Virus record (IMG/VR): IMGVR_UViG_3300032516_000005 | DNA: 64,000 bases | Source of the DNA: a virus | Direction: 5' to 3' (one strand) | Shown: positions 1 through 64,000 of the stretch, one piece after another | Layout: every line of letters begins with the position of its first letter | Numbering within the stretch: position 1 is the first letter of the stretch | Notes under the pieces: model-generated | The model's input: only the letters and a program-made list of their open reading frames with translations | Told to the model about the DNA's origin: nothing | Databases searched by the model: none | Made by a program: the position numbers and the translations under genes

Positions 1-305
1 TCGAGTGCGGCAAGGCCGTTCTCGGTGGCGACGTCTTCGAGAACGTAGCCCTGTTCGAGCATGTAGCCGAACATCCAGTGCAGCACCCAGCGTGCGCGCT
101 CGCGGACGTCGACGACTTCAGGCGAGCTGTGCGAAAGCGCCAGGAGTCCGAGATGGATCCCAAGCACGTGATGCGCTGGCAGTCGGCTCTCGTCGAACGT
201 CTTGCCGACAAGGCGCATCTGCGCCATCTGCACCAGCCTCACTTGCTTGCGTGCACGCTTCTCCAACGCGAGGCGCCACGGCGTCTTGGCGAGTCGACCC
301 TTCAT
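1..305 (-). CDS. Hypothetical protein, partial (runs off the window)
   Basis: ATG at 305 overlaps the stop of 302..985 (ATGA); frame open to base 1 (MKGRLAKTPW...EQGYVLEDVATENGLAAL). Confidence 0.6.
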   Translation of the reverse strand, partial: MKGRLAKTPWRLALEKRARKQVRLVQMAQMRLVGKTFDESRLPAHHVLGIHLGLLALSHSSPEVVDVRERARWVLHWMFGYMLEQGYVLEDVATENGLAAL

Positions 306-985
306 GCAAATTCCTGGCTGATCAGCTCCAACGCGAACTTGTACTGGCCCACGAGCCAAGCAGCTTCGAACGCGGCTTTGATGTTCTTGCCGCGGTGACT
401 GCGATCGGTCAGGTCACGCCAGCGCCACTCGACGTCGAGATCCGAGATCGCGCTACGGTCAACGCCAAGCTCTGTGGCGCTAGCGACATGACTTTCCCAT
501 TCGCGCGGCCACGCGGGATCGACGGTTCGAGCGCTGCCGTAGCTATGGCTACGTGCGGACAAGCTCATCCCAAAATTCCCGTCGCTCTCCGTCCACGGCT
601 TGGTGAACTTCTCCCAGCTGTCGAGATCCTCCATGACGGCCATGATGATCTTGAGTCCGCGTTCGCTGAGTGAACGCAGGGTCGAGTGCAGCTCGCGTTT
701 CCGCTTGTCCCATCCCCACAGATCCTCGGGCAACTTCTCGCGGGCAGTCTTGACGCGTTGATAGAAGTCCGACGAGCCCTTGCGTTTGTAGCCGTTGAGT
801 ACGGTCCGGGGCGCCTTCGCAAACTCACGGCCCAGGTCGCGCGCGCGCGCGGTCGGGTTCACGGCGTCGGCGTCGGCCGACGCTTTGGCGAGCACCGGGC
901 CTGCAAGTGCAAGGTCAAGCACGTCGGTGAGAAGGCCAACGACGTTCCGTGGATCACGGAAGGGTATGAGCGCTGGCTTCGTCAC
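302..985 (-). CDS. Hypothetical protein
   Basis: 227-aa ORF tiling with neighbours on the minus strand. Confidence 0.65.
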   Translation of the reverse strand: MTKPALIPFRDPRNVVGLLTDVLDLALAGPVLAKASADADAVNPTARARDLGREFAKAPRTVLNGYKRKGSSDFYQRVKTAREKLPEDLWGWDKRKRELHSTLRSLSERGLKIIMAVMEDLDSWEKFTKPWTESDGNFGMSLSARSHSYGSARTVDPAWPREWESHVASATELGVDRSAISDLDVEWRWRDLTDRSHRGKNIKAAFEAAWLVGQYKFALELISQEFA

Positions 986-988
986 GAC

Positions 989-1366
989 TCAAGCCTTCGC
1001 AGCCTCTTCAAACGCGCGCAACTTTTCTTCCAATTGCTTAGTACGCGCCTGCCAGTCGTACATTTCGGCGCGGGCTTCCGCGGTCTCGCGACGAAGCTGC
1101 TGGATCTGTGCTTCGGGGCCGACGGCGTGATCAGGATCGATGCGCGTCGCAGCCTTGATTAAGTTGTCGAACGGCATGGCGCCGTAGGTCATGCCGTTGA
1201 GCGTGAAACGTAGTTCGACGGCGCCGGGTCCGTTGCAGATGAGACGGATCTCGTACGCGATCTTCCCGAGCACGCTCGGGTCGTACGCACCCTCGACGAT
1301 CACGGCGTGAGTCGGCTGGTGCGGTGCACGCGTGTGGTGGTTGATCGGTTCGTTGTCGTTGCTCAT
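989..1366 (-). CDS. Hypothetical protein with C-terminal coiled coil
   Basis: Start re-called to MSNDNEP (ATGA overlap with upstream stop). Confidence 0.6.
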   Translation of the reverse strand: MSNDNEPINHHTRAPHQPTHAVIVEGAYDPSVLGKIAYEIRLICNGPGAVELRFTLNGMTYGAMPFDNLIKAATRIDPDHAVGPEAQIQQLRRETAEARAEMYDWQARTKQLEEKLRAFEEAAKA

Positions 1367-1629
1367 GGTACCCACGTGGAATCGACGGGTGCGTGATCCT
1401 CGCCGGTTACATGGACGAGGCAGACCTTGTGCTTGTCCACGACGTCCAATTCCTGCACGGCGTCCACGTGCGGATCTCCGAGGCCGCGCCACTTTGCTTT
1501 GGCAGCTTTACGTGCAGCGGGTACGTCGCCGGCAACGACGATGACCACTTCATGGTCCTCACCCATCCGACCTTCGGCGACCTTGCCTCCGAGGTACACG
1601 ACAAACAGTTTCACTTGATCGTCGCTCAT
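1363..1629 (-). CDS. DUF1543-like protein
   Basis: KLFVVYLGG...EDHEV...AKAKW...HVD pattern typical of DUF1543. Confidence 0.65.
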   Translation of the reverse strand: MSDDQVKLFVVYLGGKVAEGRMGEDHEVVIVVAGDVPAARKAAKAKWRGLGDPHVDAVQELDVVDKHKVCLVHVTGEDHAPVDSTWVP

Positions 1630-2507
1630 GTAGCCCTCTTCGTCTTGTGCTCACGCAGGACCGCGCGGACGCGCTTCTGCCGCGCTACTGTTGATGCGTC
1701 CGTACCCACGACCGTGACCAACGCGTCGAAGAGTGTCGTGTCGTGCTCGATGCGCTGGCAGGTCCGTAGGCCAAGTAACGCGTGGTCGCTGTGGGTCGCG
1801 TCGACGATTGCTGCGACGACACGGTCTTTGGGTGTCGCCTGTAGTTCAACGAGCCTACGGATGTTGCCGTGCTGGATTTCTTCAGACTCGCCGGTCAAGA
1901 GCAGCGCCTCGATCGCGTCGCAGAGTGCTTCGTCCTTCATCGCGCGCTGACAGAGACGCGCGCCCAGCTGCGCATCGTGCTTCATGACGTCTTCGATCGC
2001 GCTCCTTACGTCATAGCGGCCATCGCTGTAGTGCCGCGTGTATTCGAGCAGGCGCTCGCGCGCGTAGAAGTTGCCGATCTCCTTCGAGGCGTGCTTGTGC
2101 AGGTACGTAAGGCCCTCGTCGTCTTGCACGAAGCGTAGCCAGAACAGGTTGTGGACTGCGCTCGCCGCAGAGTCACCGACGAGGTGACCTTGCGCCAGGG
2201 CACCGACAACCGTGAACTCCAGTGAGTGCTTTAGCTCGACGGTGTACTGCGAGTTCGGCACCTCGATGTTGTCGAGGACGTAGGTCGGGTGACCCTTGGG
2301 TTTCTGACCGATCTTGTCGACGATCCAGTGGTACCGCGGCCGCTGTTCTTCGATCCAAGCGCGAATGAACGAACGTGACGGCACCGCATACGGTTCCAAG
2401 ATCAACCGTCGCGAGCGCCTGGAGTTCTGTTCCTCGCGCGTGCTGAGGTCCAACCGCCAGAGGGCGCCGCCACGGTGTCCGACACGATTTTCACGCTCGA
2501 ACGTCAT
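1626..2507 (-). CDS. Hypothetical protein
   Basis: Start MTFEREN with ATGA overlap; 293 aa. Confidence 0.6.
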   Translation of the reverse strand: MTFERENRVGHRGGALWRLDLSTREEQNSRRSRRLILEPYAVPSRSFIRAWIEEQRPRYHWIVDKIGQKPKGHPTYVLDNIEVPNSQYTVELKHSLEFTVVGALAQGHLVGDSAASAVHNLFWLRFVQDDEGLTYLHKHASKEIGNFYARERLLEYTRHYSDGRYDVRSAIEDVMKHDAQLGARLCQRAMKDEALCDAIEALLLTGESEEIQHGNIRRLVELQATPKDRVVAAIVDATHSDHALLGLRTCQRIEHDTTLFDALVTVVGTDASTVARQKRVRAVLREHKTKRAT

Positions 2508-2782
2508 GACAGCGCAAGTGCTCCACGTTCCATGACCATTGGTGCCGCCAGCTCGATGACCGTCTTCCACTCGGCGCACAACGGTGTTGCAGGCCCGACC
2601 CAACGCGTTCCAAGGATCGCGCGCGCGATCACTACAAACGCGTCGCGTCCGTTGTCGGTCAAGACGTCTTCGGGTTGGAGTCCCATCTGCTGTGCTTGGT
2701 TGGCGAGATGTCGAAGGCCGCCGTACAGCCGGCGTTGTAGCCAGGCATCGGTCAGCTCTGCCTTGACGATCTTCTTGAGCAT
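2504..2782 (-). CDS. Hypothetical protein
   Basis: MLKKIVKAEL..., AAGG upstream. Confidence 0.55.
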   Translation of the reverse strand: MLKKIVKAELTDAWLQRRLYGGLRHLANQAQQMGLQPEDVLTDNGRDAFVVIARAILGTRWVGPATPLCAEWKTVIELAAPMVMERGALALS

Positions 2783-2814
2783 CGAGGCGACCTTCTTGCG
2801 TTTGTACAGGGTCA

Positions 2815-3060
2815 CTAGAGACGTTCCCCGAGCGCGGTGAACGTCAGCGCCTCGTCTGCACTGGGCAGACACTCGCGCAGCACGCCCGTGCGCCAGAATC
2901 GGGAGCCGGCGACCCTGTTCGCGTCGGTGTGACTCAAGAGCCAGAACCGGAACAGATCGGGGCCGTGCTCGGTCTTGTCGACAAGCGCCTCAGCGACGCC
3001 GAACGGCGGCATGGGCGTGTCCGTGATGATCTCGGGGCCTGTATGACGCGAGAACGGCAT
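2815..3060 (-). CDS. Hypothetical protein
   Basis: 81 aa, GGGAGG RBS upstream of ATG. Confidence 0.6.
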   Translation of the reverse strand: MPFSRHTGPEIITDTPMPPFGVAEALVDKTEHGPDLFRFWLLSHTDANRVAGSRFWRTGVLRECLPSADEALTFTALGERL

Positions 3061-3096
3061 GTGTCCCTCCCTCGATAGCGTTACACGCGTTGCAAG

Positions 3097-3321
3097 TCAA
3101 GAGTGATGTAGCAAGGTCAGATCTCGAAGCGTAGTGCGTCCAAGCGCCGTGATCACGAGGTCGTCACCTTCCCACGCGACGAGTTCGCGGCGCACCAGCG
3201 ATCGCCACGTGCCGTCGGCGCCGCCGTACTCGGACATGCCCCTGCAGTGCGCAGTGGGTGACAGACCGTCGCGAATGTTTTCGAGCATCCGGATCTGCGT
3301 GTGTGACAGTTTCCGCGTCAC
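3097..3321 (-). CDS. Small winged-helix-like protein
   Basis: LVRRELV...ITALGR wing-type motif. Confidence 0.5.
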   Translation of the reverse strand: MTRKLSHTQIRMLENIRDGLSPTAHCRGMSEYGGADGTWRSLVRRELVAWEGDDLVITALGRTTLRDLTLLHHS

Positions 3322-3323
3322 AG

Positions 3324-3665
3324 TCAGCGTCCCCAGCTGTTGAAGATGTGATTCTTGGGATCCGGCGACAACCGTTCCAACGTGGCCAGGATTGCATCGG
3401 CAACGCTTTCCCACTTCGTGCCGATCGTTTCGGCGTAGGGCTCGGACACGGACCGCAGCGCGTTGCGGAGCTTCTCTTCGGTGATGTCGCCCGTCAGCGA
3501 TAACAGCGACAGCTCGATAGCGTCGACCATCGACGCAGCCGACTCGGCCGGCTCTTCGTCGCCGTCGACGAACGACAGCACGAGCTGTGGCAGCTCGCTC
3601 TGTTTGGCGCGGTTGATCACCTCGACAAGCCAGGCGTTGTCGGGCTTGTCGTTTATGTCGCTCAC
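3324..3665 (-). CDS. Hypothetical acidic protein
   Basis: 113-aa ORF within operon. Confidence 0.6.
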   Translation of the reverse strand: MSDINDKPDNAWLVEVINRAKQSELPQLVLSFVDGDEEPAESAASMVDAIELSLLSLTGDITEEKLRNALRSVSEPYAETIGTKWESVADAILATLERLSPDPKNHIFNSWGR

Positions 3666-3668
3666 GGG

Positions 3669-4490
3669 TTACGCCGCCGCGTCGTCGGTGACCGTCGACG
3701 TGAGTGGCGAGTCCATGAAGTGCGCGATCGCCGCTTCGATCGACTCGATGTCGACCGTAGCGCCGGCTTGCTTGGCGGCAGCCGTGGCCGCTTCCTCGAT
3801 CGCGACCGCGTCCTCACCGTTGTTCTTCTTGGCAGCACGCGTGGCATCCTTGACCGCCTCACGGATCTCGGTTGCCGCCTCGGGCACGCGCTCCAACGCG
3901 AACCGAATTGCGTCGCTCTGGAAGCCGATCGCAAGCCGTTCGAGGTTCTTCGACCGGATGCGGAGCTTGTGTAGGGACGCGAGGTCGCCACCACGTAGCG
4001 CATCACGCAACTCGATCAGGATGCCGCGGATCGTGTGCGCAATCTCCTGAACGGCTTCGGGGTGCGCGGGATCGAGCTTGAGCGGTGCCACGCTGATCTT
4101 TGCGCGACGCTCCGACTTGGCCTTTTTGGCCGCGTTCGTGTTCAGATCGTCTGCTTCGCGGACGATCGCAGCAATCTCGACCTTGACCTTACGGAGCGCT
4201 GCATTGTCAGCGAACCAGCCCATCGCCGTACGTGCGCAGTGCTTGCGCAGTACGTAGTCGACTTTCTTGACGATTGCGTCGACCGCCGCGCAGTACTCGA
4301 CGTGATCGACCGTCTTGCGCGTCTTGTGGTCGGCCTGAACGCCGTTACCCTTGTTGATCGACTTCTCCTTCACCAGCTCGCGGTCGTACCGGATGCCGCC
4401 GCTCGCACTGGAGCAATCGACGATCAACCAGCCCGGTCGAAAGTGAAAGACGCCGTCGCTCTTGTTCTTGTTGCTCTTGCTCTTGCTCAT
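3669..4490 (-). CDS. Hypothetical helical protein of the AAA/VWA operon
   Basis: 273 aa, CTAGGGAG RBS. Confidence 0.7.
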   Translation of the reverse strand: MSKSKSNKNKSDGVFHFRPGWLIVDCSSASGGIRYDRELVKEKSINKGNGVQADHKTRKTVDHVEYCAAVDAIVKKVDYVLRKHCARTAMGWFADNAALRKVKVEIAAIVREADDLNTNAAKKAKSERRAKISVAPLKLDPAHPEAVQEIAHTIRGILIELRDALRGGDLASLHKLRIRSKNLERLAIGFQSDAIRFALERVPEAATEIREAVKDATRAAKKNNGEDAVAIEEAATAAAKQAGATVDIESIEAAIAHFMDSPLTSTVTDDAAA

Positions 4491-4535
4491 GACGTTAGCT
4501 CCCTAGGTAGTCACCGACGCAGCTCTGCACCAGGG

Positions 4536-5825
4536 TTACAACTCGACTTCGATCACGCGTGCGTCGGCAGGTACATGGTCCTTGCACGACGAACCGACGA
4601 GCGCGACGACCAAGCGTCGCACTGACGCCGGCCTGTCAGGCCAATCATAGACCTCTCCGTCGGTCAGGTGCACCATCGCGTTGAACTTGCCGGGCTCTTT
4701 CTCGACCCGCGCATAGGCCTCGTCGAAGCTCGTACCGCCTCGGCCTTTCATGCGCTTCTTGATGTTGGCGTGGACAATCGACTTGGCCCCAGGCCGGATC
4801 CAGCAGGCTTCCTGCACGGCGTGATCGTGGACCACGAGAAACACTGGAACCCGGCAGTTGTTGACGATCGACGTCGTCTCGGCGACGCAGCGGCTTAGAT
4901 CCTCGTCAGACATCGAGCCCGATGAGTCGATAACAACCGAAGCTTTGCAACGGTACGTGATGCCGCCAGGTAGGATGATCTCGGTGGTGCTCCGACGCGA
5001 CCGACGTGACCAGGCGACGTCATCTCGGCCCGCTTCGGCGATTGCCCGGTACAGCGCGCCACGGAGGACCTCCGACCAGCGGACCTTGGGCGGTGGAACG
5101 TCGAGTAGTTCAGCAAGGAGGTTGCCCTCAGCTGTGCCGGCTTGGCGGCCGGTCATTTGCGCCTGGGCGGCACACTCGCGCCACTCCCGCTTGAGCTGGT
5201 CATCGGTCTTGCCTGCGCCCTCGCTCTCGCCGTCGCCCTCGCCGTCGCCCGGCTCGATCCCACAACCAGCTGCCACTGGCACCATGCCGGCCGCGTATGC
5301 ATCCTTGAGCCACTGGGGCGGCTCGGGCTGCTCGCTGTAGAGTTGCTCGGCCGTCATCTCGGCCTGGTCTTCGTTGGCCATGATGCCGATCGGCTTGCCC
5401 TTGTCGTCCATCGGCATCGAGAACGATCCCGCGCCGGCTTGGTCCGCGACGTTTTGAAGCGTCCGGTTGATGATCAAGTCGGTCGAGATGTTCCAGCGTA
5501 GCGGGTCACGATGACCGCGCCGGTCGTGGTGCAGCATGAGTGGGTGCATCAGCTCGTGCGCGATCACGAACTGCAGCTCGGCGTCCTTCAGCTTGGCTGC
5601 GAACGCAGGATTCACGCGAATGATGCCCAGCAGGTCAACGCACGCCGTGCCGGTTCGGTTGTCGGCGCGGAACTCGACGCGCGCAATCGACGGCAGGAAG
5701 AACGGAAACTTCCAGCCAAGGGCCATCGACTGCGCCTTGCAGCGCTTGACGAGCGCGGCAGCGACCTCGGGATCGATCGTCGCACGCTTGCCGTTCGAGG
5801 TCGGGATGGGGTTCGATGCCGTCAT
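4536..5825 (-). CDS. DUF2201-type HExxH metallopeptidase-like domain fused to VWA domain
   Basis: IAHELMH; VWA MIDAS DSSGSMS, GRGGTSF, LTDGE; start MTASNP. Confidence 0.85.
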   Translation of the reverse strand: MTASNPIPTSNGKRATIDPEVAAALVKRCKAQSMALGWKFPFFLPSIARVEFRADNRTGTACVDLLGIIRVNPAFAAKLKDAELQFVIAHELMHPLMLHHDRRGHRDPLRWNISTDLIINRTLQNVADQAGAGSFSMPMDDKGKPIGIMANEDQAEMTAEQLYSEQPEPPQWLKDAYAAGMVPVAAGCGIEPGDGEGDGESEGAGKTDDQLKREWRECAAQAQMTGRQAGTAEGNLLAELLDVPPPKVRWSEVLRGALYRAIAEAGRDDVAWSRRSRRSTTEIILPGGITYRCKASVVIDSSGSMSDEDLSRCVAETTSIVNNCRVPVFLVVHDHAVQEACWIRPGAKSIVHANIKKRMKGRGGTSFDEAYARVEKEPGKFNAMVHLTDGEVYDWPDRPASVRRLVVALVGSSCKDHVPADARVIEVEL

Positions 5826-5986
5826 GACGTGCTCCTGGACAAACGAGTCAGCTTGACGTGCTCGGCGGCTTCGTCGAGTGCCTTGCCGCTGCACTCCATC
5901 ACGTGAGACAGAAACGCGCCCCACATGCCGTAGGCGTTCGCGATGCGCGTACGAAACTCCTCGTCGGTTTCCATCACCGGCTCCAT
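5822..5986 (-). CDS. Small hypothetical protein
   Basis: Fills the gap between AAA and VWA genes with tight junctions. Confidence 0.45.
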   Translation of the reverse strand: MEPVMETDEEFRTRIANAYGMWGAFLSHVMECSGKALDEAAEHVKLTRLSRSTS

Positions 5987-5987
5987 G

Positions 5988-8009
5988 TTACTGCATCGCC
6001 CGACGAACTTTGGCGAGCCCGTCGATCTGTGCCTTCTTGCCCAACTGGAACCACTTGGAGGCACCCTGCGGAACACGTGTCATGAGGACGCGCGCACACG
6101 CCGCGCTGATCTCAGGCAGGAGCCGCTCGGTGTAGATCCACGACGCCCACAGGTCCTTGTCGGCGACGCGTGCGAGCAGACCGACCGCGGCGATCTGGCG
6201 ATCTTTTTGTTCCGGCACTTTCGCCTTGACGGGATCGCGCAGGATGTCGTCGATCGACGGCAGATGCTTGCGCATCTTGCGAATGGCCAGGAACGCGATG
6301 GCCTTGGCCTCACCGACCGCACCGGACAGGATCGCGTAGCCGATGTCATCCTCGTCCTTGCCAACGTTGAAGCCGACGCCGGCCTTCGCGCAGTAGCTCG
6401 CGTACGCACGCAGGCCACGCTCCCAGGCGCGGGGGCTCGCAAACGGGGCACCTGCGTCGATGGCCGCGCGGGGCGGCGTCATGTCGAGCAGGTCGCTGTT
6501 GACGCTGAGGGTCGCGGAAAAGTCGAGGAACTCCTCGTGGAGGCGCGTCTCGGGGTTGCCGACGCTGTCGAAGAACGCGCGAATCTCGTCGAGCGTCGGC
6601 ATGAAGTCGACGATCTTGATGACGCGGTTGATGCTGGCAGCCGACATCTCGATGCCACCGGGGCACTCCTCGGGTCGGTTCGCGGCACCGACGACGCAGC
6701 TCTCGGGGTGGAGAGGTGTACTGCCCGCATAGTGCTCCAGCAGGAGGCGCATGAGCGGTGCCTGGACGCTCGGCGGGACGCTGGTCAACTCGTCGAGGAA
6801 CAACAGGCCCGGTGCTTCGACGCAGGCTTGGATCTGCGAGATCAGGGCGCGGCGCAGTACGCCGTCGACGATGTACGGCAGGCCGGCGATGTCGACGGCG
6901 TCGCAGTTTCCGGTGACGACACCGAACGGCAACAGGAAACTGCGATCGTGCTCGACTTCGAGGCACCACACGGCATCCACCTGCTGTAAATCTTCGATCG
7001 CGCGCACACGCCAGACCGCATTGTGATGTGCCTGCACCGTATCGAGGTTTTCACTGAGCGAAAACCGTACCGTAGCTGCGGTACGGGCACCGTAGTTGGT
7101 TGCCGTACCCGTCATGTCTACCTCGCCCGTAATGTAGAGACCAACGGCAGGGAACACCGTGCGGACGAACTTGATCGAGGCATCACCCGTGACCTGTAGC
7201 CGGTGCCAACGAGTGGTGTTGACGTGTCGGTCCTTCCTTGCTTTGGAGGCGTCGGCGTCGACGAACCCGCGTACGAACGCACGGAGGATCGGGAGCGGTG
7301 TCGAATCGGGATCCGGAAGGCGCTTGAAGTGCTCCAACGAAGTGACGATGATGTCGCCCTCCAAGCCCTTCACGTTAGCTACACGGAAGTCGCCGTCCCG
7401 CGTGAAGCGATTCAGGTATGTGACCTTCTTGCCGCACAAGCGCAGGCGCACGCCACTTTCCTTGCCGTGATTGACGTAGGTTGCGCCATCACCCCACACG
7501 AATCCTGCACGCCATGCGTGGCGCTCTTCAAGAGACGCGCGCTCGAAGTCAAACGTCGAGAACATGGTCGGTGCAGACGCCAACCTGTCGCCAACCTGGA
7601 GGTCCGTCGTCTGCGTGCCGTCGGCGAGATGCCAGCGATGATTACGTGTCGTACGTACCGCCGTTGGCGCGCCCGTGGTACCGCGTTGCAATGTCACGGC
7701 GAACACGGACTGTTGCCCGAAGTGTCGAACGATCGCTGCTTGTACCGCACCGGTATGGGAGATGACGTTGATGCGATCACCGTCGTGGAAGTCAGCGAAC
7801 CGTCGAACGCCGCGATCCGTGACGAATGCGGTTTCTGCACCGAAGCAGTTGCTGGCGAGCAGCTCATGGCAGGGCAGGTTGACTTCGAGCGCGACGGACC
7901 GAAAAAGTGCGGTCTTACCGACGCCTGGCGGGCCAACGACGAGCGGGGTGATCTTGGCGTCGACGCAGGCGATCAGGGCCTGCTTGGCTTGGGCAAATGA
8001 CAATGACAT
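5988..8009 (-). CDS. MoxR/AAA_5-type AAA+ ATPase containing an intein
   Basis: Walker A GPPGVGKT, Walker B LLFLDE, AANR, SPRAWE; interrupted by Hint + LAGLIDADG region. Confidence 0.9.
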   Translation of the reverse strand: MSLSFAQAKQALIACVDAKITPLVVGPPGVGKTALFRSVALEVNLPCHELLASNCFGAETAFVTDRGVRRFADFHDGDRINVISHTGAVQAAIVRHFGQQSVFAVTLQRGTTGAPTAVRTTRNHRWHLADGTQTTDLQVGDRLASAPTMFSTFDFERASLEERHAWRAGFVWGDGATYVNHGKESGVRLRLCGKKVTYLNRFTRDGDFRVANVKGLEGDIIVTSLEHFKRLPDPDSTPLPILRAFVRGFVDADASKARKDRHVNTTRWHRLQVTGDASIKFVRTVFPAVGLYITGEVDMTGTATNYGARTAATVRFSLSENLDTVQAHHNAVWRVRAIEDLQQVDAVWCLEVEHDRSFLLPFGVVTGNCDAVDIAGLPYIVDGVLRRALISQIQACVEAPGLLFLDELTSVPPSVQAPLMRLLLEHYAGSTPLHPESCVVGAANRPEECPGGIEMSAASINRVIKIVDFMPTLDEIRAFFDSVGNPETRLHEEFLDFSATLSVNSDLLDMTPPRAAIDAGAPFASPRAWERGLRAYASYCAKAGVGFNVGKDEDDIGYAILSGAVGEAKAIAFLAIRKMRKHLPSIDDILRDPVKAKVPEQKDRQIAAVGLLARVADKDLWASWIYTERLLPEISAACARVLMTRVPQGASKWFQLGKKAQIDGLAKVRRAMQ
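6906..7847 (-). mobile_element. Intein with LAGLIDADG endonuclease (314 aa) in the AAA+ ATPase
   Basis: ASN|CFGAETAFVT start, TRNHRW block B, AGFVWGDG and RGFVDADAS, VWCLEV...VTGN|C end. Confidence 0.88.
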
Positions 8010-8063
8010 GGTTCTGATAGCTCCCTAGGGTTTCTCGTGCTCGATCGTGGCGGCGACCAGTTG

Positions 8064-8092
8064 AGATTAGGATCGCTGCTGGGACTTGTCAA
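8064..8092 (-). promoter_or_regulatory. Sigma70-like promoter of the AAA/VWA operon
   Basis: TTGACA-N17-TAATCT on the minus strand. Confidence 0.7.
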
Positions 8093-8117
8093 GAGTGTTA
8101 TCGCAAGAGCGATCGGC

Positions 8118-8381
8118 CTATTCCGGCTTGACCCAGAACGTACCATCAGGCAGCCGAACCGCGGGCTCGAAGCTCGACAGCGCGAGCAGAACGTCGTATG
8201 CGTCGGCCCCAAGATAGCGGATGTACTGAGCAGCGATCTCACGGCTGAACTCGTGCGCGCCAGCTGTGTTCGCGGCGAGGATCGCTGCGCGAACGTTCTC
8301 GATGCGTGCGCCGCCAGGCAGGACTTCAGGCACCGACCAGAACTTGTGATCAGGCTTCGAACACTTCGGTCGGCGTCCCAT
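8118..8381 (-). CDS. Hypothetical protein
   Basis: MGRRPKCSK..., 2 nt after the upstream TAG. Confidence 0.55.
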   Translation of the reverse strand: MGRRPKCSKPDHKFWSVPEVLPGGARIENVRAAILAANTAGAHEFSREIAAQYIRYLGADAYDVLLALSSFEPAVRLPDGTFWVKPE

Positions 8382-8383
8382 AG

Positions 8384-8599
8384 CTACCACTCCGGTTTGA
8401 CGTTGAGGATGGCCCCGACCGTCGCAGGTTCGGGCGGGGAGTTTGTGTTCTGCTCGTCCACGAGCCGCTTGAGGATGGCCTCGGCGTGGCTCTGATTCTT
8501 CGCCGTGATCGTCATCCGCCACGTGCGCGTGAACTCCAGCTCGCATGTGAGCGGTACGTTGTTGATCTCGTCGATGAAGTCCTGCGCGTCATTCGCCAC
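8384..8599 (-). CDS. Hypothetical protein
   Basis: 71 aa; ITAKNQSHAE resembles IEARTAEEA of its neighbour. Confidence 0.55.
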   Translation of the reverse strand: MANDAQDFIDEINNVPLTCELEFTRTWRMTITAKNQSHAEAILKRLVDEQNTNSPPEPATVGAILNVKPEW

Positions 8600-8798
8600 G
8601 GATCACCCTCACCTTCGCGCTCTGGCTGATGACGTCGCCTTCACGCCAGTAGTTCGAGCCTGCGTTGTCGACTTCGTTCTCGGCCATCTGCTGCGCTTCC
8701 TCAGCGGTGCGCGCTTCGATCTCGACAGTCGCGACGTGCTCGATCTGCCGCTTGATGATGACCGTGTACTTCGACAGCTTCGCTTTGCGGTTAGCCAT
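8589..8798 (-). CDS. Hypothetical protein (VEIEARTAEEA small phage-type fold)
   Basis: Start MANRKAK after TAGCC. Confidence 0.6.
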   Translation of the reverse strand: MANRKAKLSKYTVIIKRQIEHVATVEIEARTAEEAQQMAENEVDNAGSNYWREGDVISQSAKVRVIRGE

Positions 8799-8861
8799 GG
8801 CTACTTGATTTCCTTTGCGCGCCTGTGCCACGCGTGCGCGGGGGACGATGCTCGACATGAC

Positions 8862-9243
8862 CTACCCCTTCTCGTGATCGGTTGAACGCTTCGAGCCACC
8901 GACGTCGCCGAACCCGCCGACGACGTGCTCGTGGCCCCAAGCGTCCTTGACGGTCACGCTGCGGGCCTCGACGACCATCAGGCCGAGATTGTCGGCGGCC
9001 CAGACGTAGACCCACTTGCGCGCGACGTGGGGCTCGCCGTCGTGCTTCGTGGGGCTCGCCGTCGTGCTTCTTGAGGAACTCGGCGACGCACCAGTCGATG
9101 CGCGCGCCACGGATCGAGCCGTGCTTGGCGATCGCTTCGGCCGTCTGACCGGCGAACGCCGTACGCGACAGATACCACAGCTCGATCAGCTCGGTCTGGT
9201 CCTTGTCGTCGGGCTCGTAGCCGCCTACTTCACGTGCGCGCAT
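8862..9243 (-). pseudogene. Hypothetical gene frameshifted by a 22-bp tandem duplication
   Basis: MRAREV...KKHDGEPH continues as HDGEPHVARKWVY in another frame; duplication at 9026-9069. Confidence 0.65.
9026..9069. repeat. Perfect 22-bp tandem duplication CGTGGGGCTCGCCGTCGTGCTT x2
   Basis: Direct reading: 9026-9047 = 9048-9069. Confidence 0.95.
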
Positions 9244-9307
9244 GGTGGTTTGTCCTTGTAGGTTCAACGTTGTACGCGGTTGCACTATTCAAAGCAAGAG
9301 CGACTTG

Positions 9308-9712
9308 CTACGCGACGTACACCGCCGCGTACCAGCCCGTGCACTCCTCGACGTGAAACCCCGCCGCGCGGAGCTTGGCCTGCATACCTTCGTACAGCGT
9401 GTACGGCGTCGCGCTGGGCTTGCCGGTCTCCTGGTAGATCTCGCAATCGAGGTTGTATGCCGCGTCCATCGAGAACGCCGGCCGCAGATCACCGCCGTCG
9501 TACACGACGATCAGCTCGGACTTCTTGCCGTACTCCTCGCCACGCGTGCGCCATGCCGTCGGCGAGTAGAATGCCGTGCAGCCGCCCGTGTGGGTCAGCT
9601 CGTGTGCCTTGAGGAACTCAACGATGATCGCGTGGGCCTTCTTACCCTTCGCGCTGAGGCCTTCGGGCATGTCGAGAGCGGTGTTCGTAGCGGTGACGGT
9701 GTTCGTGTTCAT
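9308..9712 (-). CDS. Hypothetical protein
   Basis: 134 aa, AAGGAG RBS. Confidence 0.7.
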   Translation of the reverse strand: MNTNTVTATNTALDMPEGLSAKGKKAHAIIVEFLKAHELTHTGGCTAFYSPTAWRTRGEEYGKKSELIVVYDGGDLRPAFSMDAAYNLDCEIYQETGKPSATPYTLYEGMQAKLRAAGFHVEECTGWYAAVYVA

Positions 9713-9736
9713 GACAGCTCCTTGATCGTGATCGGG

Positions 9737-9967
9737 TCAGGGGTTCTTGAGGCGCCGCATCACGGCGCGGTAGACGGTGGGGCAGGTCTTCGCCAGGTGG
9801 TCGAGCGTCGCGCGCGCCTGGTCGCGCTTGGACTGTTCCTCGGGCCGATGGGTCTTGCCGAAGCAGAAGAACTCGATCAGGTCAGACTGCGCGCGGATGA
9901 TCTTCTGCGCGAGTGGGCGCGACAGCAGCGCGTCGTCGAAGCCGTCGTTGTAGCGCGACGTCGACAT
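9737..9967 (-). CDS. Hypothetical protein
   Basis: TGATG overlap with helicase stop. Confidence 0.55.
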   Translation of the reverse strand: MSTSRYNDGFDDALLSRPLAQKIIRAQSDLIEFFCFGKTHRPEEQSKRDQARATLDHLAKTCPTVYRAVMRRLKNP

Positions 9968-11961
9968 CAGAACGGGCACTCCTCGGTGATTGCGATCTCG
10001 ACGTCGTTCGTGGGGTCGGCCTTGTCGTTGTCAATCAGCATCGCCGCGAGCGCCGCGGTCGCCGCTGCGAGTTCCGCCTGCGCTGCCACGATCTTCGCGG
10101 TGTCTGCCGCGAGCGCCGCGGTATCGACCGTCGCGACCGTCGACGTCACGACCTCGGTCGCGCCAGCGCGCGCCGCGTCGATCGACGCCTCGATGATCTC
10201 GGTCTTCTCGGCGAGCAGCTCCGCGACGCGCCGGTCGAGCGCGTGAGCCGCCACGAGGCGGGTGATGACCACGCCGCGCGACTGGCCGATGCGATGGATG
10301 CGGTCCTGCGCCTGGCGGTTCAGGCTCGGGGTCCACTCCTCGTCGATGAACAGCGAGTTGGACGCGCGGGTCAGGGTGATCGCAACGCCGCCTGCCTTGA
10401 TGCTGCACGCGACGCCCTTGAGCTTGCCGGCCTGGAACGCATTCTCGATCTCGGTCTTCTTCTCCGAAGACGTTGCGCCCGTGATCTTCGCCCAGCCGTC
10501 GCGCGCCCCGAGGACATCGAGCGGCGCAAGGTGCGCCGAGAACACGACGACGGGCTCGCCCGCCGACTCGAACGACTCGACCAGCTCGATCGCCGCGTCG
10601 AGCTTCGCGGTCGCGAGGGCCGCACGCGCCGCCGAGATCTGCTCGAAGCCGGGCGTCGCGTTCGCCGTCGCCGCGACCTTCGCCATCGCCTTCGCGAAGT
10701 CGACGCCGTTCGCTTCGAGGAGCGCGAGCGCCTGGTCGCACAGCTTCTTGGTCGACGCCGACAGGCCGTTGACCTCGATCGTGCGGACGGTCTTCTCGGG
10801 CAGCTGCGTGAGGACTTCGGACTTCACGCGGCGCAGCATGATGTTCTTGAGGCACTCGGCGACCTGCGCCGTCGGCTTGCCCCACTCGACGCCGTAGCGG
10901 CCGTCGTTCGCGTTCCACATGCGCTTGAACGCGTCGTAGCCGCCGAACACTTCGCGCCCCGCGCCCATCGCCTGGAGCAGCGCCCACAGCTCGGGCGCGT
11001 CGTTCAGGATCGGCGTCGCCGTCAGCAGCCACACGCGGCCACCGTTCGCGCGTGCCGCCTGGGACAGCGCGCGGAACCGCGAGGTGCGCTGCGCGCTCGA
11101 CGACTTGAGCGCGTGCGCCTCGTCGGCGATGATGACCGTGCCCGCGGGCGCGGTCGCCAGCTCGACGGGCAGGATCGCGGGGTAGCCCTTCTGCTTCGCC
11201 GCCTCGCCGGGGAGGATGTCGTAGTTGATGACGACCATCTCACCCGCGACCGGCCACCGGAACGACCCGCGGCCCGACAGCGCGACCGGCGTCAGGTCGG
11301 GACGGAACCGCGCCGCCTCGCGGACCCACACGCCCTTCGCGACGGCGGGGCAGATCACGAGGATGCCGGCACCGACGGGCGCCGCGCACAGCGCCTGCAC
11401 CGTCTTGCCGAGGCCCATGTCGTCGGCGAGCACCGCGGTGGTACGGGGCGCGATCCACTCGATGCCGACGCCCTGGAAGCCGAACAGCGAGAGGCCGCGC
11501 GCACGGAGGGCAGCGTCGATCTGCGCCGCGCGACCCTGCGCCGCGGTGACCTCGGAAACGGCCTGAGCTGCCCGCGCCTGCATCGAGGCAACCAGCTCGG
11601 GCGAGACATCGCAGGTGAAGCCCGCCGCCTGGAGAGCCGCGATCAGCGCGGGAGCCTTGGACACGTCGCAGATCTGGCCGTTGTCAGCCTTGGAGTAGGA
11701 CGCGCCCGCGGAGCGGGTGACCGCCAGGTACGTCTCGAACGAGCCGTTCAGGCGGCTGACGGGCGCGCAGAGCACCCGGCCGCCCGCGAGCACCAGGCGG
11801 ATGACCAGCGCCAGGACAGCCTTGGCCGCGGTCTGGGCCGGGGACGTGCCGTGGGCCGCGCAGAGGACGATCCAGCGGCCGTTCAGCTTGGTCGCCTCGC
11901 CCGCCTGGGCAGCGACGCGGGTTCCGCAGGTTCCGCAGCTTCCGGGGTAGTTGTTGCGCAT
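9967..11961 (-). CDS. SNF2-family (SMARCAL1-like) helicase with N-terminal Zn ribbon
   Basis: LADDMGLGKT, DEAH, TATP, QAQDRIHRIGQ; N-terminal CxxC...C..H; alternative start at 11991. Confidence 0.92.
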   Translation of the reverse strand: MRNNYPGSCGTCGTRVAAQAGEATKLNGRWIVLCAAHGTSPAQTAAKAVLALVIRLVLAGGRVLCAPVSRLNGSFETYLAVTRSAGASYSKADNGQICDVSKAPALIAALQAAGFTCDVSPELVASMQARAAQAVSEVTAAQGRAAQIDAALRARGLSLFGFQGVGIEWIAPRTTAVLADDMGLGKTVQALCAAPVGAGILVICPAVAKGVWVREAARFRPDLTPVALSGRGSFRWPVAGEMVVINYDILPGEAAKQKGYPAILPVELATAPAGTVIIADEAHALKSSSAQRTSRFRALSQAARANGGRVWLLTATPILNDAPELWALLQAMGAGREVFGGYDAFKRMWNANDGRYGVEWGKPTAQVAECLKNIMLRRVKSEVLTQLPEKTVRTIEVNGLSASTKKLCDQALALLEANGVDFAKAMAKVAATANATPGFEQISAARAALATAKLDAAIELVESFESAGEPVVVFSAHLAPLDVLGARDGWAKITGATSSEKKTEIENAFQAGKLKGVACSIKAGGVAITLTRASNSLFIDEEWTPSLNRQAQDRIHRIGQSRGVVITRLVAAHALDRRVAELLAEKTEIIEASIDAARAGATEVVTSTVATVDTAALAADTAKIVAAQAELAAATAALAAMLIDNDKADPTNDVEIAITEECPF

Positions 11962-11996
11962 GTCCTTGAGACGGGACCCCCGGTCCGACATTCAAC

Positions 11997-12181
11997 AAAG
12001 CGAGAGTAAATTGCTAACTAGGCATGAAAACAGGGGTTTTTAGGGTGAAATTCGGGGTCGTGGGAGGCAGATCCCGGCTGGGATCGACCCACTCCCGGGG
12101 TGTTTCTGGGCCGGGCTCCCTCGAACGTATCCTTTGATCCGGTCGATCCCATCCGGGATCGACCTTTTTTACTCTCGCTTT
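11997..12181. promoter_or_regulatory. Divergent control region bracketed by a 14-bp inverted repeat
   Basis: AAAGCGAGAGTAAA (11997-12010) and TTTACTCTCGCTTT (12168-12181); two GATCCC-N4-GGGATC palindromes inside. Confidence 0.65.
12141..12170 (+). terminator. Hairpin plus U-tract (terminator-like, or an operator palindrome)
   Basis: GGTCGATCCC-ATCC-GGGATCGACC-TTTTTT. Confidence 0.5.
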
Positions 12182-12214
12182 GAATGGCGCGCCGCGCGCG
12201 CCGTCTGGCCTTTC

Positions 12215-12994
12215 ATGATGACTGCTTTGATGACCGCCCCGCTCGCTTCGATCGATGCGCGCCTCGTGCGGCGCCTGGAGCGCGAGTACAACCGCGCTAT
12301 CTGCGTCGAGGAGGATGCCCCGACCGAGCGCCAGGCGTATCGCTTGGCGGCGGTCTCGGAGCGTTGCCTGCGTCGCCTGCAGGCCGCACGCGCGGGGCTG
12401 CCGCTCCCCGAGGTCAAGCTGCCGCGCACGGCGCGCAACATGGCCAAGCAGGGCCTCGCGGCCCTCGCGACGATCGGCCGTGTCATCGCCCGCGCGCTGA
12501 CCCGCGAGGCGTCCCTGCGTAAGGCGCAGGCCGCTGCTGCGCTCGCTCGCGTTGCCCGCAAGGCTGCCCGCCTCGTGCGCCAGGCGCTGCGCGCGGCGGT
12601 CCGCGCCGTTGCGCGCCGTGCGCTGCTGATCGCTTCTATCTTCGTCGTCACCGTCACCCCCACCAAGGAGTCTTCGATGAACGTTCCCAAGCTCGCTTCG
12701 CGCATCCACGCCGGTCAGGGTCACAACTACTGCCAGATCTCGGTCGACGGCTTCGACGGCAACGCCACCGACTCGCCGGACGGCGGGCACGGTCTTTTGA
12801 TGTACACCGATCGCTCGGTCGGCCTCGCGATGCGCGCGGAGCTGCGCGGCGATCGCTTCGTGTTCACGGGCGGCCTGTTCGGCGAGCACAGTCTCGCAGC
12901 GCAGGGTGAGATCACGGACGCGGCGCGTCTGCTCGCGCACTGGAACGGCTACGTCGCCACCAACGTCGAGCGCGCGACTGGCGGTGCGTCGTGA
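12215..12994 (+). CDS. Hypothetical protein, Ala/Arg-rich N-half; internal in-frame start at 12677
   Basis: Open frame; AAGGAG-N6-ATG before MNVPKL. Confidence 0.55.
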   Translation: MMTALMTAPLASIDARLVRRLEREYNRAICVEEDAPTERQAYRLAAVSERCLRRLQAARAGLPLPEVKLPRTARNMAKQGLAALATIGRVIARALTREASLRKAQAAAALARVARKAARLVRQALRAAVRAVARRALLIASIFVVTVTPTKESSMNVPKLASRIHAGQGHNYCQISVDGFDGNATDSPDGGHGLLMYTDRSVGLAMRAELRGDRFVFTGGLFGEHSLAAQGEITDAARLLAHWNGYVATNVERATGGAS

Positions 12995-13272
12995 AGGTCG
13001 CTGTTCCGACGGTCCACCTGAACGGCACAGGCGGCAAGCAACTGCAAACGCAGTTGCACGCTCAAGCCACGGCGATTCAGGCTGCAATCGACGTGATCGC
13101 CAACAACGCACCGCACGGGCGCGACTACTACGTGCAGGACGGTGACGCGTACAGCGTCGCGCGGGCACAGCACGACGCGCGTCTCGCAGCACTGCGCAAG
13201 ATCCTCGAAGAGCTGGCGACGATCCACGACCACGTTACCGATCAACTCAACCACACGCAGAGGAGCAAGTAG
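12991..13272 (+). CDS. Phage-type hypothetical protein
   Basis: PTVHLNGT...PHGRDYY; GTGA overlap. Confidence 0.7.
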   Translation: MKVAVPTVHLNGTGGKQLQTQLHAQATAIQAAIDVIANNAPHGRDYYVQDGDAYSVARAQHDARLAALRKILEELATIHDHVTDQLNHTQRSK

Positions 13273-13274
13273 CC

Positions 13275-13469
13275 ATGACCACCAAGGCGTTCACGATCGT
13301 TCGCAAGCCGGTCGGCGTCGGCTGCCCGGCATGCCACAAGGCCAAGCGCCTGCACGGCGTGATGTTCCGGCTCACGCTCTCGCGGCTCGAAGAGGGCCTC
13401 GGCCACGAGGGCTTCCAGTGCGACAAGTGTGGCGAGCGCGTCAAGTACGTGCCGCAGAAGGAAGGCTAG
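13275..13469 (+). CDS. Small Zn-ribbon protein
   Basis: CPAC...CDKC; AGGAG RBS. Confidence 0.65.
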   Translation: MTTKAFTIVRKPVGVGCPACHKAKRLHGVMFRLTLSRLEEGLGHEGFQCDKCGERVKYVPQKEG

Positions 13470-13471
13470 CC

Positions 13472-13822
13472 ATGATGATCAAGCGCAAGACCAAAGAGGA
13501 GTTCAAGCCGTTCAAGGCGCGTCTACTCGTCTATCCCGATCCCGGTGCGATGACTGGTCACAACGGCACGCCGAACCCCGCGGCGGCGATGCACCGCTTC
13601 GGGATCGGCGAGGGTGAGCTGCACGCGAACACAGCCGACAACGCGAAGCACGGCGACCAGATCCTGCCCGCGCTGGAGATCACCGTGCCCGGCTTCGGTA
13701 CGCTCCACGTTTCGCCTGGCGAGCTGCACCAGCTGCTCGTGATGATTGAGGAGGTCCAGGCGAAGGCTCGCCACGCGGCGACGTTCGTCGGCCGCGAGTG
13801 CGCAGTGTCGGGGACGGTGTAG
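13472..13822 (+). CDS. Hypothetical protein
   Basis: TAGCCATG junction. Confidence 0.6.
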   Translation: MMIKRKTKEEFKPFKARLLVYPDPGAMTGHNGTPNPAAAMHRFGIGEGELHANTADNAKHGDQILPALEITVPGFGTLHVSPGELHQLLVMIEEVQAKARHAATFVGRECAVSGTV

Positions 13823-13976
13823 CCATGAAGGGCCGCATGAACTGGCAGCTCGACTGCGCGTACAACGAAGCTCAGAAGCGGACGTTCCACGCGACGGTGC
13901 AGTCGCGCCTTCGCATCCTCGCGATCATCGAATTGCGCCTGGAGCCGAACACGTTCGATGTCCCATGCCTATCCGG

Positions 13977-14005
13977 TTGACACCCATCGCATCCGTGGCT
14001 AGTGT
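13977..14005 (+). promoter_or_regulatory. Sigma70-like promoter with -35 inside the left IR
   Basis: TTGACA-N17-TAGTGT. Confidence 0.65.
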
Positions 14006-14027
14006 ATAGAGCATGGAGACCTCTCAA

Positions 14028-14318
14028 ATGTCGAATCAAGCACTTACGGACTCCGAAAAGATGGCATCGCATCGCGAGCGTGCCGCGCGTGCCAAGCATG
14101 TGGTCTTCAAGAAGATCTGCCGCGGGCTCTACATCAGCCACAAGTACGGTATGGGCCTCAGCCACGAGAGCGTCTGGAGCAAGTACGACGGACGCAAATG
14201 GGTCCTCTCGTGGAGCGAGACGTCCGGTCTCGGACTGTTGACGCCGAACAAGCGCACCAAGAAGTTCGATACCGCCGCCGAGGCGCGGGCTTACGCGAAC
14301 GCGTTGGTGGGGGGCTAG
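14028..14318 (+). CDS. IS passenger protein 1, basic hypothetical
   Basis: GGAG RBS; KKFDTAAEARAYA end. Confidence 0.65.
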   Translation: MSNQALTDSEKMASHRERAARAKHVVFKKICRGLYISHKYGMGLSHESVWSKYDGRKWVLSWSETSGLGLLTPNKRTKKFDTAAEARAYANALVGG

Positions 14319-14321
14319 CCC

Positions 14322-14675
14322 GTGCCCGTGCGATGGAAACGTTCGGTCGATGGCTTCGTGGAGTCCCACGACGGTCGCTGGCGGATCACGCCGAACTACT
14401 CTAGTTGCGTCACCGCGCAGTCCTTCCGGCTCGTGCGCGACGGAAAGACCGTGAGCTACAACGCGTCGACTCAGCGCGACGCCAAGGCAGAGGCCGATCG
14501 ACTCGTCAGGCCCTGCTACTGCAACGGAAGGGGGTGCGACCGTCGCCATCCCGGGCAGTTGCAGTGCACGAAGTGCCGCGGAACGGCATGGGTGTCTGGC
14601 GAGGATCGCAAGGGCGCACCGATCCACTTGTGCGCCGTCTGCAAGGTCCCAATGCCTCCACCCGAGGCGGATTAA
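14322..14675 (+). CDS. IS passenger protein 2, Cys-rich
   Basis: CYC, CTKC, CAVC motifs. Confidence 0.65.
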   Translation: MPVRWKRSVDGFVESHDGRWRITPNYSSCVTAQSFRLVRDGKTVSYNASTQRDAKAEADRLVRPCYCNGRGCDRRHPGQLQCTKCRGTAWVSGEDRKGAPIHLCAVCKVPMPPPEAD

Positions 14676-15059
14676 ATGACGAAGCGCTTCTATCGATTCG
14701 TCAACGATCACGGTGGCCTGTTTCGGATGACCGAGACCAACTACCGTCGCTACCTGCTTGCCGGCACTCGGACTGACAAATCCGCCGATCCTGAGGAGTA
14801 CGGCGTCTGCATCGGGGACGTGCTCACGGTCACCAAGTTCACGACGACCGAGTTTTCCGACGAGTACAACCACGAGGCTCGGCGGGTCGACAAGGCGCTC
14901 GCGATCGTCTGCCCCAAATGTGGGGCTGATGCCGGGAAAGCGTGCCTCTCGCTCGACAAGCGCTGGCAAGCTGAGAAGTGCCGGACGCTCGGCATCCTCG
15001 ACAACGGCTGGCGCAAGACTCCGCACCGAGAGCGCGTACAGATCGCGAAGGGTCGGTAG
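14676..15059 (+). CDS. IS passenger protein 3 with Zn finger
   Basis: CPKCGADAGKAC...PHRER. Confidence 0.65.
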   Translation: MTKRFYRFVNDHGGLFRMTETNYRRYLLAGTRTDKSADPEEYGVCIGDVLTVTKFTTTEFSDEYNHEARRVDKALAIVCPKCGADAGKACLSLDKRWQAEKCRTLGILDNGWRKTPHRERVQIAKGR

Positions 15060-15062
15060 CCT

Positions 15063-16097
15063 ATGTGCATGGCCGACAAGTTTCCCGAGTCGCTCCCCGG
15101 CTTTATGAAGATGTTCCCAGACGACGCAGCGTGCGCGAAGTACCTCGAAGCGATCCGCTGGCGCGACGGCTTCCAGTGCCCGAAGTGCGGCGTCACCGCC
15201 GAGCCGTTCCGGTTCTCCGCGCGCCCCGGCGTGCTGCGCTGCAAGGGCTGCAAGAAGGACACGGCTCTCACCGCCGGCACGATCATGGAGCGGACCCACA
15301 CGCCGCTCTCGACGTGGTTCTGGGCGGCCTTCCTGATCTCCAGCCAGACGCCCGGCATGTCCGCTGTGCAGTTGCAGCGCCAGCTCGGCCTGTCGCGCTA
15401 TGAGACGGCTTTCCAGATCCTCCACAAGCTCCGTGCCGGTATGGCGACCACGAGCGGGCCGATCGGCGCTCGGGCACACGTCGAGGTCGACGAGACCTAC
15501 GTCGGCGGTCGCACGCGCGGCAAGGGACGCGGCGTCACTGATCAGATCCGTGTGATCGGCGCGGTCGAGGTAAAGCAGCGCAAGATCGAGAAGATCGACA
15601 CCGAAGACGACTACCGGCACACCAAGGCGAAGCCCCGGCGCGGCGGTCGCTACGCGGGCCGGCTGCGCCTTGCGGTCATCCCCGACAAGACCGCGAAGAC
15701 GTGCGGCGGGTTCATCGCCGCGAACGTCGACACCCTCACGGAGATGGTCGTCACCGACGGCTCGCAGAGCTACGCGGGGTTGGCACGGCACGGCTACCAG
15801 CACCTCGCGTGTCCCGAGCGCGGCGAGCCGGGCGTCACCGAGGACTACCTGCCCGTGATCCATCTCGTGTTCAGCAACCTCAAGACGTGGATCAACGGCA
15901 CGCATCACGGCGTGTCGCCCGATCACCTCCAGGCGTACCTGAACGAGTTCGTGTTCCGCTTCAACCGGCGCTTCTACCCGTTCAACTCGTTTCGGAGTTT
16001 GCTCGGGCTGAGCGTCACGAAGGAGGCTCCCACATATGACGAGCTGTACGATGGCGATTGGACTCATCCGAGCACTACCGGTGGGAGCGTTGGGTGA
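15063..16097 (+). CDS. IS1595-family transposase
   Basis: Zn ribbon CPKC..CKGC, HTH, EVDETYVGG, VTDG, HLVFSNLK, HHGVS...YLNEFVFRFNRR. Confidence 0.95.
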   Translation: MCMADKFPESLPGFMKMFPDDAACAKYLEAIRWRDGFQCPKCGVTAEPFRFSARPGVLRCKGCKKDTALTAGTIMERTHTPLSTWFWAAFLISSQTPGMSAVQLQRQLGLSRYETAFQILHKLRAGMATTSGPIGARAHVEVDETYVGGRTRGKGRGVTDQIRVIGAVEVKQRKIEKIDTEDDYRHTKAKPRRGGRYAGRLRLAVIPDKTAKTCGGFIAANVDTLTEMVVTDGSQSYAGLARHGYQHLACPERGEPGVTEDYLPVIHLVFSNLKTWINGTHHGVSPDHLQAYLNEFVFRFNRRFYPFNSFRSLLGLSVTKEAPTYDELYDGDWTHPSTTGGSVG

Positions 16098-16355
16098 CAA
16101 CCGGACAGGCATGGATGTCCGCTCCAACAAGGGCGGAATTGCAGTGTCCGGCGAAATCACGCTGCACCACGATGAGGTCTACGTGCAGGTCTCGCAGCCG
16201 TTCAGCGGCGCCGACACGGGCATCCTGATCCGTACGTGCAAGGGTCGGCGCGACTACACGGGCGGCGTCAACAACTTCGCGGCGCTCACACTCCTCGACG
16301 ACGTTCCGACGCTCGCCGCGCGTGTACGTGCCGTGATGGGTGCAGAAGGTCGCCG

Positions 16356-16661
16356 ATGAAGATCCCAATCTCGCGTGCTGCGCTCGCGGCGATGACGCTC
16401 GACGAGTACCGCACGCACTATCCCGAGGTCGCGTCCGGGGAAGTCCTCGAAGCGATGTACGACGACCGCCTCGTCGCGTTCGACGAGCAGGTTGCGATCT
16501 CTGTGCAACTGGTCGATGAACTCGCCGACGAGGAAGTCATCGCCGACATGGACGAACAGTGCCCGCTGTGCGGTGGCCCGCAGCAAATCCTCGGCAAGCT
16601 CGGGCAGCGCGTGCACCTGCGTTGCCGTAACTGCGGCGCCGATACCAACAGCGCGAGCTAG
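16356..16661 (+). CDS. Hypothetical protein with C-terminal Zn ribbon
   Basis: CPLCGG...LG...RCRNCG. Confidence 0.65.
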   Translation: MKIPISRAALAAMTLDEYRTHYPEVASGEVLEAMYDDRLVAFDEQVAISVQLVDELADEEVIADMDEQCPLCGGPQQILGKLGQRVHLRCRNCGADTNSAS

Positions 16662-17257
16662 CGCTTGCGACGGCGGTAGATCACGATGCCGGTGCCTGCA
16701 GCGGCCAGCAGCACGACGACGCCCGTGATCGCGTACGCGATGGTCCGCTTGCGCGTCACTACAGGCGCCACCTCGCCGAACTGCTGACGCTTCTGCGGTG
16801 TCATGACGATGACACCGACGCGATCGCGGAACTTCCAGCGCTTGTCCAGCTCGTGACGCGTCAACGTCCGACGGTTACCCTTGACGTTCGGGTCCATGAT
16901 CTCGACGAGGCTGGGCTTGACGTCGGTGGCGATGACGAAGTGCCCCTGGCCAGGCCGGGTGAAGCTCTGGATCGCGAGGATCACGGGCACGTCGCGCGAC
17001 GTGTACTGCTCCAGCTCGTCGATCGAGTCGAATTGGCGCGTCTGCGCCCAGTACCCTCGCGCGCGGGCCGCTGCTTCGACCTGATAGCAAGTCGAGCCCG
17101 TCTTGGGGTCGACGCCAACCTCGCGGATCAGATCCCGTTCGTCGGCAGGTTCGTCCCAGTGACCCATCACGGCCTTGAGGGCAGCGGCGCCGCACGAGTA
17201 CGGCTGGATTTGCTGGTACGGCTCGACGTCGCCGAGGTGGATCGCTGCTGCGAGCAT
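16658..17257 (-). CDS. Stand-alone C39-like cysteine peptidase with C-terminal TM anchor
   Basis: QQIQPYSCGAAAL, GHFV, MDP catalytic motifs; TM helix then YRRRKR; TACGCT -10 six nt before ATG. Confidence 0.85.
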   Translation of the reverse strand: MLAAAIHLGDVEPYQQIQPYSCGAAALKAVMGHWDEPADERDLIREVGVDPKTGSTCYQVEAAARARGYWAQTRQFDSIDELEQYTSRDVPVILAIQSFTRPGQGHFVIATDVKPSLVEIMDPNVKGNRRTLTRHELDKRWKFRDRVGVIVMTPQKRQQFGEVAPVVTRKRTIAYAITGVVVLLAAAGTGIVIYRRRKR

Positions 17258-17308
17258 CGGTTTAGCGTACCGTAATTCGGGCTGCCCTTTGAGTGGTATC
17301 CTGCGAGA

Positions 17309-17890
17309 ATGCCGCGCCACGTGTTCACAGCGCCGCAAGCTGACCTCGACGTCTTCGCTCAGATCGACGGGCCGCTTGTGTACTTGGCGGGTCCGATTCA
17401 GGGCTCGGTCAACTGGCAGGCCGAGGCGATCGATATCCTAGGCGAGCTGGCGCCGGACGTTCATGTCGCGTCTGCGCGTGGGCCTGACTTCCGTGGCGGT
17501 GTCGAACGGCACCTGTCGTGGGAGCAGCTGTTCCTCGAACGTGCTGCGCGTGACGGCGTCATCTTGTTCTGGTGCGCGCGCGAGTCGACACACCGTTGCA
17601 ACCGTACGCACGCTGCACAGATGCGGTTCGAGCTGGGTGAATGGGTGGTGAAGGCCAGCGTCGGCCTCGCCAAGGTCACGGTCGGAATCGAGCGCGGCTT
17701 CACGGGTGGGCCGTACCTGCAACGCCGGTTCACGCTCTCGTACCCGAACATCCCGATCTGCCGAACGTTGCGCCAGACCTGTGCCGTCGCTATCGAGACA
17801 GCGCGTCGCGAGACGCCGTTGGTTATCTATCCGCGGACGCTCGAAGAGTTGTTCATGCCGCGGTCGTTTGTCGCGAAGAACAACGGCTAG
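17309..17890 (+). CDS. Nucleoside 2-deoxyribosyltransferase-like protein
   Basis: VYLAGPI..W...WE...ILFW...FELG; TGGTATCCT extended -10 six nt before ATG. Confidence 0.75.
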   Translation: MPRHVFTAPQADLDVFAQIDGPLVYLAGPIQGSVNWQAEAIDILGELAPDVHVASARGPDFRGGVERHLSWEQLFLERAARDGVILFWCARESTHRCNRTHAAQMRFELGEWVVKASVGLAKVTVGIERGFTGGPYLQRRFTLSYPNIPICRTLRQTCAVAIETARRETPLVIYPRTLEELFMPRSFVAKNNG

Positions 17891-18054
17891 CTGTTAGCCT
17901 GACCGTGCCACGTCTTCAGCGTCACTGATCGCCGCACGAACCTCGCGGCCGAGCGCTGCCTGCTCACCGGGCGACAACCGCTTCCACGGCCAGGGTGCTC
18001 ATGCATGGCTCGATGGTAACGCAAAACGCGTAGTAACGCGAGCGGCGATCGCTT

Positions 18055-18070
18055 GATCGCGTACGCGATC
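18055..18070. promoter_or_regulatory. GATC-box palindrome
   Basis: GATCGCGTACGCGATC, intergenic. Confidence 0.65.
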
Positions 18071-18100
18071 GACCCCTGTGGTTCTACCTCCACGCTGAAA

Positions 18101-18550
18101 TCATCGGTCTCTAAGCGGGCAGTCTCGGCGGTACAGGTGCTTGATCGTACATACGATCATAGGTACCGTAGTTGCTTCCTCGTCTACCTTTACGGACCGG
18201 CTAGGGGGCAACATGACACTGAAAGTCCAGCGCGAATCTGCGACTCCGAACCTGCTCAAGTACAGCGTCACCCTGACGGTGGTGAGTTTACCCTGAGCCG
18301 CGAAGACCTGATCCGCGACAGCACGCGTGGACCGCTTCGCACGTACGTCGAGCGAGCTGTTCAACTGAAGGATGCGGATGCAGCCTGTCGCTACCTGTTG
18401 TGCAGCGCCTCGATGCGAACGCTGGTGACGCCGCGTTCGTTCGCGCGTGTCGCTGTCGACGCGAGCGCTGAAGGTGCTGCATCGAGCATCGCGTTCAAGA
18501 TCATGGCCGAACCCAACGCAACGGCTATCGTCGCACTCGAATTCCGCCAC
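18101..18550 (-). CDS. Hypothetical basic protein
   Basis: 149-aa ORF downstream of 18566..19117; contains VGFG. Confidence 0.45.
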   Translation of the reverse strand: MAEFECDDSRCVGFGHDLERDARCSTFSARVDSDTRERTRRHQRSHRGAAQQVATGCIRILQLNSSLDVRAKRSTRAVADQVFAAQGKLTTVRVTLYLSRFGVADSRWTFSVMLPPSRSVKVDEEATTVPMIVCTIKHLYRRDCPLRDR

Positions 18551-18565
18551 TCGGTCTCGGCGTAA

Positions 18566-19117
18566 CTAACGCCGTTGATAATGCCGGCCAACGCTGGCAG
18601 ATGACGCGCGACAGCGTTTGGTCAAGCGACCGATGCCGAAGCCGATGCCGGTGAGCACCACGAAGGCACCTGCGCCGACCAGTACAGGATGATCGAGTAC
18701 GAACTGCGCTGCGGGATGCTTGTCGAGGAAGATCGCGGTATCGAGAACAGGCACCAGTTTGCTGATGCCTGAGTCTGTCGACGGCGGCGGCTTGGGTGCA
18801 CCGGGTACGGGTGGTGGCGCCTTGGCCGCTGCAAGCGCCTTCAACGTCTTGAGGCGGTTGACGACTTGCGGCAACGCTGGATCCTTGGCGATCCCCATGA
18901 CCGTGTCCAAGTGCGGGCCAGCCTGGTTGAGGATCCCGACAGCCTTGGTGAGCAACTCCGGACCCTTCGCGAGGATCGTTTGAATGTCTTCAGCGACACC
19001 GCCGAAGCCGGCAGGTGCGTAGAACGGCAACCTGCTCAGCCGGTCTTGCAGATCAGTTTCGGCTTCAGTCGACCAGACACGAGGCAGGGGTGCAGGTTGA
19101 TGAGAGGCGAACAACAC
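18566..19117 (-). CDS. Membrane-anchored protein, Pro-rich linker, AGFG motif
   Basis: C-terminal hydrophobic helix plus basic tail. Confidence 0.7.
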   Translation of the reverse strand: MLFASHQPAPLPRVWSTEAETDLQDRLSRLPFYAPAGFGGVAEDIQTILAKGPELLTKAVGILNQAGPHLDTVMGIAKDPALPQVVNRLKTLKALAAAKAPPPVPGAPKPPPSTDSGISKLVPVLDTAIFLDKHPAAQFVLDHPVLVGAGAFVVLTGIGFGIGRLTKRCRASSASVGRHYQRR

Positions 19118-19134
19118 GTGGTTAGCCTATCACC

Positions 19135-19150
19135 GATCGTGTGCGCGATC
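19135..19150 (-). promoter_or_regulatory. GATC-box with downstream -10
   Basis: GATCGCGCACACGATC-GGTGA-TAGGCT-N6-GTG on the minus strand. Confidence 0.75.
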
Positions 19151-19190
19151 ACCGCTTTCGGTCCATGCAGCACGTAGTAGGGTCGCGGCC

Positions 19191-19769
19191 ATGACGCTCG
19201 AAGCCCTGATCGCCGCCATCATCGCGATGTCATTCAACCTGTCGCCAGAACAGGCACGCATTCACGTCGAGGCCGCTACAGCTGCAGCCGCTGAATACGC
19301 GCTTCCCGTCGAGCTTTTGCTTGGTGTCGCCTACGTCGAGTCACGCTTCGATGAGCGTGCCTTGAGTCGCGTGGAGTGCGCGTCCAAGGATCCGACTAGC
19401 TGCGCACGCAAGACAGGCGTCTGGCCATACGCTACGAAACCGCCGAAGGCGCGTCCCAGTTGGTATTGCGGGCCGTTGCAAAGCGGAGGCTACGTGCCGT
19501 GGGCTGAATGCCAGAAGATGCGCACCGACGTCGCATACGGCTACCGTGCGGGTGCACAAGAGCTGGTGACGTGGATGAACGACAAGCACTGCCAAAGTCT
19601 TGGCGTCGATGACCGACTGCGCTGTGCGCTCGCAGGGCACAGCGCTGGCAACGCAGGCGTTGCAGCGTACCGGACAGTCAAGTACGCCGACTGGGCGCTC
19701 CTTGGGCGTGACCGCGTCGTCAAGTTCGCGAACTACGCTGCACGTAAGGCTCAGCAGCCTGGCAGCTAG
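19191..19769 (+). CDS. SLT-like lytic transglycosylase with N-terminal signal or anchor
   Basis: LLLGVAYVESRFD catalytic Glu motif, GPLQ, ALAGHSAG. Confidence 0.7.
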   Translation: MTLEALIAAIIAMSFNLSPEQARIHVEAATAAAAEYALPVELLLGVAYVESRFDERALSRVECASKDPTSCARKTGVWPYATKPPKARPSWYCGPLQSGGYVPWAECQKMRTDVAYGYRAGAQELVTWMNDKHCQSLGVDDRLRCALAGHSAGNAGVAAYRTVKYADWALLGRDRVVKFANYAARKAQQPGS

Positions 19770-20173
19770 TTCTTGGCGATGGCGCAAGACGGATTGTAGG
19801 TCGAGGCTTGACCCGGTCCGACGATCGAGTGCGGGTCCCAGAACAGCACGTTGATCGTGACGGGCGTGTGCCCGGTGACAACGAACACGACCTTGACAGT
19901 CCCGTCCGCTGGGTCGACGAACGGCTCACCGTGCGTGACGACCGACCACGCTGCGAGCGGCGCCTGCGGGATGACCTGCACGCGCGAAGCAGGAAGGGAT
20001 CCGTCGGGCGGTCCCGGCGGCGCGATCGTGATGCCGAGGGGCGGCTCGTTCGGAGACATGCCCGCGAAGCTCTTGTTGACCTGGGTGAGTCCCGTGTCGA
20101 TCGTCGTGTTGACGCAGTTGGTCAACGTGATGCGTCGCCGATTCCAAAGAAGTGCGCCTGCCTTCGTACCCAT
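19766..20173 (-). CDS. Beta-rich protein, paralogue of 60159..60542 (putative virion protein)
   Basis: KAGALLW...INVLFWxPH.IVGPGQA.TYNP shared. Confidence 0.75.
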   Translation of the reverse strand: MGTKAGALLWNRRRITLTNCVNTTIDTGLTQVNKSFAGMSPNEPPLGITIAPPGPPDGSLPASRVQVIPQAPLAAWSVVTHGEPFVDPADGTVKVVFVVTGHTPVTINVLFWDPHSIVGPGQASTYNPSCAIAKN

Positions 20174-20236
20174 GATGTCCTCCTAGACCGTGACCGGAGT
20201 CGCGAAAATGCGACGAGGTGACATCAAACTACACCC

Positions 20237-20252
20237 GATCGCGCACACGATC
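20237..20252 (-). promoter_or_regulatory. GATC-box with downstream -10
   Basis: GATCGTGTGCGCGATC-GGGTG-TAGTTT. Confidence 0.75.
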
Positions 20253-20269
20253 AACGGGTCGTAGTGGCG

Positions 20270-20716
20270 TTACCAGTCCGAGTCCATCGGGTCGGTTGCG
20301 CGCTTTGGATCACCTGAACGGCGATACAACCAAACACCGCCGGCTGCGAGTACGATGCCCGTTGCGAGTGCGCCGCCGAGGATCATCAAGCCCGCCACGA
20401 GTGGCGTCTGCTTGGCAAAGAAGTCGGGCGCGTCACCGGGCGCGTCACCGAACTGTTGACGTTGGTACGGGATCACTTGCTGCCCGCCATCGGCGACGGT
20501 GTAGTAGTTCGGGTCGCAGTAGTTACAGATGGGCCCCCGCGCGGGATAGCGCCGTCGGTACATGATGGGCGTGCCGCCGGGACCGAACACCGTGGTGGCC
20601 ACGCGGGTCGGACCGATGATCGACTGACTTGGCGCGAGCGGCGAGCCGGCTGGCGGGTACGAGAACGTCGGCATCGCGCTGAGGTCCGGACCTTCGAGTG
20701 TGAAGACATGGGGCAT
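20270..20716 (-). CDS. Membrane-anchored protein with RQQFG motif
   Basis: GAGGAG RBS; C-terminal TM then YRR. Confidence 0.7.
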   Translation of the reverse strand: MPHVFTLEGPDLSAMPTFSYPPAGSPLAPSQSIIGPTRVATTVFGPGGTPIMYRRRYPARGPICNYCDPNYYTVADGGQQVIPYQRQQFGDAPGDAPDFFAKQTPLVAGLMILGGALATGIVLAAGGVWLYRRSGDPKRATDPMDSDW

Positions 20717-20750
20717 TGGGGTCGGCTCCTCGGGTGCTCTAACGTACCAT

Positions 20751-20766
20751 GATCGCGGACGCGATC
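20751..20766 (-). promoter_or_regulatory. GATC-box with downstream -10
   Basis: GATCGCGTCCGCGATC-ATGG-TACGTT. Confidence 0.75.
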
Positions 20767-20767
20767 G

Positions 20768-21346
20768 TTACTTGCTACGGCTGCCACCGCGCAGCGGCGT
20801 ATCGAGTGGAAAGTGCTTCGCGAAGCTGCCCACCCAGCGGTCGGGCTGCGGCTTGCCCTTCTTTGGTGGCACGGGGACGGCGTGACCGTCACGGCGCCAA
20901 ACCGCACACGCCGCATTGGCCTGCTTGACTGCTTCGGCCGGGGTAGTCACGTCGACGCGAAAGCCTGCCTGTTTCTCGGTGGTACAGAACCGTAAGAACG
21001 GCTGACCCTGATCGAACGCGAGCTGTACGGGGCAGCCCTTGCGCTTGAGCGCGCCTGCGCACGGCTTGGGGCACTTCTTGATCTTCTTCTTGCCCTTGTC
21101 CTTGCCCGACTTGACGATAGTCTCGCCGCAGTTTTTGCCGTCGACAGCGTCGACGGTCTTGCTCGTCGAACGGTACTCCCGCGCGAGATCCCAACCGCCT
21201 TCCCCGCCACGGCGTTCGCCGACGATCGCACAGGCCTTGGCGTCGGTCTGACCTGTCTTGCCGGGCTTGCCACCAACGACGACGCGCAGACACGGCACGC
21301 TGGACGTATCGAGCTTTGCCTTGGGGGTTTTCTTTTCTTTCGCCAC
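20768..21346 (-). CDS. Lys/Cys-rich basic protein
   Basis: AAGGAG RBS before GTG (MAKEKKTPK). Confidence 0.7.
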   Translation of the reverse strand: MAKEKKTPKAKLDTSSVPCLRVVVGGKPGKTGQTDAKACAIVGERRGGEGGWDLAREYRSTSKTVDAVDGKNCGETIVKSGKDKGKKKIKKCPKPCAGALKRKGCPVQLAFDQGQPFLRFCTTEKQAGFRVDVTTPAEAVKQANAACAVWRRDGHAVPVPPKKGKPQPDRWVGSFAKHFPLDTPLRGGSRSK

Positions 21347-21357
21347 GGTGGACTCCT

Positions 21358-23832
21358 TCAGTGCAACGAGTAGTTGACGATCTCGTTCGGGGCGATCCAG
21401 CACGCGCGACAGCCTTTGCCGTCAGGTCCACCGAGACCCGGCGGGGCAACAGCTTTGCGGCACGTGTGGCCCTTGTCGTCCGTCGCGTACGCCTGGCAGT
21501 TGTGTACGAGGAGCCCGCCTGCAACGAATTCAGGGTTCTCTCCAGCGACTTCCAGATCCCATGTGGGAACGTTGAGCCCGTCATTCACGATTCGCCGAAC
21601 CGCGACAGTCCGCGTACGTGTGCGTTCCGGAACCTGTAACGCAGCGGCGACTGCGCGCTTTTCATCGTTCAGAATTTGGGCTTCCTGTGCGATGCGAAGC
21701 GCGGCAGCACTACGACCGAGAATCGTGATGAGTGTCTTGTGTGGTTCGCGGTGCACTTCCGAGAACGAGCATCGCGCGCCCAGAGAAGACCACAACAACC
21801 CCAGCTCCGTCGCAAGTGCCGGAGAGGTCGTGTACATGCAGACGTCACCACCCCCCTCGCGACGCACCTTCACGGACCCGTCTGCGCTGAGGAATCCTGC
21901 AAGGAACCCGAGCTGTGCACTGCGTGGTGCTTGTAGAAGTCCCGTGGGAAGGCGCCGTGCCGATGAACCAACGCCGTGACCGTAACCAAACGCGTGCAGG
22001 TACCGTGTGAGTTGTGCACTTGACCAGATGGCACGATGCGCGACCCGTTCATGATCAACAAGATCGTTCGCAGCCATCACGCGCTCATCGAAGCGCGCAC
22101 CGTAGCCGATCCACGATTTGATGACGTGGTCGAGCTTTTGGAGATCCATCAACTTTGCGGCACCAACACCGACTTCAACAGAACCGTCAGCGCGAAAATG
22201 TGCATCACCTGCGAAGTAGCCGAGGACGGCCCCGAGATCGCGCGTCCAGTGTTCAGGGAACGTTGCGACGGTCGATGTGCTACCTGCCCCACGACGATCA
22301 AAGGTGCGATCCCATTCCGATACCGCAACAGGTGTTTCGTGTGAAGCACCTGCATCTTCGGGCATAGCGATCAACTTTGTACCCTCGACGAGTTCGCCTG
22401 CTTCAATCCAGTCTTCAGCGCCCGCGAGGCGGTGATCTGGTGTGACACGCAAACGATGCCCGCCAGTTGTTTCGACGACGAGGGTGGCTTTGACACCGCG
22501 AGGTTCAGCACGGACGACGTCGCGCCAACCGTCACGTGTCATAACACTGTCGCCGATCTTGACGTTCTCGATGTTGACGAGCCCTTGCTGTTGCACGTGA
22601 ATTCGCGTGCCTTCGGCAACGCAGTTCCACGTGTAGCGCAGGTCGGGGCCGGTCATCTTCGGCGGGAACCGCTTCGCGCGATCGTAGACGTACTGCTCCA
22701 GCTCGGGTTCCATGCCGAGGTTCTGTTCGACTTGCAGAACCGTCGTCGCACCTGCCCAACCGGGACCGAGATTCTCCGGACCAGCTGCGTTCACTTCGTA
22801 CGCACTTGGACGGATGATCAGGTTGTTGGCGCTGCGCGCGTGCGGCGCATTGATCTCGTTGACAAGATCAATGCCCCAGCTCGTGGCCCAGATCCGCGAC
22901 GGCGCCCAGAACGTGATGTCCGGTAGCCGATCTGCGATCTGCTTCCACTGCTTCAGGTACTTTGGGCTGAAGAAATCTCCTGAGTCATGGATGCGGAAGA
23001 ACCGTCGACCTGTTGGCTCAGGTGGCAGTGGTTGCACCTGTTCGACGATCGTGATCTCACCCGTCTCGGGGTTGGTGATGGCCTGCTCCTCTTTGACGGT
23101 GCCGCCATTGAGCAGGTAGTCGACGTTGTTGATCGCGTAGACCATCGTCTCGATGAACGCGGTTGACCGACTACCGTCAGGTGCAGGTACTTCGAAGTCG
23201 ATCGCCTGACGCGCCCACAGGAAGCGCAGTGTCTGAGCGAACTGGACCTGACCTGTCGAGTACTGCCCGCCGGTCGCGTAGCACTGCTCGCAGATCGCCA
23301 GCGCGAGATTGACGGGCGTGCTCTGCGGACGCTTGAGGCCGATGTTGACCAACCGCGCATTCGCGCTGCGATCTCCGGGCGGTGCGATCGACTGTCCCGC
23401 GATGGCACCGGGGCATGCACCGCCGATCTGGGGCGCGCCTGCGGGGATGCTCCAGCTCGGGGCGTTCATCTTCGATGTCCACGACAGGAGTTTGTACTGT
23501 TGGACGTTGGGATCCGTCGCTGGATTCCATGCGGGACCGGGACCGATTGGCCGATCGAGAACGAGGTAGACGTTCCTGGTGTCCTTGTCCTTGATGTTGC
23601 CAGGGTGCACGGTGAACTGCAGATCCTGCAAGCTCTCGAACACAGCCTCGCGCACGAAGACCAGCCCAAGCAGGCCGGCATGCGCGTCGGAGAGAACAGC
23701 CTGTGGTGCAGGACACGCAGGATGATCTTCACCGAACTCGTCGCCGCTCAACGAGCCGACGCACATGTCGTAAGCGCGCTCGATCGGCGTGACGTCTTCG
23801 GGAACTTCGAGATGTGGAATGATCGCGGCCAT
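21358..23832 (-). CDS. GP88-like Cys-cluster protein containing an intein
   Basis: SKMNAPSWSIPA..CPGA..ICEQCYA..FRIHDSGDF..W..CRACW..Y..H pattern. Confidence 0.75.
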   Translation of the reverse strand: MAAIIPHLEVPEDVTPIERAYDMCVGSLSGDEFGEDHPACPAPQAVLSDAHAGLLGLVFVREAVFESLQDLQFTVHPGNIKDKDTRNVYLVLDRPIGPGPAWNPATDPNVQQYKLLSWTSKMNAPSWSIPAGAPQIGGACPGAIAGQSIAPPGDRSANARLVNIGLKRPQSTPVNLALAICEQCYATGGQYSTGQVQFAQTLRFLWARQAIDFEVPAPDGSRSTAFIETMVYAINNVDYLLNGGTVKEEQAITNPETGEITIVEQVQPLPPEPTGRRFFRIHDSGDFFSPKYLKQWKQIADRLPDITFWAPSRIWATSWGIDLVNEINAPHARSANNLIIRPSAYEVNAAGPENLGPGWAGATTVLQVEQNLGMEPELEQYVYDRAKRFPPKMTGPDLRYTWNCVAEGTRIHVQQQGLVNIENVKIGDSVMTRDGWRDVVRAEPRGVKATLVVETTGGHRLRVTPDHRLAGAEDWIEAGELVEGTKLIAMPEDAGASHETPVAVSEWDRTFDRRGAGSTSTVATFPEHWTRDLGAVLGYFAGDAHFRADGSVEVGVGAAKLMDLQKLDHVIKSWIGYGARFDERVMAANDLVDHERVAHRAIWSSAQLTRYLHAFGYGHGVGSSARRLPTGLLQAPRSAQLGFLAGFLSADGSVKVRREGGGDVCMYTTSPALATELGLLWSSLGARCSFSEVHREPHKTLITILGRSAAALRIAQEAQILNDEKRAVAAALQVPERTRTRTVAVRRIVNDGLNVPTWDLEVAGENPEFVAGGLLVHNCQAYATDDKGHTCRKAVAPPGLGGPDGKGCRACWIAPNEIVNYSLH
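21499..22623 (-). mobile_element. Intein with LAGLIDADG endonuclease (375 aa) in the GP88-like gene
   Basis: TWN|CVAEGTRI, VTPDHR, LGYFAGDA, LAGFLSADG, TWDLEV...LVHN|C. Confidence 0.92.
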
Positions 23833-23834
23833 GA

Positions 23835-24095
23835 CTAGCGTCTTCCCTTCGAGCTAGCGCACGCCTTTTCGATCATGCGCCAACCTTTGGCTGTCGGTTG
23901 GTAACGTTCCGGTCCCGGTCCACCTGTTGCCGTCCAACCGATGAGTTTGTTGCGCTTGAGCCACGACAGCATCGTCTTCCGATCCTTGATCTGCACGTAT
24001 TCACGCAGCTCACTGGCCGTGAACGAACGGTTGTGTGCCACCGTGCCGATCTTGCAGATCGACGTGACGGAAGGCTTGTAGCGACCTTTCGCCAT
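23835..24095 (-). CDS. Small basic protein, winged-helix-like
   Basis: LKRNKLI...YQPTAKG. Confidence 0.6.
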   Translation of the reverse strand: MAKGRYKPSVTSICKIGTVAHNRSFTASELREYVQIKDRKTMLSWLKRNKLIGWTATGGPGPERYQPTAKGWRMIEKACASSKGRR

Positions 24096-24097
24096 GA

Positions 24098-24592
24098 CTA
24101 GCGACTCCTCTTGCGGCGGCGGCGCCCGATCGCAGCTCCGGCGTCATCGCGCACGCAGTGCATCGTGAACTCGTACGCTGCATCCTTGATCGCCGTTGCG
24201 GGCTTGTAAGCCTTGCCGCCAGCGTGCGTGCTCGCGTCGTACCGCCCGATCGCTTGCTGCATCTCGGCGTAGGACATCTGCGCAGCCGTACAGCGACCGT
24301 TGCGCGCCTTGTTGACAGTGTTCGCCGCGGCGTACTCGATGTCGCGCGATGCCCGTGAAGCCTCGGTGGTGTGTGTAGCTGCAGAGCTGCCGAGGCCGCT
24401 CCGCTTGGCGCTGACCTTGACGATGTTGCGCTCGTCAGCGATGCCCGGTGTCCCGTGCTTGCCACCCATGTTGAGCACCCAGCCACCGTGGCTGGAGCGC
24501 ATCACGGCGCGCCCGGTGCGCTCCTTGCCGAACCGATCGACGATGGTGACACGGTCCCCAGGACGAACGTCGTTGATTGACTTGCGCGCCAT
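24098..24592 (-). CDS. Basic two-domain protein (SH3/KOW-like N-domain, SGLG linker, Arg tail)
   Basis: VRPGDRVTIV; ends AIGRRRRKRSR. Confidence 0.65.
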   Translation of the reverse strand: MARKSINDVRPGDRVTIVDRFGKERTGRAVMRSSHGGWVLNMGGKHGTPGIADERNIVKVSAKRSGLGSSAATHTTEASRASRDIEYAAANTVNKARNGRCTAAQMSYAEMQQAIGRYDASTHAGGKAYKPATAIKDAAYEFTMHCVRDDAGAAIGRRRRKRSR

Positions 24593-24594
24593 GA

Positions 24595-24876
24595 CTAGCG
24601 CTTTCCCTTCCGACGGCAGCGCTTGCCACGACAGCGCTTGCCAAGGCCGCCAGTGCTCCAACACTCGTTGCGATTGCACTCGGCGACGACCTTCTGCATG
24701 CCCGGCAGCCCGTGCGTGACCTTGCAGATCGCGTTCGGGAACTGCTTCGAGCACTTGTGGCCTGCAGCGAGCGCGGCACTTTCTGAGTTATGGAAGCTGC
24801 GCTTCCAGTGCGCGGGACCGCTGACGACGAAGCGATCGGATGAGCCGAGGGACTTCTTGCGACGACGCTTAGCCAT
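24595..24876 (-). CDS. Small very basic protein
   Basis: MAKRRRKKSLG...GGLGKRCRGKRCRRKGKR. Confidence 0.65.
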   Translation of the reverse strand: MAKRRRKKSLGSSDRFVVSGPAHWKRSFHNSESAALAAGHKCSKQFPNAICKVTHGLPGMQKVVAECNRNECWSTGGLGKRCRGKRCRRKGKR

Positions 24877-24878
24877 GA

Positions 24879-25115
24879 TCAGCGGTTCCTCTTCTTGGTG
24901 CTGTTACGACGACGCTTACGTCGTCCAAAGCTCGTGGGACACGCCGTGGGCGTGACAGGTGTCTCGACATCGTGCAGCGGCATCGGCCGCTTGCCACCGG
25001 GGATCAGGATCGTGTGGTGTGCATCGACTTTTCGACGGGTCGCGCGTTTCGCGCCGGCATCGAACGCGAAGCACGCGCCAACAGGCAGGTCTTCGAATGC
25101 GGGACGGCGCGCCAT
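24879..25115 (-). CDS. Small basic protein
   Basis: MARRPAFEDL...SFGRRKRRR. Confidence 0.6.
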   Translation of the reverse strand: MARRPAFEDLPVGACFAFDAGAKRATRRKVDAHHTILIPGGKRPMPLHDVETPVTPTACPTSFGRRKRRRNSTKKRNR

Positions 25116-25117
25116 GG

Positions 25118-25369
25118 CTAGCGCTGCCTCTTCGCGCGCAGCTGACACGAGCTGGCGCGAAGCCGCCAGTCCTTCTTGTACTTGCGCATCAGCGCCGCAC
25201 GCATGTTGTGCTCGGCGCCGGCACAGCCATGCTGCTTCTCAGCGTTGACGTCGACGTAGAGATGCTCGGTGCCTGTGGTCGGCACACGGAGCCCGGCGCG
25301 CCGTAGCTTACGCCCCCACTCGACGACGTTGACGGGTCCGACCCAGACTTTCAGTCGATACGTCGCCAT
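25118..25369 (-). CDS. Small basic protein
   Basis: 83 aa, tight junctions. Confidence 0.6.
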   Translation of the reverse strand: MATYRLKVWVGPVNVVEWGRKLRRAGLRVPTTGTEHLYVDVNAEKQHGCAGAEHNMRAALMRKYKKDWRLRASSCQLRAKRQR

Positions 25370-25621
25370 CTAGCGCCTACGCCGACGTCCCAAGCCCGTG
25401 TTCGGGCAGCTGCACCGACCGGCGATGAAGGTTTCTGCGTCTTTCCGGCCCAGTGCCGTATAGATGCCGTTGCCAGGACCGAAATAGTCCTGCTTGTGCC
25501 GTGTGGGACCGTCGTAGAATCGATAGCGCGTGACGCCGTCACCAGGCGCGTACGTCGCGACGGACAGGCCACACCGATCAGCCTCGGCAGCAAGCGATGA
25601 AGTTTTGCGTTTGGCGGCCAT
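25370..25621 (-). CDS. Small basic protein
   Basis: AAGGA RBS; TYAPGDGVTRYRF; ends TGLGRRRR. Confidence 0.65.
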   Translation of the reverse strand: MAAKRKTSSLAAEADRCGLSVATYAPGDGVTRYRFYDGPTRHKQDYFGPGNGIYTALGRKDAETFIAGRCSCPNTGLGRRRRR

Positions 25622-25652
25622 GCGCGGTTCCTTTGATCACTGGAGTAGGAAG

Positions 25653-25693
25653 CACAAAGGCCACGTACGACGCTATCGCACGTGGCCTCTGTG
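25653..25693 (-). other. Intergenic RNA hairpin, 18-bp stem and 5-nt loop
   Basis: CACAAAGGCCACGTACGA-CGCTA-TCGCACGTGGCCTCTGTG; both mismatches become G-U pairs on the minus strand. Confidence 0.65.
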
Positions 25694-25715
25694 TAGGACT
25701 AGCGCCGAGGAGCGC

Positions 25716-25949
25716 TTAGCGCTTCTTCGCGCGGATCGCGCAGCTCTTGCGACCCTTGGCCCAGCGGTAGCCCTTCTTGAGCCGACCGTTGGCCTTCACG
25801 CCGGCAGCGCTGCAGCCGGTTGCCCGGCCACCGAGCCCGCGGGCCTTGCGACGACGGCGACCCACGAGGGTGGGCAGCTGGCCCATGTGCTTGCGGCGGC
25901 GACGACGCTTACCGAGACCGTCGCCCAGAGTTGGGGTTTCCATGTTCAT
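25716..25949 (-). CDS. Protamine-like very basic protein
   Basis: LGDGLGKRRRRKH...GRRRRK...GRLKKGYRWAKG. Confidence 0.65.
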   Translation of the reverse strand: MNMETPTLGDGLGKRRRRRKHMGQLPTLVGRRRRKARGLGGRATGCSAAGVKANGRLKKGYRWAKGRKSCAIRAKKR

Positions 25950-26014
25950 TCTTCTTTCTGGAGGTTGATCCCTCAAGTCGGCGACGCCTTCTCGACGGGT
26001 GTTTCGCTCAAGAA

Positions 26015-26060
26015 GATCCCACGAGCGATCGCCGACGTCAAGATGATCGCTGCCGCGATC
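26015..26060. promoter_or_regulatory. Tandem GATC-boxes, starts 30 bp apart
   Basis: GATCCCACGAGCGATC (26015-26030) and GATCGCTGCCGCGATC (26045-26060) in a divergent intergenic region. Confidence 0.7.
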
Positions 26061-26121
26061 GTCGTCATGTTGCCATGCACCTAACAACCACGATTGAAGC
26101 TACACTCGCAGCCTTCCAACA

Positions 26122-26835
26122 ATGCCAGCCCTCAAACCACGCGAAAATCCGCGCAAGGTGTTCAAGCACCGGCACCGCGAACGTGGTCCCAGTCGGCTGT
26201 TCACGTTCGATGATCTTGCAGCCGCTGCGACCGAGGCACCCGCAACCACGCGTTCAAAGCTCCGTACGACTACCGATGCTCGCACGGCCGCGCTGTACAT
26301 CACCGAGGCATTGACGCGCCGATCACAGAAGCTCACTGATGACGAAGCTGTCCAAGTCCTCAAGGGGCAGGCGACATTGAAGGAGTGGCGAGGGCGCTGG
26401 CCGCGGTTCGATTTGTACCGCTGCGGTTACCCGAGCTGTCCAGCCACGATGATGGAACCGGGGCTCTGCGCACTTCACGGTGGAACGCTTCAACCGTTCG
26501 CCAAGATCGTCGATGACCACTTCATGATCCTGACTGGCCGTGAGTACACGCCGCTCTGCCGCGTGATCTTCGGTGTCATCGGCTCGGGCGCAGTTGAACA
26601 CGTAGATAAAAACCCGTGGAACAACCATCCGGACAACCTGATCGTGCCTGTAGATGGTCACGTACGTTCATCGCGTCGTAACCGTTGGTCGTACGGATAC
26701 CGCGAGCTGGCGACGCTGTTCGATCTGTCTGAAGACAGTACCCGGCAAGTGGTGTCGCGAGGAATCGTCAACCCAGCATCGCTCGACAGTGTGACGAGCT
26801 TCTGGTGGCTGCGGCAGGACCGTCGACGACTGTGA
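26122..26835 (+). CDS. HNH-like domain protein with flanking HTH-like segments
   Basis: VEHVDKNPWNNHPDNL; CxxxxC...C..H; YGYRELATLFDLSEDSTRQ. Confidence 0.6.
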   Translation: MPALKPRENPRKVFKHRHRERGPSRLFTFDDLAAAATEAPATTRSKLRTTTDARTAALYITEALTRRSQKLTDDEAVQVLKGQATLKEWRGRWPRFDLYRCGYPSCPATMMEPGLCALHGGTLQPFAKIVDDHFMILTGREYTPLCRVIFGVIGSGAVEHVDKNPWNNHPDNLIVPVDGHVRSSRRNRWSYGYRELATLFDLSEDSTRQVVSRGIVNPASLDSVTSFWWLRQDRRRL

Positions 26836-26839
26836 GCCG

Positions 26840-27112
26840 TTAGAGCGGTGTCCGCAGTCGACCGTGACACGCCGGACACACACGAATGGCGCGACCGCCA
26901 CGCTGGATGTACGTGCCTTTTTGTGTCGGCAGCAGGCAGCCACAACCCATGCACAAGATCTTCTCGACTCCGTGACGGTGCGCCATCTCCCAGGAGATGT
27001 GCCACATGCCCGTCAATGACGCTGCGACGAGAGCGTCACGCAGGGTCTTGAGCGTGGTGCCGTCGGCAAAGACGTGGTTATCGTCACGGATGATCACGCG
27101 CGGCATGCTCAT
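26840..27112 (-). CDS. Small Zn-finger protein
   Basis: CMGC...CPAC. Confidence 0.55.
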   Translation of the reverse strand: MSMPRVIIRDDNHVFADGTTLKTLRDALVAASLTGMWHISWEMAHRHGVEKILCMGCGCLLPTQKGTYIQRGGRAIRVCPACHGRLRTPL

Positions 27113-28011
27113 GGCGTCCTCAGGAGGTTTGCATCTGACGTGATCAGAACTGCGGGCCGCAACCCGCGACGCGCGGCAGTGGCGCCGACGACGTGGCGTT
27201 CGCTGATTGGCGTGACACGCGCCCAGGCGTATAGCTCACGAACGCGCTCGTGATCGCTGTTCGAGGCAATGATGATGGCACCGCGGTTGTGTGCTTCGGT
27301 GAGTGCCGCCGCGAGCGCGAAGTGGTCGTCCTCGGTGAACCCGCCGGCTGTGTAGCCGCTGAACGTGTCGTAGTACGGCGAATCGGCGTAGACAACGTCG
27401 CCGGTCTGCGCCGTTGCGATCGTCTCGCGAAAATCAGCCACACGGAGGTCTGCGCGCTTGAGCGCTTGTGAGACGGCCGCGAGTGCGTCCTCATCCGGCA
27501 AGCTCGCGCGCGAGCGGTCACCGCCGTGCGGAACGTTGAACTTGCCGTCACCGTTCTCACGATAGAGGCCGTTGAAGCCAAACTTGTTAAGGTAGAGGAA
27601 CCGCGCAGCCGCAAACACGACGCTGGGAGGCTCCGATGCACGGACCTTCAGGTAGCTTTCCTTGTCAGTGCCGCGATCGACGAGTGTTTGCAGTGCCCAC
27701 GCGACGGCCGCAGGCGTCTTCCGGATCGCCTGGTACATGTTGATCAGCGGCTTGCAAATGTCGCTGAGCAGCATGTTTGACAGCCCGAGGTCGAGCGCGA
27801 TGGCTGCACCACCCAAGAACGGTTCGATGTACCAACCCCCAGTGACGGCAAGCCGTTCATAGATGATCGGCGCCAGCATCGGAACGAGCCAACGCTTGGA
27901 GCCAACCCACTTGAGCGGCGGCGTACAGTGGGCACGTGGCGGCGCCAGCGGCTCGGTGCCGGGCACGACCACCTGTCGCGGGTCGGGCTTCGATTCTTGA
28001 ACGGTCATCAT
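27109..28011 (-). CDS. dam: Dam-like N6-adenine DNA methyltransferase (D12 class)
   Basis: LKWVGSK, EPFLGGAA, FLYLNKFGFNGLYREN...FNVP, DSPY (DPPY variant), SNS. Confidence 0.88.
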   Translation of the reverse strand: MMTVQESKPDPRQVVVPGTEPLAPPRAHCTPPLKWVGSKRWLVPMLAPIIYERLAVTGGWYIEPFLGGAAIALDLGLSNMLLSDICKPLINMYQAIRKTPAAVAWALQTLVDRGTDKESYLKVRASEPPSVVFAAARFLYLNKFGFNGLYRENGDGKFNVPHGGDRSRASLPDEDALAAVSQALKRADLRVADFRETIATAQTGDVVYADSPYYDTFSGYTAGGFTEDDHFALAAALTEAHNRGAIIIASNSDHERVRELYAWARVTPISERHVVGATAARRGLRPAVLITSDANLLRTP

Positions 28012-28020
28012 GTAACTCCC

Positions 28021-28167
28021 CTAGAGTTTCGCGAACAGGTACAGCGCAAGCACGAGCACCAGCGTCGACAACAGCCAGCGCATTACGCGCGGTGAACGAT
28101 GATTAGGTGCAGCGACGCTGCGTTCGAGCAGGCTATGCCACAGCCGATCACGTGTACCGCGGCTCAT
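28021..28167 (-). CDS. Small membrane protein
   Basis: 48 aa ending WLLSTLVLVLALYLFAKL; fills operon gap. Confidence 0.5.
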   Translation of the reverse strand: MSRGTRDRLWHSLLERSVAAPNHRSPRVMRWLLSTLVLVLALYLFAKL

Positions 28168-28169
28168 GC

Positions 28170-28451
28170 TCACGTCTTGGTGCTTTCATAGTCGGTGCCG
28201 AGACGTAGCTCGTCACGTAGATCGAGGTAGTAGGCGATCGCGGCATTGGCGTCGTCGAATAGCTCTTCGGACGTCATCTGCATGGTGTTGTCGTAGCGCG
28301 CGACGCGGAACCGGCCATCTTCAAGACCGTCGATACAGAGGTCCGCAAACAGCTCGATGCCGAAGCCGGCTGGGTGTGTGAGAACGATAGCGAACGCTGC
28401 CATGAGCTGTTCGGCTTGTGCGCGTTCAGCGATGGCATCTGTAGAAGTCAT
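28170..28451 (-). CDS. Hypothetical protein
   Basis: ATGA overlap with the tmk stop. Confidence 0.55.
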   Translation of the reverse strand: MTSTDAIAERAQAEQLMAAFAIVLTHPAGFGIELFADLCIDGLEDGRFRVARYDNTMQMTSEELFDDANAAIAYYLDLRDELRLGTDYESTKT

Positions 28452-29068
28452 GTCGTAGGTTCGCCTGGAAGGCCCAGGTCTTTCCACATCCAGCGCAGGG
28501 TTACGTCGAGTGGCTTGGTGCCGTCGAGGGTCACGCTAGACGCGAACCGTACCTGTAGCTCACGGTAGGCTGCGCACTGCGCCTCGACCTGTTCGACCTG
28601 ATCCGGTTCGTAGAGCGTGTTGCGTTCACCGCCACGAGCGGTACGCCGCTCCAGTGAGACTCTCGCGGGCACGTCGACCAGGTAGATTCGATCGGGGACG
28701 ATGAAATTCGCAGGGCGCGTGACGGCGCTAACGCGCTCCACGCCGTGGATCTTGCCTTGATAGACGAGTCCCGAAACCATCGTGTGCCGGTCGCAGATGA
28801 CCCAGTCGCCTTCAGAGACGTGCCGCCGGATCTGCGGCTCCATGTCTTTGCCCTCGGCAACGAACAGCCACATCATGGCCTCGGGGCTGATTGTCGTACG
28901 CTTTTCGAAGACATCGCGGATGAGGTTGCCAACGGCGGATTCACGCCCGGGGAAGGCAAGCGCACGGACAGGTTTGTTCAGGTTCTGGAGCGCCTTGACG
29001 AGCATCACGGCGAGCGTGGACTTGCCACTGCCGTCGGGGCCTTCGAGGACGACATACTGGCCTCTCAC
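28448..29068 (-). CDS. tmk: Thymidylate kinase
   Basis: LEGPDGSGKST, FPG, ICDRH..S..VYQG, PD. Confidence 0.9.
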   Translation of the reverse strand: MRGQYVVLEGPDGSGKSTLAVMLVKALQNLNKPVRALAFPGRESAVGNLIRDVFEKRTTISPEAMMWLFVAEGKDMEPQIRRHVSEGDWVICDRHTMVSGLVYQGKIHGVERVSAVTRPANFIVPDRIYLVDVPARVSLERRTARGGERNTLYEPDQVEQVEAQCAAYRELQVRFASSVTLDGTKPLDVTLRWMWKDLGLPGEPTT

Positions 29069-29106
29069 TTCGTGCTCTCGATCTTCAGCATAGTCATGTT
29101 CCTTGG

Positions 29107-31092
29107 TTACGGTCGCGCGGGTCGCGCGTTGAGGAACTTACCGGCATCGGCGAGATCCTGCGAGAACCCTTTGAACGGCAAGCTCGCCAGGAACGCGCGG
29201 CCATAGCGCCGGGCTTTGATCCGCTGATCGAGCAACACGAACACGCCATGGTCGTTGACGCTACGAATGAGCCGCCCAGCGCCTTGTGCGAGTGCGATCG
29301 CTGCACGAGGTACGTAGAAGTCGTCGTAGAACGAGTCCGGGTGCTTGGCCTTCATCATGTCGACGAAGGGGTCATCGAACGAGTCGAACGGCAGCTTGTC
29401 GATGACGAGGCAGGACAGCGATTCGCCCGAGACGTCGAGCCCCATCCAGAAGCTCTTGGTCGCGAGTAGCACGCTGTCGGTCTGCTCGCGGAACATCTGC
29501 GCGAGCAACTTGTTGGGAGCGTCGCCCTGGACCAGCAGCGGGTAGTCGATCTTGTCCCGCAGCTGACCTGCGATGTAGTTGAGCCGCCGCCACGACGTGA
29601 ACAACGCCAGCGTACGGCCGCGACAGTCCCGCACGAGGGTCTCCAGCGCGATCGCTGCAGCACGGTCGAAGTCGTCTTCGAACTCACGCGTCGGGAAGGG
29701 GATCCCAAGTGGGATCACGAACCGCGCCTGCTTGGCGTAGTCGAACGGGCTTGCAACCCTAAGTGTCATGGTCTTGGCTGTCATCACCGGGTCCACGAGA
29801 CCTAGCTCGCCGCGGATGAAGTCGAACGTGCCGCCAGACGTCAGCGTCGCCGACACGCACACGATCGCGGGGTACTGCGTGAACACGAGCTTTTTGAGCT
29901 GATCCCCGACGTGATAGGGCGCGGCACAGAGCTTCACCGTCGCACCTGTGATGCGTGCCGCGTCCATCGGCTTGTCGAGCCAGTATGCGGTCGTGTCGTC
30001 GACCTGGCCGACGAACGCGAGCAGGTCGCGCTTCAGTTCGATGGCCCGCTCGTTGATCTTCGTCCGCGTCATGCACACGGCACAGATCTCGCCGTCGAGA
30101 CAGCCGCCGCAGTCTCCCTTTGCGGCCGTAGCAGTCTCGTCGAGGACTTCGCAAAGGTCATCGACGTCGATGAACCCCGGGTCTTGAATCCGCCCTCCAC
30201 GGGTACCCGCAGCATACGTCGCGATCTTCTCGAACAGCGGCGCGACGGTTGCGCGCAGCTGCTTGGCCAGCTCGGGCTCCCCGAGCTTTTCGCTGACAGC
30301 CGTCGCGAGACGACGAACCGCCCACTCGGTGACTTCCCGTCCGAAGCATCGCCGGCCGATGGCAGCCGCCTCGTGGGCTTCGTCGAGGATGACATACCCG
30401 AACTTCTGCCACATCGGGTCTTTACTGTAGAGGAGCTTCGAGTAGAACAGATCGTAGTTCGCGATCACGACGTGCGCGTAGAGCGCGTCCTGCGCAGCTT
30501 TTTCGGCGTGACAGGTCTCGTAGTTGGGGCAGGCGCCGTGATCGCAGTTCTCACCTGCAACCGAGACGATCCGCCAGGCCTTGTCGGAGATACCGACGGG
30601 TGCGTCGTTGCGATCGCCAGAGCATGGAACAGCTGCAGCCCATGCACTGATCGCCTCACCTTCATTCGCGATGTCCTTCGGCCAGCTAAGCCCGCCGCCG
30701 TCGTAGAGCGCCAGCTCACGCTGGCAGAGGTAGTTCGCGCGGCCCTTGAGCAGCTTGAACCGGAAACCGCCTGGGATCAGCGGCTGCAACGCTTCAGCGA
30801 GCAGGGGCAGGTCCTTCTCGGCGAGCTGATCCTGCAATGCCTTGTTGGCCGTGACGATCAACGCCGGCTTGCCGGTCTTGAGTGCATGCAAGATCGCCGG
30901 GACCGCGTACGCCAGCGACTTGCCGACGCCAGTCGGGCCTTCAGCGAGCAGAATCCCGCCGCGCTCGAACGTGTCGTTCACGTCGTGTGCAAGCTTCACC
31001 TGGCCCTCACGGCGAGCGTAGTTGGGGACGATGCCGGCTAGCGCCCCGGTGAAGTCCTCGAAGATGCGGTCGATCTGATCAATGCTGCTCAT
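29107..31092 (-). CDS. dinG: DinG/YoaA-family Fe-S helicase
   Basis: REGQ, EGPTGVGKS, KGRANYLC, DEAH, SATL, LVIDKLPF, QGAGRLIR. Confidence 0.92.
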   Translation of the reverse strand: MSSIDQIDRIFEDFTGALAGIVPNYARREGQVKLAHDVNDTFERGGILLAEGPTGVGKSLAYAVPAILHALKTGKPALIVTANKALQDQLAEKDLPLLAEALQPLIPGGFRFKLLKGRANYLCQRELALYDGGGLSWPKDIANEGEAISAWAAAVPCSGDRNDAPVGISDKAWRIVSVAGENCDHGACPNYETCHAEKAAQDALYAHVVIANYDLFYSKLLYSKDPMWQKFGYVILDEAHEAAAIGRRCFGREVTEWAVRRLATAVSEKLGEPELAKQLRATVAPLFEKIATYAAGTRGGRIQDPGFIDVDDLCEVLDETATAAKGDCGGCLDGEICAVCMTRTKINERAIELKRDLLAFVGQVDDTTAYWLDKPMDAARITGATVKLCAAPYHVGDQLKKLVFTQYPAIVCVSATLTSGGTFDFIRGELGLVDPVMTAKTMTLRVASPFDYAKQARFVIPLGIPFPTREFEDDFDRAAAIALETLVRDCRGRTLALFTSWRRLNYIAGQLRDKIDYPLLVQGDAPNKLLAQMFREQTDSVLLATKSFWMGLDVSGESLSCLVIDKLPFDSFDDPFVDMMKAKHPDSFYDDFYVPRAAIALAQGAGRLIRSVNDHGVFVLLDQRIKARRYGRAFLASLPFKGFSQDLADAGKFLNARPARP

Positions 31093-31123
31093 GTCATTCC
31101 CCTAGAATTCAAAATCGCTGTGG

Positions 31124-31663
31124 TCATCGTGCTTGCAGAGCAAAAAAGTGTGACGGCTTGAACGTTTCCATTGGACACAACGAACCGCGTCGAACGGCCC
31201 ACGCAGGCACGTCCAACGTCTCGTCCCACCACTTGTCACGGATCACGAACGTGCCCCAACACCATCCCGCCAACACCACGATGGGCAGCTTGTGTAACGA
31301 GACGAGCACGTACGGGTAGTCACCCATGTGCGCGTGTTTTTTTGGGATGATCAACTTGTGCGTGGCCTTACGCACCGACTTGATCTGGATCGATCCGACA
31401 TCGCCCTCCCCACGGCGTAGAGCCCATTCCTCGCGCGTCCACAACCGGCCAGTCCACGGCAGCTTGTAGTGCTTCATGAAGGCAAGCTCGGCGATCGCGC
31501 CCTGAATGTCGATGTCGACGGGTTGGCGGTGCGGATCGATGATGCCGTCGCTGTACGCGCCGTTAGCATCGGAACGACAACGCCCAATTTCTTCTGCGCC
31601 GGCCAGCTCACGAATGGTCAAGGGCACGTCGATGAAGTGCTGAAAGGAATGACGTTGGCGCAT
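31124..31663 (-). CDS. PD-(D/E)xK-like nuclease fold protein
   Basis: GAIAELAF...GDVG.IQIK; similar to 48138..48686. Confidence 0.55.
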   Translation of the reverse strand: MRQRHSFQHFIDVPLTIRELAGAEEIGRCRSDANGAYSDGIIDPHRQPVDIDIQGAIAELAFMKHYKLPWTGRLWTREEWALRRGEGDVGSIQIKSVRKATHKLIIPKKHAHMGDYPYVLVSLHKLPIVVLAGWCWGTFVIRDKWWDETLDVPAWAVRRGSLCPMETFKPSHFFALQAR

Positions 31664-34269
31664 CAGTTGACCTCGGCCCAAGATTTTCCAGCACGCGCGT
31701 CGACGGGAAAATTCACCGTCACGCCTTCGTAGGTCACATCGCGCGTAAAAGACGTGATCACCAACTGCTTGACCAGATCCTGGTCGTCTTCGTCGCACTC
31801 GAACACAACGGCATCGTGGATCTGCAGGATCGGGAACGCGTCCTCGGGCAACCGCGGCATGATGTCCATCAAGCCCAGGTTGATGATGTCCGCGCCTGTG
31901 CTCTGCACGGGGAAGTTGACGACCTCGGACAGCTCGAATTGCTTGAGCGGGAAGCAACGACGACGCCCCAGGATCGCACTGCGGACCTCGCCGGCCGTGT
32001 CGGCCACGCGCATCATGCGCTGGTGCCACGCGGTGACGCCGCCCATCTTGGTCTTCATCATCGCGACCATCTTGCCGATCATGCCGATGGTGACGTTCGG
32101 GTAGTCGCGGACGACGGCCTTCCACAGCGTGTCGACGGCGCCGCCGTAGAACGCGCCGTACTCGGGCCGCTTGATCATGTCGCGTAGGACTTTCCGTTCG
32201 TCAACAGGCTTCTGATCGAAGTCAGGCCAGACGATGCGGGCGAACTCGCTGTGGATGTCGCGCTTGTTCGCGAAGATGTCGAGCAGGAACGGGTCAGCCG
32301 AGAGCAACGCGATGATCCGCGCTTCGAGCTGTGCTGCATCGAAGGCCACGAGCGCGCGCCCGTGCGGTGCGATGACCTGGGTGCGCAGGTTCGGTCGGCC
32401 TTTTTTCTTGTCAGCTTTGGGCCAATTTTGACTTCCCGGCGACTCCGAGCCCCAGCGGCCAGTGATCTTGTGAACGCTCCAGCGCGGATGGCAGCGACTG
32501 TTCTCGTCACAGAACCCGTAGATGACCTTGCCGTTCGCATACTCGCGCGTGAACATGCGCTCGACGAACGTCGACAGCAGCTTGGCGTTCTCACGGTACG
32601 TGAGCAGCGCCCGGACCTCGGGGTGGTGCACGAAGCTTTCTAGGATGTCCTTCTTCGTCGAGATCCGACCGCTCGACGTCTGCAAGCTCAACGGCACACC
32701 GCAGGCCTTCAAGAACGCAACGATATGATCACCGGAGTCGATCATGAACTTGAACGGCTTCTTGCCACTGTCCATTTCGGCGATGCGTTTATCGATACGT
32801 TCGTCTTGATCGAGCGGGTCCTGCTTGCGGCAGCGCCGCGACTGTTCGAACGCGAGACGCTCCTTGAAGATTGGATTGATGGCGGGCTCGAAGACCTTGT
32901 TGATCAGCTCACTGCGTGATCGGTCAACGTTGGTACGGAAGCCAACCCGGAGGTGTTCGTTGACGTCCTTGTCGATGGGTACGCCTCGGACGTGCATGAT
33001 CGCGGCGGCCTTTGCCATGGCGCGGTCGACTTCATAAGTCTTCTCGGAATTCGTCCGCTTGATGACGATCGTCAGCGGCGCCTCGACGCGCGCCGTCGCG
33101 AGCGTATCGCGGGCGTTGTACTTGAGCAGGTCGATCAGGTCACCCTGGCCGTGCCGGTGCTCGGCCTTCCACGGTGAGATCGCGTAGAACTGTGTCGTCA
33201 CGCGCTGCAAGTCGTGAGGCAAGCCGGGGAACGCGCTGTGATGCAGGAGCAGGGTATCTTCCTGCGGGCCCTGGACCGTGAAGCCGTGCCGGTTCAGGAC
33301 CGGGACGTCGTAGAGACCATTGTGGAACGTCTTCGTGATCGTAGGATCAGCGAGGATCGCGCCGATGAGACGGCGTGCGCGCGGCGTCAGGATAGCCCAC
33401 GCGACGCTGATCGCGCGGTCAACAGTTGCGAGGCCAATTGCGCTGAGTTTGGCGTGGGCGGCTTGCAGCGCGGAGTGCTGCTTGGGGTCATCGACGTACG
33501 TCTCGGTGTCACACGCGAACGCGCGCTTGATGCGAGCTTCGCGGACGAAATCCTCGACGAGCTTTTCGGCCCGAACGGAATCTTCCGTCTCGAACTCGAT
33601 GTCGTCGGTGAATTTGATGTCGGCGCCGCGTGCGAGGAGGTTGATCTTCTTCAGGTCGTAGAGCAACGACCAAAAGCCGAGGTCGCTCGTGTGTGCACCA
33701 CCGCCCTTGCCACTGCCGCCACGCAAAATCGCTGCGGGGTGTGTCGTCGGAATGACGGACCGGAGCGTCCCGGACCCGTCGACGTCGACTTCGTAGTGCG
33801 CGCCGGCCATCTGCGTGATCGAGAATTTCTCGCCGCAGAAACCTTGTGCCGCGATCGAGCCCAACGCTGCAACAGGTCGGTTAGGGAACTGCGCCAGCTC
33901 CTGTTTGAGGCGTGGCGCGCAGCTCTGGCGTGCTTGCCGCTTCTCTAGCTCGGTTGAACCGCTCGGTGGCTGGCACAAGGTCGCGTTGGTCATCCAGAGC
34001 GACTCACGCTTGACGCCGATGCGTGCGAGCGCCTCGTTGACCATGCGGCCCGTCTGTCCGACAAACGGACGCTGCTGAACGGTCTCGTTCTGACCAGGAC
34101 CTTCGCCGACGATAATCCAGATCGCGCGCTCAGAGCCTTCGCCAGTCACCGGCTGCTTCGGCTTGCCCATGTATGAGAACGGGCAGTCGAAACAGTTGGC
34201 GCCAGCCGTGGACCCGCGGATGATCAGCGGCGGCTCGTCGTCGATCGCAGCTTCAGCGACGACTGTCAT
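31663..34269 (-). CDS. polA: Family A DNA polymerase with N-terminal uracil-DNA-glycosylase-like domain and 3'-5' exonuclease
   Basis: VGEGPG..E..RPFVG, HPAAILR; DTET, HNGLYD, YNARD; DAAQLEAR, KRPEYGAFYG, QIHD. Confidence 0.93.
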   Translation of the reverse strand: MTVVAEAAIDDEPPLIIRGSTAGANCFDCPFSYMGKPKQPVTGEGSERAIWIIVGEGPGQNETVQQRPFVGQTGRMVNEALARIGVKRESLWMTNATLCQPPSGSTELEKRQARQSCAPRLKQELAQFPNRPVAALGSIAAQGFCGEKFSITQMAGAHYEVDVDGSGTLRSVIPTTHPAAILRGGSGKGGGAHTSDLGFWSLLYDLKKINLLARGADIKFTDDIEFETEDSVRAEKLVEDFVREARIKRAFACDTETYVDDPKQHSALQAAHAKLSAIGLATVDRAISVAWAILTPRARRLIGAILADPTITKTFHNGLYDVPVLNRHGFTVQGPQEDTLLLHHSAFPGLPHDLQRVTTQFYAISPWKAEHRHGQGDLIDLLKYNARDTLATARVEAPLTIVIKRTNSEKTYEVDRAMAKAAAIMHVRGVPIDKDVNEHLRVGFRTNVDRSRSELINKVFEPAINPIFKERLAFEQSRRCRKQDPLDQDERIDKRIAEMDSGKKPFKFMIDSGDHIVAFLKACGVPLSLQTSSGRISTKKDILESFVHHPEVRALLTYRENAKLLSTFVERMFTREYANGKVIYGFCDENSRCHPRWSVHKITGRWGSESPGSQNWPKADKKKGRPNLRTQVIAPHGRALVAFDAAQLEARIIALLSADPFLLDIFANKRDIHSEFARIVWPDFDQKPVDERKVLRDMIKRPEYGAFYGGAVDTLWKAVVRDYPNVTIGMIGKMVAMMKTKMGGVTAWHQRMMRVADTAGEVRSAILGRRRCFPLKQFELSEVVNFPVQSTGADIINLGLMDIMPRLPEDAFPILQIHDAVVFECDEDDQDLVKQLVITSFTRDVTYEGVTVNFPVDARAGKSWAEVN

Positions 34270-34359
34270 GCATCTCCAGCTCTCGGGTCATGTGGCTCGC
34301 CTCCCTAAAGACGAGTGATACAGCTAGCTCTCGGTGAACGACAAATCAGCTCAATCAGC

Positions 34360-36771
34360 TCAGCACTTCGAGTGTCCACAGTTCGTACACAGCCCGCAGC
34401 GCTGCTGGTAGATGAACGTCGCCTTGCCGCATGCCGGGCACAGATCGCTCAGCGACTTCGACTTGGGCCGAACGTGACCATTCGAAGCGGCGTTGACGGT
34501 GCTAGCACTGACGATAGGTGCCGCAGGCGCGTGCATGGGCATCGGTGCATGCGTAGCTGGAGGCGCGTCGACGACATAGTTGAAGCTGTCGTTGATACCC
34601 AAGTGCGATAGCAACATCTTGGCGATCGCGTCGGGCGCGGACACGACACGCTCCATGCCGACGGCCCAGACGTCGCCACCGCCGATGTTGCTGAGCTGCC
34701 GCGCGACTTCTTCGAGGCGCGCCTGGGGCGAGAACGGCGACGGCAGCGCGAGCGTGTAGCTGACCACACGACCGAACGCTTCAGCCCACGCCATGACCTC
34801 GGAGCCTGACTTGCCGACGCGTACGAACAGCTCGAACGGGTCGCCGTCGCTGGGGTGATGGTTGATCGTCATGTGGACGCTGCCGTACGGTGTCGAACGG
34901 CTCAGCGTGACGCCTGCGCGCCGGCCGTCGGCGGGTACACGGCGCTTGGTAGTCGCGGCAACGGGTGCAGTTGCGACGGGGGCGACCACGGTGGGCACGT
35001 CGTTGGGCTTGACGGCAACGCCGGCCGTGAGTACTTGCCCCGAACGGCAGCCGTCGCGGTAGACGGTGATGCCCTTGCACCCCTTCGTCCACGCCAACAT
35101 GTACGCGCGCTCGATGTCGGCCTCGGTCGCGTCATTCCTGACGTTAATCGTCTTCGAAATACCGTCTTCAGTGTGGACCTGAAAGATCGACTGCATCCCA
35201 ACGTGATCTTCCATGCTCAACTCGTTGGCAACGGCAAACACCGCGCGCCAATGATCGGGGACGCTAGGCGCGTCAGCCAGCGATCCTGTCTGGCGCACGG
35301 TCTCGGCGAGCTGATCAGACCAGAAGCCTTCGCGCTTGGCGATCTTCTCGACGAGCGGGTTAACTTCGAGCATCGTCATACCTGCTTGATCACGTGTCAT
35401 CGACAGACCGTACAACGGCTCGATGCCGCTACTGCAGCCAGCGATGATGCTGATCGTGCCGGTTGGTGCGATGACCGTTACCGTTGAGTGACGACGCGGC
35501 TTGTGGCCTTGCTTGGCCCACTTCGAGACTGGCCAGTGATGAAACGGTCCACGCTCCTCGGCGAGCTTCTCGCTGGCATCGATGGCCCATGTGTTGACGA
35601 GCTTCATCACGTGGCTGCCCAGCTCACGCGCTTCCGGTGAGCCGTACGCGATGCCCAACTGAATCAGCAAATCCGCCCAACCCATGACGCCGAGGCCGAT
35701 CTTGCGGCACTTCGACGTGACGTCGTGGATCTCTGGGATCGGGTACTTGTTGACCGTCAACATGTTGTCGAGGAAGCGGACACTGTGCTGGACGGTTTTC
35801 TGTAGCCGGTCAAAGTCAATCGAGCCGTGGCGCATCACGACGTTGCCGTACTTGTGTGCGTTGCCGGCAGCTTCTTTCTCAACGAAGAACTCGGCGAGAT
35901 TGACCGACCCGAGACAGCAGGCGTCATACGGACGCAGAGCCACTTCTGCGCAAGGGTTCGGTGCTTCGATCGGCCCGAGCGCTTCGGACAGTGCATCGGC
36001 GGCGTTCACGCGATCGATGAACCACAAGCCGGGGTCGCCGATCTTGTGCGCGCAGCGGACGATCTCAGCCCAGACCGTCGGGGCGTGAAGCTGCGCGACG
36101 ACGTTGCCCGAGACCGGGTGGATCAAGTCGAAGTCTTTGCCAGCTTCGAGCGCGAGCATGAAGGCATCGGTGATCGCCACCGACACGTTGAAGTTCTGCA
36201 TCTTGTTCGCGTCGCCCTGCTTGAGGGCGATGAACTTCATGATGTTCGGGTGATCGATGCGCAGGATGCCCATGTTCGCGCCGCGCCGAACACCGCCCTG
36301 TTTGATCCGCTCGGTCGCGAAGTCGAAAACTTCCATGAACGAGATCGGACCGGACGCGACACCCGACGTCGTCGAGACGAAGTCACCCTCGGGCCGTAGC
36401 CGGCTGAAGCTGAAGCCTGTACCGCCGCCAGTCTTCTGCACGAGCGCCATGTTGCGGATCGCGCTGAAGATCCCGTCCATCGAATCGGGCACCGGCAACA
36501 CGAAGCACGCGCTGAGCTGGCCGGTACCGTCAGGTCGACCTGCGTTGACGAGACACGGCGTGTTCGGCTCGAACTCACGTGCGGCCATCATCCGGTAGAA
36601 GATCGCCGCCCACTTCTCGCGCTCGCCAGGTACTTCAGCTGTTGCGAGAAAATCAGCAACGCGCTTGAACAGACCTTTGGGTGTCTCGATGACTTCTTGG
36701 TGAGCGTTGCGAATGAGGTACCGCTTGGCGAGTACACTCTGGGAAATCTCAGTCAGCACTGGCTCGATCAT
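34360..36771 (-). CDS. nrdJ: Class II (B12-dependent) ribonucleotide reductase with TSCPD-like domain and Zn ribbon
   Basis: PNTPCLVNAG, LSACFV, GGGTG, RRGANM, NPCAE, IAPTGTIS, KGITVYRDG, CPAC..CTNCGHSKC; no beta subunit nearby. Confidence 0.9.
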   Translation of the reverse strand: MIEPVLTEISQSVLAKRYLIRNAHQEVIETPKGLFKRVADFLATAEVPGEREKWAAIFYRMMAAREFEPNTPCLVNAGRPDGTGQLSACFVLPVPDSMDGIFSAIRNMALVQKTGGGTGFSFSRLRPEGDFVSTTSGVASGPISFMEVFDFATERIKQGGVRRGANMGILRIDHPNIMKFIALKQGDANKMQNFNVSVAITDAFMLALEAGKDFDLIHPVSGNVVAQLHAPTVWAEIVRCAHKIGDPGLWFIDRVNAADALSEALGPIEAPNPCAEVALRPYDACCLGSVNLAEFFVEKEAAGNAHKYGNVVMRHGSIDFDRLQKTVQHSVRFLDNMLTVNKYPIPEIHDVTSKCRKIGLGVMGWADLLIQLGIAYGSPEARELGSHVMKLVNTWAIDASEKLAEERGPFHHWPVSKWAKQGHKPRRHSTVTVIAPTGTISIIAGCSSGIEPLYGLSMTRDQAGMTMLEVNPLVEKIAKREGFWSDQLAETVRQTGSLADAPSVPDHWRAVFAVANELSMEDHVGMQSIFQVHTEDGISKTINVRNDATEADIERAYMLAWTKGCKGITVYRDGCRSGQVLTAGVAVKPNDVPTVVAPVATAPVAATTKRRVPADGRRAGVTLSRSTPYGSVHMTINHHPSDGDPFELFVRVGKSGSEVMAWAEAFGRVVSYTLALPSPFSPQARLEEVARQLSNIGGGDVWAVGMERVVSAPDAIAKMLLSHLGINDSFNYVVDAPPATHAPMPMHAPAAPIVSASTVNAASNGHVRPKSKSLSDLCPACGKATFIYQQRCGLCTNCGHSKC

Positions 36772-36847
36772 TGGTGTTGTCCGCTCCGTACACAGGGTTT
36801 GAACGTCGACGATCGATATGGGTCGCGGTAGCAGGTAGCTGACCCGC

Positions 36848-36910
36848 CCGCGTGCACGTTGCACGCGGTGTTGAGCGAACAACCGCGACTAGCGCTTACG
36901 CGCTAGGTCG
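36848..36910 (-). other. Two intergenic hairpins upstream of nrdJ
   Basis: CCGCGTGCA-CGT-TGCACGCGG and CTAGCGC-TTAC-GCGCTAG (GUAA tetraloop on the minus strand). Confidence 0.5.
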
Positions 36911-37477
36911 TTAGCTGCGCGCCGGGGGACGGCCATTCGCGGGCGGCGCGGGGCGGCGCGGGCCACCCTGCGGAGCCGTGACCGGCGCCGTGGCCACTGG
37001 TGCAGCCAGCTTCGGTGCCGTCGCGACAGCGCCGATACCCTCGTACGCACGCTCACCGTTCCACTTCGTGAACTCCTTCGTGGTCGGCAGACCCGACTTC
37101 GCGTCGATGTCATCGAACGTGTCGATGATGACGTCGGCGGTGAAGTACAGGCCCACGAGCGACTCGCGCGCGAAGCCGCCCTTCTCGTCGAGCACAGCGC
37201 CCGACGCTTCGATGAGCGCCTTCATGCGACGACGAGCGAACTCGTCATCGGAGATGACGTACGAACCCGTGAGGGTGCGTCCCTTCATCTCACTGCCGTC
37301 GGTCGCGACCTTCGCGGTGACACGCAGCGTCCGATTGCCCTTCTTGGACTGATCGAAGACTGCCTTGTCGATCTCGAAGTCGTACGTTCCCGGCTCGATG
37401 CGCTGAGAACGGCCATCGTGCGCCGTGATGGAGGGATCGCCCAGATTCATGCTGATGTAGTCGACAAAATCGGCCAT
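36911..37477 (-). CDS. DUF669-like single-stranded DNA-binding protein
   Basis: IEPGTYDFEI...SKKGN; Pro/Ala tail; follows AAA_24 gene. Confidence 0.7.
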   Translation of the reverse strand: MADFVDYISMNLGDPSITAHDGRSQRIEPGTYDFEIDKAVFDQSKKGNRTLRVTAKVATDGSEMKGRTLTGSYVISDDEFARRRMKALIEASGAVLDEKGGFARESLVGLYFTADVIIDTFDDIDAKSGLPTTKEFTKWNGERAYEGIGAVATAPKLAAPVATAPVTAPQGGPRRPAPPANGRPPARS

Positions 37478-37528
37478 GGTAGCTCTCTCTTTCGTGGTTG
37501 CAGTTTCAGTGACTCGAACAGACTCTCG

Positions 37529-38404
37529 TTACCTGGGCGTGCTCCGTCCAGGTTGAGACGGGGTTGACGACGCAGACGGACTTGAAGGTCTGCCTTTGCC
37601 GTTCGCTGCGGGGGGCGCAGCCGCTGCCGCAGCAGCTTCCGCGACGGTGGGCAAGATGCCCAACGCCTCGGCCATCGTGCGGTACGTGCAATCGGGGACG
37701 AACAGCTCCTGGCCGTCCTCGTTGACCTGCACGTACCCGAGCGGATCAGACAAGCGACCTTCATCGCGTCCACCCGCTTGGTAGTTCTGGTACTTCTTCG
37801 TCCGGATTTCCCACTGGAGCGCAGTGTTCGGCTGCGCCTGGAAGCTGCGGTGATAGAAGACGTAGTCGCAGCCTGCCTGGAACTTCGCCGCGTTCTGACC
37901 CGAGAGCATCGGACCGCCGACAGGCGTGTCTTCGCCTGGGGGTTTCTCCAGCGCGAGCCAGACGACGTTGCTGCCGAGCAGATGAATGACCTCGCGGAGG
38001 TTCTTCAGATGCTGACCGAGCTTCTGGTAGAGCTGGCGCGCGTCAGCACGATGTCCTGCGGTTGCATCGAGCGTGTTGAAGAACAGGTCCGCGTAGAACG
38101 TGATCGAGTCGACGACGACAGTCTGAACTTCGCCGCGCTTGACGAGCGGCTCTGCGTCGTGCACAGCCTGCATCATGTCGGCGGCTTTGTCGATCGACCA
38201 TACGATCGGTGCGCGTCCCACCTCGAACAAGGCGTTGCGGTCCATGTTCCCGAGCGTTGTCCAGCCTGACTCGGTGGCGTCGGATAGGAATAGCGGCCTG
38301 GGCCACGTGCCTGCGAAGCGCGTCTTGCCCGCGCGGGACATGCCGTAAGACAGCGCGGTGACACGCTGGATTTTGCCGGGCTTGCTGACGTCGATAACCC
38401 TCAT
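37529..38404 (-). CDS. AAA_24 / Sak4-like recombination ATPase
   Basis: YGMSRAGKT, TVVVDSIT. Confidence 0.8.
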   Translation of the reverse strand: MRVIDVSKPGKIQRVTALSYGMSRAGKTRFAGTWPRPLFLSDATESGWTTLGNMDRNALFEVGRAPIVWSIDKAADMMQAVHDAEPLVKRGEVQTVVVDSITFYADLFFNTLDATAGHRADARQLYQKLGQHLKNLREVIHLLGSNVVWLALEKPPGEDTPVGGPMLSGQNAAKFQAGCDYVFYHRSFQAQPNTALQWEIRTKKYQNYQAGGRDEGRLSDPLGYVQVNEDGQELFVPDCTYRTMAEALGILPTVAEAAAAAAAPPAANGKGRPSSPSASSTPSQPGRSTPR

Positions 38405-38414
38405 GCGTTGCTCC

Positions 38415-39545
38415 TTAGCTCTCTTCGGTTGTCGTTACGTTGTCATCTGACGCCGTAGCAGCGCGAGACGTTTGCCCGATCGCAGCACCATCCGCAAGGC
38501 CCTCTTGCGATTCAGTCGCGGCCGCGATCGTCGGTTTGGTTTGCGGTGCCCACTCACGCTTGCGAATAGGCACGAGTTTCTGATTCTCGGCGCAGTGATC
38601 AAAAAAACTGCACATGCCGAACTTGGTCACGCAGTTCGCGCGAGCTTTCGGCCACACGCCGGTCGCGGCGTACATCTGCTGCAGCGCGGACCACATCTTG
38701 AGGTCCTCCATGTGCTGCTGGACGTGCCATCTCTGCGCGGGAACGATCGTCCGATGGAACTGGACGGTCTTCTGCTTGCCGACGATGTTGACGATGGTGC
38801 CGCGGAGCTTGCCGTACTTCTTGTCGAGCTTGGCACGCTTCCAGATCATGATCTGGCCGAGAATTTCACCGTCGTTCCGCCAGCCGTCGAGGACGTCTGC
38901 GGTGAACCGCGCAGCCGACTTGTGCTCGACGATGTACACGCCGGGCACGACGCCTGGAGCGGCCTCGTGAACCTCGGCGATCAAGTCGAAACGGCACGTG
39001 TTGCCGTCGGGATCCTGAGCCCACTGTTCCATCGCGATCGGCGTGAGGTAGTCATTCTCGTACTTGTTCGCGTAGGCGTCGTACAGTCGCCAGGCTTCGA
39101 GGATCGCAACAGCATCACCGCCGCCGTCCATCATCGCATCACGGGCGACCTGCGGCGTGAGCGTCAAGTTCTCGTTGAGCATCCACAGATAGTGGAGCGC
39201 GAGGTACGTGTGGAACGCGGACCCAGTTTCGAGCGCGCGTGCTGGCGCTCCACGATGACCATCGAGATAGCTGAGCTTGAACAGGTACGGGCAGCGCTGG
39301 AACGTCGCATGGCTGCTCCAGCCGCGTCCTGAGGCGCCACCCATGCGCTCCATGCCGTGAGCGTCGAAGGTCGTCAACAAGATGTCATCGAGCCGCTTGA
39401 CGGTCGAATCCATGAACATGCTGATGCGGTTGGGATCGAGCGGCGGTGGGACGATCATGTTCGGACCCTTGTTGGGGTCGAGGTCATCAGCGTCGGTCAG
39501 CTCACGCGTGCCGTTGCCGTTGGTGCCGTTGGGTGCTTTGGTCAT
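38415..39545 (-). CDS. Cas4/RecB-like PD-(D/E)xK exonuclease with Fe-S cysteines
   Basis: SS..TFQRCP, GSAFH, RFDLI, VEHKS, NC...CSFFDHC. Confidence 0.8.
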   Translation of the reverse strand: MTKAPNGTNGNGTRELTDADDLDPNKGPNMIVPPPLDPNRISMFMDSTVKRLDDILLTTFDAHGMERMGGASGRGWSSHATFQRCPYLFKLSYLDGHRGAPARALETGSAFHTYLALHYLWMLNENLTLTPQVARDAMMDGGGDAVAILEAWRLYDAYANKYENDYLTPIAMEQWAQDPDGNTCRFDLIAEVHEAAPGVVPGVYIVEHKSAARFTADVLDGWRNDGEILGQIMIWKRAKLDKKYGKLRGTIVNIVGKQKTVQFHRTIVPAQRWHVQQHMEDLKMWSALQQMYAATGVWPKARANCVTKFGMCSFFDHCAENQKLVPIRKREWAPQTKPTIAAATESQEGLADGAAIGQTSRAATASDDNVTTTEES

Positions 39546-41326
39546 TCCGACTCCATGTCGAGGGTCCACATTGTTCCGTGATAGTCGTTGTCGCCTTCAT
39601 CCTCGTCGGGATGATCGGTAAGTACGGCGTTCGCGAGTGCTGCGAAGTCATCGGCAGTTCCCAGCCCGCCACCAACACCCGTGAAGCCGCTGGCGATGAC
39701 CTCGATCGCGCTCTCAGCCGCTGGGATCCCGAGACGCAATGCGAAGTCACACTTGGTCTGCAACGCTTCGAGGATCTTCCGTTCAATCTCGTGATCGATG
39801 ATCACGTACGTTGCGGCGATCGGTTGCTTGCCGTTGAACGGCCGCATCTCGGCCTGCGCAACGATCGACGGGGTGTAGTCCAGCTCCGCGAAGATCTCCT
39901 GCCGCGCAGCGCTCAGATCGATCCCAACCTGACCGACGGACAGTGTGATGCAAAGCGGCGCTGCAGGATGCGCACGCCACCGATCGAAGATCTCACCGCG
40001 AATGTCAGGGTTGGTGCTGCCCGTGACGACGAAGCCGGGAAAGCCCTGCTTCGCAAGGGCCTCTTCGATCTTGATCGCGATGTCGCGGTGCCAGGTCCAG
40101 ACGATGACACGTTCACCGCCGTCGAGGACACGCTTGGCGACGTCGATAGCGCCGTCTAGCTTGAGCTGCGCGAGCAGGCGCCGGAAGCGCGCCATCGCGC
40201 CGATGGCGGTGCTGCGTACCGCGTGGTCACGGACGCGTTCGGCTTCCTTCTCGACCTTGAACGACTGGCGTTCGGTGATCTGAACGACCTCGACCGTGCG
40301 CTCGATGACGGGCACTTCACCGAGCACGCTCTGCCAGGTGCGGCGCAGCATGATCTCTTGCATGCGCACGCGGAATTCTTCTTCGTTCGAGGCGCCGTCA
40401 GCAACGAACCCATGTGGACCCATGCGGCCGTTCGCGTAGCGGCTCGCGTACTCGAAGTACTTGCCCCACGCGCCGGGGCTGAGGCACGACAACGTCGTGA
40501 ACAAGCCAGCGGGTTTGTTCCACAGCGGTGTGCCGGTCGCGCCGATGACGCGTTCGGCTTGCGCTGCGAGGAACATGGCGGCCTTGCTGCGCCGTGAGCT
40601 TTTGTTCGAGAGGAGATGGATCTCGTCGAAGACCAGCGTGCCGACGCGGCGGTTGCCAAAGTTCTTCCAGCCGGCAAGGATGTCGTAGTTCATGAACACG
40701 AGCTGCGCGTTCTTGAGTGCGCTCTCGTCGAAGAACTCGCCTTCGAGCAGGTCGTAGTTGCGCTCCCGCTTGCGCTTGGGCGCCTTCTTCGGGTCGACGT
40801 ACGCGACGTACTTGCCTTGCAGCACGGTCGGCCGAACGTCCGGCCACCGTCGACGAAACCACCCGAGCCAGACCTCGCGGGTCGCGAGCGGCGCGACGAC
40901 AATCAGTGGACCATCGTTCGGATCGTGCGACGAGACAATTTGGCTCGTTTTCCCTAACCGCATTTGATCCGCAAGCAAAATGCCACGGCGTGCGCGGATG
41001 AACTCACGGCCGGTATGCTGATAGTCCCGGAGTTTCCAACCGTTGGGCTCCGTCGTCGTGTCGAAGGCGTCGCGATCGCTGTTGCGATCACTTTCCAGTC
41101 CCATCCGCGATCCTTGCTGGGACAAAAAAAGCTCGACCTCGGGATGGAGCTTCGCAAGCAACGGCAGATGGGAGCGGTGCACCAGCGGTCCGAACCGCGG
41201 GTCGAGTTGCACCGACGGGGCAGGCGAAACCTCCGGCGTCCATGCCGGAGGGATCGCGTACCAATCGCGTCGTTTTGGGTGTGGCGTTAGGGCTAGCTCA
41301 GCCCGTGGCGCCGTCATCGCTCTCAT
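39542..41326 (-). CDS. SNF2-family helicase
   Basis: LRDYQ, LADQMRLGKT, DEIH, TGTP, QAEMR. Confidence 0.88.
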   Translation of the reverse strand: MRAMTAPRAELALTPHPKRRDWYAIPPAWTPEVSPAPSVQLDPRFGPLVHRSHLPLLAKLHPEVELFLSQQGSRMGLESDRNSDRDAFDTTTEPNGWKLRDYQHTGREFIRARRGILLADQMRLGKTSQIVSSHDPNDGPLIVVAPLATREVWLGWFRRRWPDVRPTVLQGKYVAYVDPKKAPKRKRERNYDLLEGEFFDESALKNAQLVFMNYDILAGWKNFGNRRVGTLVFDEIHLLSNKSSRRSKAAMFLAAQAERVIGATGTPLWNKPAGLFTTLSCLSPGAWGKYFEYASRYANGRMGPHGFVADGASNEEEFRVRMQEIMLRRTWQSVLGEVPVIERTVEVVQITERQSFKVEKEAERVRDHAVRSTAIGAMARFRRLLAQLKLDGAIDVAKRVLDGGERVIVWTWHRDIAIKIEEALAKQGFPGFVVTGSTNPDIRGEIFDRWRAHPAAPLCITLSVGQVGIDLSAARQEIFAELDYTPSIVAQAEMRPFNGKQPIAATYVIIDHEIERKILEALQTKCDFALRLGIPAAESAIEVIASGFTGVGGGLGTADDFAALANAVLTDHPDEDEGDNDYHGTMWTLDMESE

Positions 41327-41366
41327 TTTCAGCCCCTAGAAACAGAAACCGCTCAGCTCGATTCGC

Positions 41367-41395
41367 ACGCTAAGTGGGCCAACACGACCTGTCAA
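41367..41395 (-). promoter_or_regulatory. Sigma70-like promoter of the replication operon
   Basis: TTGACA-N17-TAGCGT. Confidence 0.7.
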
Positions 41396-41573
41396 GTTTG
41401 TTCACGTTCGATCACGTAACTGCGTGGAGCGATCCCGGGAGCGCTGGAAAAATTTTCCACAGAAGTTTTTCACAGTCTGTGGACAGCTTGTGAATTGCGA
41501 TCGTGACCCGCGTGATCGTCGAGTATTCCTCGACGAGAGATCCCGTTTTGGCGTGCCCGCGCCGTTCCAAATC

Positions 41574-41602
41574 TTGACGCATGAATTTCGAACGTGTATC
41601 AG
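41574..41602 (+). promoter_or_regulatory. Sigma70-like promoter of the rightward operon
   Basis: TTGACG-N17-TATCAG. Confidence 0.55.
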
Positions 41603-41614
41603 CAACAGACCCGC

Positions 41615-41821
41615 ATGAGTTCCGTGAGTCGCACCAAGCGCATCAGCGACTTGCTGACCGCTGAGCAAGCTGCAACGTTTCTGGACGTGTCCGTGGCAAC
41701 CATCTGGCGCTGGCGCAGCTCCGGGATGTTGACCGGCAAACGCGTCCTCGGCCGGACCGTATTCGAACGCGCTGAAGTGGCAGCCGCGCTCCGGAAGCGA
41801 CAGCAACTGGCGGCGGGTTAG
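41615..41821 (+). CDS. HTH_17 (excisionase/MerR-like) DNA-binding protein
   Basis: LLTAEQAATFLDVSVATIWRW. Confidence 0.8.
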   Translation: MSSVSRTKRISDLLTAEQAATFLDVSVATIWRWRSSGMLTGKRVLGRTVFERAEVAAALRKRQQLAAG

Positions 41822-41829
41822 GGTAGGGG

Positions 41830-44586
41830 ATGGCGTCCAACAACAACATCATCCCGTTCCCGGGTACCAACGCCAGCACGCCAAGCGCCGCAAACACGTC
41901 AGGTACGGCCGGTTCACCGGGAGGGGCGCCCAGCGCTAGCATCAATGCCGGCGTTCCAGGTGGCGGTAGTGGCGGTGGTGGCGGTAGTGGCGGCAGCGAT
42001 CCGCACGCCTTCACCCGCCAGCAAGTCTGGGTGATCCGCTATCACAAGAAGTACAACGACGATCAGAAGCGCCGGATCCTGCACAACTTCATCGCGACGC
42101 AGGAGAACCGCAAGACAGTCCACGGTGCGTTCCTACGGACGCCTGACAAACGCGCCTATCTACTGGAGGGTCGCGCTTGCAAGCTCTATCGCATCGACGA
42201 GCGCGATCCGGAGTTCTGCGGGTACATGTTGCAGGCTTACGGGCTCAACTCTACCGAGCAGCTCACGAAGCACCTGATCGCGTCGCTCAAGAACTTGACG
42301 ATCGCAGAAGGACTGCATCGTGAAGTGCGCCGATTCTCGTTCTGGGATCGCGGTGGGCGGAAGCTCTACATCTCGCGGTACGACGGCACCTGCTACGAGA
42401 TCGACGGCGATGAGATCACGATCCGCGCAAACGGCTACGGTCCAGCGGTGTTCCTCGACGACGACGGCGGCTACAACTGCGACGTTCCGCAAAAGACTGG
42501 CCCCGAGGTCGGCAACCACCACGAGCTGTTCAAGCGCCTGATCGACGACTTACAATACGTCCCGACGCGTGAGGGCGGCATGTCACCTGACATCCAGAAG
42601 ACCTGCCTGGGGATCTGGATGTTCGCGGTGGCATTCCCGGACCTGATGCCGACGAAGCCGCTACTGTTAGTAGAAGGTGAGATGGGATCTGGCAAATGCC
42701 TAGGTCGTGGCACGCCCGTGCTCATGTTTGACGGGACCGTCAAGCCCGTCGAAGACGTCGTCGTCGGCGAGCAGCTCATGGGCCCGGACTCGAAGCCCCG
42801 GCAAGTCAACAGCGTCACGCGTGGACGTGGCAAGCTCTTCCGCGTCACGCCCGTGAAGGGTGACTCGTGGGTGTGCAACGAGGATCACATCCTTGTGGTA
42901 GGCACCCACCACCGTGAGGGCTACCGCGTCGAGGAAATCACGGTACGTGACTACCTCGCGCATCACGACACGTATCGCGCCAAGACGAAGCAACTGCGCA
43001 CGGGCGTCGAGTTTCCGTCGCAGAAAGTTCCCGTCGAACCGTACTTGCTAGGCCTGTGGCTAGGTGACGGCACCAAGACCGGGCCACAGATCACCAACTG
43101 CGAGCCCGAGATCCATGCGTACTGTACGACTGTTGCGCCACGTTATGGCCTCACGGCGAAGATCGTCGAGACGCCGCGCAACAACAGCTACACGATTTCG
43201 TTGACAGGTAAACAGACGGGTGGTCGCACCCCCAACGTTCTGTGGCAGTACCTCGCGACCTGCGTCGTCGACGATGAGAAGCGGATCCCGGCGCTGTACC
43301 TAACGAACGATCGCCACAAGCGCCTGGAGCTGCTCGCTGGGCTGCTCGACACTGACGGTTACCTGGAGCACGGTTTTTACGAGATCACCACCAAGTACGA
43401 AGGCCTCGCAGAAGACCTGTTGTATTTGGCGCGGAGCCTCGGCTTCGCTGCGTACTGCAGCAAGAAAACCGCGACGATCAAGTCGCTTAACTTTGAGGGT
43501 TTGTACTACCGCGTGACGATCTCGGGTCACGTCAATCAGATTCCCTGCAAGGTTCCGCGACGACAAACTGCACCGCGACAGCAGATCAAGGATGTCCTGC
43601 ACACCGGGTTCACGATCGAACCCGAACCCGAACGTATGGGCAACTACTACGGGTTCACCATCGACGGTGACGGACGGTTCCTCCTCGGGGACTTCACGAT
43701 CACGCACAACACGTTCGCGTTGCAGCGCATCGCGATGACCCTGCACGGCAAGTACACACCGTTGACCGTCCCCAAGAAAGAGGACCCAGACTTCGGCGTG
43801 AAGATCCTGCGGTCGCCAATCGCGATCATCGACGACGTCAACGATCCCGTCGAGTGGCTACGCGACACGCTGTGCACGTACGTCACGGGCGGCAAGTGGT
43901 CGCGCCGCAAGCTATTCAGCGACGACACCGAGCACGTGATCAAGCCCGAGGCGTTCCTCGCGATCACGACGAACAACCCACAGACGTTCCGCCAAGGTCA
44001 GGTTGCTGACCGCTGCTTGATCCTGCGCCTCGAACGTCGTGCCCAGAAGTCGGGCTACACGCCGGCCAACCAGTTGTTCGAGCAGGCAACCTATTGGCGC
44101 CCGGAGCTGCAAGGCGAATGGCTCTACTGGCTCAACGAGATTGTCTGCGAGCTGCGTCGACCGCAGCCAATGACGACGTCGAAGTACCGTATGGCTGACT
44201 TTGCTCACCTGGCGCACCTGATCGGTCGCGTGCTGAACCAGCCTGCAGGGCCGCCCGGTGATTGGACACCCGAGGCGATCGAGGAAATGCTCGGAGCGAT
44301 GCAGGCCGAGCGCGATTCGCTGGTGACCGAGGGCGATCCCATGATCGAACTCATCGACAAGTGGCTTGAGATCACGACGAACGTTGGCCGCGAGATGCGC
44401 ATCGCAGACTTTCACCGCGAGTTGGCGGCGATTGCGAAGGCGCAGAACAACGCGATGTTCTTCAAGTCTCCGAAGGGATTGGCAGCACGGCTCCGCGAAG
44501 CTGGCGGGGCCTTGGCACATCACTTCGAGATCGAACGGCGACAAGGTCCGGGCAACACGATGCTGTACACGTTCCGACGCACGTAG
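41830..44586 (+). CDS. P-loop replicative helicase-like protein with an intein in Walker A
   Basis: GEMGSGK|intein|T, IIDDVN, RRKLFSD, ADR, RMADF. Confidence 0.8.
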   Translation: MASNNNIIPFPGTNASTPSAANTSGTAGSPGGAPSASINAGVPGGGSGGGGGSGGSDPHAFTRQQVWVIRYHKKYNDDQKRRILHNFIATQENRKTVHGAFLRTPDKRAYLLEGRACKLYRIDERDPEFCGYMLQAYGLNSTEQLTKHLIASLKNLTIAEGLHREVRRFSFWDRGGRKLYISRYDGTCYEIDGDEITIRANGYGPAVFLDDDGGYNCDVPQKTGPEVGNHHELFKRLIDDLQYVPTREGGMSPDIQKTCLGIWMFAVAFPDLMPTKPLLLVEGEMGSGKCLGRGTPVLMFDGTVKPVEDVVVGEQLMGPDSKPRQVNSVTRGRGKLFRVTPVKGDSWVCNEDHILVVGTHHREGYRVEEITVRDYLAHHDTYRAKTKQLRTGVEFPSQKVPVEPYLLGLWLGDGTKTGPQITNCEPEIHAYCTTVAPRYGLTAKIVETPRNNSYTISLTGKQTGGRTPNVLWQYLATCVVDDEKRIPALYLTNDRHKRLELLAGLLDTDGYLEHGFYEITTKYEGLAEDLLYLARSLGFAAYCSKKTATIKSLNFEGLYYRVTISGHVNQIPCKVPRRQTAPRQQIKDVLHTGFTIEPEPERMGNYYGFTIDGDGRFLLGDFTITHNTFALQRIAMTLHGKYTPLTVPKKEDPDFGVKILRSPIAIIDDVNDPVEWLRDTLCTYVTGGKWSRRKLFSDDTEHVIKPEAFLAITTNNPQTFRQGQVADRCLILRLERRAQKSGYTPANQLFEQATYWRPELQGEWLYWLNEIVCELRRPQPMTTSKYRMADFAHLAHLIGRVLNQPAGPPGDWTPEAIEEMLGAMQAERDSLVTEGDPMIELIDKWLEITTNVGREMRIADFHRELAAIAKAQNNAMFFKSPKGLAARLREAGGALAHHFEIERRQGPGNTMLYTFRRT
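42697..43710 (+). mobile_element. Intein with LAGLIDADG endonuclease (338 aa)
   Basis: K|CLGRGTPV, CNEDHIL, LGLWLGDG, LAGLLDTDG, YYGFTID...THN|T. Confidence 0.95.
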
Positions 44587-44614
44587 ATTTTTCTTTCTCT
44601 AGGGGAGCGACAAC

Positions 44615-44875
44615 ATGAGCAATCTAGTGACGTGCCAACCGGGCTGGTTGGCGGTGTTCGAATCAATCGACTACGCCGAAGGCTTCTTCACAGAGCCTGT
44701 CGCGTGCTGGTTGTGGGTACCCGGCGACAATGTCCATCCGATCTGCGCCCTTGGCGGCGATGTCTGTGATGCGACGGTCGTCGAGAACTACATCGGCGTC
44801 GTCGGCCCTGGCGGTGACGTCAAGCAGCTCTTCGAGGCGCAGGCGGAACGTGCTGCGCAGGTCGCAAAGCCATGA
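44615..44875 (+). CDS. Hypothetical protein
   Basis: CTAGGGGAG RBS; PVACW. Confidence 0.65.
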   Translation: MSNLVTCQPGWLAVFESIDYAEGFFTEPVACWLWVPGDNVHPICALGGDVCDATVVENYIGVVGPGGDVKQLFEAQAERAAQVAKP

Positions 44876-44975
44876 CCCGGATGCCGTGGCTACGTGACGT
44901 CGCGCTCTGGATCGTGACGGCGTTGATCCCTGCGCTTGAACAGGAAGCTGCCAAGCGCGCAAGGCAGGCGCAGTA

Positions 44976-45308
44976 GTGGCGATCATCGACACCACCGTCG
45001 TCAACATGCGGACCAACCCGTACGACGTCGCGATCGATCGGTCGGGACCGTTCGGGAACCCGTACCACCGTGATCAGACCAACGATCGCAGTGCCGTGCT
45101 GGCGCTGTACCGGATCTACTTCTACAAGCGCGTCGAGCAGGATGCAGAGTTCAAGCGCCGTGTGCTGGACCTGCGGGGCAAGCGCTTGGGCTGTTGGTGT
45201 ACTGGTCCGTGTCACGGAATGATCATCGTCGAGTACATCGAGAACTACTACGCGGCGCGCGACGCCGTGAAGCCGATGAACTTTTCAACGACACGGAGCT
45301 TCAAGTGA
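44976..45308 (+). CDS. DUF4326 protein
   Basis: IDRSGPFGNPY...LRGKRLGCWC..PCHG. Confidence 0.85.
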   Translation: MAIIDTTVVNMRTNPYDVAIDRSGPFGNPYHRDQTNDRSAVLALYRIYFYKRVEQDAEFKRRVLDLRGKRLGCWCTGPCHGMIIVEYIENYYAARDAVKPMNFSTTRSFK

Positions 45309-45850
45309 TGACACCCACAACCGCAATTGCATCCACGGCCGAGCTGCTTACCCTACGACGCGCTATCGAACGCGTGCTCGATCCCCACAGTGAATGGGAA
45401 GCGTCGGGCCGTCTGATTTACTGTACGCCGATTCACGGTGCCTACGGTCACACCGCCTTTTGGGCGATCGTCCTCGAAGGTTCACCGCCGAAGGTGACGG
45501 TACTCGTGCATTCCGGTTGGAATGATCAAGTGCCGCATGCGGATTACGGATACGGCCCGATGCCAATCCTCATCGACTGTCACGGCAAGAGCAAAAAGCT
45601 GACGGCGCGACGCGTCCAACCCTTGAACGATCTGTTGACAGCCCTCAACGCGCGGATGTCGCCCGATTCGATGGACCGCTCCTATCTCGGGCGCACCACA
45701 CTGCTCGAAGAACCTCGCGCGTTCATTTTCGAACTCGACGGCGCCGGCCGCGTTCGTGAACATGACGCGCTTGAAGACCACGAGCCGCGCGCGCGGGACC
45801 GCCAAGGCGCCGTCTCCCGCTGGAGCAAGTACGTCGAGGAACGCTCGTGA
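45308..45850 (+). CDS. Hypothetical protein
   Basis: GGAG RBS, TGATG overlap. Confidence 0.55.
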   Translation: MTPTTAIASTAELLTLRRAIERVLDPHSEWEASGRLIYCTPIHGAYGHTAFWAIVLEGSPPKVTVLVHSGWNDQVPHADYGYGPMPILIDCHGKSKKLTARRVQPLNDLLTALNARMSPDSMDRSYLGRTTLLEEPRAFIFELDGAGRVREHDALEDHEPRARDRQGAVSRWSKYVEERS

Positions 45851-46263
45851 AGAAGTGGACCGACCTGGATGCGCTCGACATGGCCGCTCCCATCGTCCCG
45901 ATCGTCGCGTCCCCGCCGGTCCCACACGCGATGCACCTCATTATGCCGAACCAGATCCACGGGGCTCGCGATCGTCCGCTCGATCGACAAGCGTGGCCCG
46001 TGTGCCGCGTCGATGCGCCTGCCAACGGAACCACGCGCGATCCGTCGGCCGTGACCTGTCCGGACTGCAAGCGCGGCGGGCTCGTCGCGTGGGTTAACCA
46101 CAAGATCCCGAGCGTCACGGCCGAGCTACCCCAGGGGCTCAGGCTGGCGCAACATGACGGATGGCACGGTCGGGTGGCGGATGCGCTCTATGCCGCGTTC
46201 TGCCAGCAGTGGGTCGCGATCGCGTGGGCGATGCTCGTCGGGCGCGAGGGCCCCGTCACGTGA
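45847..46263 (+). CDS. Hypothetical protein with Zn finger
   Basis: H...C...VTCPDC. Confidence 0.55.
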   Translation: MKKWTDLDALDMAAPIVPIVASPPVPHAMHLIMPNQIHGARDRPLDRQAWPVCRVDAPANGTTRDPSAVTCPDCKRGGLVAWVNHKIPSVTAELPQGLRLAQHDGWHGRVADALYAAFCQQWVAIAWAMLVGREGPVT

Positions 46264-46403
46264 CCGCTGCGCGAAAGTGGGAGACCAAGGTCGAGGAGCC
46301 GGCGATGTCACGATCGCTGAGATCACGCCGTCCTCGAACTGAGGTCCGTATGAACGTGACACCCCGGACGCATCATCTTCGAACAACTCCAAAAGGGGAC
46401 GCC

Positions 46404-46571
46404 GTGAAGCTCCGCATCGTCGATGACCTGAACCCCGAAGACCTGGCCATGCTGCAGGCGCTGTACTCGCGTAGCGCTGAGAGCGTCGATGTTCACTTGG
46501 AGAAAGTGAAGAGCACAGGTTCAGGCAAGTTCATGGAGAAGTACTACGTCGGGTCACCGTGCAAAAATTAG
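46404..46571 (+). pseudogene. thyX: N-terminal fragment of a ThyX-like flavin-dependent thymidylate synthase
   Basis: PEDLAMLQALYSRS..SV..HL..V...GSGKFM..YYVG, then breaks just before the expected YGHxSI motif. Confidence 0.6.
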
Positions 46572-46600
46572 CGCTGCACTTCAGCAGCGCAGGAAAATTG

Positions 46601-47710
46601 ATGAGTAGCAATTCACTCGCAGACGCAGCTGTTACATACGCCCGTCGGGGATGGCGTGTAATTCCGTTGCATCACGTCCGCGAGTACGGGGAAACGCCCA
46701 TCTGCGGCTGTTGGAAGCGTGAAGGCTGCCATACACCGGGCAAACACCCGATGATTAACAACTGGCGCGAGACTGCATCAACAGACATCGAGTTGGTCGC
46801 GACGTGGTGGCGCGTGTGGCCGCGTGCAAACGTAGGACTACTCATGGGTGGCATAGCAGGGTTGGTCTGTCTCGACATCGACGGTGAAGTCGGCCGCGAG
46901 AGCCTCGCAACGTTCGAACAGCTGTACGGGGCGTTGCCGCTAACACTCAGCCAAACGACCGGACGCGCTGAAGGTGGCGAGCACCGGATCTTTCAAGTCG
47001 ATCCACTTCACGTGGACCGGATTCGGAACCGTGTCCGTGCCGCACCTGGATTAGACTTCAGATCGGAAGGTGGGCTTATTGTTGTCGATCCTTCTACACA
47101 TCCGTCGGGCGCGACATACCGTTGGGTGGACACGACCGTGCCCGTTGCTGAAATGCCTACGGCACTGTTCAAGCTCGCGACGTCAGCACGTGCACGTCAG
47201 AAAGTAGCGGCGAGCGCAGAGCGTCCCGAAGAAGCCGTGCTGGAGCGTGACGGTCATCCACTCACGAAGCGCATACGTCTCGCGAAGGTGGCGCTCCTCA
47301 AGGAAGCCGACCCAGCGATTCAGGGTCGAAACGGCTCGACATCGTGCCTACGTGCCACGTGTCTGCTGATCCGTGGTTACTGCCTGACACCTGACGCAGC
47401 GTTCGAGTTGCTGTGGCACGTCTACAACCCGATGTGCATCCCGTCGTGGTCTGAGAACGAGCTGATGCACAAGATCGAGTCGGCTGAGTACAACGTCTCC
47501 GACGCGTCATACCCCTGGCGTTACAAGATCCCGGCGCCGGACATGTCGCCGGCAGGACGCATGGTCGAGGCGCTCTACCAGCAGTGCTATCGCGAGCTGC
47601 AAGATCCTACAGAGGCGCTGTGGAAAGCGCAGACGGTGTCGCCCACGGATTGGGCTGACGCGACTGAAGTGAAACCGAAACGTGGGCGCACGCCCAAAAA
47701 GTGTGGATAA
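46601..47710 (+). CDS. Bifunctional primase/polymerase (Prim-Pol) with C-terminal helical domain
   Basis: YARRGWRVIPLH, CGC...GKHP, NVGL, LDIDG, G.H, PS.H.SG..YRW, G.RN. Confidence 0.88.
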   Translation: MSSNSLADAAVTYARRGWRVIPLHHVREYGETPICGCWKREGCHTPGKHPMINNWRETASTDIELVATWWRVWPRANVGLLMGGIAGLVCLDIDGEVGRESLATFEQLYGALPLTLSQTTGRAEGGEHRIFQVDPLHVDRIRNRVRAAPGLDFRSEGGLIVVDPSTHPSGATYRWVDTTVPVAEMPTALFKLATSARARQKVAASAERPEEAVLERDGHPLTKRIRLAKVALLKEADPAIQGRNGSTSCLRATCLLIRGYCLTPDAAFELLWHVYNPMCIPSWSENELMHKIESAEYNVSDASYPWRYKIPAPDMSPAGRMVEALYQQCYRELQDPTEALWKAQTVSPTDWADATEVKPKRGRTPKKCG

Positions 47711-47713
47711 CAA

Positions 47714-48109
47714 ATGCAGATTGAACCTCAGATGCGTGTGATTTACTTGGCCCATCCCCTCGGGGCGACGACGAAAGAGGGCGTCGCCGCCAACATCGCG
47801 AAGGCGAAGCGCTGGGTGCGTTGGATTTACGATCACTTTCCGAACGTCGCCGTGATCGCGGACTGGCTGATCACTTGCGAGGTCTTCGATGATCTCAACC
47901 CCGAACACCGTGCGCACGGCATGAAGATGAACGGCTTCGTACTGGTCCGCTGCGATGAGTTTTGGATGGTCGGTGGCCGCGTCTCGACCGGCATGGCACA
48001 CGAGCTGGAGTCAGCTATGGAGCACGGCTTGCGCATTTACGACCTGACGTGGCTTGGTGAGGAACCTCCCGTCGAAGTCCCCGAGCGCGTCATGGAGCTG
48101 TGCGCATGA
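47714..48109 (+). CDS. NDT/DUF4406-like protein
   Basis: IYLAHP...CDEFW..GG..S.GM..E. Confidence 0.65.
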   Translation: MQIEPQMRVIYLAHPLGATTKEGVAANIAKAKRWVRWIYDHFPNVAVIADWLITCEVFDDLNPEHRAHGMKMNGFVLVRCDEFWMVGGRVSTGMAHELESAMEHGLRIYDLTWLGEEPPVEVPERVMELCA

Positions 48110-48137
48110 TCTACACCGAGCTGAGATCGATCCTGCC

Positions 48138-48686
48138 GTGAAGCTCCCAAGCGACTTGATCGTTGCACTGACGTCCGAAGAGATTGCCGATATTCGCCGT
48201 GTAGCTCACGAACGTCCCGGTTTCCTTCCAAACTTGTACAACAAAACACGACGTGACCTGACACGCAGTCAAATCGAAACGGATCGCATCGGCCTCACAG
48301 GCGAGTACGCCGTCGCGAAGCTGTTTGGATTAAGTCTCGATGCGTGCGGCCTACGCTTGAAGGGGCTGCAGTTGGACGGAGGCCACGACATGATGTTGCC
48401 AGACGGCAAGACGGTACAGATCAAAGCCATCGAAGTTCATACAAACCCGAATCGTCCCTACTGGTATTCGTTGGAGGGTACTGACCCGATGGAGTTCACT
48501 GCAGACGTTGGCATCATGGCCTACGTTCTTCATCGCACACCAGGTCAGGTGAAGATCCCCGGGTTCATCACACGTGAGCGTTTCATCACCGAACATGTCC
48601 TTGCCAACCTCGGAACGGGTTTACGGGCTGCTGTGGCAACCTGCCGTTTCGACCCGATTGAACTGCTCTTGAAAGGGCAACCGTGA
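48138..48686 (+). CDS. PD-(D/E)xK-like nuclease fold protein
   Basis: GLTGEYAV...DGGHD...VQIK. Confidence 0.6.
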   Translation: MKLPSDLIVALTSEEIADIRRVAHERPGFLPNLYNKTRRDLTRSQIETDRIGLTGEYAVAKLFGLSLDACGLRLKGLQLDGGHDMMLPDGKTVQIKAIEVHTNPNRPYWYSLEGTDPMEFTADVGIMAYVLHRTPGQVKIPGFITRERFITEHVLANLGTGLRAAVATCRFDPIELLLKGQP

Positions 48687-49000
48687 AGCACGCAGCTCGC
48701 ATGAAACACGCCCGGTGCCGGCCACCGAAGGCTCACACCAAGACGCTGCGACTCCGTGAAGACGGTCGCTGGGTCAACGACAACGGCGATCCCGGCCTCG
48801 CGTTCATCCGTGCCGCAGACGAAACGGGCGACGCAGCAACCATCTGGGCCGCGAACTGCAAGTGCACGTGCTACCTGGACTGCCCCGTCTCGACGGCGTT
48901 CGCGCGCGCAACGGCGCTGGGGTTCAGCAGCGCATCGGTGATCGGCGTGCGCGCGTCGCCGCGCAAGCGTGTCGTGCGTCGGAGGCGGGCAAAGAAGTGA
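48683..49000 (+). CDS. Hypothetical protein
   Basis: GTGA overlap; CKCTCYLDC. Confidence 0.5.
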   Translation: MKHAARMKHARCRPPKAHTKTLRLREDGRWVNDNGDPGLAFIRAADETGDAATIWAANCKCTCYLDCPVSTAFARATALGFSSASVIGVRASPRKRVVRRRRAKK

Positions 49001-49338
49001 GCGGCGAGCTTCGCTTCAGCTGGCTTTGTCCCGACGGCTCCATCAAGAACTGGTGGTCTGGCGGCGAGATGCTGCGAGACGGCAAACGTTTCGTCCACAA
49101 CGAGTGGGGCAAGTTCGCGGTGGCGGTGGACCTCGATCAGCGTGAAGCACAGATTCTGTTCAATCACCCCTCAGAGCGCCACGTGATCAAGTTCATGGAG
49201 ATCGCCGACGAGAACTCGCGGCTTGCCGTCGAAGCAGCCTGTGAAGCTCGTGCGGCCGCGTTCACGGCCGAGTTGCTCATGCGCGTAATCGGCCGCGATG
49301 ACATGGCTGACATGATGACGACGAGGATGGCGCGATGA
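48997..49338 (+). CDS. Hypothetical protein
   Basis: GTGA overlap. Confidence 0.5.
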   Translation: MSGELRFSWLCPDGSIKNWWSGGEMLRDGKRFVHNEWGKFAVAVDLDQREAQILFNHPSERHVIKFMEIADENSRLAVEAACEARAAAFTAELLMRVIGRDDMADMMTTRMAR

Positions 49339-49520
49339 CGATTTCAACGTCGGCAACTTGCCCGTGTTGCGGCGAGTACAACACGACCTCGGGCGGTTGC
49401 TTGAAATGCACGTGGCAGCGCACGTTCTGTATGTGTGGTGCCCTGCTCGCGTGCGGCTGCGGTCGAACGTTCGAGCACGTGCGCTGCCCGAACGTGATCC
49501 TCGTGAGGACGTCACCATGA
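49335..49520 (+). CDS. Small Cys-rich protein
   Basis: About 10 Cys in 61 aa; ATGA overlaps at both ends. Confidence 0.5.
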   Translation: MTISTSATCPCCGEYNTTSGGCLKCTWQRTFCMCGALLACGCGRTFEHVRCPNVILVRTSP

Positions 49521-50239
49521 TCGTTGCAGCTTGGCTTTACGTGCTCATTGACCCGCGTGGCGGTGCGATTCGGTACGTCGGATGGACTACGCGGACATTG
49601 GAAAGACGTCTCACGGAGCACTGTTGCCCCAACGACAGCGACAAGTCGTACCGCGCCAACTGGATCAGGAAACTGAAACGGTTAGGTCTGCGACCGACTA
49701 TCCAGGCGATCAACCGCGTTTCGACTGGTGCCGCGCCCGAAATGGAAGTTCGCTTGATTGCCCGCTACCGTGCGGCGGGTTGTATGTTAACGAACACGAC
49801 AAACGGCGGCGAAGGCACAACGGGCTTCAAACATCCGTCGGGGACCTTTGATCATTCGCGCTGGCCGGAAGTGGTTGCTGCGTACCGTCGGCTGAAAAGT
49901 GTTCGGCGCGTCGCTGGTGCAACACGCATTAGCAAGACCGGCGTCGCGTACATCCTGAACGCTTCCGGCGAGCCACTGTTCGGCCGCGCCCGTAACGGTG
50001 CTGAGAATTCCTGCCGGAAGTCGATCGTCGCAGGTTCACCACGCGCCTTGGTCCGCGACTTCAACGTCATGCATCGACTATATGAAGTGGAGCGCCTCTC
50101 GATTCCGGCAGTTGCACGCGCGTTGGGCGTCTCGCGGACCACGGTGATCACTGGCCTTCGTCAGTGCGGGATTCAGATGCGTACCAAGAGCGAAGCAGCA
50201 CGTGGAAGACCGTGGTTGCTGCAACGGAGACAGTCATGA
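49517..50239 (+). CDS. GIY-YIG endonuclease with C-terminal HTH modules
   Basis: LYVLIDPR...RYVGWT...RRLTEH, E..LI, LTN...GGEG. Confidence 0.8.
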   Translation: MIVAAWLYVLIDPRGGAIRYVGWTTRTLERRLTEHCCPNDSDKSYRANWIRKLKRLGLRPTIQAINRVSTGAAPEMEVRLIARYRAAGCMLTNTTNGGEGTTGFKHPSGTFDHSRWPEVVAAYRRLKSVRRVAGATRISKTGVAYILNASGEPLFGRARNGAENSCRKSIVAGSPRALVRDFNVMHRLYEVERLSIPAVARALGVSRTTVITGLRQCGIQMRTKSEAARGRPWLLQRRQS

Positions 50240-50760
50240 TCGTAGCCATCACGGGGCATCGTCCTGAAAAACTCGGAACAGCCCAGTTCTCGGGCTACGC
50301 GCCAGAGAACCCGCTACGGGCTTGGGTCAAGGCCAGGCTGCGCGAACAGCTGCGTCTGCGTAAGCCGTTCAAACCGTTCTACGCGATTAGCGGTATGGCG
50401 CTCGGAGTCGATCAGGACTTCTGTGAAATCTGCATCGAGCTGGGCGTCCCATTCATCGCAGCAGTACCGTTCATCGGCCAGGAACGGCAGTGGCCCCTGC
50501 AGTCACGTGAGCGCTACCGCGAGCTGTTGGCGCAGGCGTACGACATCGAGATCGTCTGTCCGGGCGGCTACGAGCGCTGGAAGATGCTTGCCAGGAATGA
50601 ATGGCTCTGCGAGCATTCGAACGTCTTGTTGGCAGTGTTTGACGGGTCACCTGGCGGCACAGCATCGACGGTCCTGTGCGCGCACCGCCTCGGACGTGAG
50701 GTCATTCGCATCAACCCGAACGAGTTCCGTGGCGCCCTCATGACTGGAGCAGCATCATGA
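50236..50760 (+). CDS. YspA/DUF1273-like SLOG protein
   Basis: ITGHRP, ISGMALGVD, RN.W, GGT. Confidence 0.85.
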   Translation: MIVAITGHRPEKLGTAQFSGYAPENPLRAWVKARLREQLRLRKPFKPFYAISGMALGVDQDFCEICIELGVPFIAAVPFIGQERQWPLQSRERYRELLAQAYDIEIVCPGGYERWKMLARNEWLCEHSNVLLAVFDGSPGGTASTVLCAHRLGREVIRINPNEFRGALMTGAAS

Positions 50761-50981
50761 GAAAGACCGCGAAACAGAAACGCCGTGAAGCGCTGTTCAC
50801 GTGGGTGCGCGACCAGTACACCAACCTCGACGCCCCCCAGATGACGGGTGCAATGAGCTGTGAGGCATTGCCGAACGATCAAACGCCGTTCCATTTTTGG
50901 AAGGCCATCGTTGAGTTTCGACGCTTGCGAACTGACGCCCGCGTAGCCGCCTGTCGAGTGTACTTACGGAACCGATCATGA
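50757..50981 (+). CDS. Hypothetical protein
   Basis: ATGA overlaps. Confidence 0.5.
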   Translation: MRKTAKQKRREALFTWVRDQYTNLDAPQMTGAMSCEALPNDQTPFHFWKAIVEFRRLRTDARVAACRVYLRNRS

Positions 50982-51349
50982 CTTTGAAACAACCGACGCG
51001 TGTTCGTTTGGAGCTGCCCGACGGCGGTGGCGTAATCATCGAAGATGTCTGTGCGCTCTGTCATGAGAGCGTCGACAGCATTCGCTGCCCTATTTGCCAG
51101 CGCCTGTTCTGCGCCGAGCTTTGCTACGGCGTGCACCTGAACGCGCGCGACGAACTTGATACAGAGGAAGCCATCGATGCATTCTTGCACTCGCCACTCG
51201 GCCGCAAGCTCGTCGAGGAAGCGTTCCGTGACGTCGAGGTCGATTGGAAACACGCCCGCGAGTGCAACAACTGCAACCACGAGCTTCACCTGGGTCTTGT
51301 AGACGCGCTCACGCAAGCAGCGATACTGACTGTCGAGAAGACGTCATGA
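50978..51349 (+). CDS. Cys-rich hypothetical protein
   Basis: CALC, CPIC, CNNC. Confidence 0.55.
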   Translation: MTLKQPTRVRLELPDGGGVIIEDVCALCHESVDSIRCPICQRLFCAELCYGVHLNARDELDTEEAIDAFLHSPLGRKLVEEAFRDVEVDWKHARECNNCNHELHLGLVDALTQAAILTVEKTS

Positions 51350-52062
51350 GGGTCGCGCGAGCGGGACAAAGCCTCGATGATCGTCGGCGCGTCGTCGTCG
51401 ACCTGCTCAAGTTCATCCACGACTTCAACCAGCTCGACACGACGCTGTTGATCGCGAAGGTCTACGACAGTGACATGAAGTTCGTCGAGGCGGCCGAAGC
51501 GGTACTCCAATCAGCCGTCGGTCCGTCGCGGTCGATCGAAGCGCTGCGCGACTTCGCCGTGCAGGCGCTGACCGGCGAGAAGCCGTTGCCCGTGCGCGAG
51601 ATGGATCGGATCCGACCGCAGCATCGCGTGACGCCGTTCTCGGTGCCGTACGAGCTGCTGCGCGCGATCGTGCCGCACCGCGGCCAGTTCGATCCGCACC
51701 GACTACGATCGCTCAACAAGACCGACATGCTGGAGCTGCCGTCGACGCGCCCTGAATGGACACACGCGGTCTCGCAAGATCAGTGGTGGCTCGTCACGAC
51801 GATCTGGGTGCGCGCGGTGCCGTACCGACCCGCGTTACAGCGGGTCAGGTTGGACATCCGCGACCAAGGTAGTCAGCGCATCTTGCATGAAGGCCCGTTG
51901 GGCGTGTTGCTCGAAGAGCCGATGCCGTGCTTCTGGCCTTTCCCGCCCAACTCGTACTTGCGTTTGTTGTTTCGGGGCTACGACGAGCAGACGCCGTCGG
52001 AGTGTCGTGATCCAACGACGCTGTTGATGGCGATCGAGGGCTGGAGCTACCACCTAGGGTGA
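51346..52062 (+). CDS. Hypothetical protein
   Basis: 238 aa, ATGA overlap. Confidence 0.6.
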   Translation: MRVARAGQSLDDRRRVVVDLLKFIHDFNQLDTTLLIAKVYDSDMKFVEAAEAVLQSAVGPSRSIEALRDFAVQALTGEKPLPVREMDRIRPQHRVTPFSVPYELLRAIVPHRGQFDPHRLRSLNKTDMLELPSTRPEWTHAVSQDQWWLVTTIWVRAVPYRPALQRVRLDIRDQGSQRILHEGPLGVLLEEPMPCFWPFPPNSYLRLLFRGYDEQTPSECRDPTTLLMAIEGWSYHLG

Positions 52063-52065
52063 ACC

Positions 52066-52599
52066 ATGGATACCGCCGACGACGACGAGATCGAGCACGT
52101 GCACACGGCCTTTACCGGCCATGACCTTGAAGCTGCGAAGTCCTTCGTGCAGACGAACCTGCGCGAAGGCGTGACCTGTCCGGCATGCGGACAGCTCTGC
52201 AAGCTCTACAAACGGCCCATCAACGGCACGATGGCCCTCGCGCTCGTGCTGATCTATCAGCACTTCAAGCTCAACCCGCACCATACGTGGCTGCACGTCG
52301 CGGCGTTCCTCGTCAAGGTCAAGCGCGACTCGACAATCGCGGGCGGCGATGTCGTCAAGTTGCGTTATTGGGGCTTGCTCGAACGCGCCAAGGGTGAACG
52401 CAGCGACGGTAGCGATCGCGTCGGGCGCTACCGCATCACCGAGGTCGGTCGACAGTTCGTCGAGGGCAAGATCGCGGTTCCGAAGTACGTCTACCTCTAC
52501 AACCAGCGACTGTTCCGGCTCTCGGAAGAGATGACGACGGTGCAGCAGGCGCTGGGTTCGAAGTTCAACTACGGTGCGCTGATGGGGACGACGACATGA
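52066..52599 (+). CDS. Zn ribbon plus winged-helix protein
   Basis: CPACGQ; LRYWGLL...G.YRITEVGRQF. Confidence 0.7.
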   Translation: MDTADDDEIEHVHTAFTGHDLEAAKSFVQTNLREGVTCPACGQLCKLYKRPINGTMALALVLIYQHFKLNPHHTWLHVAAFLVKVKRDSTIAGGDVVKLRYWGLLERAKGERSDGSDRVGRYRITEVGRQFVEGKIAVPKYVYLYNQRLFRLSEEMTTVQQALGSKFNYGALMGTTT

Positions 52600-53060
52600 A
52601 GTCCACTGAGGTTTTCCAGGTTGCCGTTGAACGTGCACATCGACAAGAAGAAGCGTTCGCAGCCTTCTTGCGCAATTGCGGGCTGAGCGCGCAAGCAAAG
52701 TCTCGCGGGTTTCGCACTTCGATGGACGCTATCAGCGACTACGCGCACGACATCGACCTCGACGTCGAAGGGTACCGTTGTCAGTACAAGCACCGGCACA
52801 CGTGGCTGAGCGTGTTCCAACACTTCGGCTCTCGGCCGTTCGTTGATGAAGTGATCAAAGCTGATCGCACGCCGGTCGACTTCTACATTCTACGCTTTGA
52901 CGACGGCACCATCGTGATGCCGTACGAACCGGCCCGTTGGGGTGTAGAGCGGAAGTACGATAGCAAGGACAAAGCTCAGAAGGACTTCTACACCTGCGAT
53001 CCGACGGAGGGCGTTCCGCTCTCGCTGTGGATCGAGTCATTTCTGGATACGGCGTCGTGA
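52596..53060 (+). CDS. Possible PD-(D/E)xK nuclease
   Basis: E...DIDL...QYK pattern. Confidence 0.45.
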   Translation: MKSTEVFQVAVERAHRQEEAFAAFLRNCGLSAQAKSRGFRTSMDAISDYAHDIDLDVEGYRCQYKHRHTWLSVFQHFGSRPFVDEVIKADRTPVDFYILRFDDGTIVMPYEPARWGVERKYDSKDKAQKDFYTCDPTEGVPLSLWIESFLDTAS

Positions 53061-53123
53061 CCCAGCGTTGCGTTTCTGTATGAATTGACGCACACTTCAT
53101 GCGTGCCCAAGAACCATCGCGTC

Positions 53124-53327
53124 ATGCAACAGGACGCGCGACTCACGATCCGATTGCCCGGCAAATTGCGTGAGGCGCTTGGGCGGTGGGCTCAAGCTGA
53201 GCAACGCTCGGTGAGCGCACAGGTGCTCAAAGTCCTCGACGACGCTGCAACGAGCGACGCGGCAGTCAAGTCCATCAAGACGTACCGACAACGTCGTGGA
53301 CGGCTCACACCCAAGAAAGCACGATGA
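53124..53327 (+). CDS. Arc-like ribbon-helix-helix protein
   Basis: LTIRLP..L...L...A..E.RSVS. Confidence 0.75.
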   Translation: MQQDARLTIRLPGKLREALGRWAQAEQRSVSAQVLKVLDDAATSDAAVKSIKTYRQRRGRLTPKKAR

Positions 53328-53474
53328 AGGAAATGCATGTTGCTACTTGATCGAATTTTGCGCAGAAGCAACAGCACCTTTTGCCGTTGTTAGCGGATGC
53401 CGATGGGGCCGACGTGAACACTGCACAAATCACTCTTGACTTGTCGCACAGTACCTGAAAAGATCCGAGGATAC

Positions 53475-56400
53475 ATGGCGATTATTTCTGCAGCGACCGT
53501 CGAAAGAGTTTTCAGTGATCTCCATGATCCAAAAAAGCTCGCCGCGTTCGCCGATCGCTTGAAACGTACGCAAGAACCGTTTCGCGCTCTCATCACTGTT
53601 ATGACCCAACGCTGCGGTGAGGATGTTGCGGCAGTAGCAATGCTTGTAGCTTCATTGGGGTGGGCTGCTATCGATCCAGATGTAACCCGTACCATCAGTG
53701 CTAAAACACTACGTAACGCACTAGAGAAAGTCGATCAGCTCATCGTCGAGCACAAACTTGCACGTCCGACCGATGCCACAACACTGGCACGGGTAGCGGA
53801 CGTTCTCATTTCCGCGCAGCCGCACTTAGCAACAATGATTGCCGTGTGGATCTGGCATTACAGTGAACGCGGACACGTTGACGTGACTGTGTGCGCGGAA
53901 GTCCTACGAGAAGTTGCAGCGGTCATACGTGCGTTGGAGATGGAAGGTCTCGCGATTCCCCGCGTCAAACGCAAGATTAGTTATGAAGCTGTCGATGGTA
54001 TCTACGAGACGTTCGCCAACGATCCGTCGCAGTTTCAGCCTTTCAGCATCCGACTACTCCAACAACGGCCCGAGCTGGAAGACTATCTGCAACGATCTAT
54101 CTCAAAGTGGACGTCCGGCACCCGCGTCACTGGGACGTTGCTGGCCATCGCTACTTTGTGGCGTTATTTCGACGAGGCATTGATCATCGACGTCACCGCG
54201 ACCGAAATTGAATCGACGTATGCACGTCTTGATGCGACGTATGCACGTCTTGATGTGTTACGGCACCAATCCGATCATCCAACCGCGGCACAGATCTTTC
54301 CCGAGGCACCGGAACTAGCGCGTGTGATCAACGACTGGATCCACAATGAAGTGTCTGTGGGGCTGCTCTCAGGTGACTACGCACCTGACGCACTCATGGC
54401 GCTACTGACAATCGCTAAGTTGCTGTACGACAAAACGGCTGGAATGGTCACGTACCGGGAAGCTAACGAAGTCATCGATGAACTTGATCGCGATCCGACG
54501 AAGCGTGAAATCTGCTTCCGGCGACTGATCGACGGAAAGCCCGGACTTCATTTGCATCTTCAAACATTGAAAGCGCATTTATCTACAATCGTTTTTGGTG
54601 CAACTGTCGTAATCGTACCGGCTATTTGGCAGTGCCTGGATCCAGAATCGAAATACGACGTGACTGCCGAAGACATGAATTTTGCCGCGCAGAAGATTCG
54701 GCAGTGGACAGATCAACTACGCGCTGACGGTGTTACAGCGTTAGCAGCGCAACAAATTTTAGCGACGCAACCGCAGCTCGGCGTAGCACTGCACGCTTGG
54801 TTGTCGGCACAGGTCATCGCGCTCAACGAAGAAGAATCGAATTTGGCGCTGAAGACCGTGCTCTTGATTGCCTGCGCGTTGGATCTCAAAGCGAAAGACA
54901 TTTGCATGGAAGACACGTTTCATTTTGTTCCGTCGATTGCAGACAGACCGGTGCGGTCAGCAGCGGCGAAGGTTGCTGAGCTACCTCGGCAGCTCTTGGG
55001 GTATGTTCGCGAGTCCGGTGCGGCGTGTACGATCGATCTAGATGTCCAGCAGTTGGCGCAACAGCTCAAGGAAATCATCAATGGGCCGTTCGACGCAATT
55101 GTTCGTGAGAACGTGACACCAGGCGCACATTTCGTGCAATTCGTAGGGCGCAGTGAACTGTCGCCCAGCGTGTGGTTGCGTACTCGATTGAACGCACGCG
55201 GCGCGTCTGCAGGAAGCCGCAAGGTTCTCATAAACGGTAAACGTACAACAGCGTCCCTGACGCGGTTCGTTCCCGCGGCCGTGTCTACGCTCCTCACGGA
55301 CGACGATGCATTGATCGAAGCAAAGTTCTATGTGGTGCAGCCTGCGAACGCCGCACCATCAGTGCAAACCGGCGCGGTCGACGCAGCGACGCATGAAGCG
55401 ATCGTCGCCAACTACCTCGGGATCTGTGAACGATTGAATTCACTGGTCGACGCCGTGGAGGTAGTTTCACCTGAAGCAGGTGCCGCTGAAAGAACGACGC
55501 AGGACGCAGAACGCATCTGGCCGTCGCTTCGCGATGCCGTCATCTTCGAGCTGTCGGCGGATGCGTACGTGCAGTTGTATGAAGAGTTCGCTTACTACAT
55601 CGCGCGCTCCGCAAAGGTCTCAATTCATCCGTCAGAGTCGTTGGAGAAGATCCTCGACCAGCTCACCCCGGCCGCGGAAAAGCGCGTCACCGAAATGGTC
55701 CGCAGTGGTGCCGCAGCACCGTTCCCTGAGAAGTTACCATTCAAGTCGTGCTTCTTTGCTTACGGTGCAGGCGTAAACGAAACGGAGCGGCTCACCGTTC
55801 CAGCTTTCGTTGTCGGAGCCGACACCGGAACGATTCTTGGACATCTAGTTTGCGAAAGTGGGGAAGTCGTCCGCTTTGCCTGGTGTTCGGTAGACGGCAA
55901 AACCGCGCTGCAGTTCGAATCTGAACGGCTTCCGGGGCAGTTCAGTTGGGCACAGCCACATAACCTCGCGCCGTGGATCGTCAACGCGCTGGTCGACTAT
56001 GTCAACGAGCACAAGACGCTCATCGAGATGGGGAAGATCGGCGCCGTGTACCGCACTACCGTCAAGAAGATCATTGCTCGCCTGAAGCTGCAGCCCGTTC
56101 AGCCGCCACCGTTCTACGTCGTCTACATGAAGGACAACTACGTGCGCGAGACTGGTGCACGGCAGGCAGCACTAATCAAGCGCCACATCGACTGGCAACA
56201 CCGTTGGAAGGTCCGCGGCCATGATTGTATTCGGTTCCAGCGCGGCCCACTGCCGATCGATCCCGAGCTGCTGGAACGTTTCGCGCGACGCGGCTACAAG
56301 GTCTTTACGGACACACTGCCAGACGCCGAAACGTTCGCGGATCTCCACAAACGGGGCGTTCCCGAGAAGGGCCCGGACGAGTGGATCGCGATCCTGAAAT

Positions 56401-56504
56401 ACTGGCGGGAGCCGTACGAGAAAGGTCCCGACGACAAACCGCTGATCGAGAGTGTGCGACGCTCGACGAAGAAGTTCGATTCGTTGCCGGATGACGTAAA
56501 TTAA
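53475..56504 (+). CDS. Large protein: three N-terminal helical repeats and a C-terminal VRGH...W..PY.KGP domain
   Basis: GAGG RBS; 1009 aa. Confidence 0.75.
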   Translation: MAIISAATVERVFSDLHDPKKLAAFADRLKRTQEPFRALITVMTQRCGEDVAAVAMLVASLGWAAIDPDVTRTISAKTLRNALEKVDQLIVEHKLARPTDATTLARVADVLISAQPHLATMIAVWIWHYSERGHVDVTVCAEVLREVAAVIRALEMEGLAIPRVKRKISYEAVDGIYETFANDPSQFQPFSIRLLQQRPELEDYLQRSISKWTSGTRVTGTLLAIATLWRYFDEALIIDVTATEIESTYARLDATYARLDVLRHQSDHPTAAQIFPEAPELARVINDWIHNEVSVGLLSGDYAPDALMALLTIAKLLYDKTAGMVTYREANEVIDELDRDPTKREICFRRLIDGKPGLHLHLQTLKAHLSTIVFGATVVIVPAIWQCLDPESKYDVTAEDMNFAAQKIRQWTDQLRADGVTALAAQQILATQPQLGVALHAWLSAQVIALNEEESNLALKTVLLIACALDLKAKDICMEDTFHFVPSIADRPVRSAAAKVAELPRQLLGYVRESGAACTIDLDVQQLAQQLKEIINGPFDAIVRENVTPGAHFVQFVGRSELSPSVWLRTRLNARGASAGSRKVLINGKRTTASLTRFVPAAVSTLLTDDDALIEAKFYVVQPANAAPSVQTGAVDAATHEAIVANYLGICERLNSLVDAVEVVSPEAGAAERTTQDAERIWPSLRDAVIFELSADAYVQLYEEFAYYIARSAKVSIHPSESLEKILDQLTPAAEKRVTEMVRSGAAAPFPEKLPFKSCFFAYGAGVNETERLTVPAFVVGADTGTILGHLVCESGEVVRFAWCSVDGKTALQFESERLPGQFSWAQPHNLAPWIVNALVDYVNEHKTLIEMGKIGAVYRTTVKKIIARLKLQPVQPPPFYVVYMKDNYVRETGARQAALIKRHIDWQHRWKVRGHDCIRFQRGPLPIDPELLERFARRGYKVFTDTLPDAETFADLHKRGVPEKGPDEWIAILKYWREPYEKGPDDKPLIESVRRSTKKFDSLPDDVN
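54214..54255. repeat. In-frame 21-bp tandem duplication
   Basis: CGACGTATGCACGTCTTGATG x2 (TYARLDA-TYARLDV). Confidence 0.9.
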
Positions 56505-56520
56505 CAACGGGGCTGAAGAC

Positions 56521-56757
56521 GTGAACGCTACGCGCCGTCAGATTCTGGAACACCTCGCGCGTGCCACTGAGCCCGTCTACGGACTCGACCTGATCAATGC
56601 CGGTGTCGGGTCGCGCTTCACGATCTTCGTGCACATGGGGCAGCTGGAAGATGCCGATCTCGTCGAAGGTACCGAGGAACGTGTCACGCTCCGTCGGCGC
56701 TACAAGATCACGGACAAGGGCCGTGCGATGTTGCTACCCGAGGCGCGCGTTCGATGA
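56521..56757 (+). CDS. PadR-like winged-helix protein
   Basis: YGLDL...LE...RRRYKITDKG. Confidence 0.75.
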   Translation: MNATRRQILEHLARATEPVYGLDLINAGVGSRFTIFVHMGQLEDADLVEGTEERVTLRRRYKITDKGRAMLLPEARVR

Positions 56758-56773
56758 AGATCCGACACACCTG

Positions 56774-57778
56774 ATGCACCTCCACGACTTTCATCGAACG
56801 CCGCATATTTGCGGCGACTGCCGGAAGCCACCGGGTGCGGGCGGGTGGTTGACGCTCACGTGCGAAGTCTGTCGCGCCAACATCTCCATGTGTCCACGCG
56901 AAGGCTGCTTCCAAGGTACGCCTCTCGAAGTGATGCAAGCGCACTACAAGAGGCATCGACACGGACTGTTTCAAGAAGCCTCCGTCACGCCGATCGCTAA
57001 GCCCGTCGCGACCTGTTCGAGCTGCGGACACGACCTGTCGGATTCGTACCACCAGTGCCATCTCTGTGACGACGTGATCTACTGCTGCACGACGTGTGAC
57101 GGCCCGAAATTTCAGACTCTCGTCGATGATCATCAACGGCTGGTTCACTACACGAACGCGATGGTCATGGGGTACACGCGGCGTTTCATCCTCGATGAAA
57201 CCGGCGTGCTGTATGCCATCGTCAATAGCGGTCGCGCAATCGAAGCACCTGCGTGGGTGCAATGGATTTTGGTCAACATGGACTCGGAACTTTGGCGGCC
57301 TGCACTGCGTGCAGCCGCTAAAGCGGTGAACCCGATCGGCGCGGCGCGTGCGGTGCGCGCTGTAGCGCAAACAGGTGGCAGCGTTCCACGTCGCCGTCCG
57401 AACGGTACGTCGATCGCGTCGAGTGTCATACCGCTACCCGCAAAGCCTGACCCAACGATACGTCACGCGTACAACGGCCGCCCGAACTGGGCCCAGTCAA
57501 CGACCGTGGCGTGCGAAGAACGTTTCGAAGCCTACGACCGTGCATTGGATGAAGTAGTCATCGAGCTGCCGCGTGAGCCCATGAACTGGTATTTCCATAT
57601 GCGTATCGGGGACGGTGAAGCGCCCGAGTGGACTTCGAGCGACGAGGCCAGCGACGATCTCCCTGATCGGAATGAACTGTTCGAGGCACAATGGGGAGCC
57701 ACACATCGACGACGCAAGCGACGGCTTCTGCTTACAGCACGCGTAAAAGCGCGACGTCGAGTCATGAGTTGTCCATAG
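56774..57778 (+). CDS. Cys-rich hypothetical protein
   Basis: Multiple CxxC pairs in the N-terminal half. Confidence 0.55.
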   Translation: MHLHDFHRTPHICGDCRKPPGAGGWLTLTCEVCRANISMCPREGCFQGTPLEVMQAHYKRHRHGLFQEASVTPIAKPVATCSSCGHDLSDSYHQCHLCDDVIYCCTTCDGPKFQTLVDDHQRLVHYTNAMVMGYTRRFILDETGVLYAIVNSGRAIEAPAWVQWILVNMDSELWRPALRAAAKAVNPIGAARAVRAVAQTGGSVPRRRPNGTSIASSVIPLPAKPDPTIRHAYNGRPNWAQSTTVACEERFEAYDRALDEVVIELPREPMNWYFHMRIGDGEAPEWTSSDEASDDLPDRNELFEAQWGATHRRRKRRLLLTARVKARRRVMSCP

Positions 57779-57868
57779 AGGGGCCACCCGAGTCTATCAA
57801 TACCCGTACGATCCCGCGACGCGTAGATGTTGAGATCCCGCGCAGGAAACGCTAAAAGCTAGATCATT

Positions 57869-58240
57869 ATGGCAAAGCAAGACAAGCCCGACATGTTCAA
57901 CCTGGGTCCCGAACCCGATGACGACCAGGACCAGGGCAGCGTCGACTACGTGCTGCTCCAGCTGATCACTGCCGAGGGCTGGCGCGTCGTGCTCGACGAC
58001 CCGACACCGGGTGGCACAGGCACCCGGACGCTTGGCCTCGCGTGCTTCGCACTCGTCGAGATCGTTCCCGATGAACCAGGTGTGGCACCGGAGCGGATGA
58101 TCCGGCCGATGGTCGCGAATGAGGAAGGTAACGTCGAAGACGTCGCGTTCCTCGAAGAGTTCATCTGCCTCGTGCCGCCAGGTACGGAGCTGAAGCAGCA
58201 CGTCGAGTACGCCATCCGCAAGCGAGACGCGGCCAAGTAG
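57869..58240 (+). CDS. Acidic hypothetical protein
   Basis: 123 aa; LACFAL resembles PVACW of 44615..44875. Confidence 0.65.
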   Translation: MAKQDKPDMFNLGPEPDDDQDQGSVDYVLLQLITAEGWRVVLDDPTPGGTGTRTLGLACFALVEIVPDEPGVAPERMIRPMVANEEGNVEDVAFLEEFICLVPPGTELKQHVEYAIRKRDAAK

Positions 58241-59148
58241 TGGCGCTTCGAAGCAAGCCGCCGGCAAATCCAATGCCAGACACCCAAGCGCGTCGACGCG
58301 AGCTGTTCTCGCTCGAACGGATGTCGCTCGGGTGGCCCTGGCACGAACCCAAGAACGCTGCAGGGCTCGCCTGCGAGCTGGTTCGATGGACAACGCCATC
58401 GCCCGTATGGGCGCCCGGTGACTCTCCTGAGGCACGTGCCGTCGACGCGGCGAACGACGCCGAGGAACCCGTCGGCGGGGATCCCTATCGCGATGCAGGC
58501 GCGCAGCGCGTCTGCGTCGATCTGCCGGCGGTCACCGAAGCACGATTTGCGATCGTGCACGCCATGTCGTTCGTAGCCGCCTACGCCAAGGACGAGCCGA
58601 TCCTTGTGCCCGCAGATTGGGGGTTGATCGACGACCCCGCGGACAAGCGGCTCTACTGGTACGCGCCTGAGCTAGGCAAGCATGCGGTCGCCGCGTGCCA
58701 AGCTGCCGCCGAGGCGATTCGGTTCAGCGTCGTTGAGCCCACACGCAAGAAAGTGGGTGGCCTGGAGAAGTTCACGACGCCGAGTCGTGAGATCAACTTG
58801 CTGTGTCATCGTTGGCAAGCAGCAGGGACAGCCGCGCAGCATGCCGTCGAGTTCCTGCGCAAGTTCGCGACAGGTAATCCAACGGTGGGCGCGATCGACG
58901 GTGCCGGCGGCGGCATCTTGAACCGCATCGGTTTCACGTTAGCGCACAACGCCGCGCAACCGACCGAAGAGATCACCGGCCGAATGTTCCATTGGCGTGT
59001 CCGCGATGCGCTCAAGGGCAGGACGTTGCCGCCTGAGATGGATGCGAACCTGCGACCGGCGTTCGAGGCCGCATGGAGCGCGGGGGAGTATTCGTTCGCG
59101 TATTCGCTCCTGACCGACCTGGACACGCTGGTAGAATCGTACGTGTGA
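58240..59148 (+). CDS. Hypothetical protein
   Basis: 302 aa, TAGTG overlap. Confidence 0.65.
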   Translation: MALRSKPPANPMPDTQARRRELFSLERMSLGWPWHEPKNAAGLACELVRWTTPSPVWAPGDSPEARAVDAANDAEEPVGGDPYRDAGAQRVCVDLPAVTEARFAIVHAMSFVAAYAKDEPILVPADWGLIDDPADKRLYWYAPELGKHAVAACQAAAEAIRFSVVEPTRKKVGGLEKFTTPSREINLLCHRWQAAGTAAQHAVEFLRKFATGNPTVGAIDGAGGGILNRIGFTLAHNAAQPTEEITGRMFHWRVRDALKGRTLPPEMDANLRPAFEAAWSAGEYSFAYSLLTDLDTLVESYV

Positions 59149-59411
59149 GGGACGAGACGTTGAAGGATGAGGCGCTTGCACGCATCATGGCGAGCGGTGT
59201 CCTGCCCGGCCAACGCTGGCGGCACAGCAAGACCGGATCGGTCTACCAGGTGATCGCTGTCGGACTCAACGAAGCGGATCTAGAGCCGTTGGTTCACTAT
59301 CGCGTCGCCGACGACGTATACGCCACGGTGTGGTCACGGCCTCTCGGCATCTTCTGCGGCCGGGCATTGCACGATGGCGCACTCGTGCAGCGTTTCGAGC
59401 AGGTTGACTAA
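59145..59411 (+). CDS. DUF1653 protein
   Basis: WRHSKTG..Y.V...E...V.Y...W.RP...F...RF. Confidence 0.8.
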   Translation: MRDETLKDEALARIMASGVLPGQRWRHSKTGSVYQVIAVGLNEADLEPLVHYRVADDVYATVWSRPLGIFCGRALHDGALVQRFEQVD

Positions 59412-60142
59412 GTCTTGACGCCGACGGCGTACGCGAGCGACCACGGCAACTTGACCAGGCCGTCAACGATCTCGACGTCGAAGTGCTCGTAGATGGCGGC
59501 GAGAACCTGCGCTTCGCTTGCTTTGGCCATGCCTAGAAGGCCTTGGCAGAACCGCGCCATCTCGTCGGTGGACGTGAACACCCAGTGCAGATGATGCGTC
59601 TGCTCGACGACAGCAACGCAGCCCGCGGCCGTAAGCAGCTCGTGACATTCACCGGGACGCAAGAACACGCCACGGTGACCGGCCATTGTGTAGACGTCCA
59701 CGGGACCGTTCAGGAAGCGTGCGACAGGCGTATCGACGATGACTTCACTGATTGCGAGCCGACCGTCAGGCTTGAGCACACGTACCGCTTCACGTAGGCC
59801 GATGAGTCTATCGGGGAGGTGATGCAGCCCGACCATGTTGCTGAAGCGATCCACAGAGGCGTCTGGCAGAGGCAGTTTCGACGGTTGGCAACAATGCACC
59901 GTGTACGCGGAGTTGATTGCAGCCGCGAACCGCGGTGACGGCTCCACGCAGATGAGCTGCTTGCGGTTGACGATGTTCGTGACGCCGTCTGCGAGGTAAC
60001 CACACCACGCAGGTGCGTCGCAGACGACGTGGTGAGGCTCGATCGCGAGCAGATCGAGCATGACCTGGCGCTCTTCGGCACGCGCACGAGGATTGACCGG
60101 GTCAGATCGATCGTAGAGTTCACGACGCGTCTGCGGAAGCAT
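59408..60142 (-). CDS. Class I SAM-dependent methyltransferase
   Basis: VCDAPAWCGYL, LPLPDASVD, LHH, RVLKPDGRL. Confidence 0.8.
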   Translation of the reverse strand: MLPQTRRELYDRSDPVNPRARAEERQVMLDLLAIEPHHVVCDAPAWCGYLADGVTNIVNRKQLICVEPSPRFAAAINSAYTVHCCQPSKLPLPDASVDRFSNMVGLHHLPDRLIGLREAVRVLKPDGRLAISEVIVDTPVARFLNGPVDVYTMAGHRGVFLRPGECHELLTAAGCVAVVEQTHHLHWVFTSTDEMARFCQGLLGMAKASEAQVLAAIYEHFDVEIVDGLVKLPWSLAYAVGVKT

Positions 60143-60158
60143 CGCTACTTGTTGTGAA

Positions 60159-60542
60159 CTAGGCGGGGTTATACGTGTCAGCTTGACCTGGCCCGACGAT
60201 CGCGTGGGGATTCCAGAACAGGACATTGATCTCGGTGCCTGGCTTGCCGTTGTTCGTGAGCTGCACGTGAACGGTCTGGGTCGTCGAGTCGAAGTAGGGC
60301 TCGCCCTGGGTGATGTCCGTCCACCGCGCCAAAGGCGCGAGCGGGATGACGTGTACGCGCGACGCTGGGAGTGTGCCGTTGGGAGGCGCTATCGCTGCCG
60401 TGACACCCAGTGACGGCTCGTTCGGCGACTGTCCTGCGAAGCTCTTGCTTACCTGCATCAAGCCTGTATCGATGTCGTTGATGCCGGCACCGAGCGTGAT
60501 CCTTTGACGGCTCCACAGAAGCGCACCGGCTTTACGTGACAT
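60159..60542 (-). CDS. Beta-rich protein, paralogue of 19766..20173
   Basis: Extensive identity by eye. Confidence 0.75.
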   Translation of the reverse strand: MSRKAGALLWSRQRITLGAGINDIDTGLMQVSKSFAGQSPNEPSLGVTAAIAPPNGTLPASRVHVIPLAPLARWTDITQGEPYFDSTTQTVHVQLTNNGKPGTEINVLFWNPHAIVGPGQADTYNPA

Positions 60543-60558
60543 ACCCAGGACAATACAT

Positions 60559-60574
60559 GATCGCGTGCGCGATC
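60559..60574 (-). promoter_or_regulatory. GATC-box with downstream -10
   Basis: GATCGCGCACGCGATC-ATG-TATTGT-N7-ATG. Confidence 0.8.
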
Positions 60575-60698
60575 GTTAGATCAAGCGTCGACGTCTCGCC
60601 GCGGGTGGTATGCGCCGGTCGAGAGCTGTTGGTCGTCGCTCATCGCGGGGTAGCGCGCGTTACGGTTCCTGGCAGCGTGCACGAAGCATGTCGCGATT

Positions 60699-61478
60699 CT
60701 ACGCTGCAATCGCCGCGACGTCGTGATCGAACCGTGCGAGGTCGAATCCGTTCGGTGCATGCCGCATCTGTGTGACCCACAGATCATCGACGGCGAACCA
60801 TGCTTCGTCGATGTAGAGGTCATCCCACGCGTACGTGATGTCCGTCTTGTGGATCCACGGCATCGCGCCCCATCGACCACGTTGGTGCTTGGTCAGGATG
60901 AACGCGTGGCCGCCAGCCGAGCCCGGTGCTTCATCAGACTGTCGCTGACCGACAGGGCTGACATCCCAACTCGATCCCTGACGGCCGATCGATGCAGGCA
61001 AGCTCGCACCGATGATCACCGAACCGAATAGGTGTAGTGCTGCGCGCATCTCCAACGTGTCGTTGTGGTTCACGCGGCCGAACCCGCGCAGCTTGTACTG
61101 ACCGTCCCTGAATCCGACTTTGCGGAGCTGCGTGAGCGCGTTGACGATCGTGTCGCCCCGATCGCTTCCCGAGCCCGGCACGCCGTCCCAACCTGTTCCG
61201 TCCTTGTAGGCCTTCAGGACATCGTCGGCCTGCAGATCGCACTTCACGCCGAGCAGCGCGCAACGTTGCTGCACGATGTGCCCGTAGCACGCACGCGTGC
61301 AGTTACCGGCGCGATCGTTGCCCAGGAACGTGTAGTCGCTTGTCGGGCCGGTCCAGTCGTCGATCGGCGGCGGCGCGGTGTAGCCCAGCGTTGACTCGTT
61401 GGCTGCGTAACGCGCGAACCACGGTGCCCGCCGATCGCGCGGTGAGATCGCCGCGCGCCCGAGCTTGCCGATCTGCAT
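60699..61478 (-). CDS. Papain-like (C1-type) cysteine peptidase
   Basis: LGNDRAGNCT.A..H, GGHA, W..., DEAW. Confidence 0.65.
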   Translation of the reverse strand: MQIGKLGRAAISPRDRRAPWFARYAANESTLGYTAPPPIDDWTGPTSDYTFLGNDRAGNCTRACYGHIVQQRCALLGVKCDLQADDVLKAYKDGTGWDGVPGSGSDRGDTIVNALTQLRKVGFRDGQYKLRGFGRVNHNDTLEMRAALHLFGSVIIGASLPASIGRQGSSWDVSPVGQRQSDEAPGSAGGHAFILTKHQRGRWGAMPWIHKTDITYAWDDLYIDEAWFAVDDLWVTQMRHAPNGFDLARFDHDVAAIAA

Positions 61479-61480
61479 GA

Positions 61481-61870
61481 CTAGATGTCGCCTGCTGAAG
61501 TCTTGAACGTTGCGTTGCCAGCTTCCTCGCGACGGAACCGTTCGAGTGTGTTGTATGCGTTCCAGCTGTCAGCCTGGGGCGGCGGGGCAGTCCGGTTGCC
61601 GAGGTAGCTCTGGACGATCTCAGCGAGCGCGCAGCCGCCGATGGCCTTGCCGGCGTTCTTCGCGCGTTGGTAGATCGCGGCCCAGTCCGGCATCTGTCCG
61701 CTGAGCAGCGTCTTGAATTCAGCGATGAGCGATGTGATCTGATCACGGTTCTGGACGGTGCAGTCAACGACCGCACTGATCACGATGGGACCCGGACCTG
61801 GTCCGGGGCAGCCGAGTTGGGGCGCACCGAGACCGAGAGCGAAGACGAGGACGATCAGGAAACGCTTCAT
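61481..61870 (-). CDS. Putative lipoprotein or secreted protein
   Basis: MKR + hydrophobic stretch + QLGC, PGPGPGP. Confidence 0.65.
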   Translation of the reverse strand: MKRFLIVLVFALGLGAPQLGCPGPGPGPIVISAVVDCTVQNRDQITSLIAEFKTLLSGQMPDWAAIYQRAKNAGKAIGGCALAEIVQSYLGNRTAPPPQADSWNAYNTLERFRREEAGNATFKTSAGDI

Positions 61871-61888
61871 GCGCCCGAGCGTATCATC

Positions 61889-61904
61889 GATCGCGGACGC
61901 GATC
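61889..61904 (-). promoter_or_regulatory. GATC-box with downstream -10
   Basis: GATCGCGTCCGCGATC-GATGA-TACGCT-N7-ATG. Confidence 0.8.
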
Positions 61905-61934
61905 GACGTGATCAGTTACGATGGGTTGCTGTGA

Positions 61935-62738
61935 TCATCGTCGTGCTCTTCGTCGTCGCTGTTGCGCTTCTGCTCGCCGCCGCAAAGGGCCTGGAGCGCT
62001 GAGCTGCGTCGTCGCGTGACGTCCGAAGAAGTACCAGAGTACGCCGGCTGAAGCGATTGCCGTTCCGGTCATCGCGACGAGCGGCACCACGAATGCCGGC
62101 AACGGTTTCTTGACGGGTGTGACGACGGCCGGACCGATTTCGATGCCAGGTCCTCGTGCGCCGATCCGCTTCAGGGCTGCGACCGCGGCATTGAGCACGA
62201 AGACGTCGTTCTGCACCAAAGGATCAGCGAGAACGCGGAGTGTTGTGGTCGCTTCGGTGCGGATGTTGTCTGCCGTCGTGTTTGAGATCAGCTGCGCCAT
62301 CCCGTTGATGAGCTGAACCAGCACGCTACCGTCGGTTTCTGCGCGTGCTGCCGTCGACATCTGCAGAATCGCTGCATCAGGGCTAAGCGCACCGACCTCG
62401 GCGAGCTTCTGTGCAGCGATGCGGCGTACCTCAGCTTCGTTGCGATCGATGCCGCCTGCCATGCCCATGGCGCGCCAGCCCAGGAGCTTCCGTGCGATGT
62501 CGAACAACAGGCGATTGTCGCCGTCATCGAGGAACGAGAGCTTTTCGATGTTGCGGAGGACAGCGAGCGGTTCGTTGCCGATCACGGTGCTCGTGCAGAA
62601 CAGGTTGTTGCTGGCCCCACCGTCATCGTTTGTGAAGCCGTTGTTGGCCTGCAGGCGCAAGCAACGTTCGACGCGCGTGTTCAGGTCAACCAGTTCTGTG
62701 CTGGCTGCGCCGAATCCGGTATGCGTCGTGAACAGCAT
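61935..62738 (-). CDS. Membrane-anchored protein with MLFTTHTGFG leader
   Basis: C-terminal TM and Arg tail; TAGATG junction. Confidence 0.7.
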   Translation of the reverse strand: MLFTTHTGFGAASTELVDLNTRVERCLRLQANNGFTNDDGGASNNLFCTSTVIGNEPLAVLRNIEKLSFLDDGDNRLLFDIARKLLGWRAMGMAGGIDRNEAEVRRIAAQKLAEVGALSPDAAILQMSTAARAETDGSVLVQLINGMAQLISNTTADNIRTEATTTLRVLADPLVQNDVFVLNAAVAALKRIGARGPGIEIGPAVVTPVKKPLPAFVVPLVAMTGTAIASAGVLWYFFGRHATTQLSAPGPLRRRAEAQQRRRRARR

Positions 62739-63683
62739 CTAGTAACCGCTCTCTTCGCTTTCGTCGCTCTCGCTGGAAGATGTGTGCGTGCGTGCGTAGG
62801 CGCGCGGGAGCCTGGATGATCCACCGCGTTGGTTGCGATACAGGTAGTACCCAGCCGTGCCCGCGACGCCGAGCACTGCAAGCACGCCGATCACGGTGAA
62901 GATGCTGCGGTTGGATGTGCCGGGTACGTTGGTGCTGGGACGACCCGCCTGGACGTCAGGGAACTTGTTCAGCGCGAGTTCAGCGCACTTGAACCGGACG
63001 TCAGCGTCATCGCTGTTGGCGCCGATGCACGAATCGAGGAGGCCCTTCAGCGTCCGTTCGTCAGACTCGACCTCGGCTTGACGTGCAAGCGCAGCAGCTG
63101 TTGCAGCTTGATTCGCCGCGATGTCCGCAGCAGCTTGCGTCTTGCCGAAGACCGAGATGATCACGGCACCTGTGATTGCGACCACTGAGATGATGAAGAT
63201 CGCGACAAGCACGGGCGGGAGACCCAGACCGTTGGCGTAGTAGTACGGTGCGTACTCACCCAACGTGATTCGACGAGGCTTGCCGACAGGGCCAACGATG
63301 AGCCTGATCGCGCCGGGATTGAACGTGCTACCGAATCCGTTGGCAGCCAAGTCGCTCGGATCGAACGCAGGCACGGACTCGGGCACGGCGTCAGGATCGG
63401 GCAACTGGTCACGGGGCACGCCAGCGCGCGCGATCAACCAGAAGTTGGCCGCTTCTGTGTAGGCCACTTGCGCGGCGTTGTAGCGCTGCAGCATCGACTT
63501 CAGCGCCGCAGGTGCAGGCTTCCCCGCGTCCTTGAACGCCGTCAGGATGAAAACGTATCGCCCGAAGCTGTTGCGCAGCGACGTCTCTGCTACCGCGAGT
63601 GACTGGCCGCGCGCGGTCAGCGAAGGAAGCTGCGCCTGCTCCGGTGGGGCGCCGAAGCCGGCTGATGTCGTCGCGATAAGCAT
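62739..63683 (-). CDS. Two-TM protein with MLIATTSAGFG leader
   Basis: Two hydrophobic helices; AGFG, NGFG, NGLG motifs. Confidence 0.7.
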   Translation of the reverse strand: MLIATTSAGFGAPPEQAQLPSLTARGQSLAVAETSLRNSFGRYVFILTAFKDAGKPAPAALKSMLQRYNAAQVAYTEAANFWLIARAGVPRDQLPDPDAVPESVPAFDPSDLAANGFGSTFNPGAIRLIVGPVGKPRRITLGEYAPYYYANGLGLPPVLVAIFIISVVAITGAVIISVFGKTQAAADIAANQAATAAALARQAEVESDERTLKGLLDSCIGANSDDADVRFKCAELALNKFPDVQAGRPSTNVPGTSNRSIFTVIGVLAVLGVAGTAGYYLYRNQRGGSSRLPRAYARTHTSSSESDESEESGY

Positions 63684-63700
63684 GCGGACATTCAACCATT

Positions 63701-63746
63701 GATCGCTGACACGATCAAGGTAACCGACTCGATCGCGCACGCGATC
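63701..63746 (-). promoter_or_regulatory. Tandem GATC-boxes, starts 30 bp apart
   Basis: GATCGCTGACACGATC (63701-63716) and GATCGCGCACGCGATC (63731-63746); on the minus strand followed by AATGG-TTGAAT-N6-ATG. Confidence 0.75.
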
Positions 63747-63893
63747 CGGTGTACCGTCAAGTCATGGCGCACACCGTAGAAACGCGAGCTTTGACGGCGT
63801 TCATCAAGAGCCGGAACATGATGTTTGCGCGAGCACCGCTCACGTTGCAACGCTTGATCGGGTTGCTGCAGTTGCCATCGAACACCTAGCGGT

Positions 63894-64000
63894 TTACGGT
63901 TTTGCGAAGAGGCGCGAGCCGCTCGCCGTCGCGCCGACGATGTCGAACGTCTGCGCGCCACCCTGGACAGCAGCCCACGTCGTCACGATCGGCGTATCGC
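63894..64000 (-). CDS. 3' end of a gene entering from outside the window
   Basis: ...TTWAAVQGGAQTFDIVGATASGSRLFAKP-stop. Confidence 0.45.
   Translation of the reverse strand, partial: DTPIVTTWAAVQGGAQTFDIVGATASGSRLFAKP

Follow-up and report, generated by a model that had tools for sequence, protein, structure and literature searches.

A conserved small-(Phe/Leu)-Gly motif at the junction of putative address tags in late proteins of a bacterial virus encoding a C39 protease with a predicted membrane anchor

Many unrelated late proteins of an uncultivated high-GC bacterial virus (IMG/VR record IMGVR_UViG_3300032516_000005; the analysed stretch of 64,000 nt is called the window) contain a small-(Phe/Leu)-Gly motif, which joins an address tag to the protein body. 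Three types of tags were seen, namely a short hydrophobic N-terminal leader of the kind ML-(F/I/V)-x-x-..., a run of Arg/Lys residues, and a C-terminal transmembrane (TM) helix that is followed by a basic tail. This system of tags is genuine, and it is conserved. Given the intact membrane-anchored C39 protease in the same virus, it is plausible that the tags are removed in particle assembly, for which C39 processing is the leading candidate mechanism. Targeting by the tags, cleavage at the motif and the identity of the cutting enzyme are what we infer from the evidence below.

Leader-bearing and tail-anchored proteins

All sequences quoted in the initial annotation of the window were found where it had placed them. 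The following genes were compared with homologues or with the related viruses G001 (near-complete), G002 and G003.

61935..62738, minus strand: tail-anchored helical-repeat protein with the leader MLFTTHTGFG, GFG at 62709-62717 (20-sequence alignment)
62739..63683, minus strand: two-TM protein with the leader MLIATTSAGFG, leader GFG at 63651-63659 (8 homologues)
18566..19117, minus strand: tail-anchored protein, leader unit of 39 residues, GFG at 19001-19009 (26 homologues)
20270..20716, minus strand: tail-anchored Cys-rich protein, QFG at 20447-20455 (orthologues in G001-G003)

In the family of 61935-62738 M1 and L2 are invariant or nearly so, [FL]G is found in 19/20 sequences, and the leader differs in length between homologues through indels. 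The TM helix (~213-231) is followed by the conserved tail GPLRRRAEAxxRRRRAR. The protein 62739-63683 has invariant residues F10/G11 and G152/G154, with [FL]G in 8/8 homologues and a doubled GFG in two of them (GGFGGFG, AGFGAGFG). Its residues 1-17 are disordered in the model, where the model confidence is low, and internal copies occur as NGFG (63330-63338) and as NGLG (63222-63230), the latter abutting TM1. The third protein starts with (GTG)LFASH...APAGFG, and its leader unit reads QP..WP..WST-E.E.DLQ.RL.RLPFYAP.G[FL]G; G[FL]G follows LPFYAP in 26/26 homologues, the longer of which contain 2-3 tandem units, each with a terminal G[FL]G. Across the leader families the [FL]G columns are (nearly) invariant while the flanking columns vary. 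Conservation in homologues, on which the initial annotation had made its proposal depend, is thus borne out for the three leader proteins. In the Cys-rich protein QQ[FL]G[DN] is kept in the orthologues of G001, G002 and G003. Another G[FL]G, in GIGFGIG at 18635-18643, lies within a TM helix and is no junction site.

Tag-bearing and neighbouring late genes are preceded by a palindrome.

63731..63746: palindrome GATCGCGnnCGCGATC, upstream of 62739-63683
61889, 60559, 20751, 20237, 19135, 18055: further copies, 5' of tag-bearing and neighbouring late genes

The copy at 19135 is located just upstream of 18566-19117 and that at 20751 upstream of 20270-20716; a palindrome-like box at 26045 belongs to the basic operon described below. 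It is solely from these late-type palindromic promoters that we infer the tagged proteins to be virion components.

An operon of small basic proteins

23835..25949, minus strand: head-to-tail operon of seven small basic genes, with [FL]G beside Arg/Lys runs, compared with orthologues
25716-25949, 25370-25621, 25118-25369 and 24879-25115, minus strand: genes of this operon
24595-24876, 24098-24592 and 23835-24095, minus strand: remaining genes of this operon

No Pfam family was found for these proteins. In five of the seven [FL]G directly adjoins an Arg/Lys run. The C-terminal tags read SFG-RRKRRR.., TGLG-RRRRR and GGLG-KRCRGKR.., DGLG-KRRRRR is also among the tags, and a sixth protein ends with AIG-RRRRKRSR. 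A basic N-terminal leader (MAKRRRKKSLG-SS) has its internal counterpart in AKRSGLG-SS. The forms SGLG, SLG, GGLG, SFG, TGLG and DGLG, which had been listed beforehand for the basic proteins, are all present. The junctions between [FL]G and the basic runs are conserved in three related viruses, with SFG-RRRKRR and GDGLG-KRRRR each found in 4/4 orthologues. In 24098-24592 the motif coincides with a point of gene fusion or fission: the C-terminal half is a gene of its own in G002, starting with MATKRKRRRSRRGLG-DS, and so is the N-terminal half in G001.

Frequency of the motif

The initial annotation had proposed to compare the frequency of the motif in late and other proteins. With motif classes that were set post hoc, after the data had been seen, it is above background in the late-cluster proteins and at background elsewhere: G[FL]G occurs 8 times in 11 late-cluster proteins versus 2.1 expected (3.7-fold; 0/300 within-protein shuffles), with the control tripeptides G[IVM]G and G[AS]G at expectation, and 10 times in the other 60-odd called proteins versus 10.0 expected. 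Since these other proteins do not avoid G[FL]G, the tripeptide alone would be insufficient as a cleavage site. In the basic operon 7 cases of [FL]G beside a basic run were seen versus 0.40 expected (0/2000 shuffles), and 5 of G[FL]G versus 0.51. A start of the type ML-(F/I/V)..[GASQ][FL]G is shared by 3-4 proteins of the window and 6-8 proteins of G001, which belong to differing families. In G001 the N-terminal pattern M[LI]x3-12[GASQNT][FL]G is found in 6/16 tail-anchored versus 2/205 other proteins (Fisher 1.4e-6).

The C39 protease

16658..17257, minus strand: stand-alone C39 cysteine peptidase, 199 aa (Pfam, conserved catalytic residues, AF2/Foldseek)
17231..17239, minus strand: H-L-G (protease residues 7-9), where the disordered N-terminus (1-8) meets the fold
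16775..16783, minus strand: Q-F-G in the protease linker, ~15 residues before the TM helix (homologue comparison)

The protein consists of a catalytic domain (~10-152), a linker with RQQFGE (157-162), a TM helix (~170-195) and the tail YRRRKR. It exceeds the Pfam cut-offs for PF03412 (48.1 bits, cut-off 22) and PF13529 (36.9 bits, cut-off 24). None of 16 homologues departs from Q15/Q16, C22, H106 and D122; Q16 stands six residues ahead of C22, as the C39 family requires. In a phmmer alignment the Gln, Cys and Asp match the ComA peptidase domain; the counterparts are presumably Q11, C17 and D112. The AF2 model (pLDDT 87) has its best Foldseek matches in PCAT1 (6v9z), ComA (3k8u) and LahT150 (6mpz), with a probability of 1.00 and a TM-score by target of at most 0.89. 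The assignment to C39 made in the initial annotation therefore holds with respect to family cut-off, catalytic residues and fold, together with a predicted membrane helix. The gene is intact and kept in every relative whose contig spans the locus; that of G003 stops ~2 kb short.

The motif brackets the protease domain on both sides. Within the linker [FL]G or GLG is found in 8/10 TM-bearing homologues and is duplicated in one of them (QQFGFGQ). RQQFGE at residue 157 has a counterpart in 20270-20716, RQQFGD at residue 86; both stand ~15-16 residues ahead of a single C-terminal TM helix, so that this earlier observation is confirmed. MLAAAIHLG, the start of the gene at 17257, had also been taken as a leader. 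The sequence is there, residues 1-8 have a pLDDT <50, and [LF]G occupies this position in 13-14/16 homologues. However, LG six residues ahead of the QQ motif is a feature of the protease family, and in several homologues it stands at residues 2-3 (MLGQV...), where there is nothing to remove; it is therefore a poor mark of a leader.

Comparison with known systems

Canonical C39 sites are GG, GA and GS, and the leaders end in Gly-Gly, Gly-Ala or Gly-Ser and form a helix with hydrophobic residues at -4, -7 and -12 (PMC6363468). The viral enzyme shares family, fold and Gln/Cys/His/Asp spacing with the C39 domains of AMS/PCAT (ComA PEP 3K8U, LahT150 6MPZ, PCAT1 4RY2/6V9Z), which strip N-terminal leaders with a terminal Gly, and the family of 18566-19117 resembles C39 leaders in having a helix and then a Gly motif. 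In contrast to AMS/PCAT, the virus-encoded enzyme is a separate protein that carries a C-terminal TM anchor of its own and has no ABC transporter, its putative substrates are membrane and basic proteins of 80-310 residues instead of exported peptides, and the motif also precedes TM helices and adjoins Arg tails. If the cut follows Gly, Phe or Leu would be located at -2, and the residue after [FL]G is A, G or S in part of the instances and D, Q, E, K or R in others. With the leader rule broken and no ABC exporter found (in G001-G003 the search for ABC_tran gave P-loop fragments only and nothing above cut-off), the system does not belong to AMS/PCAT bacteriocin processing. Of the claim that the protease acts at the motif, the intact anchored C39 enzyme and the conserved, enriched motif at tag/body junctions stand, while Phe/Leu departs from the C39 rule.

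The capsid-targeting sequence of T4 is a short N-terminal leader shared by unrelated internal proteins, which directs them into the particle (PMC3012670). That of IPI-III has ~10 residues, and the leaders found here are likewise short and common to unrelated proteins, whose location in the particle is presumed. In T4 the leader is removed at a simple consensus, (L/I)-x-Glu, by the prohead protease gp21, an assemblin-like serine protease. T4 has no membrane, in contrast to the system described here, for which targeting and cutting are proposals.

Vaccinia I7L acts at Ala-Gly-X in core proteins and probably also in the membrane protein A17 (Ala-Gly-Ala), and the proteases of adenovirus and ASFV cut at Gly-Gly-X (PMC1198262). 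AVP, pS273R and I7L are thus viral cysteine proteases that cut many core proteins after the Gly of a two-residue motif; the residue before it is Gly or Ala there and Phe or Leu here. The basic DNA-associated core proteins pVII and pX are among the substrates of the adenovirus protease. These three enzymes are of clan CE with an Ulp1-like fold and act in eukaryotic hosts, whereas the viral C39 belongs to clan CA; as its fold is C39/papain-like, it is no clan CE maturation protease, and the likeness would be convergence, not homology.

The order of motif, TM helix and basic cluster is known from sortase, exosortase and rhombosortase signals; here Q-[FL]-G precedes the TM helix by ~15 residues, and RRRKR comes after the helix. 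No LPXTG, PEP or GG motif is found, and unlike such signals the viral motif has further copies at N-termini and within soluble basic proteins. A sortase-type sorting signal was rejected, since among the scanned proteins both a secretion signal (N-termini such as MLFTTHTGFGAAS... have neither the charged n-region nor the hydrophobic h-region of such a signal) and a sortase-like match are missing. The automatic annotation of JGI names two homologues 'LPXTG-motif cell wall-anchored protein'.

A possible maturation mechanism and its alternatives

We tentatively propose that [G/S/A/Q]-[F/L]-G would be a junction code between a removable address tag and the functional body. The tags would carry the proteins to the assembling particle, the anchored ones to the membrane and the basic ones to DNA, and a membrane-anchored viral cysteine protease, with C39 at 16658-17257 as leading candidate, would then cut after Gly; an intact N-terminus would be for example MLFTTHTGFGAASTELVDLNTR, and one after the proposed cut AASTELVDLNTR. 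This scheme is a possibility that falls short of an even chance. Arguments for C39 are the motif enrichment limited to late-cluster and basic-operon proteins, the N-terminal signature tied to C-terminal anchors in G001, the conservation of [FL]G within variable, indel-rich segments predicted to be disordered, its position exactly at tag/body borders including the fusion/fission point, the tandem duplications (GFGGFG; 2-3 leader units), the intact conserved enzyme bracketed by the motif, and the T4, vaccinia, adenovirus and ASFV precedents. Papain-fold enzymes of clan CA usually prefer a bulky hydrophobic residue at P2, with which the motif would be compatible. The layout of N-domain, TM helix and basic tail, common to C39 and the anchored substrates, would place the active site on the same membrane face as the leaders and pre-TM linkers, but the topology of a protein with one helix, an extended N-domain, a poly-Arg tail and no signal peptide is ambiguous. 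Other points against C39 are Phe/Leu at -2, leaders of 10 residues that are shorter than known C39 leaders, the N-terminal LG at residues 2-3 of homologues, G[FL]G at expectation in other proteins, the palindrome of the tag-bearing genes, which is missing directly upstream of the C39 gene, and a more remote virus whose C39 is TM-anchored but whose available 14 kb contain no such tags. Somewhat less likely than not is the further-reaching version that in this lineage of large uncultivated bacterial viruses the two-residue (Phe/Leu)-Gly code marks N-terminal leader, Arg/Lys and TM tags, which a C39 enzyme anchored in the viral membrane and retargeted from Gly-Gly to hydrophobic-Gly strips in maturation. 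If true, this would be a convergent bacterial-virus counterpart of the Gly-motif maturation in adenovirus, poxvirus and ASFV and the first role of C39 beyond peptide export, with soluble domains and Arg-rich peptides set free inside the particle.

It is somewhat unlikely that the motif is an uncut recognition or hinge element, either a docking linear motif or a flexible tag-body joint, so that the tags stay on and C39 has another substrate. A hydrophobic knob between flexible Gly residues could let one assembly factor or capsid or membrane protein dock many cargoes, with the retained Arg tails binding DNA and the retained TM helices serving as anchors. Conservation and enrichment suit binding as well as cutting, the variation in copy number (GFGGFG; 2-3 helix plus GFG units) is typical of avidity-type linear motifs, and the strongly conserved tail behind the TM helix, GPLRRRAEAxLRRRRAR, seems to have a function in the mature protein; the departure from C39 specificity fits as well, as do those protease homologues in which LG, at residues 2-3, is impossible as a leader site. 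Yet docking comes without a candidate receptor, gives no obvious reason for a placement at the borders of three chemically different tags and leaves two conserved membrane-anchored cysteine enzymes of the lineage without substrates.

The second of these enzymes, a Transglut_core protein (PF01841, above cut-off in G001 at 139725-140039 and in G003), is an equally placed candidate cutter. Its gene in G001 has a palindrome and tail-anchored ML...G[FL]G genes (140590-144197) as neighbours. We consider it unlikely that this enzyme or a host protease cuts the motif, while C39 has another role, for example on one substrate of its own or on the host, although the canonical C39 pocket takes only Gly at -2 and the palindrome regulon does not include the C39 gene. 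The Transglut_core protein has an N-terminal signal-anchor (TM residues 32-50, preceded by basic residues), so its catalytic domain may face away from the cytoplasmic small basic proteins, and the C39 domain, bracketed by the motif, has an architecture like that of the substrates. Very improbable is an origin by chance, composition or shared ancestry, in which Gly/Leu-rich high-GC proteins yield [FL]G and the leaders are alike by paralogy. Some paralogy is possible, since 61935-62738 adjoins 62739-63683 and several carriers in G001 are in tandem, and the post hoc motif classes favour chance. But the within-protein shuffles reject composition, the control tripeptides show the expected counts, the carriers include families (C39 enzyme, helical-repeat, Cys-rich and small basic proteins) with no detectable similarity beyond the tag, and the [FL]G columns stand out against variable flanks. 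The shuffles, together with the conservation in families unrelated to one another, largely refute this explanation.

A papain-fold protein outside the system

60699..61478, minus strand: papain-fold protein, not part of the system (phrog_19005, structural neighbours)

The initial annotation had named this gene as an alternative protease. It has no match in Pfam and matches phrog_19005, a family of unknown function. Its structural neighbours in the Atlas are Peptidase_C1 proteins fused to PG_binding_1, Glyco_hydro_19 or Muramidase. Because of these fusions in relatives from its phage family it was set aside as maturation protease and is probably an enzyme of cell-wall lysis. The gene comes after a signal-peptide/lipoprotein-like gene at 61481-61870.

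The virus and its relatives

The window has a G+C content of 62% and carries replication genes of virus type: a ribonucleotide reductase, SNF2 and DEAD helicases, a D12 methylase, a primase and, as a single gene of 868 residues (31663-34269, minus strand), a uracil-DNA-glycosylase-superfamily domain joined to a 3'-5' exonuclease and a family A DNA polymerase (UDG-PolA fusion). The virus group is without a cultured member. No close relative was found among 50,697 GenBank phage records, and literature searches gave no account of this group or of the [FL]G motif. Three IMG/VR contigs are syntenic with the window at 40-85% protein identity, G001 (196 kb, about 90% complete), G002 (65 kb) and G003 (91 kb). 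Taken whole, these contigs were used as independent test material, and genome-wide tests were run on G001 in place of the window's own genome. Two blocks, at 16.6-21.4 kb and 59.4-63.9 kb, are unlike the replication core. Copies of the late-type promoter-like palindrome GATCGCGnnCGCGATC precede the genes of both blocks and of an operon at 23.8-26.0 kb.

Tags joined through an [FL]G motif

Hydrophobic leaders, Arg/Lys runs and TM anchors are joined to the protein body through [FL]G, and the motif sits where tag meets body, in stretches for which the models show no order (residues 1-8 and 161-170 of the C39 protease in its AF2 model, residues 1-17 of 62739-63683 in a low-confidence model). Three genes carry the motif in a leader:

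61935-62738, minus strand: start MLFTTHTGFG-AAS
62739-63683, minus strand: start MLIATTSAGFG-APP
18566-19117, minus strand: start (GTG)LFASHQPAPLPRVWSTEAETDLQDRLSRLPFYAPAGFG-GV

All three proteins end in a TM helix and a basic tail. Homologue sets drawn from 5.8 billion proteins retain the [FL]G in 19/20, 8/8 and 26/26 sequences, respectively, and it stays in place while the leader length varies through insertions and deletions. The preceding residue is mostly Gly, with Ser, Ala or Gln in fewer cases, in agreement with the [G/Q/S]-[F/L]-G of the initial annotation. Two homologues of 62739-63683 have the GFG tripeptide doubled (GGFGGFG, AGFGAGFG), and the longer homologues of 18566-19117 contain two or three tandem copies of a whole 40-residue unit, each with a terminal G[FL]G. 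In 61935-62738 the tail past the TM helix (residues 245-267, GPLRRRAEAxLRRRRAR) is conserved above most of the protein among 19 homologues, which suggests that it has a specific function and is not a mere stop-transfer signal.

In G001, at least six further proteins with a tail anchor, from other families, have the ML...[FL]G start. A single operon behind a palindrome encodes four of these (MLIAHYGAFG, MIVSSYGNGFG, MLFTTTISGAFG, MLIQAHSGGNGFG), and another starts with MLQTQYYGNGFGGFG. With alternative starts permitted equally for every gene, the signature is present in 6 of 16 tail-anchored G001 proteins versus 2 of 205 others (Fisher 1.4e-6). A DNA-level origin of the shared ML start, by leaderless mRNA or promoter overlap, was dropped because the gene starting at 62738 is internal to its operon and begins directly after the upstream stop codon.

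The motif also stands before anchors. The protease (RQQFG-E) and 20270-20716 (RQQFG-D) have it about 15 residues upstream of the helix, which bears out the shared RQQFG[ED] reported initially. The site in 20270-20716 is QQ[FL]G[DN] in 3/3 relatives, that of the protease is [FL]G or GLG in 8/10 anchored homologues, and an NG[LF]G with both glycines invariant directly precedes TM1 of 62739-63683. The reading of the QQ[FL]G sites as Gln donors for a transglutaminase was dropped because most sites are without Gln.

The basic proteins said to bear the motif at domain borders or poly-Arg tails are encoded by seven abutting small genes (23835-25949, minus strand), which were missed by the composition-based gene finder (GC3 list) and analysed separately. 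In five of the seven the motif lies directly at an Arg/Lys run, including an internal site of 24098-24592:

...TSFG-RRKRRRNSTKKRNR
...TGLG-RRRRR
...GGLG-KRCRGKRCRRKGKR
MNMETPTLGDGLG-KRRRRRK...
MAKRRRKKSLG-SSDRF...
...AKRSGLG-SSAATH... (internal, 24098-24592)

Orthologues keep the tags SFG-RRRKRR (4/4) and GDGLG-KRRRR (4/4). The internal SGLG of 24098-24592 is a fusion point: the downstream half is a separate gene in G002, starting with MATKRKRRRSRRGLG-DS, and the upstream half is a separate gene in G001.

Enrichment of the motif

Observed and expected motif counts, with residues shuffled within each protein

Eleven late-cluster proteins of the window, G[FL]G: 8 seen, 2.1 expected; reached in 0/300 shuffles
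Remaining proteins called (small basic genes left out), G[FL]G: 10 seen, 10.0 expected
Basic operon, G[FL]G: 5 seen, 0.51 expected; reached in 0/2000 shuffles
Basic operon, [FL]G beside a basic run: 7 seen, 0.40 expected; reached in 0/2000 shuffles
G001 TM proteins, G[FL]G: 13 seen, 6.2 expected; p ~0.01
G001 other proteins, G[FL]G: 37 seen, 28.3 expected; not significant

The control classes G[IVM]G and G[AS]G are at expectation. The motif classes were picked after the data had been seen; this choice has no bearing on the conservation across unrelated families. Counts of [FLM]G ahead of basic runs in all six frames are informative only within the conserved operon; elsewhere, wrong frames rich in Arg swamp them.

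The C39 protease

16658-17257, minus strand: C39 peptidase, start ATG at 17257

The assignment of this gene as a membrane-anchored C39 peptidase holds. The protein matches Pfam PF03412 with 48 bits (cut-off 22), 16 homologues all have Gln15/16, Cys22, His106 and Asp122, and the catalytic residues align with the ComA peptidase domain. PCAT1, ComA and LahT150 are the nearest structures to its AF2 model (pLDDT 87). These enzymes belong to ABC transporters, whereas the viral protein stands alone and its C-terminus consists of a linker, one TM helix and YRRRKR. An exhaustive search gave 777 relatives, of which the nearest have about 200 residues and the same C-terminal anchor. No ABC domain above cut-off was found in G001-G003. 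G003 is without the gene only because the contig stops about 2 kb short of the locus.

The protease's own start, MLAAAIHLG, had initially been counted among the leaders as well. Its N-terminal LG, six residues upstream of the QQ motif, is typical of the family, and in several homologues LG makes up residues 2-3 (MLGQV...); it therefore cannot count as a self-processing site. The closest homologue found, P0057, has an extra 70-residue N-terminal domain (..EVEREHTTDPRTAQRIAMDHLVEDPLYYEKL..) linked to the protease by RRAFG-DVEPYQQ. A similar segment, ..AVELEHTTDHK.., begins the G001 membrane protein 113381-113860.

Putative removal of the tags

The tags on late proteins would be cut off by the C39 enzyme at the small-(Phe/Leu)-Gly junction, giving a neo-N-terminus such as AASTELVDLNTR in place of intact MLFTTHTGFGAASTELVDLNTR. 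The enzyme has the same plan of N-domain, TM helix and basic tail as the anchored carriers, in which a long N-domain lacking a signal peptide is followed by a single helix and a poly-Arg tail. We therefore infer that its active site lies on the same membrane face as the carriers' leaders and pre-TM linkers, whatever the true topology. On the basis of this shared face, tag removal by the C39 enzyme is the best single hypothesis, tentative as it is.

The leaders of T4 internal proteins are removed by the head protease. As on the tag-bearing proteins here, a short leader is common to unrelated proteins in T4, which loads them through it into the head (PMC3012670). Two-residue Gly motifs are cut by the vaccinia I7L, adenovirus and ASFV proteases; the I7L site is Ala-Gly-X, probably including that of the A17 membrane protein (PMC1198262). 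Canonical C39 sites have Gly at -2 (PMC6363468), whereas the motif here has Phe/Leu, and the following residue is too varied for the site to be re-read as Gly-Ala or Gly-Ser. Papain-fold enzymes usually prefer a bulky hydrophobic P2 residue.

Besides Phe/Leu at -2, the protease's own LG speaks against C39 as the tag cutter, as does the lack of a palindrome upstream of its gene. Moreover, other proteins show no avoidance of G[FL]G, and a more distant virus whose C39 is also anchored has no visible tags in a 14-kb piece of its 150-kb contig; the contexts of other more distant C39 homologues are short contigs. A complex prediction for the C39 domain (1-170) with the 18566-19117 leader (1-60) scored 0.00, without controls, and counts neither way. 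Another candidate for the cutter comes from the relatives: they carry a second cysteine enzyme with a membrane anchor, of transglutaminase-core type (checked in G001 and G003), whose gene adjoins a palindrome and tag-bearing genes. The papain-like protein 60699-61478, suggested initially as the alternative protease, was rejected. It has a papain fold, belongs to a family common in tailed phages, has no sequence match in the PDB, and has structural neighbours fused to peptidoglycan-binding, GH19 and muramidase domains. The gene before it, 61481-61870, is signal-peptide or lipoprotein-like; the pair is read as a lysis cassette and not as a maturation enzyme.

The initial observation is confirmed and extended; new are the link between signature and tail anchor, the tandem leader units, the fusion or fission point at the motif and the exact conservation counts. 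The interpretation as maturation is partly supported, namely for motif and protease, and not for the fit to C39 specificity. Should the tags be cut, this group of large bacterial viruses would have a maturation code that is both simple and testable. C39 peptidases, known from bacteriocin export, would then also act in virus assembly, and the family would gain a new P2 specificity. Adenoviruses, poxviruses and ASFV, which mature through cysteine proteases acting at Gly motifs, would have a prokaryotic parallel. Even without cutting, the shared 10-residue start and C-terminal anchor on many unrelated proteins are a usable marker, with which the proteins of the particle and of the membrane can be predicted for these viruses from sequence alone.

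Other genes of the window

The paralogous genes 19766-20173 and 60159-60542 (both minus strand; 127-135 residues) each lie directly behind a palindrome. The two proteins have the pattern MxxKAGALLWxRxRITL...NVLFW[DN]PH[SA]IVGPGQA.TYNP and are about 65% conserved in all relatives. They have no family match, and an Atlas structure-neighbour search on 19766-20173 was uninformative, with only weak fimbrial/beta-sandwich leads. Gene 19191-19769 (plus strand), transcribed divergently from the palindrome at 19135, has a weak SLT lytic-transglycosylase match (19.1 bits, under the 21.3 cut-off) and may be part of entry or lysis.

The block at about 12991-16600, without orthologues in G001-G003 and including an IS1595-family transposase (15063-16097), is probably a recent insertion adjoining the C39 gene. 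Between 52000 and 56504 the G+C content falls to 0.56; a 1022-residue ORF (53436-56504) is without a Pfam or PHROG match, and none of the three relatives has an orthologue of it. Inteins interrupt three genes:

21358-23832, minus strand: GP88-like protein, intein Hint and LAGLIDADG
41830-44586, plus strand: 918-residue protein, intein Hint and homing endonuclease, exteins without Pfam family match
5988-8009, minus strand: AAA ATPase with intein splicing domain

The relatives may be without the latter two inteins, because tblastn matches start past the intein (residue 628 in 41830-44586, residue 364 in 5988-8009). The AAA ATPase adjoins a DUF2201 putative metallopeptidase/VWA-like protein (4536-8009, minus strand, for the pair); both are about 80% identical in relatives, and the pair is similar to MoxR/VWA chaperone systems.

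Follow-up and report, generated by a model that had tools for sequence, protein, structure and literature searches.

The window analysed here, the whole 64,000-nt stretch from IMG/VR record IMGVR_UViG_3300032516_000005, carries a dyad-symmetric 16-bp palindrome, GATCGCG-NN-CGCGATC, which holds two GATC per box and is a conserved promoter element. All ten copies of the original prediction were found in place, starting at 18055, 19135, 20237, 20751, 26015, 26045, 60559, 61889, 63701 and 63731, and the six hexamers that it read next to boxes were confirmed on the minus strand. Allowing one mismatch gave 11 matches (0.16 expected). With up to two mismatches and both GATC intact, 9 copies were intergenic, compared with 0.08–0.12 in Markov nulls of order 3 and order 5, models that take up the 3-fold genome-wide excess of GATC. 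These nulls, together with reversed-pattern controls (0–1 matches), ruled out that the box arises by chance or from the richness in GATC. Using a matrix trained only on related viruses, the same ten sites were the ten best intergenic hits, and the top 14 hits in the window were these ten plus four coding copies (1247, 2615, 4029, 16727). The rate ratio between intergenic and coding sequence was 32-fold. The earlier list had overlooked weaker intergenic copies at 18143 and, at early promoters, 8099, 8043, 12070 and 12145. Within the box, 0/69 changes fell at positions 1–4 and 7 at positions 13–16, as opposed to 17–18 at positions 7 and 10; the loop bases are free to vary, and some conserved promoters are without one of the two GATC.

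Several boxes lie just upstream of a -10 hexamer on the minus strand. A box followed at 5 nt by an extended -10, TAGGCT (19124..19150), precedes the leaderless GTG at 19117 of a 183-aa membrane protein, and one followed at 4 nt by the extended -10 TACGTT (20741..20766) heads the gene for a 148-aa membrane protein (20270-20716). Leaderless ATGs follow at 60542 (box, 3 nt, TATTGT; 60550..60574) and, for a lipoprotein-like product, at 61870 (box, 5 nt, extended -10 TACGCT; 61878..61904). Many promoters keep a -35 made from the box itself (TTGATC) or else an extended -10, and three in the window have this TTGATC with a spacer of 17. On the minus strand, where it overlaps the box, it pairs with TAGTTT (20226..20254) ahead of a 135-aa gene (19766-20173) and with TTGAAT (63690..63718) ahead of the leaderless ATG at 63683 of a 314-aa membrane protein. 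On the plus strand, a weaker box accompanies it and the -10 TACCGT (18143..18169), heading gene 18213-18565, a gene with a frameshift here. The perfect box at 18055..18070 has no adjacent -10; relatives carry an extra gene here. The 63731 box had been read as half of a doublet, but its promoter (5 nt, TACCGT; 63731..63757) lies on the plus strand, back-to-back with that of 63701, and leads to a leaderless ATG at 63764. The identical 30-bp spacing of the two doubled sites, pointed out in the original prediction, is thus a coincidence and no design feature: the orthologue of this pair is 44 bp apart in relative G001. A tandem-operator arrangement built on a 30-bp pitch was rejected for 63701/63731, and the other pair (26015/26045) is spaced 30–48 in homologous loci.

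Around half of the boxes end 3–6 nt upstream of a TAnnnT hexamer (the main class; 9, 20, 29 and 7 of 65 promoters at 3, 4, 5 and 6 nt). TAnnnT stands at 3–5 nt in 53/217 box flanks, against about one per position elsewhere. The start codon follows the hexamer by 6–7 nt in 34/65 promoters, which anchors the start site in half of them. A TTG-type hexamer at spacer 17 is present in 14/65 and an extended -10 in 37/65, never both together, so 51/65 (78%) retain one of the two and 14/65 have neither. All main-class promoters have a -35 or an extended -10 or else a better-matching -10 (3.86 vs 3.1–3.3 of 6, p=1e-4, with orthologues included in the promoter counts, so that p-values overstate independence). 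The view that no consensus -35 is evident describes most sites, and fails at 20237, 63701 and 18143 (TTGATC, spacer 17) and at 26041 (TTGACG). Absence of a -35 is also equally common in box-less leaderless promoters (3/30 vs 3/34).

Other boxes occupy different positions. The basic-protein operon (25949 downward) is served by a leftward promoter (TTGACG, spacer 17, TGn, GATCTT; 26013..26041, minus strand), and box 26015-26030 overlies its spacer, its extended -10 and most of its -10. The second box (26045..26060) lies 3 nt upstream of TTGACG and 40 nt upstream of a rightward -10, TACACT (26101-26106). The TTGACG promoter was kept in 15/15 homologous loci and both boxes in 13/15, the most distant full-length homologues included. 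An early promoter on the minus strand (TTGACA, spacer 17, TAATCT; 8092-8064) sits between two weak boxes (8043..8114), one upstream at 8099-8114 and one at about +1 (8043-8058); they score 8.1 and 7.4 bits, and none of the tested 130-nt stretches of coding sequence scored above 3.0. Two more weak boxes (12070..12160) lie between divergent early genes (ending 11991, starting 12230), upstream of GAAT-N16/17-CGTCT promoters, and the one at 12145 is kept in G001 and G003. Plain promoters at early operons, as proposed, are thus seen at 13977 and 41395, whereas 8092 and the 11991/12230 pair depart from that rule. Some boxes are found at +4/+5 behind TTGACA promoters. Boxes over the -10, or at +1 to +5 behind strong promoters, are in repressor positions. 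For the membrane-anchored C39 peptidase (16658..17257, minus strand), the promoter is box-less and leaderless in this genome; in G001 it has a box 14 nt upstream of the -10.

The original prediction described the downstream genes as membrane, basic or virion-like. Membrane anchors are indeed enriched in the first genes behind boxes (15/46 vs 50/456, p=2e-4), but basic proteins are not (1/46). Genes behind the blocking positions are equally virion-like (a membrane anchor with an Arg tail; basic proteins). Gene type is the basis on which late expression of the box genes is presumed.

As originally expected, boxes are kept at orthologous promoters in related contigs. Five related viruses have 10–44 boxes per contig and a capsid-like protein with a single jelly-roll fold, and in relatives the capsid operon starts with a box. 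These box-bearing viruses of bacteria are large and tailless and form a hitherto undescribed group; our literature search found no description of the box or of the group, and no close cultured phage was found. The virus Rctr197k, which has a terminase-like gene, a head gene and one box, was rejected as a relative. The structural genes of the lineage match almost no family, and the box offers a ready marker for listing virion transcription units. Its copies are scattered across the whole genome, preferentially absent from the replication block, and its sequence hardly drifts over the lineage, with the same box in divergent relatives that lack the gene at 26122-26835.

The box is very probably a transcription-factor operator; as an element of a virion-gene regulon, it is most naturally read as the site of a dyad-reading regulator. 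The activator role first proposed does not follow from this, as most main-class promoters retain a -35 or extended -10, a -35 is equally often missing from box-less leaderless promoters, and boxes also lie over the -10 and behind start sites. We infer protein binding, sign of control and timing from the observed motif, enrichment, conservation, geometry and gene class. Tentatively, we favor an operator of a virus-encoded switch that may activate weak virion promoters and block strong ones. One virus-encoded DNA-binding protein would act through the host's sigma-70-type polymerase to shift infection to particle production. At main-class promoters (box centre about -25), the bound protein would aid opening of promoters with just one auxiliary sigma contact, much like P1 Lpa; at intrinsically strong promoters, with the box over the -10 or at +1 to +5, the same protein would block polymerase. 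Near-complete relatives have neither a sigma region 2 nor a multisubunit polymerase gene (Rpb2-type subunit), which we count in favor of reliance on the host polymerase. Region-4-like HTHs gave weak hits only in the search for a viral sigma, and a search run without a positive control found no single-subunit (T7-type) RNA polymerase gene.

The sharp 3–6 nt distance peak, the P1-like layout and the weak boxes at early promoters suggest such a dual switch. Lpa binds at about -22 and activates (PMC3152322, PMC10695390), and of the P1 late promoters, which have no -35, five place the dyad 4 nt upstream of the -10 and the annotated LPhot places it 9 nt upstream. Both systems place a dyad near a host-type -10 (about 4 nt, rarely 9–10, in P1; 65 promoters here) at many dispersed morphogenesis-gene promoters, with no viral polymerase in P1 and none found here. 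They differ in the dyad (16 bp and unrelated here, 9 bp in P1), copy number (30–44 vs 11), spacing (3–6 nt vs mostly 4) and sigma contacts (78% keep a -35 or extended -10 here, compared with 0 -35 and 1 extended -10 at five clear P1 sites), and here many starts are leaderless and boxes also lie over the -10 and behind start sites. Homology to Lpa was rejected, as a homologue was found in 0/7 relatives (P1 control found; some contigs incomplete) and the 26122-26835 product had no profile match to Lpa. With the box, the layout of P1-type late promoters would have a second example, unrelated to the first. The looser spacing, together with the shift from 5 nt in the window to 9 nt at the orthologous promoter in G004 (61878..61904 here), counts against the switch. 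In addition, given the virion-like genes behind the blocking positions, the activator reading would shut these genes when they are seemingly needed.

A close second is a pure repressor regulon, which we consider possible but doubtful. One protein would keep every virion gene silent, either during early infection or in a lysogenic or carrier state, and intrinsically competent promoters would be freed by replication titration over 30–44 sites per genome or by inactivation. A single sign of control would account for all box positions, whether on the -35, on the -10 or at +4/+5 behind TTGACA promoters, the auxiliary sigma contacts would be retained and the 5-to-9-nt shift tolerated, and 26015/26045 would resemble the lambda switch, its repressor gene pointing away from the promoter sandwiched there. 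Tyrosine recombinases occur in 5/5 near-complete relatives, and multi-site repressors exist, with 20–30 sites in cluster A mycobacteriophages (PMC6550527). Like those stoperators and the P1 C1 operators, tens of sites per genome would serve one viral protein; however, stoperators and C1 operators are asymmetric 13–14-mers that a monomer binds and that mostly stand apart from promoters (PMC6550527), whereas the sites here are symmetric and promoter-locked at virion genes. The best sites also lie at structural rather than early genes, unlike those of known immunity repressors, the required release mechanism was not found, the sharp peak matches the P1 activator layout, and 14/65 promoters have neither helper element. 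Late expression is positively controlled in all well-studied phages (PMC10695390), and the same site in activator-like and repressor-like positions bears on whether it must be. A whole virion programme under negative control by 30–44 symmetric operators, released by titration or a change in Dam methylation and with a domesticated HNH/HTH protein as repressor, would run against that rule; we find it somewhat unlikely.

The candidate regulator for either sign of control is the 237-aa product of 26122..26835 (plus strand), with an N-terminal helical HTH-like part, a Cys/His and HNH_3-like core and a C-terminal winged HTH resembling MerR/Xis (fold search, Z 3.3–3.7, only middling). This HTH/HNH protein is a putative box binder, an assignment we hold tentatively. 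Its gene is absent from box-bearing G005 and G008 (both contigs perhaps incomplete), whereas G007 and G010, whose boxes have decayed, do carry it. In a check for different HTHs paired with different boxes, distant homologues of the candidate keep the same box. For an RHH gene (53103-53327), considered as another binder, a search without a positive control found no match in relatives. Two further proteins, a Fis-like HTH and a Cys-rich one, are common to the core relatives and not clearly found in G005 or G008. Small viral factors that work with host polymerase include P2 Ogr, Mu C and phi29 p4, the last of which is a repressor of early promoters as well. The box, centred at about -25, is placed differently from the sites of Ogr (near -55) and Mu C (-30 to -55; PMC3152322). 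Like MerR operators, the box is a long palindrome between -35 and -10, and MerR regulators combine repressor and activator in one protein. However, MerR promoters have a 19–20-bp spacer (PMC9909328) and any -35 present here is set off by a spacer of 17; the candidate has its HTH at the C-terminus, and its model contains no coiled-coil or ligand domain. MerR spacer geometry was rejected (mean -35 consensus match of 1.6 and 1.35 of 6 at spacers 19 and 20).

Adjoining the candidate gene is a putative Dam-like adenine methyltransferase gene (27109..28011, minus strand) with GATC-reading segments kept and DSPY as its motif IV. With paired GATC in each operator, this recalls Dam-dependent switches of the pap, agn43 and Mu mom type. 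A methylation timer, compatible with either sign, would have the viral Dam mark the two GATC ends and the binder read their methylation state, tying late expression to replication. The GATC ends are the least variable part of the box, but any operator should have half-site ends that do not vary; motif IV reads DSPY in 7/8 loci, G006 has the Dam-like gene without boxes, and the promoters that lose one GATC also speak against a timer, which we judge unlikely.

A co-opted host transcription factor would explain a hardly drifting box in relatives without the candidate gene. In 185,579 species genomes, however, the combination of box, -10 and leaderless ATG gave 23 single scattered hits, never twice per record (an indirect test), and we regard this explanation as very unlikely. 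Similarly, the perfect dyad with its short loop and genome-wide spread might point to a DNA structure (a hairpin promoter read by a viral polymerase) or to a site for packaging or for organising the nucleoid. This seems extremely improbable considering the constant association with sigma-70 elements and leaderless starts, the variable loop, the avoided replication block and the failure to find a polymerase gene. As a minor observation, the IS1595 transposase is only ~61% like Acidiphilium copies.

All ten of the 16-bp palindromes with GATC at both ends (boxes) were found where the original prediction had placed them, and GATCGCGNNCGCGATC with at most one mismatch occurs at 11 window sites against 0.16 expected. 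As GATC is 3-fold over-represented genome-wide, stricter nulls were applied; intergenic enrichment persisted, with 9 intergenic copies against 0.08–0.12 expected under order-3 and order-5 Markov models. With a scoring matrix trained on relatives only (window left out), the same ten sites were the ten best intergenic matches in the window, the top 14 matches being these ten and 4 coding copies (intergenic rate ratio, 32-fold); five weaker intergenic copies ranked next (18143, 8099, 12145, 8043, 12070). A box and a weak box also lie in tandem, 7 nt apart, at 41074–41112 inside the N-terminal coding part of a SNF2-like helicase, adjoining a T8 run, and the pair is present in G004 (L056).

No close cultured phage was found for the window, and its IMG/VR relatives (65–221 kb) show ~70% DNA identity. 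Related contigs conserve the box, with 44, 21, 13, 30 and 10 copies in G001 to G005, respectively, and 9 in G008 (reversed-pattern controls, 0–1), where the first relatives were found by a pattern in which one site in each contig had to carry a -10 and the G002–G005 lists then used the box alone. G006 has the capsid gene and 1 box. For the genes that follow 19135, 20237, 20751, 26015, 61889, 63701 and 63731, orthologues have a box upstream; DNA polymerase gene orthologues never do. The box is real, conserved and apparently undescribed. At L085 (G007) and L084 (G010), from close relatives, most boxes have decayed and the -35, extended -10 and -10 are retained, so that nature itself offers in these loci a comparison for telling activation from repression.

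TAnnnT hexamers peak 3–5 nt past the box (53/217 flanks; background ~1 per position), with a minor second group at 9–10 nt. In an enlarged set of 65 main-class promoters, which includes orthologues and so overstates independence, the box ends 3, 4, 5 or 6 nt before the hexamer in 9, 20, 29 and 7 cases. A start codon follows 6–7 nt past the hexamer in 34/65, a sequence signature expected of leaderless transcripts; such starts, taken in place of start-site mapping, would have the box span roughly -33 to -17. TTGAAT at 63701, proposed as a sixth hexamer, has an ATG 6 nt downstream and acts as a predicted -10; 63701 and 63731 form back-to-back promoters, the 63731 box belonging to a plus-strand one. 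No consensus -35 had been evident originally, but 14/65 promoters carry a TTG-type hexamer with a 17-nt spacer. In nearly every case it reads TTGATC, its two T lying directly upstream of the box and its GATC being the box's left end; this TT is invariant across an alignment of 11 orthologous and paralogous promoters. An extended -10 occurs in 37/65, never together with a TTG-type hexamer (0/65), and the 14 promoters with neither have a better -10. Since each has one of these three features, every main-class promoter is predicted to keep some extra sigma contact. A -35 is missing as often in box-less leaderless promoters, so its absence does not alone imply an activator. The box is a conserved dyad, locked in position to the promoters of virion-type genes and read jointly with sigma elements of the host type. 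Searches of near-complete relatives found neither a sigma factor nor a multisubunit polymerase.

By analogy, the closest working model is the P1 late promoter, whose 9-bp dyad is bound by the activator Lpa around -22 (PMC3152322, PMC10695390) and ends 4 nt before the -10 at 5 sites and 9 nt at LPhot, with no -35. The box shares this dyad-before--10 layout but not the dyad sequence, and no Lpa homologue was found in seven relatives (some contigs incomplete), so the box is not a member of the Lpa system. MerR-type geometry (PMC9909328) fails on spacer length, and the stoperators of cluster A mycobacteriophages are asymmetric and mostly away from promoters (PMC6550527). We infer that a viral protein very probably binds the box, a host factor being unlikely in this role.

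Other boxes are positioned as a repressor's would be. At 26015, the box sits on a leftward promoter (TTGACG, spacer 17–18, TGn, GAT(C/T)(G/T)T) kept in 15/15 homologous loci, even with boxes decayed, and a second box lies 3–21 nt upstream of the TTGACG -35. Two orthologous pairs of membrane-anchored genes in G002 and G004 have TTGACA promoters with a box at +4/+5. Early operons were predicted to use plain promoters, which fits 13977 and 41395 (no box copies) but not 8092, with weak copies upstream and at +1, or the GAAT-type promoter of gene 12230, with a weak copy 21–26 nt before it, conserved in G001 and G003. Tentatively, one viral protein would act as a dual switch, activating some box promoters and blocking others; in its favour are the example of P1, the peak in distance and the weak copies at early promoters, though some virion-like genes must then be shut off late. 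Somewhat less likely, the box holds all its promoters off as a pure repressor site: a single sign of control would fit every box position, but no release step was found. A Dam timer, compatible with either reading, is improbable. Another class of promoter, GAAT-N16/17-CGT(C/T)T, is extended upstream by conserved sequence (9290, 11993, 12182; also G001 and G003) and appears ECF-sigma-like.

A candidate binder is the product of gene 26122–26835 (28 homologues, conservation 53–85%), with a double box upstream of homologues at 13/15 loci. Its C-terminal 50 residues belong to a small HTH family, also standalone or repeated, with weak matches to sigma region 4 and HTH_17 models and alignment to MerR, Xis and BldC domains (Z 3.2–3.7). 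Against this candidate, G005 and G008 have boxes of the same geometry, but no homologue was found there, whether as the full gene, as the HTH by itself or in the syntenic position next to the Dam gene; G005, also without the capsid gene, is probably incomplete. Also unfavourable are G007 and G010, which retain the gene (71%) alongside decayed boxes. That this protein binds the box is plausible, just short of an even chance.

Among predicted target types, membrane anchors are enriched in first genes of main-class promoters (15/46 vs 50/456) but basic proteins are not, nor is the xG motif. A main-class promoter heads the capsid operon in G001 and G008. Relatives encode, in an operon headed by a box, a 249-aa protein with 438 homologues, and its model best matches jelly-roll capsid proteins (top, Sulfolobus polyhedral virus 1; Z 6.4, rmsd 5.5, 129 aligned). 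Though this Z is only middling, a large tailless single-jelly-roll virus is likely. Genes in the window include those for DNA polymerase A, ribonucleotide reductase, helicases, primase, a C39 peptidase and a Dam-like methylase. We regard the box as a probable element of late-gene control in this uncharacterised lineage of viruses, where we infer "late" from the types of target gene.

Many box-linked proteins (20270–20716, 24098–25949, 61935–63683) have FG/LG motifs at module borders and Arg-rich tails; the membrane-anchored C39 peptidase (16658–17257) could process them. Leaders behind TTGATC-type promoters (20176–20216 (-); L001, L031, L033, L021, L053) share a CCTC start, a hairpin of varying sequence whose pairing is kept when sequences are folded singly and, ahead of the ribosome site, a small CCGG/ACGG hairpin, a possible translational control element. 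A conserved block also lies right before the ribosome site in the basic-protein operon leader (25960–25995).

Tyrosine recombinase genes number 1–2 per genome in G001 and G004–G008, and 15069–16097 (+) encodes an IS1595-family transposase ~61% identical to ISAcr1. A GP88-family gene at 21358–23832 (-) contains an intein with a LAGLIDADG domain, and relatives are without this intein. The 918-aa protein of 41830–44586 (+) also matches intein-bearing helicases, a likeness that probably explains its terminase matches. At 18213–18565 (+), ~120 aa in relatives, a 7-nt deletion shifts the frame after ~25 codons, either a real loss or an assembly error. The leaderless gene at 63764–63889 (+) stops after 41 codons, its homologues in relatives having 180–200 aa.

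Follow-up and report, generated by a model that had tools for sequence, protein, structure and literature searches.

Does a methyltransferase encoded by a virus time the transcription of the virus's own genes? The question is raised by a 64,000-nucleotide stretch of DNA (IMG/VR record IMGVR_UViG_3300032516_000005), here called the window, in which a Dam-like gene lies among replication genes and a short palindrome with a GATC at each end recurs at predicted promoters. The original prediction was that the methylation state of such paired GATC sites, hemimethylated after replication, could couple late gene expression to DNA replication. In our analysis both Dam and the palindromic box proved to be real, and a methylation timer for late genes is a possibility rather than a demonstrated fact.

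The virus and its relatives

The window is part of a large bacterial virus from sediment, with a GC content of 62%, and encodes a fusion of PolA with uracil-DNA glycosylase (PolA-UDG), a class II ribonucleotide reductase (RNR), helicases, thymidylate kinase and an SLT transglycosylase. No isolated phage was found close to it, polymerase identity being 26% at best. Relatives were obtained from IMG/VR, among them G001 (196 kb) and G002 (221 kb, complete), and a search with a conserved capsid-like protein added 12 further, more distant viruses. Three genomes (G006, G007 and G008) that had a single match to the box pattern each and no protein in common with the window were not used; the match in G008 is an apparent chance hit. 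The window virus and its relatives constitute an undescribed group of large viruses.

A host search found neither an exact CRISPR-repeat match nor a provirus of this clade. Relatives of the capsid protein sit in Gemmatimonadota, Polyangiales and Actinomycetes bins, and a Gemmatimonadota chromosome record (L203; CP070815.1, about 3.71 Mb) contains a capsid gene with 71% identity to the G001 gene; this locus may be a provirus, and it gives a lead to possible hosts of the wider group. Two proteins of the window, a GP88-like protein (21358-23832, minus strand) and a 918-aa replication protein (41830-44586, plus strand), each contain an intein with a LAGLIDADG domain; these inteins seem to be missing from close relatives. 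CRISPR-like arrays were seen in G003, where about 18 repeats adjoin a gene whose 631-aa product includes a Cas12f1-like TNB domain (L035, 91591-94993), and in G015 (L219), where about 19 repeats begin at about 25875.

A Dam-family enzyme in the replication cluster

The methyltransferase ORF (Table 1) is intact and matches Pfam MethyltransfD12 (E = 1e-35). By sequence, the closest solved structures are DpnM (2dpm, E = 4e-37) and EcoDam, and a Foldseek search with the predicted model returned the same two enzymes (E = 3e-18 and 7e-18, respectively; TM-score 0.72-0.73 by query). An independent sediment run covered the ORF end to end with zero differences, while a single RNA run gave short partial matches only. 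In EcoDam, GATC is read by K9, L122, R124 and P134, with Y119 and Y138 intercalating (PMC4417163). As originally predicted, equivalents of all four reading residues are present, and so are those of N120, N126 and N132; these positions are nearly invariant across the 54 closest proteins. Relative to EcoDam, R116 is replaced by K, Y119 by F (still aromatic, and F in DpnM too) and Y138 by D, the last of which makes stringency for the first base uncertain. Judged from its residues, the phage enzyme is likely GATC-specific.

Class alpha enzymes have the motif order I - TRD - IV, with a motif IV consensus of (D/N/S)PP(Y/F/W) (PMC7544214). The phage Dam has this order, and its motif IV is, as had been noted, DSPY rather than DPPY, off the consensus. 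The serine is shared by 39 of the 54 closest proteins, DSPY recurs in unrelated Dam-like proteins, and DCPY is also seen among distant ones; our literature search found no paper on DSPY enzymes. By this distribution, DSPY appears to be a fixed natural variant rather than a mark of anything unusual. The dN/dS ratio of the gene is 0.08-0.09 for closely related pairs and 0.13-0.22 for distant ones, which points to purifying selection that maintains it as a protein, and the enzyme is probably active.

Phage methyltransferases frequently lie within replication modules (PMC5537653). Here, Dam is the second-last gene of a 14-kb co-directional cluster that also encodes an SNF2 helicase, a nuclease, an AAA_24 protein, RNR, PolA-UDG, a DinG-like helicase and thymidylate kinase, and it holds the identical slot in all close relatives. 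The replication operon of the original prediction thus stands as a co-directional cluster, which we infer to be a single operon. The gap directly upstream of Dam is taken up by a 48-codon ORF whose product has a hydrophobic C-terminus (28021-28167, minus strand). No restriction-enzyme-like gene was seen beside Dam.

Table 1. Coordinates of the genes, predicted promoters and boxes discussed in the text
Feature	Position	Strand	Remarks
Box with one GATA half-site	8099..8114		adjoins TTGACA of the early ATPase operon
Box	18055..18070		in non-coding gap
Box variant	18143..18158		in the same non-coding gap as 18055..18070
Box	19135..19150		between divergent membrane-protein and SLT transglycosylase genes; 5 nt before minus-strand TAnnnT
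Box	20237..20252		5 nt before minus-strand TAnnnT
Box	20751..20766		4 nt before minus-strand extended -10
Twin-box promoter	26013..26060	-	predicted from consensus: TTGACG 26036-26041, 17-nt spacer, extended -10 GATCTT 26013-26018
Box B	26015-26030		twin-box promoter; overlaps spacer and predicted -10
Box A	26045-26060		part of twin-box promoter 26013..26060
Degenerate HNH protein with HTH-like C-terminus	26122..26835	+	divergent from twin box
Replication gene cluster, co-directional	26840..41326	-	SNF2 helicase to Dam and small zinc-finger gene
C4 zinc-finger gene, 90 aa	26840..27112	-	overlaps Dam stop
Dam/DpnM-type (class alpha, D12) N6-adenine DNA methyltransferase, 300 aa	27109..28011	-	motif IV DSPY; from Pfam, structure matches and alignment
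Intragenic box	41074..41089		in the SNF2 gene, first of the replication cluster, at about 250 bp
Box	60559..60574		upstream of 60159-60542 (minus strand)
Box	61889..61904		5 nt before extended -10, leaderless start
Second twin box	63701..63746		63701-63716 and 63731-63746; between divergent genes

A conserved palindrome that contains two GATC sites

The box is a 16-bp palindrome, GATCGC-N4-GCGATC. In the window, GATC-N8-GATC occurs 25 times against 7.0 +/- 2.5 expected from Markov controls, and GATCG-N6-CGATC 15 times against 1.1-1.5; non-coding DNA holds 13 of the GATC pairs, compared with 1.4 at other spacings. No other spaced palindrome ranks higher than the box in the window, G001, G002 or G004 (44, 36 and 20 strict copies in the three relatives, respectively), and its sequence is retained identically in viruses whose Dam proteins are just 48-61% identical. 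The claim that a GATC stands at both ends of every promoter box survives only in part: the box itself is confirmed, but the statement is partly circular since the box is defined that way, and one half-site of the conserved copy at the early ATPase promoter reads GATA, a variant shared with two relatives (three viruses in all). That copy heads a three-gene operon common to the window and G015 (3669-8009, minus strand), which encodes an AAA ATPase, a probable vWA/metallopeptidase-type protein and a protein without assigned function.

The two GATC sites of a box lie 12 bp apart (T-N10-A), a 13-bp spacing being at background. GATC is not avoided in the viral DNA (roughly 11 per kb), and boxes hold 4-6% of all GATC sites in box-bearing genomes. 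Within the half-site, the first G is changed at eight intergenic sites against one expected, whereas changes of A, T and C are at background. Because these three positions tolerate no substitution, a binding protein probably makes its contacts around the methylated adenine; such a protein would have evolved on usually methylated DNA and may well sense the modification. Two perfect GATCCC-N4-GGGATC palindromes, either box variants or hairpins, were also seen in the interval that separates the second SNF2 gene from a divergent one (12070-12160).

Boxes occupy several kinds of position

Boxes are found at 12 of the 34 predicted unit heads in the window. Their most frequent placement is 4-5 nt ahead of TAnnnT, which in many cases is an extended -10 followed by a leaderless start, and around 108 strict boxes we counted 36 TAnnnT hits at this distance that lack a -35. 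Sorted by position, the box-gene pairings comprise 34 with the box 3-6 nt before the -10, 13 with the box downstream of the -10 and 11 around TTGAC; a further 21 sites are intragenic. The downstream copies occur at orthologous structural-gene promoters, and others flank TTGAC elements on either side. Conservation extends to individual sites: the box at 20751..20766 is kept in every box-bearing relative that covers the site, and the one at 41074 in four, though the amino acids encoded in its middle vary. The segment that holds the latter box is deleted in both box-less lineages described below.

The twin-box promoter heads the run of genes that encode a basic protein and GP88, and its layout was found again at about 14 loci. 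It carries four GATC sites in two pairs, and its predicted -10 itself contains a GATC; these promoter elements rest on alignment, a sigma-70 consensus scan having missed the promoter. Boxes overlap predicted promoters, and in each the GATC pair would sit within the site of a putative regulator.

The original prediction connected the boxes with late gene expression. Boxes are not confined to late promoters, however: copies also lie by the promoter of the early ATPase operon, past the -10 and in the first replication gene. Such a spread would suit a repressor, or a regulator with both activities, more than an activator of late genes alone. Consequently, we consider it improbable that the box is a methylation-independent activator site that replaces the -35 at late promoters, as a successor to the TG(T/G)CA element of distant relatives (see below). 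The commonest placement, next to TAnnnT and apart from any -35, is what such a site would predict, and box-rich genomes show the TG(T/G)CA-N11 class at near-background levels; set against this are the conserved copies downstream of the -10 and inside genes, and the fact that G003 keeps the same promoters with neither a box nor a replacement motif. With a protein of dual function, the activator and operator readings would become one.

Dam outlives the boxes

Two lineages nested among box-bearing viruses, G003 and L078/G010, have lost the boxes in one or two events (bootstrap 64-88). G003, whose polymerase is 70% identical, has one strict box in 95 kb, structural genes included, and retains a box at one of 17 orthologues of boxed G001 genes. 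No replacement motif appears in this genome, in which the extended -10 leaderless promoters are kept; a CCCGATC-N7 dyad that might have been an altered box was ruled out as the CRISPR-like repeat array. No strict box was found in L078/G010 across the orthologues of boxed genes, and the -10 of the L078 twin promoter has lost its GATC. Dam stays intact in both lineages, and neither shows extra acceleration of Dam, whose branches are not long when set against the DinG-like helicase. The values were 0.29 vs 0.41 in G003 and 0.59 vs 0.38 in L078/G010, and the latter ratio resembles that of box-bearing G001 and G002.

More distant relatives show the same pattern. All five complete distant genomes carry Dam with matching GATC-reading residues and have 0-1 strict boxes each. 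Six distant Dam-bearing relatives are without the box regulon, and four of them (G011, G012, G019 and G022) use a GATC-free promoter element, TG(T/G)CA-N11-TAnnnT, which also occurs in the Dam-less G014 (7-22 copies in each of the five). No C5 or N6_N4 methylase accounts for the motif in G014. The same element was observed before leaderless genes in G013, G020 and L204. A distant box-bearing relative, L079, has both promoter classes and encodes a sigma-70-type protein (18496-19287).

Protection from restriction is an established role of phage orphan methylases. Because Dam is kept after box loss and few GATC sites lie in boxes, its job would appear to be genome-wide, most simply anti-restriction. 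The two components of the proposed Dam-box switch stand, and the lineages that lost boxes with Dam intact speak against a link between them.

Exact GATC pairs are the most deeply conserved part of the box

G015, a complete and Dam-bearing genome of 81.5 kb, is a distant sister virus, which midpoint-rooted trees of structural proteins and of Dam place with the box clade (support 100 and 79, respectively). It contains 40 GATC-N8-GATC pairs against 9.1 expected, in coding and non-coding DNA, with weak inner-base preferences; hits to an N13 TGGCA pattern in this genome turned out to be array repeats. In both G015 and the box clade the exact GATC pair alone is enriched, and any one-base change abolishes the enrichment. 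What survived on both sides of this split is thus the Dam target, twice. By this comparison, nothing else in the box is conserved as deeply as the exact double GATC, and a methylation-sensitive box is plausible.

An excess of GATC-N8-GATC is positive in all nine Dam-bearing genomes outside the strict-box set, although it is mild in the six other distant ones when pooled (159 vs 122; rank 6 of 158 tetramers). Two Dam-less genomes, which apparently lost the gene separately, have no pair excess (z = -0.05 and -1.99); this comparison, drawn up with the data already in view, comprises two genomes, of which one is incomplete. G020, whose contig breaks off within the polymerase gene, was not used as a Dam-less control. 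Among loci covering the Dam slot, no box-bearing virus without Dam was found. Such co-occurrence is expected, however, because the box has a single origin on a nearly universal Dam background, and the link between Dam and GATC pairs drawn from G015 and the Dam-less genomes is suggestive only.

The original prediction, in its most coherent version, is a replication timer: virion DNA would arrive fully methylated, and a repressor would hold the methylated boxes until passage of the fork leaves them hemimethylated or unmethylated and releases it, tying late transcription to replication. A variant would have a SeqA-like protein read the hemimethylated pairs, with an additional protective job of Dam explaining its survival after box loss. 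Taken jointly, we regard the two versions as unlikely. The exact pairs conserved across the G015 split, their excess in Dam-bearing genomes only, and the resemblance of the twin promoter, with its four GATC sites and GATC-containing predicted -10, to P22 gtr and IS10 pIN all speak for them. Against them stand the single origin of the box, the loss of boxes with Dam intact, the GATC-less -10 of L078 and the first-G changes tolerated at eight intergenic sites; in addition, hemimethylation should be short-lived in a virus that makes its own Dam.

Candidates for the box-binding protein

None of the five candidate binders examined tracks the box cleanly. The HNH/HTH gene next to the twin box is kept at 71% identity in both box-less lineages, an RHH-like gene is kept in box-less G003, and an HTH_17 gene (41615-41821) in box-less G010. 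The zinc-finger gene at the end of the replication cluster is absent in box-less lineages, but it is missing from that slot in box-bearing L079 and L096 as well, and its product has no fold match. HTH_3 proteins are not shared, G001 having no conserved HTH_3 repressor. No sigma factor was detected in G001, G002 or five distant genomes, and no regulator common to G015 and the box clade was seen. The best remaining candidate is a protein in which a Cys/His-rich N-terminus is fused to a LuxR-type HTH. Its gene, found in G001 (99352-99756; L240) and G002 (about 148325-148723) at 70% identity, has a box directly upstream in G001 and was not found in G003, nor in G015. Possibly, the binder is a host protein.

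That no conserved transcription factor tracks the box is what one would expect if Dam itself were the binder, a DSPY enzyme, catalytically weak or dead, that represses by sitting on GATC pairs, and a methylation-free repressor role has been suggested for EcoDam (PMC4417163). Nevertheless, this idea is very improbable: DPPY is found in the box-bearing L076, L077, L079 and L080 and DSPY in the box-less G003, and the conserved inner GC bases of the box suggest another protein.

A proposed protective Dam and a separate putative operator regulon

We favor, at about even chances, a model in which a protective Dam and an operator regulon exist side by side and methylation state is not the late-gene timing signal. 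Dam would be an inherited, probably active orphan GATC methyltransferase that is expressed with the replication genes and methylates all GATC sites of new viral DNA during replication, most likely for protection from GATC-cutting restriction enzymes or to match host methylation. The 16-bp palindrome would be the operator of a dimeric protein, viral or host, that occupies about -33 to -17 of extended -10 promoters, a -10, positions just past starts and the first replication gene. By binding there, it would keep lytic promoters readable by the host polymerase switched off until it is titrated through replication or inactivated. The operator would normally be methylated, yet methylation would not be the timer of late genes.

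A methylation-gated switch in some form is a lesser but serious possibility. Somewhat doubtful, too, is the broad proposal that the virus's own Dam gates a genome-wide regulon, a dimer reading the methylation of GATC-N8-GATC at about 40 operators, with replication, or the first expression of Dam, thereby switching the lytic programme. One form of gating besides the replication timer would be a commitment ratchet: in a latent state Dam would be silent and the boxes unmethylated and bound by repressor, and Dam, once expressed with the replication cluster, would methylate them, block rebinding and lock in lysis. A conserved intragenic box does lie at the start of the cluster that ends in Dam, and OxyR is blocked by methylation in known cases (PMC2909390). 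A latent state would moreover be possible given the two tyrosine recombinases encoded by G001 and the capsid gene of a relative in a 4.7-Mb bacterial chromosome record. We nonetheless judge the ratchet to have little chance of being correct, as no lysogen of this clade was found, incoming methylated DNA would be unrepressible before replication, and tyrosine recombinases are also retained in box-less G003.

Comparison with known systems

Dam-like genes are present in hundreds of phages, and the purpose of most is unsettled. Our search retrieved 535 phage records with Dam homologues. Orphan phage Dams (T4Dam, P2-like and Salmonella phage Dam, of EcoDam and DpnM types) share with the present enzyme PF02086, motif order, GATC-reading residues and fold; the differences are DSPY, the Y119F and Y138D equivalents, and an identity to isolated-phage enzymes of about 39% at most. 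The enzyme is a further member of the Dam family and, taken alone, routine.

To our knowledge, the Dam switches described so far are confined to one locus each and work through the Dam of the host. In open-access text, no report was found of a double-GATC operator regulon that spans the genome of a virus with its own Dam. The Dam/OxyR switches of P22 gtr, agn43 and phage Mu mom (PMC2909390) resemble the present system in having GATC pairs inside the predicted regulator site, and P22 gtr shares with the twin-box promoter a layout of an upstream pair and a promoter-overlapping pair. Its pairs are 13 bp apart, however, as against 12 in the box, which therefore does not fit the LysR T-N11-A pattern; each switch is also one locus, whereas here 36-44 sites per genome are combined with a virus-encoded methylase.

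The IS10 pIN promoter has a GATC within its -10 hexamer, as does the predicted -10 of the twin promoter. This promoter is listed among others in PMC10073500. SeqA dimers require GATC pairs on one helical face (PMC2691817), and tandem hemimethylated sites bound by SeqA likewise present pairs about one helical turn apart; inner bases are not conserved in SeqA sites, in contrast to the box clade, and no SeqA-like gene was seen. The stoperators of Cluster A mycobacteriophages, 20-45 dispersed sites that decay in some relatives (PMC6550527), are similar in number and dispersal, at promoters and inside transcription units, and in this decay. They are, however, asymmetric, oriented, bound by a known phage repressor and without a link to methylation, whereas the box is palindromic and its binder putative.

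The group offers natural controls: relatives from which the boxes have gone, others from which Dam has gone, and others in which bare GATC pairs are all that is kept. If binding is methylation-dependent, the boxes would form a genome-wide, virus-encoded methylation switch and give a phage orphan methylase a testable regulatory role; if it is methylation-independent, they would still form a well-defined operator regulon in this group of large viruses. By analogy, the nearest precedents appear to be the Dam/OxyR switches for regulation and the mycobacteriophage stoperators for the dispersed sites.
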